Positions 1-32,676 of a DNA stretch of 32,676 nucleotides are shown here, piece by piece. The translations under genes were made by a program, and so were the position numbers. Below the pieces are notes generated by a model. It was not told the origin of the DNA, ran no database searches, and saw only the letters and a program-made list of their open reading frames with translations. The stretch is from Raillietiella orientalis. Lineage: Eukaryota. The stretch is taken from the NCBI GenBank assembly GCA_036172245.1, contig JAYWIR010000197.1, positions 1 to 32,676 on the forward strand, written 5' to 3'. The first letter of the stretch is position 1. Each line of letters begins with the position of its first letter.

Positions 1-437
1 ACCACCACGGAGCGGTCCATGGATACTGGCAGGATCTTGCGGCCGTCTACGTTCAGCGGCGCATGGATTAGGCGGTGAGCCAAGGTGACATCTTTGCAGA
101 CCACCTCGACCCGCTGCCCGCCGCTGAGGACGGAGAGGCCGTCCAGATCCTTCTCATTAACATTTGCGTCCTTCAACGCTTTGCTGAAGGCGCGCGCTGT
201 CCGGCCGTCGAACAAGTTGCCTACCTGGTAGACAAGCGATGGCTTGTACCCGGAGGCCTTGTATGCGGCCATCTCCGCCATGGCTTCTGCGCTGGGCGCG
301 GCCACCATGGCGCTCCATGTCCTCGGCGTGGCCGGGGATGATTCCGGGGCGGCTGTCCCTGCTCCAGTAGGCTGTGGGGGCGAACTAGCCTCCCCCACTC
401 CCACCTCCATCGCGGTGTCCTCTGGCGTCGTGGCCAT
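1..437 (-). CDS. ORF1 (gag-like nucleic-acid-binding protein), N-terminal part, open to the window edge
   Basis: Manual translation from ATG 437 gives MATTPEDTAMEVG...YKPSLVYQVGNLFDGRTARAF...LSVLSGGQRVEVVCK...ILPVSMDRSVV with no stop. It aligns with ORF1 at 19075 and 13342. Confidence 0.85.
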   Translation of the reverse strand, partial: MATTPEDTAMEVGVGEASSPPQPTGAGTAAPESSPATPRTWSAMVAAPSAEAMAEMAAYKASGYKPSLVYQVGNLFDGRTARAFSKALKDANVNEKDLDGLSVLSGGQRVEVVCKDVTLAHRLIHAPLNVDGRKILPVSMDRSVV

Positions 438-525
438 TGGACACCGAGGATGTACACAAAACACCACACAGAAGAAAAAGCGCTTTCCTACTACTCTTTG
501 GGGAGTGAAGGAAAAACACGTCCTC
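1..525 (-). mobile_element. LINE copy B: 5' end, 5'UTR and start of ORF1 (runs off the window's left edge)
   Basis: The minus strand begins GAGGACGTGTTTTTCC, matching the other four 5' ends, and has the GGTGTCCAATGGC start context. It joins in the same orientation to the ORF1 C-terminal region of copy A. Confidence 0.85.
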
Positions 526-1874
526 CTACTGGCCGCGGAGGGTTCTGGCTGCAACGATGCAGCCAGCTCCTCCGCCGCACGCTCGAAGGCGGCGTCATCG
601 ATCACGGTCTCGATGACGGACGCTTCCGCCGGATCGCGCCCCACGCTGTTGACATTTTCAACAGTGGGTTGCTCGTCGGTAGAAGCGATTTCTTCCTTGC
701 GGCGTTAGGCGGGGAAGCGTTCCACGACGACGCTGCATTCTTTTAATTTCTCGCTAACCTGCCTTTTTTTATTTTGGTAAGCGAGCTTTTTTTCAATTCG
801 TCTTTCTTTCTTCTACTTTGCCTTTTTCTCTGTGGTTTCTTGCCATTTTGACACCTGACCGCTTTTGTCGATCTTTTCCGCATTCGTTGCCGGGGTGTCG
901 GCTGCGTCCTGGACCACGGTTGTGGGTGGCACAGCTTGAGCAGCAGCCTTCGCCGCCAGCCTCTTCTGCAGCAGGCGCGCGCGTTTTTTAAGGTTCCTCG
1001 CGGAAACCACGCGCATAGCGGATTGTTGACACACTTCCTCCGTGTGGCCCATTGTCCCGCATACCTGGCACTGTACATTGAGGCACCTCCTTTTGAGGTG
1101 TCCCGACGTGTTGCAGAAGCCACAGTATTTCGGCTTCCCCTCGTACCAGAGGTCGACACTTTCTTCGCCGACCACCTGTTTGTGGGGAAGGGTCGAGCCC
1201 TCCCGAACGGTTACACGGGCAGCCGTGAGGCCGCACTGAACTGTGGTATAGTCCTCGAAAGGACTAGGCTTGGTCCATACTGCATGGACCGTGCCTTCTT
1301 TTCCCAACGCGGCGCGTAACTGTTCTTTACGCATCCGCGCGGCAACTCCTAAAAGGTGGACTACCATACTGTGATCCGCTGTAATGGGAAGAAGCCTGCG
1401 TGTCCTCATTACCACGGTGGATTTGAGCGAACGTTGGGCCAGATCTGCATGTTTTCAGATCACCTCTACGTATTGCCCCCCGCTACGTATGGTCATAGCG
1501 CAGAGCCCCTCCTCTTTAACATCGAGAGCGCGCATCCCATTCGAAAAGGCGCGCGCACTCTCAGAAGAATACAAATTTCCTACCTTGTAGAATAGTAATG
1601 GGTTATACCCCTCTTCTACATAGGCAGATAATTCCGCCGCGGCTGCAGGCAATGGCGCCGACACGACGGCGCTTAACGCCCGCGCTGCAGCGGGGACCAG
1701 TTTTCTGGGGGCGAACGCCCCTACCACCTTCGCCACTGGAGGCGACGTTGATGCCGCCCCCTGGCACTCCAACTTTTCAATAGGCGACGTTGCCGCCGCC
1801 ACCTGGCACTCCATTTCTTCAGGAGGCGACGTTGCCACCGCCCCCTGACACGCACTGGTGGTCGTGTCAGCCAT
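526..1874 (-). pseudogene. ORF1 of copy A with two CX2CX4HX4C zinc knuckles
   Basis: ORFs 1455-1898 and 813-1415 share a frame split by a TGA. Knuckles are CGFCNTSGHLKRRC and CQVCGTMGHTEEVC, and there is a further stop at 813. Confidence 0.85.
1725..1850 (-). repeat. 3 x 42-bp coding tandem repeat in the ORF1 N-terminus
   Basis: CQGAVATSPPEEME / CQVAAATSPIEKLE / CQGAASTSPPVAKV. Confidence 0.8.
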
Positions 1875-1960
1875 TGCTGCCTGATCGACCACCACCACAC
1901 ACGAAGCCTATACCTAGGGACGGTTCCCGGCACGAGGAGCATCTAGGAAACACGTCGGCT

Positions 1961-4125
1961 CTAACCGACGTAAAGCGTTCGATTGCGTCGACCAGGAGCT
2001 CCTTCTGGAGCTCTTGGAACGCTTGGGATTCCCGGCCGTCTTCCGTGCTTACCTGCGCTATTGCTGGCTCTTGGCTCTAATAAACATCTCTTTTAGCGGC
2101 CGGCACATGTGCGGCGTGCCGGTTCGGCGTGGCATAAGGCAGGGTGACAGTCTAAGCCCCTTGCTCTTCAGCATCTACTTCGAGCTGGTGCTGAGGGCAT
2201 ACAGGGAGTCTCTGGCAACCCTGCCAAGCTCGTGTCCCGGCACGCCCGGTCTACGCCGACGACCTTCTGCTCCTGCTCCCCGGGTCCACCCCGGCGTCGG
2301 CGCTCGGAGATTTCTTTGAGTTGCTGCGCCGCACGACGGGCCTCGAGGTGAACAGAGATAAATCTTCCATCGTTCCAACATCACCACTACTTTTAAACAA
2401 TACGGCGTGGGCCGGACGCCGGACTGGATCCGCTTGGGGATTCCCACGGGCAGGTGCTTCAAGTACCTTGGCGTTCCGTTGGAGGACTTCTGCGTTGCAG
2501 AAGCCTGGTCTGACCGTCTCCAAAAGGTGGAGTTGGCGATCGGCCCGTTCCAGAACGGCAAGTTTTACTTGCAGGAGGGGGCCGCGGTGTGGGACGCGTT
2601 CGCGGCCTCCCTCCTTCGCCCCTTACTTTTTGTTTGCCTCGCCCCTCCCATCATACAGAGACGGACCAAAGCCCTCTTGAGGACTGCCCTTTGGGGCACA
2701 GCGAGGTCGCGGGTCCGATTGAAAGACTTGTGCGCTCCACGAAGGGATGGTGGCTTGGGCCTCCTTACGTTGGAGCGCATCAAACTACAGACGACACTTC
2801 GAAAGTTATCCCTTGCGGCTAGCTTATGGATGACGCCATGGTGCGATCCGGCACGGCTCCTCGCCAGAAGAGCGACCGGTTGCGAAGGATTGTCCTCGAT
2901 TCTCGTGGCCTACCAGCGCAGCCTCTCCAGCTGTGACCCCGATTTGCGTTAGATGGTCGCGCTGATGTGAGAGAATATTTGGATCTCCTGCCTTCCCGCG
3001 AACTGCACTGCCTGGCTTCAGGAGTCAGCTTCCGCGTGGGCTAAGATCAACGGCACGAGCAAAGCGGAATACAACTGCCTACGACGAGGACCGTACGCTC
3101 GACAGGCGCTGCAGGAGATTATCAACACGCCCCGGAAGTTTCTGTGGGCCTCTTTCAGTCCCCTTGCCCCCGTTCTGTCCTCCCTAAAAAACACTAGGAG
3201 CAGCAACGAGCTGGCATCGTGGGAAGTGTCCTGCTTCATCCGAGGCAGGAAAAAACCTTTAAAGGCGTGGACGACTCGGGAGCTCACGGACGCTGCCACC
3301 CCGAGCGTCCCGCCTGACGGACTTGCGCGCTGGGTAGAGCTGCTCGCAATACCTTCGGAGGAGGTGAAGTGGCCCTTAGCGTGTTGAGATTGCGGCACAC
3401 TATCGTTGAAGTGGCAGGAGACGGCGTTGCTATTTCTGCACTGGAGACTGTTAAGCAGAGCACGCCTGTCTCACTGGACACTGGAGAATGTGGATGCCCG
3501 CTGTGTCGAGTGCGGAGAAAGAGAAACCTTCCCACATCTCACCCTCGAGTGTGTCGTCCTGGATGGACTCTGGAGTCGAATCGCCCCAATCCTCCATCTT
3601 CCATTAGGCGACCCTAAGGAAATTTACCGTCGCCTCTTTCTGCGTGACGGCCTGCGCCCCGCTGCGTCTCTAGCAGTCCTCTGCTGCGTGCGCGGCATTG
3701 TGCAAAGGTGGCACGCCAGAAGAAGAGGCCCAAGATGCAGGGACGTCATCCACTGGACGACGATCTCTTTAGAGACGGCGGCAAGGTGGCGTCTACCTTT
3801 CACAATAAAAACCGAACTTGACTGCATCCTCAAGAGGATGCGGAGGACCGTCCCAGGCGCCCAGTGATCCCTTCCCTGCCTCATCCCTCTCCCCATATAA
3901 CTGTTTTCCTCCCCGTTATCTCCCTTTTTGTTTGTTATTTTTCTAGTTTTCCCTTCCCATGCGCCTCGGGAATGGACCTAACCGGTCTATGCACCGGCAA
4001 CCGACACGTCGAGCAAGGTGGGAGAACCCAGTGTTTCTTCACAGATAACATCTTTTAAAAGACTTTATTATCTAATTTTTGTAAAAAATTAGAATAATAA
4101 ATGCCCCGGCATATCCGGGTGAAAA
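1961..4125 (+). mobile_element. LINE copy C: 5'-truncated, RT to 3' end
   Basis: Starts at KAFDCVDQ and ends with AATAAATGCCCCGGCATATCCGGGTGAAAA. Possible 9-bp TSD ACGTCGGCT at 1952-1960 and 4126-4134. Confidence 0.85.
1972..3867 (+). pseudogene. ORF2 remnant (RT motifs, thumb, CCHC finger)
   Basis: GIRQGDSLSPLLF, YADD near 2253, FKYLGVP, GGLGL and CVECGERETFPHLTLEC, with several stops and a frameshift. Confidence 0.9.
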
Positions 4126-5113
4126 ACGTCGGCTGGAGCCGAGCATTCCCGGTCCTGGTCGTCGAGCAGAACTGTCGCCCGTGACTGCCAGACCTGGAGC
4201 TCGGCTTTGGCCTTGTACTCGGGTAATCGACCAACGTCCGCGCACCTGGAAAAAAAGCGGGCCTGCAGAAAATCTCTTCGGTTGGCTACGCCCTATTCCG
4301 AAGCCTCGCGGAAGCTAGTGCAAGGGAAACCGGCAGCAGAACTCGCGGACCGATCTTTTCAGATCGTCTTATTCCTCGATTTCACTTATGGCAATGCCAA
4401 GAAGGTACTGGCAAAGATGCTCAGATGCCTCCAGGTGGCTTAGCCAGTCTGCCGGCATCCTCCAAAAACAGTTTGGAGGCCCCTTGCCTGGCGGGTGCAA
4501 CTCGAACTCAAGCCTGTTGTGGTCTGAAAGCAGGGACGGCACGGGACCTCTCCGACTCACTCAAGAGAGCAAGTGTTCATCAAGGTATACGTGGTCCGGC
4601 GTTGCTGCCATAACAAGGTCGCTAGCGAACAAGTTCCACGCGTGCACGGACGCGCACATCTCTTCCGTTAGCAACTCTTCCCTTTTGTGGGATCTATTCT
4701 CGGAAAGCAGATGGACGTTAGAGTCCCCCGCAATGGGATGGGCCACAGTAGGGTGGAATCGAGTGAGATACTGTCTTTGAACGGAACCGAAAACTCAATC
4801 CTTTCGGCCCATCGTCCAGCTCCGCTTGGCGCGTACACGTTTGTTACGACAAGGTCGATCGAGTCGTACCACTTGAGTACAAGCTGTCCCACTCGGGCTT
4901 CCGTGTCGTTCCAAGACGTCACGGCAACACGACGAGAAGACGCGATTGCCCTCATCACGGCTGGGAAAGCGAGGCCGTGGTGCTCGCCTCACCCGGCGAG
5001 CGGGCAGTAAGCAGCACGACGGGCTGGAGGGCGCGGTCGCCACCGGCCTCAACTGTGCTGCACGTAATCGTGTGCTCCTCCCCGGGTGCAGAAACTGTGG
5101 GTTCCGGGGTGAG
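4126..5113 (-). mobile_element. LINE fragment D: ORF1 C-terminus and endonuclease (decayed, internally deleted)
   Basis: MRAIASSRRVAVTSWN, RVGQLVLKW, NVYAP, GDSN, PDHVYLD and LSDH. ORF1 stop and ORF2 start overlap as TGATG at 4957-4953. Confidence 0.85.
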
Positions 5114-7744
5114 TTTCCACCCGGATATGCCGGGGCATTTATTTAAAATGAAGAAAAGCGCAATACATTATCGAGTTGAGAACCCGAGGTTTCACCACAC
5201 CAAAACAGCTTTCTGGCTGCCGGCACTATGCCGGCGAGGTCCTTCCAATGTGCGGGGGTTGGGAAAGGAAAAAACAAAAACAAACAAAAAGTTGAAATGT
5301 GGGAGGAAACAAATGTTTCAGGGGTGGGAGGGCAGGGAAGGGATCACTGTGCACGGGATAGGTCTTCTAGATTCTATTCAGGATCGGGACAAGCTGAGTC
5401 CTCTCTGCGCCTAAGTAGCGCAACTTGCAAACAGCTCGCACGAATAGGCGAGTGAAACGTAAGGCGTTGCCAGTTGGCTGACGTCTTCTCCTGGTGGCGC
5501 TCCAAGCCGCCACGATCCCTCGAATGCAGCAAAGGACTGCTACAGAAGCGGGGGGGGACAAGGCGTCACGACAGAAGAGGCGTCTGAGAACGTCCTTAGG
5601 GTCACATCCGCGCAAATCCAGGATCGCCGCAAGGCGATCCCATGAAAAGCGAATGGCACCACACTCCAGAAGAAGGTGGGGAAAGGTCTCTTTTTCCCCG
5701 CACCGGTCGCACTGGGGATCCACAGCTCCCCGGGTTGAGTGATACAAGCGTGCTTTACAGGGTAAGCCACAATGTATTACAAGCAACGCTACCTCCTGCC
5801 ATTTAAGGGGGAGGGATCCACTGTTCCAGGACGCTGAAGGCCACTTCATCTCCTCCGAAGATAGTCCGAGTAGCTCGCCCCAGCGTCGAATTCCGTAAGG
5901 CGGGACACTCGGCGTCGCAGCGTCCGCTAGCTGCCGAGATAACCATGCCTTTATCGGTTGTGTCCTGCCGCCAATGGTGCAGGACACGGTCCATTTCCCC
6001 AGCTTCCTACTGTCCCTGGCGTTTATTAGGAAGGGCAGCACTGGGGCAAGGAGGGTTATCAGGGCCCACAGAAGCTTGTCGTGGGACTGCACGATCTCCT
6101 GCAGCGTCCACCGGGCGTGCCTTTTTAGGCAAGTGTTTCTTGTGCCCGCCGGAACGTGGATCTTTACCCAGGTGGACACTAACTCGTGCAGCCATGCAGA
6201 ATAGTTCCCTGGGAGGCAGGAGATCCAGGCGTTCTCCCGTACCACAACGCACATGCGACGCAGGAGAAAGCCGCCTTGTGCTTCTCTGCGATCGCGCACC
6301 AGCAGAGACGACAACAGTCCATCGAATCCGCAGGCTCGTTGGGCCAGGAGGCGTGCTGGAACGCACCAAGGCGTGTCCCACGATTCTGCCGCGAGGGCGA
6401 GAGCCCGAAAGCGGAGTTGTAATTCCATGCGCTCCAGCGTAAGTACGCCAAGTCCTCCGTACTTACGTGGAGCGCACAAGTCTTTGAGCCTCACACGGGA
6501 ACTCCCTTTGCCCCAAAGGACTGTCCTCAGGAAGCCCGCTGCTCTTTTTCGGATAAAATGGGGGGCGGGGTACACAAAAAGTAGGGGGCTGAGAAGGGAA
6601 GCCGCAAACGTGTTCCACACCGCGGCCCGTTCTTGCAAGTAGGACTTGCGTTCTTGGAACGGACCGATCGCCAACGCTGCCTTTTGGAGACGGTCGGACT
6701 AGAATTCTGCTGCGCAGAAGTCCCCCGACGGAACGCCGAGGTACTTGAAACACCTGCCCGTGGGGATCCCATAGCGGATCCAGTCCGACCGTCCAGCCCA
6801 CGCCGAGCCAAGATACACCATGGACGACTCCGCCCTGTTCACCTCCAGGCCCGTCCCACGGTGCAGCAACTCGAAGAAGTCCTCGAGCGCACTCGCCGAA
6901 GTGGACCCGGGAAGGAGCAGCAGAAGATCGTCTGCATAGGCCGACACGGCAGGTGTGCCGGCACACGAGCTCGGCAGGGTTGCCAGAGTTGCCCTGTATG
7001 CCCTTAGCACCAACTCGAAGTAGATGCTGAAGAGCAAGGGGATCTGGCTGTCACCCTGCTGGATGCCGCGGCGCACGGGCACGCCGTACACGTGACGGCC
7101 GCTGAAAAACATATTAATAGACGCGATGCGCCAGCAAGAGCGCAGGTAAGACTGGAGCACAGCCGGGATAATCATGCGTTCCAGGAGCTCCAGAAGGAGA
7201 TCCTGGTCCACACAGTCGGATGCTTTGTGCAAATCGACCGCGACGGCAAAGGTTAACGCCGAGTCCATCCCACCCTCTGCTTGATCTTCTTGGTCAGAGG
7301 GGAGTGCGAGGCTCCCTTGACCATCCTGTGCAACGCGTTGTCGCAACTGCCACCATGACCTGGCGAGGAGCAGATTGGCCTCCATGGTTCATCTGGAACA
7401 GCGTAGGTCTGCTCGGGACTCACCACGGATGCGGCCACCCGAAACAAACGCTCAGACCACAACCTGGCATACTACTTTGCGTCCGCATTCACTACTGTGA
7501 TGGGACGCCTGTTGTCAATGTTGCGTAAGTCTCCTGATTTCGGCAGGAGACGTACTTTTGCTGACCGGAACGAGGCGGGAACTTCGCCGTGTTCGCGAAT
7601 CAGCGTACTTTGTCTGAGCAAAAGGGGGGAAAGCTCTGGCGGGAAGTGTTTGTAAAACTCCGCGGGCAGGCCGTCCTCCCATGGTGCCTTCCTCATCTTT
7701 ATCTTGCTGATGGCGGAGATGATCTCCGTCATTATAAACGGTTC
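5114..7744 (-). mobile_element. LINE copy I: 5'-truncated, RT to 3' end
   Basis: 3' terminal motif at 5114-5143. RT homology extends to EPFI near 7744. Confidence 0.85.
5344..7744 (-). pseudogene. ORF2 remnant (RT and CCHC finger)
   Basis: KAPWEDGLPAEFY, RPITVVNADAK, AVDLHKASD, QGD, SAYADDL, FKYLG and CDRCGEKETFPHLLLEC, broken by stops and frameshifts. Confidence 0.9.
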
Positions 7745-10251
7745 CGCTGCACGCAGAATCCCCGACGGAGAATATTCTCTCTGAGATACTCCTGTCTCAG
7801 GATGCTCGTGTTGTCGGCGAGGAGGAACGCAAACGTCTCAACAAGCCCTTCACGGCGGATGAATTTTCGTCCGCCATCGCTAGGCTGAAGAGACGAAAGG
7901 CGTTAAGCGAGGATGGGCTCCCTGCAGAGTTCCATCAGTGCTTTGCAGTGGAGCTCATTCCCTTGATGCTGAGACTCGCGACGCTGATAAGTGAATCCGG
8001 GAATGTCCCGGATTCCTTCCGCTCTGCGAAAATGCGTCTCCTGCCAAAAGGCGGAGACTTGCTCCGACTTAACAACTGGCGTCCGATCACCTTGGTGAAC
8101 TCGGACGTCAAGTTATTTTCCAAGCTGTGGGTCGCGCGGTTAGGAAGTATCGCGGAATCTGTGGTGAGCCCGGAACAAACCTACGCGGTTCCGGGACGAT
8201 CCATGGAGGCGAACATCCTTTTCGCGCGTACATGGATGCAGCTGCAGGAAGTTGTGGCGCAGAAAAGCCAGGCTGCTGCGAAAGTCACTGCCGCAGGCAA
8301 GAAGAACAGGCGCCGACGGCAGGAGGGAACGCCAGGTGCCTTGGCGGTCGCGGTCGATCTCCACAAGGCGTACAACTGAGTAATCCAGAAGTTGCTTTTG
8401 GAGATTATGGAACGCCTTGGGTTCCCGGCGCAACTCCTGCTGTATTTGCGCGCGTGCTGGCGCCACGCGCTAACCTGCATCACTTTCAGCGGCTGCCGCG
8501 TGTATGGTATTCCCATGCGTAGGGGCATCCGACAGAGCGACAGCTTAAGCCCGTTGCCCTTCAGCATCTACTTTGAGTTCGTGCTTAGAGCATACAGGCT
8601 GACGCTGTCTCACTTGCCAAGCTCCTGCCCGGGAACGCCTGCCGTGGCCGCCTACGCTGATGACCTGCTTCTTCTGCTCCCCATGTCCACCCCGGCGTCC
8701 AGTGTCGAGGATTTCTTCGACCTGATTCGTCGGGGAGCGGGCGTGAGCGTGAACAGAGAGAAGAGCGTGGTCGTTCCTGTGGGTACGTCGTGGGAGGGGC
8801 AGTCCGACTGGATCCGCCTCGAGATCCCCACGGGCGGGTACTTTAAGTACCTTGGCGTTCCGTTGGGCGCTTTCGGCGCAGCCGAAGCGTGGGCGGACTG
8901 TCTTCAGAAAGCAGAGTTGGCCATCAGCCCGTTCTTTAACGGCAAGTTTACCTCGCAGGAACGGGCGACTATTTGGAACACCTTTGTGGTCCCCCTCCTC
9001 CGTCCCCTGTTTTTTGTTTTAAACCGCCCCTATGCGGCAAAACAGCGGGCAAAACGCCTGCTCAGGAACGCTCTCTGGGGACCTGCGAGATCCAGGATCG
9101 GCCTTAAAGATTTGTTAGCTCCGCGTCGGGATGCTGGTTTGGGTATCCTGACAATGGAGCGAATCGGACTGGAGGTGCAGTTCCGACTGCTGGCACTGTG
9201 TGTCCAGCTATGGACATCCCTCCTGTGTGTGCCAGCCTGCATTCTCCTGCGGAGATGCGCCGGCAGCGGAGGATTTCTCTCGCTTTTGCCGGGCACTCAA
9301 TACAGGAAGCGGGGTTCCAGGTTTCCATTGCGGCATTTGACCGCACTTCTGGAAGCTCACTAGTGGATCTCCTGCCGACCAATGTACTTTGAATCTTGGC
9401 GGTAGGAGTCTGTTGCATCCTAAGCAAAGTTCCAAGGAATACGCCCTGAAGATCTTCGCCCCCTGCGCCAATTTTTTCCACGATCCTTGGAAGAAGTACT
9501 GCAGGACGAGGTGAAGTTTTCTACCCTGGCTGCCACGCCTCTTGCCGCAGCGCTGTCTGCCCTCAGAGCAAGAAAGGACCGTTGCCAACAGGCGAGGTGG
9601 GAGGTTTTCTGCACGATAGCGGAAAAAACCACACTCCTTGGCGCCTGAAAGACGAGTGAGTTGGCGGACGCCGCCACTCCTCGTGTTACTGCAAAGGGAC
9701 TCCTCCGGTGGGCAGAAGAACTTGCTGTCACCCCCGAAGAACTTGTAGTCCCTCCACAGTGTATTGACAGTTCGCTGCTCCCGCTTGCTTGGGAACAAGC
9801 CGTGGTGCTTTTCGTTCACTGGGGTTTTCAGTGCAACGAGAGGTGGCATCTTGAATCCGGGGGACTTGCGTTTGCGAACTGCGTTCGGTGCGGATAGACG
9901 GAGTCGATTGTGCACCTACTTCTGGACTGCGGTGTCCTACAAGGACTGTGGCGTAGGCTAAAAACAGCACTATTGCATCCCGTGGACACCGCAAGAGACT
10001 TGCTGCGACGATTCTTCTCGCCGAGCGGGCTGTCCTTAAGCGCAAGGATGGCAACCATCGGTTGCATACGCGCGATGGTTTCTGTCCGCCAGGCGTTCGT
10101 AATCAACGGAAAGCACCAAGGGGTAATCAGCAAAGCATCCTTCTACATGGAAGCATCCGCTAGATGGCCTCATTTGACAGAGGAGACAAAAAGGAATCTC
10201 GCCGCAATACACCGCCGGTTTACACACGCTCAGCAGCGGCCAACCCAGTGA
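7745..10251 (+). pseudogene. ORF2 remnant (RT and CCHC finger)
   Basis: DGLPAEF, NWRPITLVNSDVK, AVDLHKAYN, AAYADDL, YFKYLG and CVRCG*TESIVHLLLDC, with multiple in-frame stops. Confidence 0.9.
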
Positions 10252-10565
10252 TCATTGCCCTACCCTCGATAAACTAATTTTGTATTTTGTTTTTACACCC
10301 GCGTCCCCATAGGCTCCGGAACATTTTAGGTTCTCATCGTATAAATCCCCGTGAGTACGGAGCCTAACCAAAAATCCGTTACCCTTCCCTCCAGTTTTTG
10401 ATTTTTGTTTGTTTCCCCTCATTCCTTCCACGCTGCGAGCTGTTTGTTTAGCAGGCCTGCGTGCCGGTAATTTTTCTATGTTCCCTGTCGTTCTGTTGGT
10501 TGAGGACATTGTCCCTGACCAGTTTATTATTATTAATAAACGCCCCGGCGTGTCCGGAAGATAAA
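7745..10565 (+). mobile_element. LINE copy J: 5'-truncated, RT to 3' end (divergent subfamily)
   Basis: Head-to-head with copy I. 3' motif AATAAACGCCCCGGCGTGTCCGGAAG starts at 10535. Confidence 0.85.
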
Positions 10566-10907
10566 TTTCAATCTCCGCCTGCTAACAGGTGAGCCGAAAA
10601 CACAAGTGAATGCTATGAACGAGTTGTGCCCCGCCATGCGTGCGCGGAACTTGTTCGCGGGTGAGAGGGGAATGGTCCGCAGCATCGACCACGTCTTCCT
10701 CGACGCTGACCTGTGTTCACGGGTCGGCAAACCGAAGAGGGTTGCATCGACGTTGTCGGACCATTCCCGGTTAATTTTCGAGATGCGGACTCGCGACAAG
10801 GGACCGCCATCCAGGGATTGGCGTCTGCCGGGGGACTGGACGCGACTCTCAGGTGCGAAGGAACACCTTTGCGAATTTTTGAGAGGCGTCACGCTCCAGA
10901 GTCTCTG
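10566..10907 (+). mobile_element. LINE fragment K: C-terminal half of the endonuclease
   Basis: FNLRLLTGEP, SIDHVFLD, TLSDHSRL and WRLPGDW, bounded on both sides by 3' ends of other copies. Confidence 0.85.
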
Positions 10908-13253
10908 TTTAAACCCGGTACGCCGAAACGTTTATTATTTCAAATAAACTCATATAAACTGTGACTGGACCAGTAGTCCAGCCATGCCCTGGAAACATTC
11001 AGCCTGCAGGGCTGCCGGTGCACAGACCGACACGGTCGACCTCGGCAGCAGAAGGGAGAAGTAATCAAAGAAAAAGAAAACAAAGAAATAAACAAAACCT
11101 GGGAGGGAGCGGGAAGGGATCACTGTCTGCTTGGAGGTTCCATCATCCTCTGGAGGATGCCGGCAAGCTGTCGCTAAATGGGGGGTTCCAGATGAGGCCA
11201 TCGCGTCACCATCCTCAGGATACGGGCGGCGTAAACGGTGGCGTCCCTGTCGCTGGACCCTCCCGCCGCTTTGTTCCAGGCCACGACGATCCCGTGTAGG
11301 CAGCACAGGGCTGCAAGCGAGGCCGCCGGAGGCAGAGCATCACGGACGAAGAGGGGGCGCAAAGCGTCTCTAGGGTTGCCTCCGGGGATCCCCAGGGCTG
11401 CGGCAAAGCGTTCCCACAAGGGACGGAGGGCAACACATTCCACTAGCAGGTGGAAGAGGTATTAAATCTCCCCGCACCTGACACAATTGGGGTTGACACC
11501 CCCCCGCGTTTAGTAGTGTCGGCGGGCGTTGCAGGGGAGGCCCCAATGCAACACCAGGAGTGCCGACTGTTGTCACTTCATGGGAAAAGTGCGCAAGTCC
11601 ATGAGCACCGGGGGCCAATCGAGATGTTCCTTCGAATCATCCAGTAGCTCGACCCAGCGCAAGAGTCCGTGTGGGGTGGTCGTCGGGCTCGCAGCGTTGG
11701 TGAGCTGACCCGTTCTTCAATCCCCGATCTTCTTTGCCCTGCTGGCGACCTTGACAGTAACCTCCCATTGTGCCGCGACGTCGCTGCCCAGATATTCCCG
11801 TAGGGTAGGCAGTACCGCAGCAAGGGAGGTTCTTTGAGCCCACGCTCTCCTTCGGGGATTCTCGAAGATTTCTTGAAGCGTGCGGTGGGCGTGCGGCCCG
11901 AACAGAGCTATTCGCTCGTGTTGAGGGCTGTGCTCCTGAGTCATCGCCCACGTGCGGACGGTTTCCTGCAACCAGGCAGGACCGTTCGGGGGGCGTACGA
12001 GGATACGCTCCGAGCTGGTCTTCACGAGCTTGGCCGCCCTTCGAAGCTGATGTCCGCAGTGGCAGATGGAGCTTCGGAGTGCAAAGTAGGACGAGATTCC
12101 CGCATTGCCGGTGGCCCGCTCGACGAGAAGACGTGCAGTGAGGCACCAGGCGGTGCACCGATTTTTTGCCATAAAGGCAACACTCCGGTACTGGAGCTGA
12201 AGCTCCAGCCGCTTTAGCGTCAGGAGGCCAAGACCGCCGTCCCGACGCGAAGCGCACAAGTCCGCGACAAAAACTCGGGGCTTTCTCTGCCCCAAAGGGC
12301 TATCCTCAGGAGGTCCTCCGTCCTTTTCCTAGACTCCGCTGAGGGAAGGCAAACAAAAAGTAAGGCGCGAATTAGGGGTGCCGCAAACGCGTTCCACGCC
12401 GCTGCCCGTTCCTGCAGGTAGAACCTGCCGTCCTGGAACGGGCCGCTCGCCGCCTGAGCATTCTGAAGGCAGTCGTTCCACGCTTTCGCAGGGGAGTGGT
12501 CCCCCAACGGCACACCGAGGGACTTGAAGTACCTGACCGTGGGGATCCCCAAACGGACCCATACCTGCTGCTCTGTCCACGCCGCTCCGACTGGCATTAC
12601 GGAAGACTTCGCCCTGTTCACTATAAGTCCGGTTCCCCGATGCAGCTGGTCGAAGAACTCCTCGACCGCCTAAGCCGGGGTGGAAATAGAGAGCAGTAGC
12701 AGAAGATCGATCGCGTATGGCGAAGCCGCAGGCGTATTGAGACAATCGCACGGCAGGTGCGCCAGGGTCTCCCTGTACGCTCTCAGCACCAATTCGAAAT
12801 AGGCGCTAAAGAGCAGGGGGCTCAGGCTGTCTTCCTGCCGTATGCCGCGTCGCACCGGTACTCCGTGCACGGTTCGCCCGCTGAAAAGAACATTAATTAG
12901 CGCGTCGCGCCAGCTGGAGCGCAGGTAGGCCACCAAAAAGGCAGGGAAGCCCAAGCGTTCCAGAAGCTCCATCAGGAGATTCTGCTCGACGCTGTCGAAT
13001 GCTTTACGCAAGTCTACAGCGACCGCAAGGGCTCCCTTCCTTACCCGACCGTTTTGCCTCCCGCCAACGGACGCACCGGAATTCCGGCTGCTCAATAAGC
13101 CCCTTCCTGGTTGGAGCTCTAACCATGTGGTAGCGTGGAACAGGTTCGCCGCCATGCTCCGCTCGGGAACAGCATATGTCTGTTCCGGGCTGATGAAGAT
13201 GTTGGCAAACCGTCCCAGACGTTCTGCCCACATCTTGGCTATCAACTTGGCGT
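10908..13253 (-). mobile_element. LINE copy F, 3' part (RT from DAKL to 3' end)
   Basis: Minus-strand 3' motif AATAAACGTTTCGGCGTACCGGGTTTAAA at 10936-10908 and ORF2 stop at 11120-11122. Decayed RT motifs AVDLRKAFD, YAID and FKSLG. Interrupted at 13253. Confidence 0.85.
13239..13253 (+). repeat. Left target-site duplication CTATCAACTTGGCGT
   Basis: An identical 15-mer lies at 18397-18411. The pair flanks the 5' and 3' termini of copy L exactly. Confidence 0.92.
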
Positions 13254-13341
13254 GCTAACGTGTTTTTTCCGCGCTCCTCTGCGCCTGTTGTAAAGCGTTC
13301 TTTTTCGGTAGTGTTTGTGTATGGAGCATCTGCGGTGTCCT

Positions 13342-15044
13342 ATGGCAGAAATGCCTGAGGATACCGCGATGGAAGTCGGCGGGGGAGAGGATTGCTCCTC
13401 TCCCCAACCTTTTGAGGTGGGGGCAACCGCCCCCACGGAGGAGAGAGCAACCGCTCCCTTGAAAAAGGAAGCAACCGCCTCTCCGGAAACGAGGACTACT
13501 GCCACCTTGAAAAAGGGAGCAATTGTCCTCGTGCAAAAGGCCGCAACCGCTTCCTTGAAAAAGGGGACAACCGCCGCCTTGGAAAAGGGCGCGAACGCCT
13601 CCTTGAAAAATGAAGCAACCGCGTCCTTGGATCCACCTGCTCCATGCACGAAGACCTGGAGCTCCGTGGCTGCAGCGCCATCTCCTGCTGCCTTAGCAGA
13701 ACAACGGGCCTACCTGGAACAAGGATACAAGCCGTCCTTGATTTACAAGGTAGGAAACCTGTTTATAGGGAACACCGCTCGTAACTTTGAAAGGGAGTTA
13801 CAGCGGTTGGATGTTAAAGAGGAAGACCTGGAAGGTCTCTCCGTGATGAGTGGGGGCCAGCGGGTGGAGCTGACGTGCAAAAATGCAAGTCTGGCTCAAC
13901 GCCTGCTGAACACTCCCATCACTCTGGAAGGCCGAAAGGTCTTCCCTGTAACGGAGGACCGCTCCATTGTTGCCCACCTTACGGGTGTAACTCTTCGCAT
14001 GACCAAAGCTGGCGTGCAGGAAAAGTTATAAAAACATGGTACGGTGCACGCGCTCTGGACCAAGCCCAACGTCTTCCAAACATACGGAAGACTGTTCAGT
14101 GGCATGGCTTCAGCGCGTGTGACGGTCCAGAAAAACGGTGGGCTGCCCCACAAACTCGACGTCGGCAACGAGGTCGTCGACGTCTGGTACGTGGGCAAGC
14201 CCAAGTACTGTTGGCACTGTGATGCAACGGGGCACCTGAAAAAACGGTGCCCTCACATCCAGTGTTTGCACTGCGGAGAGAAGGGCCACCTTCGGAATGT
14301 GTGCCCAAAGCGGGAACCTCCAGCGCCTTCTGCCTTGAAAAAAGGTAAGGGGAAACGCTTGGAGAAAGCACGAAAGTCCAATGAGCCAACAGAGCGGCAA
14401 AGCCAAAAGCTTGTGCCCGAACCCTCCCAGGAAACGCCAGTCGAGAAAACTTCCGACGACGCTTATGAGAACGAGGGCTGGCGGACGGCGAAGCCCAAAA
14501 GTAAAAAACCCAGGAAAACCAAAGAACCGACAGCGGAACCCGCGACATCTCAATTAAATAGGATACAACTCCGCGCTTTACTCCGCGAATGTTCGGTCGC
14601 TTTGGAGCGAGTGGAGATCCCCGAGACCTCCACCGGGGGAGATATCTCCCGCCTCGTTGACGCCAAAGCCGCGATCGAGGAAGGCGAAAACTCTGTGCAA
14701 ACAGAGGGGAGCCGAGCGACGCGCTCGCCGCAATCGAGGACGCCGCCTTCCAGCAGGCGGCGGAAGAGCTCGCGGGCGAACTCGCAGAGCGTGAGAACGG
14801 CGCGCGAAAAGCCTTGCGAAGGCCGGCCGCGAGCAAGGCACCTCGAACAGGTGACCACTAACCGGATGCCGGAAGTGCGTCCTCCTCCACGGAGGCGCCT
14901 CCGAATAAGACTGGGCGGAAGTCCAAGAATCCTAAGAGGCTCATCCCGACAAAGAAGGAGGGGGACGCTCCGGCATCCGAGGGGGAAGCCGGCAGCGTGG
15001 GAACGGAGGTAGGGATTTTCCCACCCTTCGCTACCGAGCAAACT
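13342..15044 (+). pseudogene. ORF1 of copy L (two CCHC knuckles)
   Basis: CWHCDATGHLKKRC and CLHCGEKGHLRNVC. TAA at 14029, a frameshift near 14710, and the C-terminus is deleted. Confidence 0.88.
13423..13638 (+). repeat. ~9 x 24-bp coding tandem repeat (ATAPLKKG-like)
   Basis: Periodic GCAACCGC..TTGAAAAAGGG units. Confidence 0.8.
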
Positions 15045-18000
15045 GGCTCACCTGATAGCGGGAGATTTTAATCTCCGCCTGCTATCAGGTGAGCCACACG
15101 CACAGGAACGAACGGCTAACGAGTTGTGCGCCGCCATGCGCTCGCGCAACTTGTTAGGGGATCTTTCGGAAATGGTCAGCAGCATCCACAACGTCTTCCT
15201 GGAAGTCGACCTGTGTTCACGGGTCGGCAAACGGGGGAAAGTTGCGTCAGAGCTGTCTGACCATTTCCGGTTGATATTCGAGGTGTGCCCGCGCGACAAG
15301 GGCCCCCCATCCAGGGCGTGGCGCCTGCCTGAGGACTGGACGCGACTCTCAGGTGCGAAGGAACACCTTCGCGAATTCCTGAGAGGCGTCACCCTCCGCA
15401 ATCTCAATGATTGGGACCTTTTTAAGGCCTCGGTCCGCGAGTTTTGCGAGGAGTTCCCCTTGCACCTCCTGCCCCGGGGATTTGGGGAGGGCATCCGTAA
15501 CGAACGAGCGTACTTGTATGCCCGTCGTTACGCGAGGACCTCCAATGTCCGTCGCCTGGCAGAGTACCGAGCCGGGGCCGAACGTCAAGCCTGGCAATCC
15601 GGATCGGACAGCTTGCTAAACGACCAGGGCCGGGAGCACTCGGCTCCGGCTAGAATACGGCACCTCGTGCGGCGTTTTTATTTCTCCCTTTACGCCAGGG
15701 CGCCCCGGACCAAGATGCCTCTCGGCGCTTGCTTCCGAACGGTGCCCCGGCAATAGGGGAGGAGGACAAGGAAAGCCTCGACAAGCCTTTAACCACCGGC
15801 GAAATTATCGCCGGTATCAAAAGGCTCAAGAGGCGGAAAGCACCTGGGGAGGACGGCCTGCCTGCGGAGTTTTTTCAATGCTTCGCGGCAGAGTTGGCAC
15901 CCCTGGTGCTTGAGTTGACAAGGCTGAACCGAGATAAAGGCGATGTACCCGCCTCGTTTCGGTCAGCCAGAGTGAGGCTCCTTCCGAAAGGAGGAGACCT
16001 CAGGAAACTCAGCAACTGGCGTCCGATCACAATTGTGAACACGGACGCCAAGCTGATCGCCGGACTGTGGGCTTCGCGTCTGGGGAAGGTGGCCAATTCT
16101 ATAATTAGCCCGGAGCAGACTTACGCTGTTCCCGGACGAAGTATGGAGGCCAACCTCTTCTTCGCGAGCACATGGTTTCATGTGCAGAGTAGTCAATAAA
16201 AAAAAGAGGGAAGGATTGGCGCCCCGCTTTGGAGGCGTCAGCCGGGCAAGGACAGGTCTCCCAGGTGGGGAAGGGAGCCCTAGCGATCGCAGTCGATCTG
16301 CACAAAGCGTTTGACTGCGTGGACCAGGATCTCCTGCTTGAGCTCCTGGGACGCATGGGCTTCCATCCCTATCTACTGACCTACCTGCGCTCTTGCTGGC
16401 GCAGCGCCCTGATCAATATCTCTTTCAGAGGTCAAATGGCGTACGGCGTGCCGGTACGGCGGGGCATACGTCAGGGCGACAGCCTCAGTCCCCTGCTCTT
16501 TAGCACCTACTTTAAGTTGGTGCTGAGAGCGTACAGGGTGACTTTGGCCCCCTTGCCGAGCTCGTGCCCCGGCACGCCCGCCGTAGCAGCATACGCCGAC
16601 GATCTTTTGCTTCTGTTGCCGATGTCCACCCCGGAGAAGGCGGTCGGGGATTTCTTCGATCTGCTTAGCCGCCGGACCGGACTTACGGTGAACAGGGCGA
16701 AGTCGACGGTGGTTCCAGTCGGTGCGGCGTGGGCTGGGCAGCAGGACTGGGTCTGCTTGGGGATCCCCACGGCGAGGTGCTTGAAGTACCTTGGTGTGCC
16801 GTTGGGGGACTACTCCCCTGCGGAAGCGTGGTCTGTCTCCCTCCAAAAAGTGGAAACGGCGATCGGCCCGTTCTTATAAGACAAGTTTCTCCTTCCGGAA
16901 CGGGCCGCGGTATGGAACGCGTTCGCGGGTTTTATCCTCCGCCCCCTGCTTTTTGTTTGCCCCGTCCCCAGAGAGTTGAAAAAACGGACGAAGGAGCTCC
17001 TGAGAATTGACCTTCTGGGAAGTGGGAGGCCCCGACTGCCGTTGAAGGACTTGTGTGCTCCACGTCGGGATGGCGGTCTCTGCCGCTTGACGATAGAGCG
17101 AGTAGAGATTCAGCTGCGGTGGCGAACCCTCGCCATCGCAGCAATGTTATGGAGCACCCCTTGGTGCGTTCCGGCCCGACTCCTTGCCAGCCGTGTATCC
17201 GGAACGGAGGGTCTCGCGTCCTATCTTCTGTGCCGTGGCAGGAAGATCAAGAGATGCGGACTTCTCCTGGGACGCATGGCAACTCTGGCTAAGGAAAACG
17301 GCTGGATGGTATGCAGCCCCGCCAACTCCTCCGCATGGCTGGAGGAGACAGCTGGCACGTGGGCGAAGATAAAACAGAAGCACGGAGAGATGTGGAACTG
17401 CCTGCGACGCGGCGTTTATTCCCGCTGCACTCTGCGGAAGATACTCCAGTGTCCCTCGAGAAGCACGTGAGCGGAGACAACCCCCCTACATACGGCGATG
17501 CTTTTCCTGAGGAGGGCGCTCTCCAGCAGCCGCAAGCCTAGATGGCAAGTCTCCTGCTGTATCGCAGGCAAGAAGAAGCTGATGAGCGGCTGGTCCATGA
17601 GGGAACTGGCAAACGCCACGACCCGAAGTGTCCTTTCGCGTGGATTAGTGAAATGGGGCGAGCTGCTCGGCATCCAGCCGGATGACCTGAAGTGGCCCCC
17701 GGTATTAATTGGTTCTAGGATCCTCCCCCTGAAGTGGCAGGATTCGGCGCTTCTGTTGTTGCATTGGGGTCTACCCTGCAACGCACGCCGCCACCACTGG
17801 ACCAAAGGTCGTGTAGATCCTACCTGCATCAGGCGTGGGGAACGGGAAACCCTACCCCACCTCCTTGTAGATGGTGCTGCCCTCCGACACCTGTGGGAAC
17901 GTTTTCGTGCCTCCCTACGGATCCAGGAGGGCAGCCAGCCCAGAGACGTTTTTCGGCTTCTGTTCGTGCAAAATGCCCTGCGTCCAGCCGCTGCCCTGGC

Positions 18001-18190
18001 TGCACTTTGCTGCGTACGCGGGATTGTGACGTGCTGGAGCAACGTCGGAAGACCGAATCACGACAGGGATGCCGTCGTACTTGCAGTCCGCTACCTGCGG
18101 ATTGTGACCAGATGGCCCCACCTGGGAATTATACGGACGGTCCTCGAGGGCATCCTGCGAAGGATGGACCCTCCTCCCAGTGGTCAGTGA
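15045..18190 (+). pseudogene. ORF2 of copy L (half endonuclease, RT, decayed CCHC finger)
   Basis: GDFN, LSDH, KAPGEDGLPAEF, NWRPITIVNTDAK, AVDLHKAFD, QGDSLSP, AAYADDL and KYLG, with stops and frameshifts. Confidence 0.9.
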
Positions 18191-18366
18191 TCCTTCCCCA
18201 ACCCTCCCAAATCTTTTTGTTTTTATATTTTATTTTTCTTCTTGTTTTTTCCCATACCCCCTTCCGCTGCCGAGGACAGTCGCGCCGGTCTGCGTACCGG
18301 CGACCCGGCAGGTCCAGTTGAGTTGGCCGTAGTGGGGCCTCGTACCACGAATCAAAGAGAATTTTT

Positions 18367-18396
18367 AATAAACGCCCCGGCGTGACCGGGTGGCAA
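18367..18396 (+). terminator. 3' terminal signal: AATAAA plus GC stem-loop (representative of 8 copies)
   Basis: The same motif lies at 4096(+), 5114(-), 10535(+), 10908(-), 22542(-), 28710(-) and 30967(-), always at the element boundary. Function is inferred. Confidence 0.7.
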
Positions 18397-18411
18397 CTAT
18401 CAACTTGGCGT
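18397..18411 (+). repeat. Right target-site duplication CTATCAACTTGGCGT
   Basis: Identical to 13239-13253. Confidence 0.92.
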
Positions 18412-18987
18412 CTGCATTTACTTATGTGATATGAAGGCAGTAGTTCATGCTCCTTAGGTCGCCTCCCTTCGGGAGGAGCCGCACCTTTGCTGAACGAAAC
18501 GAGATGGGAACGTCACCTGTCTCGCGAATCAGTAAGGTGAGCTGATGTACCAGAGGGGTAAGCTCTGCCGCGAAAGTTTGGTAAAACTCCGCGGGCAGGC
18601 CGTACTCCCCTGGAGCCTTCTGCGTCTTGAGCTTTCCGATGGCCGAGATGATCTCGTCCATCGTGAAAGGCTCGTCGAGGCTCCTTTCCTCCTCCTCCCC
18701 GATCGCTGGAGCAGCTTCCGGAAGCAGAAGTCGTGAGTCGTCTCACTCCGAAGGCGCCCTGGCGTACAGGGAGGAGTAAAATTTTTTCACAATCCCGCGC
18801 TTCTGAGCAGGAGCCGGGTGCTTCCGACCCTGATCGTCCAGCTAGCTAGCCGACCCGGATTGCCAGGCTTGCCTCTCGGCACCCGCTCGATACTTTGCTA
18901 ACCTGCGCATGTTGGGGATTCTCGCGCAACGTCGGGTCTGAAGATCGCACCTTTCGTTACGCGGCCCCTCCCCAAATCCCTTGGCGA
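18397..18987 (-). mobile_element. LINE copy F, upstream continuation (EN-RT linker to NADAK)
   Basis: LAKGFGEGPRNER, KAPGEYGLPAEFY, LLPKGGDLR and NADAKL. Cut at 18987 by the 5' end of copy M. Confidence 0.88.
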
Positions 18988-19074
18988 GCGGACGTGTTTT
19001 TCCTGAGCTCCCGAGCGAGTCGACAGGAAGCGGCTTTTTCTGTGTTTTGTTGTGTGGAACATCGTTGGTGTCCG

Positions 19075-20832
19075 ATGGCAGCGATGCCTGAGGACACCAC
19101 GAAAAAGGTAAGTGTTAGGGAGGCTTACGCACTTCCACAGCCTGCAGAATCAGGGGTGTCCGCCTCGGAATCATCCCCGGCAACGCCGAGGACGTGGAGC
19201 GCCAAGGTGTCCGCGCTCGGCGCGGAAAACTAGGCAGAGCAAGCGGCCTACAGGGCCTCCGGATATAAACCATCTCTGGTTTATAAGGTAGGACCCCTGT
19301 TTGATAGTCGCACCGCCCGGGCATTTAGTAGGGCACTGCAGGATTCCCCTGTAAGAGAAGAGGATCTTGACGGCCTTTCCGTACTCAGCGGGGGGCAGCG
19401 CGTGGAGGTCGTCTGCAAACACGTAGCCTTAGCACAGCACCTCATTAACACCCCGCTGAATGTGGATGGCCGGAAGATCCTGCCGGTTAGCATATACCGC
19501 TCCGTAGTGGTCCATCTAACCGGCATTACGAACCGCATGACGCGATCTGCGGTGAGTAATGAACTCAGTAAGTACGGTGAGATACACGCGTTGTGGCCAA
19601 AGCCTACCATTTTCGAAGCTTTTAATAGCCATTTCGGAGGCCAAGCTGCAGCGCGTGTAACGGTTAATGAGAGCAGTGGCTTGCCCTACAAACTGGAGGT
19701 CGCAAAGGAATCCGTCGACCTCTGGTACGTGAGGGAACCCCGCTATTGTAGCTACTGCGATGCAGTAGGGCACTTGCGCAAGCGGTCCCCGAATATCGAG
19801 TGCCACTTGTGCGGGGTTAAGGGACACCTTCGTCGTGTGTGCCTTAAAAGCTTCACCCCGGTGTCACCTGCTGCCAAAAAGGCACAGGCAACAAAAGGAA
19901 AAAAGGTCGAAAGAACTTATCGCGAAACTGGCCGGCCCCAGCCGCCATCTCCTGTTCCTCACACCCAGACGTCGGAGGAAAAACCCGCTGAAGACGCGGG
20001 AGAGGAAGAAGGATGGAAGCTGGTAAAGGCCAGAAAAGAAAAAGAAAAAGTTCTCCCCGTGGAACCCGCGATAGCGAAGAGAGAAAAGAGCGCGAAACCG
20101 AATAAACCCGGTCCGCGCTTGAAAACTCTTCGCGAGTGCACGGTGGCACTCGAACGGATTGCCGTCCCCGAGGCTGCCACCCAGGGCGATGAGCCTCCCC
20201 TCGCCGTTTCCGCAGCGCCCGAGGTTCGCGACGACGAACCCTCTGTTTGCACAGAGGGTGAGCCGCGCGAAACGCGCGCCGAAAGCGAGGACGCCGCGTT
20301 CGCGCAGGCGGCGGAGGAGCTCGCGGTCACGCTGGCCGAGCGTGAGAACCCCTCACGCAAGGCCTTGCAAAGGCCGGCTCCGCCGAAGAAGGCCCCCGCA
20401 GGTGAGTGCGACCTGGGGGCCGGAAGTGCATCCTCCTCGTCGGAGGGACCCCCCCGGAAGACGGAAGGCAAGTCCCAAAAGCCGAGGAGGCGCCTCTCCT
20501 CCACGAGCGAGGAGGAGAAGCAGGAACCCGACGGCAGCGTGGGAATCCCGGAGGAGGAAATCCCACGCGCGGAAGTCGTCGAGCAGGCCACCCCCATGGA
20601 AGAGGGAGAGCAGAAGGGCGAAGTCCTCCTTGCCGGCGCGGACCCTGTACAGCCCACCCGTATGGAGGAGGGCCAACAGGTAGGCGCGACCCCACCGGAG
20701 GGTGACCCGCCCGACGCGCCGTCACAGATAAAGCAGGGGGACCAGGTGCTCGAGGCACCTGTCCCTTCTGCCCCAACTAGCGTCCCGCCTTAACAGGTGG
20801 CGCACGCCGCAGAGCCGATTTCCCAAAAATAA
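19075..20832 (+). pseudogene. ORF1 of copy M
   Basis: A single frame with stops at 19231 and 20791. Knuckles CSYCDAVGHLRKRS (decayed) and CHLCGVKGHLRRVC. The homologous stop (ISQK*) is at 20830-20832. Confidence 0.88.
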
Positions 20833-22541
20833 CACGTGGGCTCGCCTGTCGCCGTCGAATCCTCGTGGCCAGTTGGAACGTCAACGGGCTGCGCGACGAC
20901 GGCAACAGACGAGATACGGCCGACACCCTGCGTGAGTTCGACCTGGCCCTGCTGCAGGAGATCCACGTGATCACCTCGGCAGACGTCCAGGAGATCGAGG
21001 CGATCGCGGGGGGTCGACTGTATTGGCGATGCGGCGCCCGCAACACCTGCGGGGTCGCGTTCTTCGTCAAGCCGGCCATCGACGCTGCCGTGAAGGGCGT
21101 ACGCTTCGATAACGACGGTCGGGTCGGTCAGCTGATTCTCAGCTGGTCCGACTCGATCGAATTGATCGTCACGAACGTGTACGCCCCAAGGGGGAAAGGG
21201 GGATACAGCGACCGTACCAGGTTGCTGAACACCCTGAAGCGCGACTGGATGGCCGATACGAACGTGCGGAAGGCACACCTGATAGCTGGGGACTTTAATC
21301 TCCGTCTGCTGTCAGGTGAGCCCGAAGCACAAAAACGCACGGCCAACGAGTTTTGCGCTGCCATGCGAACGCGCAACTTGTTGGCGGACGCGGAGGGAAT
21401 GGACCGCAGCATCGACCACTTCTTCCTGGATGTCGACCAATGCTCGCGGGTCGGCAAACGGGGAAAAGTTGCGTCGACGCTGTCGGACCATTCCAGGTTA
21501 ATCGCCGAGGTATGCCCGCGCGACAAAGGACCCACGGCCAGGGCGTGGCGGTTGCCTGGGGAGTGGACGCACCTCTCAGGTTCGAAGGAACACCTTCGCG
21601 AATTCCTCAGAGGCGTCACCCTCCGCAGTCTCAAAGGTTGGGACCTCTTCAAGGCCTCGGTCCGCGAGTTCTGCGAGGAGATCCCCCTGCACCGTCTGCC
21701 CCTTGGATTTGGGGAGGAAGCTCGGAGCCATAGGGCCTACCTCCAAGCCCGCCGGTACGAGAGGACCCCCAAAGTCCGTCGCCTGGCCGATTATCGAGGC
21801 GGGGCCGAGCGCCAAGCCTGGCAATTGGGGTCGGCCAGCATGCTCGACGACCAGGGCGGGGAGCGATCGGCCCCACCTGCGATCAGGCACCTCTTGCGCC
21901 CTTACTATTCCTCGCTTTACGCTAGGGCACGCCCTGAGCGGGACGCATCGCGACTTCTGCTTCCGGACGGAGCCCCGGCAATAGGGGAGGAGGAAAGGAT
22001 GAGCTTCGACGAGCCTTATTCTACCGGAGAAATTCTCGCCGGTATTAAAAGGCTCAAGATACGTAAGGCGCCAGGGGAGGACGGCCTGCCTGCGGAATTT
22101 TTTCGATGCTTTGCGACAGAGCTGGCCCCCCTGGTGCTCCAGTTGACCGGGCTGATCCGAGACGAAGGCGACGTTCCCACCTCGTTTCGGTCAGCCCGTG
22201 TGAGGCTCCTCCCTGAGGGAGGAGACCTGAGATCCTTAGGCAAATGGCGTCCGATCACAATTGTGAATACGGACGCCAAGCTGGTCGCTGGACTGTGGAT
22301 CTCGTCTAGGACAGGTGGCAGACTCCATAATTAGCCCGGAGCAGACATACGCTGTTCCCGGGCGAAGTATGGATGCCAACCTGTTCTCCGCGAGCACATG
22401 GTTCCATGTGCAGAGCTGCCTAAATTAAACTGGAGAGAATTTTAACAACCCCACTTTGAAGCCGCCAGCTGGACTGAAAATGGACACCCGGGCTGAGAAG
22501 GGGGCCCTAGCGATCGCGGTCGATCTCCATAAGGCGGTCGA
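20832..22541 (+). pseudogene. ORF2 of copy M: complete APE endonuclease and RT N-terminal part
   Basis: SWNVNG, LLQE, GVAF, NVYAP, AGDFN, SIDH and LSDH, then KAPGEDG and WRPITIVNTDAK. Open to about 22300, then frameshifted. Confidence 0.92.
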
Positions 22542-24891
22542 TTTTCACCCGGATTTCGCCTTGGCGTTTATTGTAAAATAAACTTTTACAAAGACGTGCG
22601 GTGGCTGGACCATTGCTCCAGCCACGCACGAAGAAACACAGAGCCTGCCGGGTCACCGGTTTGCGGACCGGTACGGTCCACCACGGCAGCAGGGGAAAGG
22701 GGGAAAAACAAAAAACAAAACAAAAAAGAAAAGAAAAGTTGGGAGGGTAAGGGAAGGGATCACAGTTGCTGGTGGGGCCGTTGCATCCTTTGCAGGATCC
22801 CGACAAGCTCCTTCTGTATTCCTGCATCCAGGTGGCGCCATCGGGACGCCCTCCTCAGGAAGTGGGTGGCTGGCTGGATGGCAACCTGGTCGCGTTGTCC
22901 TCCCGTAGCCTTGCTGCAAGCGGTGACGATCCCGCGTAGGCAGCACAAAGCTGCTAACAAGGCCGCTGGCCGAAGGGCGTCGGCAACGAAGAGGGCTTTC
23001 AGTGCGTCCCTGGAGTTGCCGCAGGGGATTCCGATGGCCGCGGCTAAGCGAAAAAAAAGGGGCCGAAGGGCAACACAATCCACTAGCAGGTGGGGGAGGG
23101 ACTCCCGTTCCCCACACCTGACGCAATTGGGGTCAACCGCTCCCCAGGTACAGTGGTGTCGGCGGGCGTTGCAGGGAAGTCCCCAGTGCTGCAACAGGAG
23201 AGCCGACACCTGCCATTTCAAGGGGAGGGCGGAAGTGTTCATGAGCACCGGGGGCCACTTCAGATGTTCATTGGGAACATCGAGCAGCGCGCCCCAGCGC
23301 AGAAGTCCATTGGGAGGCGTACTCGGGGTCGCAGCGTCTGTTAACTGGCCCGTCTTCCACTCTCCTATGTTCTTCTCCTTTCCGGAGATTGTTACTGTAA
23401 CCAACCACTTCGCCGCAACGTCGCTGTCCAGATCTTCCATGAGGAAGGGCAGCGCAGCAGCGAGGGTGGTTCTTCCTGCCCACGCTCTCTTCTTAGGATC
23501 CTCCAGGATGTCGCGGAGCGTGCAACTTCTGTAACCCCCAAACAGGAACCTTCGCTCCTGTTGGGAGCGTTGCATTCCGAACTGTCCCCACGTTCGAACG
23601 GTTTCCTGCAACCAGGCACTACCGTTCAACGGGAGACAGGTGAGCAATCCTGGATTTTTCCGATACAGCGCAGCCACCCTCCGTAGCTGGAGTCAGCATC
23701 GGTTGACGCGGCGACGGAGTGCAAGAAACGACGTCAGTCCCGTGTTGCCGGTGATTTGCTGGAGAAGGAGACGTGCAGGGACGAACCAACAGGTGCACCA
23801 GAACTCTGGAACGAGCGCCGACAAGCGGAACTGGAGCTGAAGCTCCAGCCGCTCCAGCGTCAGGAGGCCCAGACCACCATGCCGACGAGGATCGCACATG
23901 TTCTTTAAGCGGACTTGGGCCCTCCTGTTGCCCCAAAGGGCGATACGGAGGAGGTCCTTTGTCCGCTTTTTAATCCTCTCTGTGGGGGGGCAAACAAAAA
24001 GCAGGGGGCGGAGGAGAGGAGCCGCGAACGTGTTCCAAATTGCGGCCCGTTCAGGCAGGAAAAAGCTGCCGCCTCGGAACGGGCCGATCGCCGTGTCTAC
24101 TTTTTGAATGCAGCCGGACCACGCTTTCGCAGGGGAGTAGTCCCCCAACGACACACCAAGGTACTTGAAGTACCTCACCGTGGGGATCCCCAAACGGACC
24201 CAGTCCTGCTGCCGTGCCCACGCCGCACCAACTGGCATCACGGACGACTTCGCCGTGTTCACCGTAAGTCCGATTCCCCGATGCAGCAGTTCGAAGAACT
24301 GCTCGACCGCCTCAGCCGGGGTGGACATAAGGAGCAGCAGCAGAAGGTCGTCCGCGTACGCTGAAACGGCAGGCGTACCGGCACATTCGTGCGGTAGGTG
24401 CGCAGAGTTTCCCTGTACGCTCTCAGTACGAACTCAAAGTAGGTACTGAAGAGCAAGGGGCTCAGGCTCTAACTTCCGTATCCCAAGTCGCACCGGCACG
24501 CCGCGCACGGTTTGCCCGCTGAAAGTAACATTGATGAGCGCGTCGTGCCAGCAGGAGCGCAGATAGGTTACTAATGAGGCCGGGAAGCCCATGCGTTCCA
24601 GAAGCTCCAGAAGGAGATTCTGGCCGACGCAATCGAATGCTTTTCGCAAGTCGATTGCGACCGCAAGGGATCCCTCCCCCACCCGACCATCCAACCACTT
24701 GCCGGCGCACGCACCGGAATTCCGGCTGCGCACCAAGCTCCTTTCATGTTGGAGCTCTAGCCAGGTGGAAGCGTGGAACAGGTTCGCCTCCATGCTTCGC
24801 CCGGGAACAGCATATGTCTGTTCTGGGCTGACGAAGATGTTGGCAACACGTCCCAGACGCTCTGCCCAAACCTTAGCCGGCAACTTGGCGT
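22542..24891 (-). mobile_element. LINE copy E: RT (from DAKL) to 3' end
   Basis: 3' motif at 22542-22572 and ORF2 stop at 22760. AIDLRKAFD, SAYADDL, YFKYLG and CVRCGERESLPHLLVDC, frameshifted. Interrupted at 24891. Confidence 0.9.
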
Positions 24892-24979
24892 GCGGACGTG
24901 TTTTTGTAGCGCTCCTCCGCGCCTGGTGTAAAGCGTTTGGTTTCTTTTGTGTTTGTGTGTGGAGCATCTGCGGTGTCCA
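24892..24979 (+). promoter_or_regulatory. 5'UTR, putative internal promoter (representative of 5 copies)
   Basis: Conserved ACGTGTTT start, a CTCC motif, a TG-rich tract and GGTGTCCNATGGC. The promoter role is by analogy with other LINEs. Confidence 0.5.
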
Positions 24980-25060
24980 ATGGCAGAAATGCCTGAGGTC
25001 ACCGCAATGGATATAGGAGGGGGAGAGGCTTGCTCCTCTCATTTACCCACAGAGGTGGGG

Positions 25061-25276
25061 GCAAACGCCCCCACGGAGGCGACGGCAGCCGCACCCCTGA
25101 AAAAGGGGGCAACCGCCGCCTCGGAAGCGAGGGCAAAGTTCCCCTTGAAAAAGGGGGCAAAAGCCCCGCTAGAACAGGGTGCAACCGCCCCCTTGAAAAA
25201 GGGGACAACCGCAACCCTGGAAAAGGGCGCAACCGTCTGCTTGAAAAAGGGGGCACCTGCACCCTCGAATGCGTCT
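25061..25276 (+). repeat. ~9 x 24-bp coding tandem repeat (ATAPLKKG-like)
   Basis: Same periodic unit as 13423-13638. Confidence 0.8.
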
Positions 25277-26687
25277 TCCGCATCGCCGAAGACCTGGAGT
25301 TGAGAGGCTGCAGCCCCATCTCCTGCAGCCCTCGCCGAGCAGAAAGCCTACCTGGAGCAGGCATACAAGCCGTCCCTGATATACAAGGTAGGCAATCTGT
25401 TTGTCGGGAACACCGCTCGCAACTTCGAAAGGAAGTTGCTGCGGTTGAACGTAAAAGAGGAAGACTTGGAAGGTGTTTCCGTGTTGAGTGGTGGTCAGCG
25501 GGTGGAGCTGACTTGCAGAAATGCAATCCTTGCTCAACACCTCCTGAATACGCCAATCACACAAGAAGGCCGAAAGGTTTTCCCGGTAACGGAGGATCGC
25601 TCCGTGGTGACGCACCTCACGGGAGTCACCCTCCGCATGTCGAAAGCCGACGTGCAGGAGGAACTCGGAAAATACGGAACGGTTCACGCGCCATGGCCCA
25701 AGCCCAACGTCTTCCAGAGTTACGGAAGACGTTTAGTGGCATGGGTGGTGCGCGTGTAACCGTCTACGAAAACGGTGGGCTACCCCACAAACTAGACGTC
25801 GGCAACGAGACCGTCGACGTCTGGTACGTGGGCAAGCCCAAGTACTGTGGACACTGTGATGCCACAGGGCACCTGAAAAAGCGGTGCCCTCACATCCAGT
25901 GTTTCCACTGTAGAGAAAAGGGCCACCTCCGCAAAGTGTGCTCGAAGCGCGTACTTCCGGCTCCCGCTGCCTTGAAAAAGGCCAAAGGGAAACGCGCGGG
26001 GGCTACGGAAAAGCCTTCGAAGGCACCCGTGAGACGGAACCCACAGCCGGAGCTCGAGCCCGTGCAGCAAACGCCGGTCGTGGAATCTACCCAAGACGCT
26101 GAAAAGAGCGAAACCTAACAGAAGGCGAAGCCTGAAGCTAAGAAACCAAAGAAAAGTGAAGGATTGACAGCGGAACCCGCGACGTCTCCTTTAAATAGGA
26201 GACAACGCCGCGCGTTGATCCGCGAATGTTCGGTCGCTTTGGAGCGTGTGGAGGTACCCGAGACCGCCACCGGGAGAGCTATCCCCCGCGTCGACGCCGA
26301 CGATAACGCGATCACGGAAGGCGAACCCTCTGTGCAAACAGAGGGGGAACCGCGCGACGCGCTCGCCGCGATCGACGAGGCCGCATTCCAGCAGGCGGTG
26401 GAAGAGCTCGCGGCCGAACTCGCCGAACGTGAGAACGGCGCGCGAAAGGCCTTGCGAAAACCGGCCGCGACCAGGGCACCTCCGACAGGTGACCACGACC
26501 CGGATGCCGGAAGTGCGTCCTCTTCCACGAGGCGCCTCTGAAGAAGACTGGACGGAAGTCCAAGAATCCCAAGAGGCGCATCCCGACGAAGAGCGAGGGG
26601 GACGCACCGGCAGCCGACGGGGAAGCCGGCAGCGTGGGAACGGAGGGAGGAATTTTCCCACCCTCCGCCACCGAGCAGCCGGCCACC

Positions 26688-26925
26688 CCAATGAAGGAGG
26701 GGGAGCAGGTAGGGCATTGCCTCCCCCTTCCACCGGTGGAGCCTGCGGAGAAGATAGTCATGGAAGAGGGGGAGCAGACAGCTGAGAACCGCTCCCCCCT
26801 GCCGTCCATCGCAGTCGAGAAATCGGCCCACATGGAAGAGGGGAAGCAGGTGCGTGAAGCATGCTCCCTTCAACCGTTGCGTTCCGCCGAGGAATCGGCC
26901 CCCATGGAGGTGGGAGAACCGCTGG
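26688..26925 (+). repeat. 4 x ~72-bp degenerate repeat (PMEEGEQ) in the ORF1 C-terminus
   Basis: The ATG of the motif lies at 26691, 26760, 26832 and 26904. Confidence 0.7.
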
Positions 26926-26998
26926 GCGGTGCCCCCATGCCTCCATCCGTCCCGCCCGACCAGGTGGCGGGAGCCCCATTGTTGCTTTCCCAGGAGTA

Positions 26999-28709
26999 AC
27001 ACCTGGGCTCGCCTGTCGCCGTCGATTACGCGTGGCCTGCTGGAATGTGAACGGGCTGCGCGACGACGGCAACAGACGGGAAACGGCCGCCACCCTGCGT
27101 GACTTCGACCTGGCACTCCTGCAGGAGATCCACGTGATCACCGCGGAGAACGCCCAGGAGATCCAAAGGATCGCAGGGGGACGGTTGATGTGGCAATGCG
27201 GCACCCGATACACCTGCGGCGTCGCGTTTTTTATGAAGCCGGCAGTCGACGCAGCCATGAAGGGCGTGCGCTTCGACGAAGCCGGTCGTGTCGGCCAGCT
27301 GATTCTCAGGTGGTCCGACGCTATTGACCTCGTCGTAACAAATGTGTACGCTACGAGCGGTCCTACCAGTTATCAGGAACGTAAGGCGTTCCTGGAAACC
27401 CTGAAGCGCGACTGGCTGGCGGAAGCGAACGTGCGCGTGGCTCACCTGACAGCGGGAGACTTTAATCTCCGCCTGCTATCAGGTGAGCCACACGCACAGG
27501 AACGGACGGCTAACGAGTTGTGCGCCGCCATGCGCACGCTCAACTTGTTAGGGGATCTTTCGGAAATGGTCAGCAGCATCGACCACGTCTTCCTGGATGT
27601 CGACCTGTGTTCACGGGTCGGCAAACAAGGGAAAGTTGCGTTGGAGCTGTCTGACCATTTCCGGTTGATATTCGAGGTGTACCCGCGCGACAAGGGCCCC
27701 CCATCCAGGGCGTGGCGTCTGCCTGGGGACTGGACGCGACTCTCAGGTGCGAAGGAACACCTACGCGAATTCCTGAGAGGCGACACCCTCCGCAGTCTCA
27801 AAGATTGGGACCTCTTCAAGGCCTCGGACCGCGAGTTCTGCAAGAAGTTCCCCCTGCACCGTCTGCCCCCCAGATTTGAGGAGGGGGCTCGGAAACATAG
27901 GGCCTATTTACAGGCTTGCCGGTACAAGAGGACCCCCAATGTCCGTCGCCTGGCAGACTCCGAGCCAGGGTCGAACGTCAAGGCTGGCAATCCGGATCGG
28001 CCAGCTTGCTGGACGACCAGGGCCGGGAGCAATCGGCTCCGGCTAGAATACGGCACCTCGTGCGGCGTTTTTATTCCTCCCTTTACGCCAGGGCACCCCC
28101 GGACCAAGATGACCCTCGGCGCTTGCTTCCGAACGATGCCCCGGCAATAGGGGAGGAGGAGAAGGAAAGCCTCGACGAGCCTTTTATTACCGGCGAAATT
28201 ATCGCCGGTATGAAAAGGCTCAAAAGGCGGAAAGCACCAGGGGAAAACGGCCTGCCTGCGGAGTTTTTTCAATGCTTCGCGGCAGAGTTGGCACCCCTGG
28301 TGCTTGAGTTGACAAGGCTGAACCGAGATAAAGGCGATGTAACCGCCTCGTTTCGGTCAGCCAGAGTGAGGCTCCTTCCGAAAGGAGGAGACCTCAGGAA
28401 ACTCAGCAACTGGCGTCCGATCACAATTGTGAACACGGACGCCAAGCTGATCGCCGGACTGTGAGCTTCGCGTCTGGGGAAGGTGGCCAATTCTATAATT
28501 AGCCCGGAGCAGACTTACGCTGTTCCCGGACGAAGCATGGAGGCCAAGCTCTTCTTCGCGAGCACATGGTTTCATGTGCAGAGTAGTCAAGAAAAGGAAG
28601 AGGGAAGGATTGGCAGCCCCGCTTTGGGGGCCTCAGCCGGGCAGGGACAGGACTCCCAGGTGGGGAAGGGAGCCCTAGCGATCGCAGTCGATCCGCATGA
28701 AGCGTTTGA
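26999..28709 (+). pseudogene. ORF2 of copy N: endonuclease and early RT
   Basis: CWNVNG, LLQE, NVYA, AGDFN, SIDH, LSDH, KAPGENG and NWRPITIVNTDAK. Frameshift near 27960 and TGA at 28462. Confidence 0.9.
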
Positions 28710-30966
28710 TTTTCACCCGGATTTCGCCGGGGCGTTTATTGTAAAATAAACATTTACAAAGAGGTGTGGTGGCTGGACCATTGCTCCAGCCACGCACGAA
28801 GAAACACAGAGCCTGCCGGGTCACCGGTTCGCAGACCGGTACGGTCCACCACGGCAGCAGGGGGAAGGGTGAAAAACAAAAAACAAAACAAAAAAGAAAA
28901 GAAAAGTTGGGAGGGTAATGGAAGGGATCACAGTTGCTGGTGGGGCCGTTGCATCCTTTGCTGGATGCCGGCAAGCTCCTTCTGTATTCCTGGATCCAGC
29001 TGGGGACATCGTGACGCCCTCCTCAGGAACTGGGAGGCTGGCTGAATGGCACCCTGGTCGCGTTGTCCTCCCGTAGCCTTGCTCCAAGCGGTGACGATCC
29101 CGCGTTGGCAGCACGAAGATGCTAACGAGGCCGCTGGCCGAAGGGCGTCGGCAACGAAGAGGGCTTTCAGTGCGTCCCTGGGGTTGCCGCAGGGGATACC
29201 GATGGCCGCGGCAAAGCGAAACCAAAGGGGCGGAAGGGCAACACAATCCACTAGCAGGTGGGGAAGGGACTCCCGTTCCCCATACCTGACGCAACTGGGG
29301 TCCACCGCTCCCCAGGTACAGTGGTGTCGGCGTGCGTTGTAGGGGAGTCCCCAGTGCTGCAACAGGAGAGCCGACTCCTGCCATTTCAAGGGGAGGGCTA
29401 AGGTGTTCATGAGCACCGGGGGCCACTTCAGATGTTCAATGGGAACATCGAGCAGCGCGCCCCAGCGCAGAAGTCCATTGGGAGGCGTACTCGGGGTCGC
29501 AGCGTCTGTTAACTGGCCCGTCTTCCACTCTCCTATCTTCTTCTCCTTTCCGGAGATTGTTACTGTAACCAACAACTTCGCCGCAACATCGCTGTCCAGA
29601 TCTTCCATGAGGAAGGGCAGCGCAGCAGCGAGGGGGGTTTTTCCTGCCCACGCTCTCTTCTTAGGATCCTCCAGGATCTCGCGGAGCGTGCAACTTTTGT
29701 AACCCCCAAACAGGAACCTTCTTTCCTGTTGGGAGCGTTGCATGCCGAACTGTCCCCACGTTCGAACGGTTTCCTGCAACCAGGAACTACCGTTAAACGG
29801 GCGACAGGTCAGCAATCCTGGGTTTTTACGATACAGCGCAGCCACCCTCCGTAGCTGGAGTCCGCATCGGTTGACGCGGAGACGGAGTGCAAGAAACGAC
29901 GTCAGTCCCGTGTTGCCGGTGATTTGCTGGAGAAGGAGACGTGCAGGGACGAACCAACAGGTGCACCAGAACTCTGGAACGAGTGCCGACAAGCGGAACT
30001 GGAGCTGAAGCTCCCGCCGCTCCAGCGTCAGGAGGAGCAGACCACCATCCCGACGAGGAGCGCACAAGTCGTGGCGCGTTTTAAACCGCGGATTGTTCTG
30101 GCAAGTGAATGTTTCCTTCCAGGAACGTGCCGATCGCGTTCGCTACATTTTGGAGGCAGATCGACCACGCTTCCGCAGGGGAGTAGTCCCCCAACGGCAC
30201 ACCAAGGTACTCGAAGTACCTCACCGTGGAGATCCCCAAACGGACCCAGTGCTGCTGCCCTGCCCACGCCGCACCAACTGGCATCACGGACGACTTCGCC
30301 CTGTTCACCGTAAGTCCGGTTCCCCGATGCAGCAGGTCGAAGAACTCCTCGACTGCCGCAGCCGGGGTGGACATAGGGAGCAGCAGCAGAAGGTCGTCCG
30401 CGTATGCTGAAACGGCCAGAGTACCGGCACAGTCGGGCGGCAGGTGCGCCAGAGTTCCCCTGTACGCTCTCAGTACCAACTCAAAGTAGGTACTGAAGAG
30501 CAAGGAACTCCCTGCCGGATCCCACGCCGCACCGGCACGCCGTGCACGGTCTGCACACTGAAAGTAACATTGATGAGAGCGTCGCGCCAGCAGGAGCGCA
30601 GATAGGCCAGTAATGAGGCCGGTAAGTTCAAGCGTTCCAGAAGCTCTAGAAGGAGATTCTGGTCGACGCAATCGAATGTTTTTCGCAAGTCGATTGCGAC
30701 CGCAAGGTCTCCCTCCCCCACCCGACCATCCAACCCCCTTATGGCGCAAGCACCGGAATTCCGGCTGCGCACGAAGCTCCTTTCATGTTGGAGCTCTAGC
30801 CAGGTGGAAGCGTGGAACAATTTTGCCTCCATGGTTCGCCCGGGAACAGCATATGTCTGTTCCGAGCTAATGAAGATGTTGGCAACCCGTTCCAGACGCT
30901 CTGCCCAAACCTTACCCACCAACTTGGCGTCCGCATTCACTATTGCGATGGGACGCCAGTTGTTGA
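28710..30966 (-). mobile_element. LINE copy G: RT (from INNWRP) to 3' end (same subfamily as E)
   Basis: 3' motif at 28710-28740 and ORF2 stop at 28928. SAYADDL is present, with an internal deletion near 30070. Reads uninterrupted through NADAKL. Confidence 0.9.
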
Positions 30967-32676
30967 TTTTGCCACCCGGATATGCCGGGGCATTTATTAT
31001 TCTAATTTTCTACAAAAATTAGATAATAAAGTCTTTAAAAAGATGTTTTCTGTGGGGAAAACACTGGGTTCTCCCACCTTGCTCGACGTATCGGTTGCCA
31101 GTGCATAGACCGGTTAGGTCCATTCCCGAGGCGCATGGGAAGAGAAAACTAGAACAAAAACAAACAAAAAGAGAGATAACGGGGAGGGAAACAGTTATAT
31201 GGGGAGGGGGGGCAGGGAAGGGATCACTGGGCGCCTGGGTCGGTCCTCCGCATCCTGTTAAGGATGCAGTCAAGTTCGGTTTTTATTGTGAAAGGTAGAC
31301 GCCACCTTGTCGCCGTCTCTAAAGAGATCGTCGTCCAGTGGATGGCGTCTTTGCATCTTGGGCCTCTTCTTCTGGCGTGCCACCTTTGCACAATGCCGCG
31401 CACGCAGCAGAGGACTGCTAGAGACGCAGCGGGGCGCAGGCCGTCACGCAGAAAGAGGCGACGGTAAATTTCCTTAGGGTCGCCTACTGGAAGATGGAGG
31501 ATTGGGGCGATTCGACTCCAGAGTCCATCCAGGGCGACACACTCGAGGGTGAGATGCGGGAAGGTTTCTCTTTCTCCGCACTCGACACAGCGGGCATCCA
31601 CATTCCCCAGTGTCCAGTGAGACAGGCGTGCTCTGCTTAACAGTCCCCAGTGCAGAAATAGCAACGCCGTCTCCTGCCACTTCAACGGGAGTGTGCCGCA
31701 ATCCCAACACGCTGGGGGCCACTTCACCTCCTCCGGAGGTATTGCGAGCAGCTCTCCCCAGCGCGCAAGTCCGTGAGGCAGGACGCTCGGGGTGGCAGCG
31801 TCCGTGAGCTCCCGAGTCGTCCACGCCTTTAAAGGCTTTTTCCTGCCTCGGATGAGGCAGGACACTTCCCACGATGCCCGCTCGTTGCTGCTCCTAGTGT
31901 TTTTTAGGGAGGACAGAACGGGGGCAAGGGGGCTGAAAGAAACCCACAGAAACTTCCGGGGCGTGTTGATAATATCCTGCAGCGGCTGTCGAGCGTACGG
32001 TCCTCGTCGTAGGCAGTTGTATTCCGCCTCGCTCGTGCCGTTGATCTTAGCCCACGCGGAAGCTGACTCCTGAAGCCAGGCAGTGCAGTTCGCGGGGAGG
32101 CAGGAGATCCAGGTATTCTCCCTCATCAGGGCGACCAACTGGCGCAAATCGGGGCCACAGTTGGAGAGGCTGCGCTGGTAGGCCACAAGAATCGAGGACA
32201 ATCCTTCGCAACCGGTCGCTCTTCTGGCAAGGAGCCGTGCGGGATCGCACCATGGCGTCATCCATAAGCTAGCCGCAAGGGCTAACTTTCAAAGTGTTGT
32301 CTGTAGTTGGATGCGCTCCAACGTAAGGAGGCCCAAGCCACCATCCCTGCGTGGAGCGCACAAGTCTTTCAATCGGACTCGCTACCTCGCTGTGCCCCAA
32401 AGGGCAGTCCTCAAGAGGGCTTTGGTCCGTCTCTGTATCATGGGAGGGGCGGGGCAAACAAAAAGTAAGGGGCGAAGGAGGGGGGCCGCGAACGCGTTCC
32501 ACACGGCGGCCCGCTCCTGCAAGTTAAACTTGCCGTTCCGGAACGGGCCGATTGCCAACTCCACCTTTTGGAGACGGTCGGACCAGGCTTCTGCAACGCA
32601 GAAGTCCCCCAACGGAACGCCAAGGTACTTGAAGCACCTGCCCGTGGGGATCCCCAGACGGACCCAGTCCTGCTGC
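30967..32676 (-). mobile_element. LINE copy H: 3' part, continues beyond the window (same subfamily as C)
   Basis: 3' motif at 30967-30998 and ORF2 stop at 31224. CVECGERETFPHLTLEC and FKYLGVP. It is a near-identical inverted match to about 2410-4125. Confidence 0.9.

Follow-up and report, generated by a model that had tools for sequence, protein, structure and literature searches.

The DNA analysed here, hereafter the window, is a stretch of 32,676 nucleotides (GC ~58%) made up of 15 fragments of 14 copies, all of one L1-like LINE family. When the window was compared with itself at the nucleotide level and in six frames, 99.1% of its bases were matched elsewhere within it. No unrelated DNA was found by these comparisons across the 32.7 kb, nor was any other transposable element (TE) family or unique DNA seen within it. 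The sole uncovered stretch (10294-10558) lies between the end of ORF2 of copy J+ and the 3'-terminal motif at 10535-10557, and is therefore the divergent 3' UTR of J+. Positions within the element are given in a 5,899-nt coordinate system (R), built by joining N+ 24892-28709 to L+ 16315-18395. The copies are listed below; sites a, a' and b are host positions within ORF2.

1 to ~525, minus strand: A-, 5' UTR and start of ORF1 (R ~718 to 1), extending past the left window edge
~530 to 1969, minus strand: B-, ORF1 and 5' end (R ~1530 to 1), a divergent lineage
1970 to 4126, plus strand: C+, the portion to the right of site b in a host copy interrupted there (R 3806 to 5899), 3' terminus at 4121-4126
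4127 to ~5113, minus strand: D-, endonuclease region and ORF1/ORF2 junction (R 3165 to ~1950), host of the C+ 3' end
~5114 to 7745, minus strand: I-, 3' terminus at ~5114, RT and C-terminal region (R 5899 to 3286)
~7746 to 10565, plus strand: J+, R 3190 to 5899, with divergent 3' UTR (10294-10558) and 3'-terminal motif
10566 to 10905, plus strand: K+, endonuclease fragment (R 2566 to 2909), the outermost host visible in the window
10906 to 13253, minus strand: F- part a, from its 3' terminus at 10906 up to site a (R 5899 to 3548)
13239 to 13253, plus strand: left target-site duplication (TSD) of L+, CTATCAACTTGGCGT, host site a on the antisense strand of the F- NTDAKL codons
13254 to 18396, plus strand: L+, full-length and collinear, both termini present
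18397 to 18411, plus strand: right TSD of L+, second copy of the 15-bp duplication
18397 to 18987, minus strand: F- part b, F- resumed after L+ (R 3562 to 2984), ending at the M+ 5' terminus
18988 to 22543, plus strand: M+, 5' terminus to site b (R 1 to 3819)
22544 to 24891, minus strand: E-, 3' terminus at site b of M+, running up to site a (R 5899 to 3548), then the N+ 5' terminus
24892 to 28711, plus strand: N+, 5' terminus at site a of E-, running up to site b (R 1 to 3819)
28411 to 28444, plus strand: conserved palindrome, intact in N+, TGGCGTCCG, 16 nt, CGGACGCCA, within the RT codons NWRPITIVNTDAK; sites a and a' lie at its arms
28712 to ~30970, minus strand: G-, 3' terminus at site b of N+, extending to R ~3507
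~30971 to 32676, minus strand: H-, 3' terminus inserted in sense beside the NWRP-codon arm (site a') of G-, extending past the right edge

The initial annotation of this DNA had described a pure array in which element joins element with no host DNA, and the self-match bears this out, as all 13 visible termini (five complete 5' ends and eight 3' ends) abut element sequence. It had further described alternating orientation and boundaries formed by exact termini within ORF2 of other copies. Both descriptions hold: from 10906 the copies run F-, L+, F-, M+, E-, N+, G-, and at eight boundaries, from K+/F- to G-/H-, the exact 5' or 3' terminus of one copy stands against internal ORF2 of another. The final G- was correctly placed in minus orientation but is not a single copy, since H- begins at ~30971 with its own 3' terminus. 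The 5' end is complete in five of the seven copies whose 5' side is visible (A-, B-, L+, M+ and N+) and truncated in I- and J+. At the left, the complete 5' end of A- (~521-528) adjoins ORF1 of B- in sense orientation, and the 5' end of B- (..GCCGACGTGTTTCC, at ~1956-1969) abuts C+ at site b. B- also carries a 42-nt tandem repeat at 1739-1851. The J+ 3' end lies in the loop of a long palindrome of K+ (R 2566), in sense orientation. Copies I- and J+ meet head-to-head at 7745/7746, and neither this junction nor D-/I- can be fitted into a simple order of nesting without invoking 5'-truncated insertions or a deletion.

Could such an array be a product of the assembly, with repeats of one family mis-joined into false element-to-element junctions? 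Repeat arrays are prone to misassembly, an example in the available part of one report being the ZeppL clusters in Chlamydomonas v5 (bioRxiv 10.1101/2022.06.16.496473). Here, however, the copies differ by 5-35%, hence each junction lies in locally unique sequence, and the junctions fall at exact element termini, one of them with a TSD, while mis-joins would be expected inside shared sequence. In addition, a short contig of run X1, which may be the source sample or a close relative, spans the J+ 3' UTR together with the terminal motif and adjoining K+ sequence, differing at 1 of 30 flanking letters when compared by eye. An artefact therefore seems highly improbable.

Architecture and class of the element

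The element is ~5.9 kb long and consists of a short 5' UTR, ORF1, ORF2 and a structured 3' UTR. Its copies begin with GCGGACGTGTTTTT... and terminate in ...AATAAAYGCCCCGGCRTR.CCGGGTG followed by 2-5 A-rich bases, CCGGGTG having diverged in F- and J+. Each 3' end was inspected for a poly(A) or simple-repeat tail, and none of the eight has poly(A). The N-terminus of ORF2 is an APE endonuclease (Pfam PF03372), with an E-value of 4.6e-12 in M+ (46.6 bits, cut-off 24.5) and 2.9e-10 in N+, and L1 endonuclease chains in the PDB (e.g. 1vyb) match ORF2 at ~3e-6. Residues 353-503 of M+ ORF2 match residues 392-544 of human L1 ORF2p with an E-value of 1.7e-27. The RT core alone is non-discriminating (Bombyx R2 at 8e-13, L1 ORF2p at 1.8e-10), and Pfam RVT_1 reached 26.2 bits on a partial ORF, under its cut-off of 29.6. 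The zf-RVT domain (PF13966) scored 28.7 bits in I- (cut-off 27.5) and 21-25 bits, under the cut-off, in other copies; a C-terminal motif, CxxC..H....C, is seen in the alignment consensus of the copies.

For ORF1, zf-CCHC was detected in L+ at 23.7 bits (cut-off 20.8), and two CCHC motifs are visible. An AlphaFold2 model of ORF1 has a pLDDT of 67-87 over residues ~50-180 and of 51-75 on to ~220, with only 50.5 for the whole model, and its best Foldseek matches are tandem-RRM proteins (E 6e-6 to 1e-4). From the model and the motifs, ORF1 is predicted to combine two RRM-like domains with two CCHC knuckles. An L1-like architecture is thus supported by the APE domain, the match to human L1 ORF2p, zf-RVT and an ORF1 of the RRM-like plus CCHC type. 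The best named protein matches, at 24-32% identity, are plant proteins combining RT and zf-RVT, along with RTs of vertebrates or ticks. Very large protein collections hold almost no relatives of the family, which probably places its host among poorly sampled eukaryotes. As to the state of individual copies, L+ has a ~760-nt internal deletion at 15040/15044 and several in-frame stops, while M+ has a single in-frame TAG in ORF1 (19231) and an open N-terminal part of ORF2 of 517 aa.

Host sites and the case for independent insertions

The junctions converge on a few positions in the RT gene. Site b lies in the codons of RT motif A (VDLxKAFD/C, the slash marking the break) and is used at three junctions, M+/E-, N+/G- and B-/C+. 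The first two join at the identical nucleotide (...GATT/TTCACCCGG), while B-/C+ is the complementary 5' junction in opposite polarity. As C+ starts at R 3806 and M+ and N+ end at R 3819, a duplication of ~14-16 nt is implied at site b. Site a is the antisense strand of the NTDAKL codons, within the conserved palindrome, and is used at two junctions (F- part a/L+ and E-/N+), the 5' termini of L+ and N+ both following ...AACTTGGCGT, in F- and E- respectively, at one and the same nucleotide. The mirror arm of the palindrome, in the NWRP codons, provides site a', with one junction (H- in G-). A TSD could be counted directly only once, since L+ alone has both ends inside the window; it is flanked by the 15-bp duplication, and its host F- continues on both sides. 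Two host sites are therefore reused to the nucleotide, which is beyond chance. A tentative proximal motif, ATCRAM, has nine further unused occurrences in R, and where L+ and N+ escaped insertion the corresponding sequences are ATCAGC and GTCAAA; any recognition rule drawn from the motif is therefore provisional.

We consider it probable, at roughly 70%, that the window comes from the interior of a cluster composed of one L1-like LINE family that integrates preferentially into its own older copies. That the family uses its own copies as a target, often in antisense, had been proposed from the first reading of the sequence, and finds support in the exact site reuse, the 15-bp TSD, an identity step at site b (below) and the orientation of the host-insert pairs, eight antisense and four sense among the 12 resolved of 13 junctions. 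The same nesting might instead be a by-product of retention, if insertion were near-random and copies survived only in a region poor in genes or recombination such as pericentromeric heterochromatin. TE-rich centromeres of such an origin are discussed for Chlorella species in the available part of one report (bioRxiv 10.1101/2024.02.27.582245). However, passive accumulation does not predict exact-nucleotide reuse of two sites, nor 32.7 kb free of other TE families and unique DNA, nor the distribution of the host breakpoints, of which 11 of 13 fall within R 2566-3819, a span covering 21% of the element, and none in its final 2,080 nt, and we regard it as very unlikely.

A somewhat better case, though still an unlikely one, can be made for duplication at the DNA level. 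A composite of ~6.2 kb, one minus and one plus fragment, would have been multiplied by unequal crossing-over or segmental duplication and then altered by gene conversion, so that only one or two original nested insertions, and no site specificity, would be needed. The self-matches are indeed periodic at ~6.2 kb, and identity is mosaic: L+ and N+ are 81% identical over the 5' part but 93% over the endonuclease part, and the RT core gives a dS of 0.27 between F- and E-, against 0.83 for the C-terminal part. At site a, the comparison of F- part a/L+ with E-/N+ reveals no identity step, with ~0.81-0.86 to the left of the junction and 0.75-0.87 to the right. This pair may reflect one event, an old duplication and then patchy gene conversion.

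Site b gives a different picture. When M+E- was aligned against N+G- and identity was measured in 150-nt windows, the ORF2 parts of M+ and N+ were 0.71-0.90 identical (windows starting 20812-22460; 80% overall) and the ORF1 parts 0.37-0.72, while past the junction at 22543/22544 E- and G- were 0.91-0.98 identical (windows starting 22610-23810). Identity thus rises from ~0.80 to ~0.95 exactly at the site-b junction, which argues for independent hits rather than duplications, and at least two hits at site b are shown to be independent. The high identity of E- and G- stops at the element boundaries on both sides. Moreover, L+ is uninterrupted at site b, extends to a 3' end and TSD of its own, and hence lies outside the truncated unit. 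A further site-b junction, B-/C+, is found in another part of the window and has the opposite polarity, and the 3' hosts differ, F- lying in K+ at R 2909 and E- in M+ at site b. Preferential integration into own copies also accounts for the period, since antisense hits at sites a and b yield both the alternating orientation and a repeat of ~6.17 kb; the two sites predict 3,820 + 2,348 = 6,168 nt, and the self-match offsets are 6,167-6,227.

Known self-nested clusters, mechanism and lineages

Clusters of L1 elements nested in their own copies have been proposed as the centromere DNA of several green algae. In Coccomyxa subellipsoidea C-169, Zepp (two ORFs, a Gag-like protein and RT; GC 61%) forms nested one-family LINE clusters of 1.5-42.3 kb with no satellite DNA in or near them, and targeting of existing copies is their accepted explanation (Blanc et al. 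2012, PMC3446292). Zepp arrays are described, again in an excerpt, as mostly 5'-truncated 3' ends in tandem (PMC8226300). The window shares with Zepp the nested copies of one LINE, two ORFs and a GC content of ~58% versus 61%, a likeness at the level of description. It differs from the arrays as excerpted in its frequent full-length 5' ends, alternating orientation and exact-nucleotide reuse in RT-coding motifs. Zepp also has a poly(A) tail, unlike the copies in the window.

For Chlamydomonas and its relatives, the available parts of two reports describe ZeppL-1_cRei and Zepp-like L1 elements that are nested into their own copies in one localized cluster per chromosome at putative centromeres, a single family making up ~60% of the cluster and other TEs the rest (Craig et al. 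2021, PMC8226300; bioRxiv 10.1101/2022.06.16.496473). The nesting of L1-type copies in their own copies is thus common to both, as far as those accounts extend, whereas all 32.7 kb here belong to one family, in which five or more deeply diverged lineages can be told apart. The available parts of the Chlamydomonas ZeppL literature make no mention of exact target nucleotides, and no explanation of how self-nesting LINEs find their own copies was found in the literature on green-algal clusters. By analogy, the array appears to resemble the Zepp-type clusters that mark green-algal centromeres; what the junctions point to as new relative to the available accounts of self-nested clusters is insertion at exact nucleotides of the element's own RT gene.

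Recurrent integration at one nucleotide of a multicopy target, with a fixed stagger between cuts, is characteristic of Tx1, R1 and TRAS (APE-type) and of R2, whose targets are rDNA, snRNA genes, telomere repeats, microsatellites or another transposon. Site-specific LINEs have a high share of full-length copies, and their 3' end is recognised without a long poly(A). The window copies resemble this kind in nucleotide-exact reuse, many complete 5' ends (5/7) and the lack of a long poly(A), and the single 15-bp TSD may reflect a comparable stagger. They differ in having the ORF2 of the element itself as target, whereby each new copy brings targets and each hit destroys a copy. Cnl1 of Cryptococcus neoformans, a 3.5-kb fungal element, is described in the available part of one report as forming one-LINE arrays of 5-80 kb that grow by transposition and/or recombination, subtelomeric and with telomere repeats, with a G+C-rich site preference and TSDs that are variable (1-12 bp) or absent (bioRxiv 10.1101/2021.08.11.455996). 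Against that description, the window likewise is an array of copies of one LINE but differs in its ~5.9-kb element, 15-bp TSD (one seen) and reused exact sites.

Integration would resemble target-primed reverse transcription with a staggered cut of ~15 bp, directed to a handful of short targets where the element's own ORF2 is most conserved. Reading at site b would be on the antisense strand, and sites a and a' form the arms of a conserved palindrome within the NWRPITxxNTDAKL codons. If the host copy's antisense strand is the one recognised at both main sites, each insert is flipped relative to its host, and repeated hits would generate the series plus (1 to 3819), minus (5899 to 3548), plus (1 to 3819) and so on, with nesting deepening toward the right window edge. 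Specificity would reside in the endonuclease or RNP, the missing halves of M+, E-, N+, G- and other open copies would lie outside the window, and the array would act as a safe haven. Resolved to the nucleotide, the junctions suggest that the element recognises RT-coding motifs of its own by their sequence, and the two-site geometry offers a simple account of the alternating, ~6.17-kb periodic structure. If true genome-wide, this would provide a testable model with a defined 15-bp target and a predicted junction distribution, and would explain how a retrotransposon builds a pure array harmless to its host.

A stronger proposal, to which we give somewhat less than even odds, is that the element is an obligate self-targeter whose endonuclease or RNP recognises ~15 bp of the most conserved RT codons (motif A and the NWRP...NTDAK palindrome, readable on either strand). 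Selection on RT would then preserve the target, and new copies would add targets while every hit kills an older copy. The outcome would be gene-free, self-renewing arrays with coexisting lineages, which could seed or maintain centromeres.

The copies in the window differ widely in age. Young inner pairs (E- and G- at 90-95% identity, C+ and H- at 95%, L+ and N+ at 93% in the endonuclease region) are found alongside outer copies without a close relative (K+, D-, I- and J+), and a tree of the copies contains at least five deeply diverged lineages. Between lineages dN/dS is 0.22-0.50 (0.2-0.4 between copies), and dS reaches 1 or more. The lineages were therefore functional while most of this divergence accumulated, which indicates that several of them have been long-lived. 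In this tree E- has a shorter terminal branch (0.035) than G- (0.053), contrary to the nesting order, by which E- is the older copy; poor alignment of an indel region may account for part of the G- branch.

Composition of the array and its element

The window has a GC content of about 58% overall (0.52-0.65 per 1-kb window), and self-comparison returns mutually similar stretches of 65-95% identity on both strands. Nucleotide and translated self-matches together cover 99.1% of it. The sole stretch without a self-match, 10294-10558, is the divergent 3' UTR of copy J+ and ends in the terminal motif of the family, which bears out the description of a pure array in the initial annotation. Copies were mapped by tblastn with ORFs taken from the window, by blastn, by three-frame tblastn with R (a 5,899-nt element coordinate system composed of N+ 24892-28709 and L+ 16315-18395), and then by direct reading of the junctions. 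The map comprises 14 copies in 15 fragments, with copy names carrying their strand.

Copies of the element in the window, with the R coordinates covered
1-~525, minus: A-
~530-1969, minus: B-
1970-4126, plus: C+, R 3806 to 5899
4127-~5113, minus: D-, R 3165 to ~1950
~5114-7745, minus: I-, R 5899 to 3286
~7746-10565, plus: J+, R 3190 to 5899
10566-10905, plus: K+, R 2566 to 2909
10906-13253, minus: F- part a, R 5899 to 3548
13254-18396, plus: L+, full length
18397-18987, minus: F- part b, R 3562 to 2984
18988-22543, plus: M+, R 1 to 3819
22544-24891, minus: E-, R 5899 to 3548
24892-28711, plus: N+, R 1 to 3819
28712-~30970, minus: G-, R 5899 to 3507
~30971-32676, minus: H-, R 5899 to 4242

In the longest stop-to-stop frames, Pfam identified a CCHC knuckle (one frame set), the APE endonuclease domain Exo_endo_phos (E 4.6e-12 and 2.9e-10) and zf-RVT, with RVT_1 below its cut-off (partial ORF). 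The N-terminal half of ORF2 matches human L1 ORF2p (E 1.7e-27) and L1 endonuclease structures (~3e-6); the RT core alone gives equally weak matches to R2 and L1. ORF1 (M+ 19075-20790) contains two CCHC motifs, and its AlphaFold2 model from a 5-row alignment, with a mean pLDDT of only 50.5 (67-87 for residues ~50-180), finds its best Foldseek matches among tandem-RRM proteins. On the basis of these domains, matches and the ORF1 motifs and model, the element is an L1-like LINE of ~5.9 kb, with an RRM-RRM-CCHC-CCHC ORF1, the RRMs coming from the predicted model, and an APE-RT-zf-RVT ORF2. None of the copies in the window is intact. Since the in-frame stops that interrupt the long ORFs are a mixture of TGA (20), TAG (13) and TAA (12), an alternative genetic code was ruled out, and these are ordinary pseudogene stops. 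Directly after the ORF1 start, L+ (13445-13629) and N+ (25084-25264) have ~7.5 copies of a 24-nt tandem repeat and B- (1739-1851) has 2.7 copies of a 42-nt repeat, coding for 8-aa repeats; such repeats are absent from M+ and A-.

The five complete 5' ends (A-, B-, L+, M+, N+) have (GCGG)ACGTGTTTTT in common. The eight 3' ends (C+, I-, J+, F-, L+, E-, G-, H-) share AATAAAYGCCCCGGCRTR.CCGGGTG (a diverged form of it in F- and J+) and, beyond it, 2-5 bases that are mostly A; none of the eight has poly(A). All 13 termini adjoin the sequence of another copy, and the proposal that element meets element with no host DNA between was confirmed. The 3' UTR has conserved stems, although compensatory changes are few, both in its hairpins and in the ORF2 palindromes. 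No Rfam family or ribozyme exceeded the threshold at the termini, with sub-threshold, miRNA-like matches on the palindromes only. In one public sequencing run (X1), the share of sampled words was 0.10, with 185 short contigs that are 90-99% alike. Support from this run for an array junction comes from one contig, which spans the J+ to K+ boundary.

Target sites and nesting

L+ is demonstrably an insertion into F-. From 5' to 3' terminus it is collinear, and it is flanked by CTATCAACTTGGCGT at 13239-13253, repeated at 18397-18411; F- resumes on either side, and uninterrupted copies read ...ATCAGCTTGGCGTCCGTGTTCAC... at this position. L+ is thus a target-primed insertion at a 15-bp staggered cut, antisense to its host. 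This collinearity, together with the target-site duplication (TSD), ruled out twin priming and a composite or inverted element; in addition, plus and minus fragments share ~270 nt of element coordinates (R 3548-3819) and do not abut.

Two positions in the element are hit repeatedly. At the first, referred to as site b, both M+ and N+ end after ...GATT in the codons for VDLxKAFD|C of RT motif A, and a reverse-complement 3' terminus follows at the identical nucleotide, that of E- after M+ and that of G- after N+. The other side of such a site is seen in C+, which starts at R 3806 immediately past antisense copy B-, whose 5' end is complete. With M+ and N+ running to R 3819 and C+ starting from R 3806, the host ends on the two sides share ~14-16 nt, as a TSD would give. 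At site a, ...AACTTGGCGT is followed at the identical nucleotide by a 5' terminus, that of L+ in F- and that of N+ in E-. This site lies in codons NWRPITIVNTDAK, within a conserved palindrome, TGGCGTCCG..16 nt..CGGACGCCA. The mirror arm of the palindrome (a'), on the sense strand of G-, is adjoined by the 3' end of H-, and the 5' junction of M+ in F- part b reads AAATCCCTTGGCGA, similar to site a. Overall, 11 of 13 host breakpoints fall in R 2566-3819 (21% of the element) and none of the 13 in the final 2,080 nt. Because M+ and N+ at site b, and F- and E- at site a, are broken at identical nucleotides, the earlier suggestion that the family uses its own copies as a target is both supported and sharpened, to a reading in which insertion is site-specific, mostly antisense and directed at RT-coding motifs of the element itself.

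Sites a, a' and b all have ATC(A/G)A(C/A) on the sense strand of the insert, starting no more than ~3 nt from the 3' junction, and the top-strand cut falls after CTTGGCGT at site a and after CTTTACGT in C+ at site b. We tentatively regard this hexamer as a target motif. It was rejected as the only one, with nine unused occurrences in R and with unhit copies that deviate from it. The 5' end of the element, GCGGACGTGTT, is similar to the host sequence right past the site-a top-strand cut, GCGTCCGTGTT (positions 18980-18996, 13246-13262 and 24884-24900), and TTGGCGA precedes M+, at another host site. Microhomology at the 5' junction could account for this likeness, and so could a site-a donor through a short 5' transduction.

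Sites a and b are both recognised on the antisense strand of the host copy, and inserts at them are therefore inverted with respect to the host. Recursive hits would then generate a plus fragment of R 1 to 3819, a minus fragment of R 5899 to 3548, another plus fragment of R 1 to 3819 and so on, with a predicted period of 3,820 + 2,348 = 6,168 nt; the self-match offsets observed are 6,167-6,227. Nesting deepens rightward: K+ holds F-, F- holds L+ and M+, M+ holds E-, E- holds N+, N+ holds G-, and G- holds H-. Another nest is represented at the window's left end by its right flank; in it D- holds C+, C+ holds B- and B- holds A-. The D- to I- and I- to J+ junctions require extra assumptions, either 5'-truncated inserts or a deletion. 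At the latter (7745/7746), I- (ending at R 3286) lies head-to-head with J+ (starting at R 3190), the two being only 68% identical, with no recognisable terminus or TSD, and this junction fits no simple nesting order.

Independent insertions and long-lived lineages

Repeated junctions could arise from repeated insertion or from duplication of one event. When M+E- is aligned with N+G-, identity in the ORF1 portion is 0.37-0.72, that in the ORF2 portion is 0.71-0.90, and in alignment windows starting at 22610-23810, just past the junction at 22543/22544, it reaches 0.91-0.98. E- and G- are 94.8% identical in the 3' part and 90.3% in the RT part. This rise past the junction indicates that the hosts, M+ and N+, are old and different and that the inserts are young siblings, so the two site-b junctions are independent hits on one nucleotide. 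At site a, identity between F- part a with L+ and E- with N+ is ~0.81-0.86 on the immediate left of the junction and 0.75-0.87 on its right. Because there is no step, these two events are not shown to be independent. Still, one duplication with neutral decay afterwards would hardly account for successive identities of 0.61-0.74, ~0.8 and ~0.95 along the same alignment, or for the difference in 3' host between F- and E-.

A maximum-likelihood tree was built from the eight copies spanning the stretch from RT to the C-terminal region (five starred inner branches). J+ is the deepest branch, followed by (I-,(C+,H-)) and (L+,(F-,(E-,G-))), with C+/H- and E-/G- as young pairs. Between lineages, dS ranges from 0.45 to >1 (0.17 for the close pair L+/N+), dN/dS is 0.22-0.50, and indels are very few (3 gap columns against 343-360 substitutions; the endonuclease region of M+ and N+ has 3 against 360). 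The low dN/dS and the scarcity of indels imply that most of the divergence arose in functional lineages, several of which have coexisted over a long time. Within the young pairs, dN/dS is 0.5-0.8. RIP-like or CpG-driven decay was ruled out, with CpG observed/expected at 0.95 and transitions not in excess. E- (22544-23900) and G- (28712-30068) differ by 48 transversions and 22 transitions, a transversion-rich pattern, whereas C+ and H- show the opposite (26 transversions, 56 transitions). Relative to E-, ~120 nt within G- are deleted or replaced (23901-24076 against 30069-30122), and one X1 contig joins both sides with 8 other letters between.

Relatives, comparable arrays and ORF2 palindromes

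An exhaustive HMMER search of 1.84 billion representatives returned two close relatives only, P0027 and P0028; the remaining matches have at most 31% identity. P0027 (619 aa, 58% identity), from a 2,870-bp JGI metagenome contig, is uninterrupted through sites a and b. Word-indexed searches recovered only distant RTs from plants, vertebrates and ticks, and the ESM Atlas yielded no informative taxon. Scanned with the 3'-terminal motif, metagenomes yielded one match (L001), without blastn similarity to the window, and a scan of prokaryote genome contigs with alignment A2 found no relative.

Nested LINE arrays are described elsewhere, as far as the available parts of these sources go. In Coccomyxa subellipsoidea, Zepp (61% GC, two ORFs) forms one nested cluster per chromosome, of 1.5-42.3 kb (PMC3446292). 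Putative centromeres of Chlamydomonas are formed by ZeppL-1_cRei, and Zepp clusters, ascribed to nested insertion into existing copies, are tandem arrays of mostly 5'-truncated 3' ends (PMC8226300; bioRxiv 10.1101/2022.06.16.496473). Chlorella centromeres consist of mixed TEs (bioRxiv 10.1101/2024.02.27.582245), and Cnl1 arrays of Cryptococcus are subtelomeric (bioRxiv 10.1101/2021.08.11.455996). The primary Zepp papers aside, the available parts of the literature on Zepp, ZeppL and Cnl1 arrays state no exact self-target nucleotides.

Two further palindromes lie in ORF2. The longer, in the endonuclease codons around GDFN, has 26-nt arms that are 88% complementary and a 15-nt loop (27431-27497 in N+, 15044-15096 in L+, 21259-21337 in M+), and gives weak miRNA-like Rfam matches. 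Its left base is the end of a ~760-nt internal deletion in L+, and the 3' end of J+ falls within its loop in K+ (R 2566). The second has 20-nt arms, 90% complementary, and is found at 28177-28221 (N+), 15784-15826 (L+), 7700-7745 (I-), 7843-7887 (J+) and 18629-18673 (F-). Its sequence differs per lineage yet is still palindromic, with the centre shifted by 1 nt, and its base is the 5' breakpoint of I- (R 3286).

Follow-up and report, generated by a model that had tools for sequence, protein, structure and literature searches.

The window analysed here (i.e. the whole stretch of 32,676 nucleotides) contains a cluster that consists solely of nested L1-like non-LTR retrotransposons. The elements, designated by letters, are 5.1-5.9 kb in length. 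In each, ORF1 contains a CCHC knuckle and ORF2 encodes an AP-endonuclease, a reverse transcriptase (RT) and a zf-RVT domain. The open reading frames in the window matched Exo_endo_phos (46.8 and 40.7 bits; cut-off 24.5), RVT_1 (63.2 bits; cut-off 29.6), zf-RVT (28.7 bits; cut-off 27.5) and zf-CCHC (23.7 bits; cut-off 20.8). By its domains and target-site duplications this is an APE-type non-LTR retrotransposon family of L1-like architecture. A poly(A) or simple-repeat tail is lacking at all eight 3′ ends in the window, which resemble CCGGGTG(GC)AAA and carry just 3-5 A. There are five full-length 5′ ends. The database protein closest to ORF2 is P0001, with 68% identity, the remainder being 22-37% identical. 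A scan of the window against Rfam gave no matches.

The elements are nested in the order g > F > X > E > N > M > H, with L additionally placed in F, and they fill the span 10565-32676. Two landmarks within the RT coding sequence recur at the boundaries: a hairpin (termed hairpin 1) in the codons from WRP to DAK, with a WRP arm and a DAK arm, and the KAFD codons. F lies on the minus strand, inserted in fragment g, and its 3′ part (10908..13253) begins at the DAK arm and includes the 3′ end. It is interrupted by L (13254..18397, plus strand), which is antisense in F and complete at both ends, and from which 760 bp present in N are missing. Upstream of L the host continues (18398..18987, minus strand) from its DAKLI codons back to approximately reference position 2224, where the 5′ end of X interrupts it. 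Element X (18988..22542, plus strand) is present from the 5′ end as far as the KAFD codons, at which E (22543..24891, minus strand) is inserted antisense. Going back from its 3′ end, E is present up to the DAK arm, where it is interrupted by N (24892..28710, plus strand), antisense in E. N in turn reaches from the 5′ end up to the KAFD codons, where M (28711..30967, minus strand) is inserted antisense. M extends from its 3′ end to a point 9 nt upstream of the WRP arm, where the 3′ part of H (30968..32676, minus strand) is inserted in the sense orientation, with a boundary that is uncertain by about 4 nt.

In element L hairpin 1 is the 34-nt palindrome TGGCGTCCG-a-TCAC-aatt-GTGA-aca-CGGACGCCA at 16017..16050 (plus strand), comprising the RT codons W-R-P-I-T-I-V-N-T-D-A-K. 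The inverted repeat had been picked out in an earlier reading of the sequence alone, and it is real; a degenerate pattern search allowing up to three mismatches found six matches in the window, and none in any of 100 shuffled sequences. The search recovered the four further copies listed in that reading, in f (8077..8110, plus strand), X (22245..22278, plus), N (28411..28444, plus) and M (30925..30958, minus), together with a partly decayed copy in e (7477..7510, minus) that folds in an alternative register. All six, including L itself, are empty sites; in the M copy the DAK arm is intact. A seventh, decayed copy is that of host F (18406..18439, minus strand), the last 6 nt of which are part of the right-hand duplication flanking L. 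The exact pattern was absent from prokaryote genome contigs and from viral contigs (0 and 0 matches). Scanning of metagenomes with an RT alignment yielded three loci of 24-36% identity, but all carry YRPITLLN(T/A)DAKL and so cannot serve as a control for the hairpin bounded by W and K.

The calculated minimum free energy of hairpin 1 as RNA is -20.6 kcal/mol (z = -6.2), and none of 200 shuffled sequences was equally stable. The other copies range from -16.6 to -20.6 kcal/mol, while the decayed F copy has lost its folding (-0.1 kcal/mol). Hairpin 1 is one of only six loci in L at or below -20 kcal/mol, together occupying 4.6% of the element; hairpins at or below -16 kcal/mol take up 21%. The peptide does not force this structure. 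When it was held fixed and codons were drawn according to the usage of the family, 0.045% of 20,000 samples folded equally well (P=0.00045). Third positions in the codons of conserved residues are invariant at 5/7 positions inside hairpin 1 compared with 5/31 outside (Fisher P = 0.008). Examination of synonymous sites, as proposed in the sequence-only reading, thus shows that the stem-loop is preserved by the family at the nucleotide level, within its most conserved RT motif. The companion test for covariation gave no strict instance. None of 13 pairs in a fixed register has both sides changed, and 420/500 shuffles matched the observed score. The inner stem in f, described earlier as switched, is a loop-closing extension with no compensatory change of an existing pair; the f copy also has one G-U pair in its outer stem. 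The conservation of hairpin 1 could therefore stem from a constraint on sequence rather than on structure.

Three junctions lie at the base of hairpin 1, in both orientations, as the sequence-only reading had it. The 5′ ends of L (13254) and N (24892) are both preceded by ...CAACTTGGCGT, so that two insertions are found at the identical nucleotide in different hosts (F and E). H sits in M at the mirror position on the opposite strand, its 3′ end being followed on the minus strand by ATCAACAACTGGCGT. The 3′ limit of L is at 18397, not 18398, and a perfect 14-bp target-site duplication, TATCAACTTGGCGT, brackets the element. The left copy (13240..13253, plus strand; the DAKLI codons of F read antisense) and the right copy (18398..18411, plus strand) are identical at 14/14 positions. 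Of the duplicated bases, 6 lie within the 3′ arm and 8 beyond it, and on restoring the site the reading frame of F is continuous. The similar spacing from TGGCGT that had been described for the 3′ ends of H and L (8 and 9 nt respectively) is only approximate, because a run of A places the H boundary within about 4 nt. Of some 10 insertions mapped, three fall within one 64-nt stretch (P ~2e-4, a figure calculated post hoc). Note that the analysis is based on one window, with five events at three sites that were chosen after the fact.

A second recurrent site is found in the KAFD codons, 270 nt downstream of hairpin 1 and outside it, where E in X and M in N are inserted at one nucleotide. The insertion point lies within the 3′ arm of another stem-loop (hairpin 2), located in L at 16288..16319 (plus strand) in the codons A-V-D-L-H-K-A-F-D-C, which is the homologue of the interrupted position. 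In hairpin 2 90.9% of 88 cells are paired, both sides have changed in 3/12 pairs, and the covariation score was reached by only 5/500 shuffles. The coincidence of the KAFD site with hairpin 2 nevertheless carries little weight, since hairpins at or below -16 kcal/mol are so widespread in the element. A third hairpin (-39 kcal/mol) is formed in the endonuclease GDFN codons. The 3′ junction of f is in its loop, and its base coincides with an end of the 760-bp deletion in L.

In a tree of the hosts ((E,M) 99/98, F 100/99) the sisters E and M form a pair, with F outside, and M has an empty DAK site. Values of omega are 0.39 for F-E and 0.37 for the L-N ORF1, whereas 10 neutral simulations run at 23-30% divergence gave 0.69-0.88, and the differences in both pairs are concentrated at third codon positions. 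The divergence of both pairs accrued under purifying selection. Judged from these comparisons L in F and N in E are separate insertion events, and the idea that one duplicated insertion underlies them, which would have undone the sequence-only reading, is rejected by the tree and dN/dS. The KAFD events are likewise independent; over the shared junction the identity of X with N is 79-81%, as against 90-95% for E with M.

Short sequences are shared between the junctions. The nicked strand ends in TYGAT at four of the eight 3′ junctions, i.e. at all four that are recurrent (binomial P ~1e-8); TYGAT is absent from the remaining four (F in g, c, e and f). Although 7-12 TYGAT sites occur in the element, insertion returns to the same ones, and therefore the motif alone is insufficient. 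There is no TYGAT in host E within 50 nt downstream of the 5′ junction of N, and therefore the first nick for N probably does not fit the motif. At the 5′ side CTTGGCGW precedes 3/5 full-length ends, one of them with no hairpin nearby; a flank of this kind is absent before elements a and b. The 5′ end of X is preceded by CTTGGCGA at a host site that is free of hairpins, and 3/7 bases there match the homologous sequence for L. The sequence ACGCCA(N)GTTG..GAT occurs on both strands of the palindromic site, and thus the symmetry of the hits cannot distinguish recognition of sequence from that of structure. In the manner of a site-specific LINE, independent insertions have occurred at one nucleotide (L in F with N in E, and E in X with M in N), but nearly all copies of such a LINE would lie in the target, and here 4/8 3′ junctions and 2/5 5′ junctions are elsewhere. 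Two other candidates were discarded. CGGACG is not distinctive (36 matches compared with 25 expected), and in the microhomology seen by eye between the 5′ end of the element and its target, 9/11 positions are alike but the junction is out of register.

The explanation that we favour, and consider probable, is that the insertion machinery prefers a short sequence, perhaps aided by local structure, and that at least three separate hits at the foot of hairpin 1 have thereby been made in a nested L1-like cluster. Insertion would proceed by ordinary target-primed reverse transcription. The primed strand would be nicked after ..G-T-Y-G-A-T, and in the lineage of L, N and X the other strand would be joined after CTTGGCG(T/A). 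As the site is palindromic, with the same words on both strands, either orientation would be usable. Existing copies might then provide a safe haven, insertion into which builds the nested cluster, and hairpin 1 might be kept either for a role in the RNA or as a target. We count against this explanation the observation that the hairpin 1 of F no longer folds, a decay that may postdate the insertion. The proposal in the sequence-only reading of a self-encoded, dyad-symmetric landing pad fared unevenly. Conservation at the nucleotide level, the three junctions in both orientations and their independence are upheld; against it are the KAFD site located elsewhere, the TYGAT and CTTGGCGW words, the position of X, and a symmetry that is uninformative in a palindrome. 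The KAFD site, the TYGAT ends and the CTTGGCGW flanks mean that the effects of a preferred sequence, of the hairpin and of transcripts that carry flanks are inseparable within the window.

Targeting might instead be directed by structure, with the endonuclease of the element or a structure-specific nuclease of the host recognising an extruded hairpin or cruciform and cutting symmetrically at its base, the coding hairpins being retained as landing pads. Mirror-position hits on the two strands would be accounted for, as would the top-strand breaks for L and N at the same nucleotide of the 3′ arm despite the missing TYGAT in E. The placing of the KAFD site in the 3′ arm of the conserved and covarying hairpin 2, the two breakpoints in the GDFN hairpin, and the rank of hairpin 1 among the few most stable loci of L also fit. 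Yet X is joined after CTTGGCGA where there is no hairpin, a further 4-5 junctions are outside strong hairpins, hairpin 1 lacks covariation, a palindrome would be hit symmetrically by sequence recognition too, and weaker hairpins cover a fifth of the element. We regard structure-directed targeting as possible but unlikely. In its fullest form the family would keep stem-loops in essential endonuclease and RT codons as structure-specific landing pads, cut at the base on either strand like a four-way junction, so that new copies provide fresh, mutation-resistant targets and nesting proceeds into the youngest copy; we find this doubtful.

We give still less credence to homing by transcripts that carry flanking sequence. 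A master copy for each lineage would reside in one site, its RNA would include some bases of the duplicated flank at either end, and pairing of these with the same sequence in other copies would fix both junctions, the hairpin being incidental. Site use does track lineage, the close relatives E and M being inserted at KAFD and the similarly close L and N at the DAK arm, and the heptamer before X, a relative of L and N at an unrelated host position, resembles a carried-over 5′ flank. However, a and b have no such flank, the read-through transcripts are hypothetical, and the synonymous-site conservation of hairpin 1 is left unexplained. Moreover, c (flanked by a 9-bp target-site duplication ACGTCGGCT) and H are 95% alike, yet their targets are unrelated; this we count against our favoured explanation as well.

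Very improbable, and largely refuted, is the reading that each shared junction arose once and was then copied (through segmental or tandem duplication, gene conversion, composite retrotransposition or twin priming), or is an assembly artefact at inverted repeats: colinear self-alignments do span both junction types, matching 10929-15040 to 22565-26677 (77%) and 20781-23901 to 26948-30069 (86%), and the identities of F-E (75.7%) and L-N (81.1%) are of similar size, but segmental duplication is rejected by the tree that pairs E with the empty-site M, by dN/dS, and by the unequal X-N and E-M identities across one junction. The head-to-head layout, in which a 3′ part lies antisense and a 5′ part sense, is that of L1 twin priming (5′ inversion). 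This would require one RNA for both arms, and is rejected because N and E are just 63% identical where they overlap, the parts coming from different lineages; L moreover has host sequence on both sides and a duplication. Joining two different elements with a clean 14-bp duplication, L is also unlike a fold-back artefact.

Self-nesting LINE clusters are already known. The Zepp and Zepp-like (ZeppL) L1 LINEs of green algae (Coccomyxa and Chlamydomonas) form nested LINE-only clusters that have been ascribed to targeting of existing copies (PMC3446292, PMC8226300, PMC9940879). Like the present family, Zepp elements form nested clusters of the element itself and are GC-rich, a likeness of organisation; the Zepp passages specify no target within the element to the nucleotide. 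Zepp arrays are described as mostly 5′-truncated 3′ ends, in contrast to the full-length 5′ ends in the window. Zepp and ZeppL are characterised by one cluster per chromosome, at putative centromeres. Zepp elements also carry poly(A), unlike the short tails here. Cnl1 is described as forming subtelomeric arrays, with no site-level target given in the passages on it (10.1101/2021.08.11.455996). No published case of nucleotide-precise nesting in an element's own coding hairpins was found in the literature passages cited here.

R1, TRAS/SART and Tx1-type elements are site-specific AP-endonuclease LINEs whose targets are repeats of the host, for example rDNA, telomeric repeats or small RNA genes. 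The present family shares with them recurrent, nucleotide-precise APE-type insertion, defined junctions and short duplications; it differs in that the targets are its own RT codons, used in either orientation, and in its incomplete specificity. Among bacterial mobile elements group IIC introns (at terminators) and IS200/IS605 target hairpins. Insertion at the foot of a stem-loop is alike, but the enzymes and mechanisms are unrelated and the comparison can be no more than an analogy.

The pattern points to precise self-targeting by the family. Self-nesting LINE clusters are putative centromeres in several green algae, and the literature passages leave unexplained how such elements find their own copies. 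The window supplies candidate targets at the nucleotide level, namely two or three conserved coding hairpins together with short shared junction words, with the choice of site following lineage. Should recognition be structural, a eukaryotic retrotransposon would be selecting its safe target in a novel way; should it depend on sequence, the site specificity would be of a novel type, aimed at the element's own gene.

In contigs from a public-read run (X1) 7% of sampled words from the window were present, and 569 contigs fitted, mostly at less than 90% likeness. Among the joints listed, those near hairpin 1 connect 16052 to 16274, 16052 to 22510 and 27143 to 16006. These look like switching between diverged copies over a variable linker.

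Copies of one non-LTR retrotransposon family, lying on both strands, fill almost all of the 32.7-kb window, which is 58% G+C. Because open reading frames in the window match Exo_endo_phos, RVT_1, zf-RVT and zf-CCHC, the element is of the APE type and L1-like, with a knuckle-bearing ORF1. Relatives in protein collections are few; the unnamed protein P0001 is 68% identical, and every other is 22-37% identical. Eight 3′ ends share a conserved AATAAA-stem-loop and then ..CCGGGTG(GC)AAA, and none of the eight in the window has a poly(A) or simple-repeat tail. At 18367-18397, 4096-4126, 5112-5143 and others the order is AATAAA(C/T)G, a short stem-loop CCCCGGC..CCGGG and 3-5 A. Five full-length 5′ ends start with G(C/A)(G/C/T)(G/A)ACGTGTTT. 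The ORF1 start regions of copies L (13445-13631) and N (25057-25264) carry arrays of 24-nt period (7-8 copies, 65% matches).

From 10565 rightwards to 32676 there is a single nest. Seven levels are stacked in it (g > F > X > E > N > M > H), with every newer element lying inside the previous one. Fragment g (from 10565, + strand) is interrupted by F (− strand), and F holds both L (13254-18397, +) and X (from 18988, +). E (22543-24891, −) interrupts the KAFD codons of X and is itself interrupted by N (24892-28710, +) at the DAK arm, i.e. the 3′ arm of a hairpin in the reverse transcriptase codons WRPI..DAK (hairpin 1). N is interrupted at its own KAFD codons by M (28711-30967, −), and M, 9 nt upstream of the WRP arm of hairpin 1, by H (30968 to the window end, −). 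Seven of approximately ten insertions are antisense to the host. The left part of the window holds a, b, d and e (−) and c and f (+). Of these, e and f meet head to head at 7747-7753 with an overlap of ~7 nt, and both are 5′-truncated at points less than ~30 codons apart; a recent inverted duplication was ruled out by their identity of only ~68%. L lacks 760 bp that are present in N and X (15040/15044 versus 26678-27437), among them the ORF2 start and roughly 400 nt at the front of the endonuclease domain. L could have been mobilised in trans; alternatively, the segment could have been lost afterwards.

Three junctions lie at the foot of hairpin 1, as the sequence-only reading had noted, those of L and N at the same nucleotide and that of H in a near-mirror position. 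A perfect duplication of 14 bp, TATCAACTTGGCGT, flanks L and spans 6 nt of the 3′ arm (CGG^ACGCCA on the antisense strand) and the 8 nt past it. Taking out L together with one duplication copy restores an F reading frame that continues through ..VNADAKLIAKMWAERL.. and can be aligned with E and M; L is an ordinary target-primed insertion. N starts in E after ..GGCAACTTGGCGT, at the nucleotide used by L in F. The 3′ end of H in M is followed by ATCAACAACTGGCGT, and by the dyad this junction is at most 1-2 nt from the mirror image of the L 3′ junction, with an uncertainty of ~4 nt owing to the A run.

A second site is used in common 270 nt downstream. The 3′ ends (..CCGGGTGAAA) of E in X and of M in N fall at one nucleotide, after the GAT of K-A-(F/V)-D (22530-22550 and 28698-28718). 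A further stem-loop, GCAGTCGAT..TTTGACTGC in L (16288-16319; hairpin 2), conserved in L, F, e, M and E, has this KAFD site in its 3′ arm. Pairing is found in 90.9% of 88 cells, compared with ≤40% when the partner is slid, 3 of 12 pairs have changed on both sides, and 5 of 500 shuffles attain the covariation score; these values are biased in favour of hairpin 2 since its structure was derived from L, and hairpins as strong cover 21% of L. The compensatory changes are G-C to A-U, and A-U to U-A.

Descent of the L/F and N/E junctions from one insertion, which the sequence-only reading had named as a refuting condition, is contradicted by the tree and by omega. In a maximum-likelihood tree of the 1-kb reverse transcriptase segment adjoining the DAK arm, E groups with M (99/98), whose site is empty, and this pair with F (100/99). 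F and E differ at 148, 115 and 212 codon positions 1, 2 and 3 (omega 0.39, dS 0.68), and L and N in ORF1 at 73, 81 and 127 (omega 0.37), while neutrally mutated copies put through the same pipeline (10 runs, 23-30% divergence) gave omega 0.69-0.88. Given the E-M grouping with an empty M site and omega below the neutral control, hosts and inserts derive from different active lineages and not from neutral duplicates. The E/X and M/N events are likewise separate: X-N and E-M differ both in identity across the KAFD junction (79-81% and 90-95%) and in omega (0.35 and 0.68). Twin priming was excluded; the N/E overlap is 63% identical.

A position check placed the palindrome of hairpin 1 at 16017-16050, where it had been reported, and it recurs six times in the window against none in 100 shuffles; a decayed copy is also present in F. 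Its folding energy is −20.6 kcal/mol as RNA (z = −6.2) and −11.3 kcal/mol as DNA. Among 20,000 samples that kept the peptide WRPITIVNTDAK and took their codons at the family's usage frequencies, 0.045% fold equally well, so that the hairpin is not forced by the amino acids; −16.6 kcal/mol is reached by 0.6% of samples under the same null. Both synonymous conservation and covariation had been proposed as tests, and the former is found. Across four lineages (L, f, e, and M or F; mutual synonymous distances ~0.9-1.7), codons whose residue is conserved have an invariant third position in 5 of 7 cases within the hairpin, compared with 5 of 31 elsewhere (Fisher P = 0.008). Covariation is not seen in a fixed register, where 0 of 13 pairs have changed on both sides and 420 of 500 shuffles reach the score. 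The e/M and f lineages have slightly different fold registers, with CCC/AAT/GCG or TCG, a suggestive hint of pairing that falls short of strict covariation. Nucleotide-level constraint on hairpin 1 is therefore supported, whereas the evidence for selection on pairing itself is no more than suggestive.

We consider it probable that the family does insert repeatedly into its own copies, and that a target preference of its integration machinery drives this, a reading drawn from five recurrent events at three sites in one window, noticed after the fact. Where insertion is recurrent, the four 3′ junctions end, on the strand from which reverse transcription is primed, in GTTGAT(A)^, GTTGAT^, GTCGAT^ and TTTGAT^; none of the remaining four (F in g, c, e, f) has the TYGAT ending. 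With this word at 0.124% of positions, P is ~1e-8 for four of eight junctions with 3-nt slack, for a motif found post hoc. There are 7-12 such sites per element, and therefore TYGAT alone does not explain reuse of the same sites; none lies within 50 nt downstream of the N junction in E. The palindrome of hairpin 1 presents identical words to either strand. In green algae, Zepp and Zepp-like elements are known to form clusters of nested LINEs that target themselves (PMC3446292, PMC8226300, PMC9940879), and the nest in the window resembles these in consisting of the element itself. In the parts of the Zepp and Zepp-like literature covered we found no nucleotide-level target inside the element, nor any nucleotide-level description in the corresponding parts of the literature on self-site nesting or Cnl1. 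Within those sources, nucleotide-precise self-site nesting was thus not found in print.

Purely structural targeting, the self-encoded dyad-symmetric landing pad of the sequence-only reading, seems to us doubtful. A third hairpin, of 23 bp, in the endonuclease GDFN codons of the L/N/X lineage (15044-15103, 27438-27497 and 21272-21331, with a half copy at 10565-10595) speaks for it: it folds at −39 kcal/mol (z = −8.8), the 3′ junction of f is in its loop, and the 760-bp deletion in L ends at its 5′ base. Fragment g has its right half only.

Transcripts carrying flanking sequence are a still less probable source of the shared sites. They would account for the way lineage tracks site, with E and M at KAFD and L and N at the DAK arm, and for the odd 5′ flank of X. 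CTTGGCG(T/A) precedes the 5′ ends of L, N and X (13246-13253, 24884-24891 and 18980-18987), and may reflect either a 5′ flank that was carried over or a preference on the top strand. The X 5′ end is at a different place in F (~reference position 2224) with no hairpin, and of the 7 bases there only 3 agree with L at the homologous position. Duplication or artefact is largely excluded and very improbable, although plain identity, similar for F-E (75.7%) and L-N (81.1%), would not alone exclude duplication.

Although 95% similar to H, copy c has entered an unrelated target, where its duplication is of 9 bp, ACGTCGGCT (1952-1971, 4126-4134). It is located on the extreme 5′ end of element b, is 5′-truncated at the K of KAFD, and carries 11 nt of filler, CTAACCGACGT, close to the reverse complement of the target.

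Follow-up and report, generated by a model that had tools for sequence, protein, structure and literature searches.

Two L1-like LINEs, E and G, were found to be inserted in antisense orientation at the same base of the reverse transcriptase (RT) coding sequence of two other LINEs, M and N, in a 32.7-kb stretch of DNA with 58% GC (referred to here, as a whole, as the window). Both junctions (22541|22542 in M and 28709|28710 in N) follow directly on the first two bases (GA) of the Asp codon within RT motif KAxD, and the recurrent insertion at this base, which had been predicted from the sequence, was confirmed as a whole. We consider it likely that E and G belong to a LINE subfamily whose insertion is target-specific, directed at a conserved RT-motif sequence in sister LINEs, and that they entered the older elements M and N in two separate retrotransposition events. 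The evidence seen directly in the window consists of the same-base junctions, the independence of the two events, the intact 3' ends of both inserts, an empty site in a further element (L), a 15-bp duplication at a neighbouring hotspot and a recursive nest of elements.

The window is made up of L1-like LINEs piled recursively into one another, and profile searches on the element pieces matched APE endonuclease, RT and zf-RVT domains. The apurinic-type endonuclease domain (PF03372), N-terminal in ORF2, was matched in M (E = 4.6e-12) and N (E = 2.9e-10), the RT domain (PF00078) scored above the cutoff in five ORFs (in L, for example, with E = 1.9e-17), and zf-RVT (PF13966) was matched in five ORFs, in one of them above the cutoff. 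ORF1 gave a weak match to a zinc knuckle (zf-CCHC_2, E = 0.0017), which at 18.6 bits was under the cutoff of 27. With their endonuclease, their RT and zinc-binding region and the marks of target-primed insertion described below, the elements of the window are APE-type non-LTR retrotransposons of L1-like architecture. The order and orientation of the fragments, which were read from a tblastn map, gave the nesting order M<-E<-N<-G<-H. Another LINE copy forms the flank of 7 of the 8 visible 3' junctions, that is, of all seven with an assignable flank; the flank of the remaining 3' end, that of copy c7252 (about 4908-5113), matched no element in the window. The coordinates of the elements and sites are given in Table 1, where E and G appear without their endonuclease-encoding halves and M and N without their distal halves, all of which lie outside the window.

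Table 1. Elements, hotspot-2 sites and duplications in the window (hotspot 2, the KAxD site; hotspot 1, the neighbouring hotspot).
Feature	Position	Strand	Description
Host element M	18988..22541	+	5' end GCGGACGTGTTTTT; ORF1 19234-20793; ORF2 from 20781, with APE and N-terminal RT, stops after GA of the KAVD Asp codon
Insert E	22542..24891	-	Antisense to M; zf-RVT and RT; intact 3' end at 22542; own hotspot-2 hairpin uninterrupted (24628-24659); the 5' end of N breaks it at hotspot 1
Host element N	24892..28709	+	5' end 24892; ORF1 from about 25340; ORF2 from 26948, stops after GA of the EAFD Asp codon; 5' arm CGCAGTCGA at 28683-28691
Insert G	28710..30966	-	Antisense to N; 3' end at 28710; own hairpin 30667-30698; broken at hotspot 1 by H, G/H border uncertain by about 3 nt (A run)
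Element L	13254-18396		Splits host A at hotspot 1
Target-site duplication flanking L in A	18397..18411; second copy 13239-13253	-	15 bp, ACGCCAAGTTGATAG; hotspot 1; strand given for the first copy
Hotspot-2 inverted-repeat remnant in M	22515..22541	+	5' arm CGCGGTCGA (22515-22523), loop, TCGA as the first 4 nt of the 3' arm
Empty hotspot-2 site in L	16288..16319	+	CGCAGTCGA, 14-nt loop, TTGACTGCG; nick equivalent 16314|16315
Hairpin in A	12990..13021	-	Uninterrupted; stem 8/9 with one A/G mismatch; fold z = -2.15
Hairpin copy in c7252	7211-7242	-	Uninterrupted, weak; 6 Watson-Crick, 2 G.T, 1 mismatch; z = -0.25
Site in c8335	8349-8380	+	Uninterrupted, degenerate, no hairpin; z = +0.66
Start of c1972	1972..1982	+	AAAGCGTTCGA, 11 nt immediately preceding the hotspot-2 nick position; copy spans 1972-4126

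The host side of the junction reads ...GCCCTAGCGATCGCGGTCGATCTCCATAAGGCGGTCGA in M, ending in GGTCGA at 22541, and ...GCCCTAGCGATCGCAGTCGATCCGCATGAAGCGTTTGA in N, ending in GTTTGA at 28709, and both are followed by TTTTCACCCGG. The first base of the insert was set at 22542 and 28710, respectively, with the proviso that the junction in M could be one base further right if the Asp codon of M was GAT. In L, the homologous base is followed by uninterrupted coding sequence (...AAAGCGTTTGA|CTGCGTGGACC, 16314|16315), and L is a true empty site. The three sequences agree in the homologous base, which lies within the RT motif LAIAVDLHKAFDC, and insertion there truncates ORF2 of the host; we infer that the first-strand nick falls after 22541. 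On the shared base, the empty site in L and the damage to the RT of the host, the original prediction was borne out. It had also described the sequences of M and N just upstream of the junctions as unrelated; in fact they are homologous, with 81% identity across the 1264 bases aligned, though diverged, their final 100 nt being 71% identical.

Among the nine copies that carry the hotspot-2 region, two are broken exactly there and one, c1972, starts 11 nt upstream, and both E/G-type 3' ends present in the window (2/2) are located at hotspot 2. Copy c1972, whose proximal half lies outside the window, directly adjoins a full-length antisense element, b (552-1971), at the 5' end of the latter, and the pair is probably a third hotspot-2 event of which the 5' side is visible, with a target-site duplication of 11 bp. 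The case for hotspot 2 is thus made up of two exact events and one partial one, all in one 32.7-kb window. For elements of roughly 5.6 kb, the chance of a common site and orientation was estimated arithmetically at about 1 in 11,000 per pair, and at about 0.0025 for all 28 pairwise combinations of the 8 visible 3' junctions.

The identity between the two junction regions differs strongly on the two sides of the junction. Up to the junction, M and N were identical at 1028 of 1264 bases (81.3%), whereas from the first base after it E and G were identical at 1288 of 1357 (94.9%; 1356-1357 nt), a step with a Fisher p of 2.9e-28; close to the junction, the first 100 nt of the inserts were 95% identical, against the 71% of the hosts. 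N was 92.8% identical to the uninterrupted L and only 81.3% to M, so the hosts come from different subfamilies. In addition, the 5' end of N lies within E at hotspot 1, and therefore the layout is a nest and not a tandem repeat. Duplication of one ancestral composite M|E to N|G, with differences introduced later by recombination or gene conversion, would fit a single BLAST block that aligns 20781-23898 to 26948-30066 with 86.7% identity, and the two units do share their order and orientation, with a spacing of about 6.2 kb. However, such a history does not agree with a change in identity that sits exactly on the junction, with the closeness of N to an uninterrupted element or with the insertion of N into E, and a crossover in the 14-mer common to M and N cannot account for the 7 of 24 bases that differ 3' of it, between the 14-mer and the junction. 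The identity step, these differences and the nesting order together effectively exclude a single insertion followed by duplication or recombination, and it is effectively certain that E in M and G in N were separate events. The scenario that the original prediction had itself put forward as its refutation, one insertion with recombination in the shared GCCCTAGCGATCGC stretch, was checked and fails on the same grounds, and a single ancestral insertion, close to refuted, is highly improbable. A gene conversion that made E and G alike, its tract stopping precisely on the junction, is formally possible and counts against the reading of two separate insertions. False joins in the assembly are extremely improbable, even though the region consists wholly of repeats and the short contigs of a relative in the public run X1 neither support nor contradict the joins: false joins form within common sequence, whereas here unrelated partners are joined (a host RT codon and the terminal A-tail of an element), and the join is present twice, with inserts that differ by 5% and hosts that differ by 19%.

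On the minus strand, the inserts show a genuine LINE 3' end, ...AATAAACGCC..GGCGAAATCCGGGTGAAAA. A conserved AATAAA...CCGGGTG with a tail of 3-5 A was present at each of the element 3' ends that were examined in the window (8/8), the tails being GAAAA, GGCAAAA, GGCAA, GGAAA, TTTAAA and GATAAA. The 15-bp target-site duplication around L in A (Table 1) indicates that the LINEs of this cluster insert by target-primed reverse transcription with staggered nicks; it is known from L in A only, the distal flanks of E and G being outside the window. Three of the 8 visible 3' junctions lie elsewhere (A in K, c1972 in d, and c7252 in an unassigned flank), and H and c1972, about 95% alike, have nevertheless different insertion sites; the LINE family of the window is not uniformly site-specific. 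Hotspot 1 is conserved without compensatory change, as judged from an alignment read by eye, and sense and antisense insertions are mirror-symmetric about its palindrome. Two descriptions of the nicking were tried and rejected: a single motif for all 8 junctions, since T(T/C)GA fits about five of them (some with an offset only) and fails in three, and a symmetric second nick at the palindrome, which disagrees with the 15-bp duplication seen at hotspot 1.

Hotspot 2 had been predicted to form a covarying 9-bp hairpin. The inverted repeat at this site is real: the stems of E and G pair in 9/9 Watson-Crick positions, that of L has 8 Watson-Crick pairs and one G.T, and that of A contains a compensatory change in which GCT (Ala) pairs with AGC (Ser instead of Cys). 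In six copies from about five lineages, compensatory double changes were found in 2 of 12 pairs (3 cells, 2 independent events), paired cells amounted to 90.3% compared to 86.2% in shuffles, the observed value being reached by 9 of 500 shuffles, and one shuffle in 500 attained the observed covariation score. The covarying hairpin is nevertheless drawn from only these six copies, and two or three of them (c7252 and c8335, with L also counted) fold no better than shuffles; the L hairpin had a DNA fold of -8.9 kcal/mol (z = -1.5), and shuffles folded as well in 21/200 cases for L, 81/200 for c7252 and 146/200 for c8335. When codon constraints were taken into account, as the original prediction had proposed, the probability of the stem given the protein sequence and codon usage was low for E/G (P = 0.005) and A (P = 0.02), where the stem is unexpected, but not for L (P = 0.09) and c7252 (P = 0.23), where it is not. 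With two compensatory events among six copies, the evidence for selection on the inverted repeat is only suggestive. The copies in c7252 and c8335 had been absent from the earlier list of hairpins.

The presence of the repeat raises the possibility that the hairpin, cruciform or single-stranded form is itself recognised, the conserved stems in catalytic-motif codons serving as landing pads. In favour of such structure-directed targeting, each of four distinct insertion sites (hotspot 2, the GDFN loop and both orientations of hotspot 1) is inside a conserved inverted repeat or at most about 10 nt away from one. The compensatory changes and covariation score at hotspot 2, the stems of E/G and A that their protein sequences do not lead one to expect, and the mirror symmetry at hotspot 1 also speak for it. 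That symmetry, however, is equally explained by a half-site sequence on both strands, and the nick does not keep a fixed position relative to the stem, as at hotspot 2 it falls within the 3' arm, at hotspot 1 it is 8-9 nt outside the arm, and the GDFN hairpin is nicked in its loop. Moreover, 3 of the 8 junctions have no hairpin with a stem of at least 8 bp, the shuffle results for L, c7252 and c8335 weigh in the same direction, and hairpins are so common across the elements (67 in the window compared to 16.2 +/- 4.1 in shuffles) that their co-occurrence with insertions is less surprising; we therefore consider recognition of the structure unlikely. An extended form of it, to which we give little credence, holds that the inverted repeats in the codons of WRP..DAK, AVD..KAFDC and GDFN are pads which LINEs keep in their own genes, and that two lineages hit the pads of each other in antisense orientation (E/G-type elements the KAFD hairpin of the M/N type, N/L-type elements the WRP/DAK hairpin of the A/E type), which would give the alternating nest M<-E<-N<-G; reciprocal structure-guided targeting would then build a self-assembling, centromere-like repeat block. 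One-base differences at the own site of a lineage (GCA vs GCG before the hotspot-2 nick and CTG vs TTG at hotspot 1) might confer self-immunity. The site inside an inverted repeat would also suit an endonuclease-independent capture, in which replication stalls at the hairpin, or a host nuclease cuts it, and the lesion is patched with LINE cDNA. Base-identical junctions, complete 3' ends and a target-site duplication are, from L1, marks of endonuclease-dependent target-primed insertion, and the identity of both junctions to the base, the insert 3' ends complete without 3' truncation and the clean 15-bp duplication at the neighbouring hotspot make capture extremely improbable.

Under target-specific insertion of the E/G subfamily, the reading we prefer, the host sense strand would be nicked after ...T(C/T)GA, where GA belongs to the Asp codon of KAxD, the freed 3'-OH would prime reverse transcription from the fixed 3' end of the element (...CCGGGTGAAAA in the sense strand), and a second nick, presumably about 11-15 bp upstream, would give rise to a short target-site duplication. 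The target would be recognised by the apurinic-type endonuclease of the subfamily, the putative source of specificity, and pairing of a read-through 3' end with the target may also help. According to this proposal, the hotspot would be reused because the subfamily is target-specific, and the target sequence would be kept in every functional sister LINE because it encodes a catalytic RT motif, a logic equal to that of R1 and R2 in ribosomal DNA. On this view the target sequence genuinely contains the inverted repeat, which may be under selection and might play a causal role in insertion.

Target-specific APE-type LINEs, such as R1 in 28S rDNA, the Tx1-group L1 elements in multicopy genes or repeats and TRAS/SART in telomeric repeats, have independent copies inserted at a single nucleotide of a target that is conserved and present in many copies, and the same was found in the window for E in M and G in N, with c1972 as a probable third case. 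Like those elements, the window LINEs encode an APE endonuclease, and their 3' end is defined and lacks a long poly(A) tail. The R1Bm endonuclease cuts its target specifically (PMC1919474). Sequence-specific LINEs were reportedly the subject of a cross-genome screen by Kojima and Fujiwara in 2004. The target in the window is neither a host gene nor a simple repeat but the RT-coding sequence of sister LINEs, entered in antisense orientation with the effect of disabling a relative. A further difference from R1- and Tx1-type elements is that other members of the cluster use other sites, and specificity of the E/G endonuclease is putative.

In its architecture, the window resembles the clusters of Zepp and ZeppL, L1 LINEs of the green algae Coccomyxa/Chlorella and Chlamydomonas, which consist almost entirely of LINE copies inserted into one another; the likeness concerns the nesting of LINE in LINE. 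Zepp clusters of Coccomyxa are given as 1.5-42 kb long with 61% GC (PMC3446292), compared with 32.7 kb and 58% GC for the window. In the parts of the literature at hand, Zepp arrays are described as tandem arrays, chiefly of 3' ends, in contrast to window insertions at fixed ORF2 bases, mostly antisense, and Table 3 of PMC3747384 lists (A)n tails for Zepp and L1-1_CR, unlike the window elements, which carry 3-5 A after a fixed CCGGGTG and not a poly(A) tail. These passages on Zepp contain no base-level target sites, which the primary papers (Higashiyama, 1997; Yamamoto, 2003) may describe.

DIRS-1 of Dictyostelium inserts preferentially into its own copies and forms dense, centromere-associated clusters of one retroelement family. 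The self-directed insertion that builds dense clusters is common to DIRS-1 and the window, although DIRS-1 is a tyrosine-recombinase retroelement and not a LINE with target-primed reverse transcription, and we know of no base-precise catalytic-motif site for it.

The LINE family of the window seems to build nested clusters by inserting at a small number of fixed positions in related copies. In the literature consulted, nested LINE clusters are proposed to be centromere DNA in several green algae, and how new copies find old ones is outlined only in general terms. If targeting of a fixed base, a claim based on two to three events in one window, is true, the 'safe haven' logic of rDNA elements would extend to the catalytic motif of another transposon as target, and the window would provide a concrete mechanism for cluster growth and for subfamilies disabling one another, together with a defined target sequence of 20-40 bp.

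Related sequence was searched for in reads, contigs and protein collections. The public run X1 contained 13% of the sampled words, and its comparison with 10501-30500 yielded 407 short contigs, most of them less than 90% alike, so X1 comes from a relative; among the loose ends and joints listed for these contigs, none fell at 16314, 22541 or 28709, which carries no weight either way. The DNA pattern GCCCTAGCGATCGCNGTCGAT had no match in viral contigs and one in genome contigs, in a Salinarimonas contig, which was taken as chance. A 3-sequence alignment gave at least 593 pattern matches in metagenome contigs and, among the matches listed, one distant relative with 23% identity, and the ESM Atlas returned generic eukaryotic APE-LINE clusters only. 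Protein searches found distant LINE relatives only: the C-terminus of c7252 had no match, ORF2 of M had two distant ones, and the junction-spanning ORF of N, with which no further junction-bearing ORF was found, had one (57% identity, 132 aa).

The host copies M and N, two of the LINE copies nested in the window, carry a break in the reverse transcriptase (RT) frame LAIAVDLHKA(F/V)D after the GA of its last Asp codon (hotspot 2, motif KAxD). At this base, M reads ...GCGGTCGA^TTTTCACCCGG and N reads ...GCGTTTGA^TTTTCACCCGG (the caret marks the break), and at the equivalent base of copy L (...GCGTTTGA^CTGCGTGG) the RT continues uninterrupted. Beyond the break, a complete LINE 3' end is found on the minus strand (...AATAAACGCC..GGCGAAATCCGGGTGAAAA). 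Comparison of the junction sequences confirmed the original prediction that E in M and G in N are antisense insertions at the same host base, with L as the uninterrupted site. The sequences of M and N just upstream of the break, which had been described as unrelated, are instead diverged homologues with 71% identity in the last 100 nt.

In a BLAST comparison, 20781-23898 and 26948-30066 form a single block of 86.7% identity, which could suggest that one unit of M plus E had been duplicated, a reading that is contradicted by column-by-column comparison. On the host side, M and N match at 1028 of 1264 bases (81.3%; 71%-90% in 100-nt bins), on the insert side E and G match at 1288 of 1357 (94.9%; bins 92%-99%), and the step in identity coincides exactly with the junction (Fisher p = 2.9e-28). 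With this step, and with 7 of the 24 bases between the common GCCCTAGCGATCGC and the junction differing between M and N, the scenario set against the original prediction, a single insertion followed by recombination in the common stretch, fails: a crossover in GCCCTAGCGATCGC cannot have moved one junction to a second host, and was excluded by those seven differences. N shares 92.8% identity with the uninterrupted L but only 81.3% with M. Within the window, independent, site-specific antisense insertion is thus well supported, with two exact events and one partial.

A probable third event was found at the start of copy c1972, which begins AAAGCGTTCGA^TTGCG, 11 nt upstream of the hotspot-2 nick position, and is directly preceded by the 5' end of copy b. 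This border is probably the far side expected of an antisense hotspot-2 insertion with an 11-bp duplication, the near side lying off the window. Including c1972 as probable, 3 of the 9 copies of the hotspot-2 region carry an insertion, each of the three belonging to a different host subfamily, and six are empty (L, A, E, G and the fragments c7252 and c8335). At its 5' end, b has about 12 additional bases that repeat its own first bases in inverted form (ACGTCGG TTAGAG CCGACGT), an arrangement that looks like a snap-back as cDNA synthesis ended, and its 5' UTR holds imperfect ~35-bp tandem repeats (GGCGACGTTG..CCGCC.CCTGGCACTCCA...).

Coordinates of LINE copies, junctions and inverted repeats in the window
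Feature	Position	Strand	Remark
Copy b	552-1971	minus	carries ORF1 and the family 5' motif GACGTGTTT
Extra bases at b 5' end	1952-1971	minus	
Tandem repeats in b 5' UTR	1740-1850		
Copy c1972	1972-4126	plus	
Copy A, halves	10908-13253, 18397-18987	minus	split by L
Copy L	13254-18396		
Copy E	22542-24891	minus	inserted in M
Copy N	24892-28709	plus	full-length 5' end (GCGGACGTGTTTTT) inside E
Copy G	28710 to ~30966	minus	inserted in N
Copy H	from ~30967	minus	inserted in G
Element 3' ends	4126, 5114, 10565, 10908, 18396, 22542, 28710, ~30967		
Hotspot-2 break in M	22541^22542		
Hotspot-2 break in N	28709^28710		
Hotspot-2 equivalent in L	16314^16315		uninterrupted
Hotspot-1 palindrome	16016-16050 (L), 22244-22278 (M), 28410-28444 (N), 30924-30958 (G)		
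Hotspot-1 junctions	13253^13254, 24891^24892, 18396^18397, ~30966^30967		
5' junctions of M in A, L in A, N in E	18980-18990, 13246-13256, 24884-24894		
LIAGDFN hairpin	15044-15096, 27437-27491; 10566-10600		
Recurring hairpin GCCCGTTC...GAACGGGC	8926, 12403, 16863, 24042		
c7252/c8335 meeting point	7741-7747		c7252 minus, c8335 plus

The window has a G+C content of 58%. On both strands, many broken frames carry Pfam domains of the apurinic-type endonuclease, reverse transcriptase and zf-RVT types, and a tblastn map, for which the probes were pieces of ORF1 and ORF2 from M and of ORF2 from L, resolved at least 14 L1-like LINE fragments of several subfamilies, 70-95% alike; no non-LINE genes were seen in the 32,676 bp. 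Eight element ends share AATAAA(C/T)GCCCCGGC.T..CCGGGTG followed by a tail of 3-5 A, a small CCCGG/CCGGG stem being part of this common 3' end, and A and c8335 show the same architecture in diverged form. This 3' end is of the 'stringent' type rather than poly(A). The element borders give the order M<-E<-N<-G<-H, and the layout is a recursive nest, not a tandem repeat. L splits A, in which ACGCCAAGTTGATAG stands on either side of it as a 15-bp target-site duplication. Such duplications are the classical signature of target-primed insertion with staggered nicks; this one shows the insertion mode of the LINE family, the equivalent flanks of E and G lying beyond the window.

In the mechanism that we propose, the endonuclease of the E/G subfamily would nick the host sense strand after T(C/T)GA in ...AAGCG(T/G)T(T/C)GA, and the freed 3'-OH would prime cDNA synthesis from the fixed RNA 3' end. 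We infer a second nick ~11-15 bp upstream, which would produce the duplication. The very short tail and the invariant 3' stem region (CCCGG...CCGGG) are consistent with a 'stringent' LINE, in which the element recognises its own 3' end. In R1-type elements, read-through transcripts can pair with the target, and by analogy the same tail and stem region would also allow such pairing here.

Nested LINE clusters are described for Zepp/ZeppL of green algae, which 'target existing copies' (PMC8226300, PMC3446292); further accounts give no site-level detail (PMC9940879 and a 2025 bioRxiv preprint). Zepp/ZeppL arrays are described as tandem and made up mostly of 3' ends (PMC8226300), and the tail listed for Zepp is poly(A) (PMC3747384, Table 3); the window matches neither feature. 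Target-specific APE LINEs are well known, as exemplified by the R1Bm endonuclease (PMC1919474). In contrast to such elements, the target here is a codon block for a catalytic motif of sister LINEs, entered in antisense. In the literature outside the primary Zepp accounts, we found no description of antisense targeting of a sister-LINE catalytic motif.

The original prediction had also placed hotspot 2 in a covarying hairpin. The inverted repeat is real, with a 14-nt loop that holds an inner 3-bp helix, and two independent compensatory events stood up: GTC/GAC to ATC/GAT in E and G, and GCA/TGC to GCT/AGC in A, each combining a synonymous with an amino-acid change. In the six-copy alignment, 90.3% of cells are paired versus 86.2% in shuffles, and 1 of 500 shuffles reached the covariation score. 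The repeat is probably somewhat selected, selection being more than six copies can prove. The codon-aware P values cannot simply be multiplied, because the four copies tested are related.

Hotspot-2 hairpin in the six copies: stem pairs, DNA fold against 200 shuffles, and probability of the stem given protein and codon usage
Copy	Stem pairs	Fold z	Shuffles as good	P
E	9 Watson-Crick	-3.7	1/200	0.005 (E/G)
G	9 Watson-Crick	-2.4	3/200	0.005 (E/G)
A	8 Watson-Crick, 1 mismatch	-2.15	6/200	0.02
L	8 Watson-Crick, 1 G.T	-1.5	21/200	0.09
c7252	6 Watson-Crick, 2 G.T, 1 mismatch	-0.25	81/200	0.23
c8335	no hairpin	+0.66	146/200	not computed

That the hairpin directs insertion is a minority hypothesis. 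Consistent with it, a second hotspot (hotspot 1) coincides with the palindrome TGGCGTCCG(16 nt)CGGACGCCA, coding WRP...TDAK, where L in A and N in E share the 5' junction base (...GGCGT^GC...) and H, in sense orientation, entered G at the mirror-image position of the opposite strand; moreover, the endonuclease motif GDFN is covered by a hairpin with a 16-bp stem, in whose loop the 3' end of c8335 falls. However, the mirror symmetry would equally follow from a sequence half-site occurring on both strands, and the nick has no fixed place relative to the stem: at hotspot 2 it lies in the 3' arm, at GDFN in the loop, and at hotspot 1 it is 8-9 nt outside the arm, so that no common structural rule emerges. 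Furthermore, 3 of 8 junctions are away from a strong hairpin, and perfect hairpins (stem >=8 bp, loop 3-30 nt) are four times commoner than in dinucleotide shuffles (67 versus 16.2 +/- 4.1, maximum 27 in 30 shuffles, an excess inflated by repeated copies; 27 versus 4.9 for stems >=9 bp), so proximity of a junction to a hairpin is not rare. It is at least as likely that the recurrent sites stand out simply as the best conserved of the coding sequences, and hence as the most reliable multicopy targets.

At hotspot 1 the stem is conserved with no compensatory change. The independence of L in A and N in E is less clear than that of the hotspot-2 insertions, given identities of 75.6% between A and E and of 81.1% between the 5' parts of L and N. 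The 5' junctions of M in A, L in A and N in E all read CTTGGCG(A/T)^GC(G/T)(G/A)ACGTG, the last host bases being TTGGCG and one more, and the first element bases resembling the hotspot-1 arm (GCGGACG), a pattern that may stem from microhomology or from a preferred position of the second-strand nick. Several hairpins also recur at homologous places of diverged copies, as tabulated for one example. The endonuclease motif LIAGDFN is spanned by a perfect inverted repeat of 16 bp in L and 13 bp in N, and it is within the loop of this hairpin that c8335 is joined to copy K. L lacks ~760 bp between ORF1 and the LIAGDFN hairpin, and its similarity to N is 81% upstream of the breakpoint but 93% downstream, a pattern that a recombinant arising by template switching at the hairpin would show. 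Finally, c7252 and c8335 are joined head to head, each at nearly the same position of ORF2, and the part that they have in common is ~72% identical.
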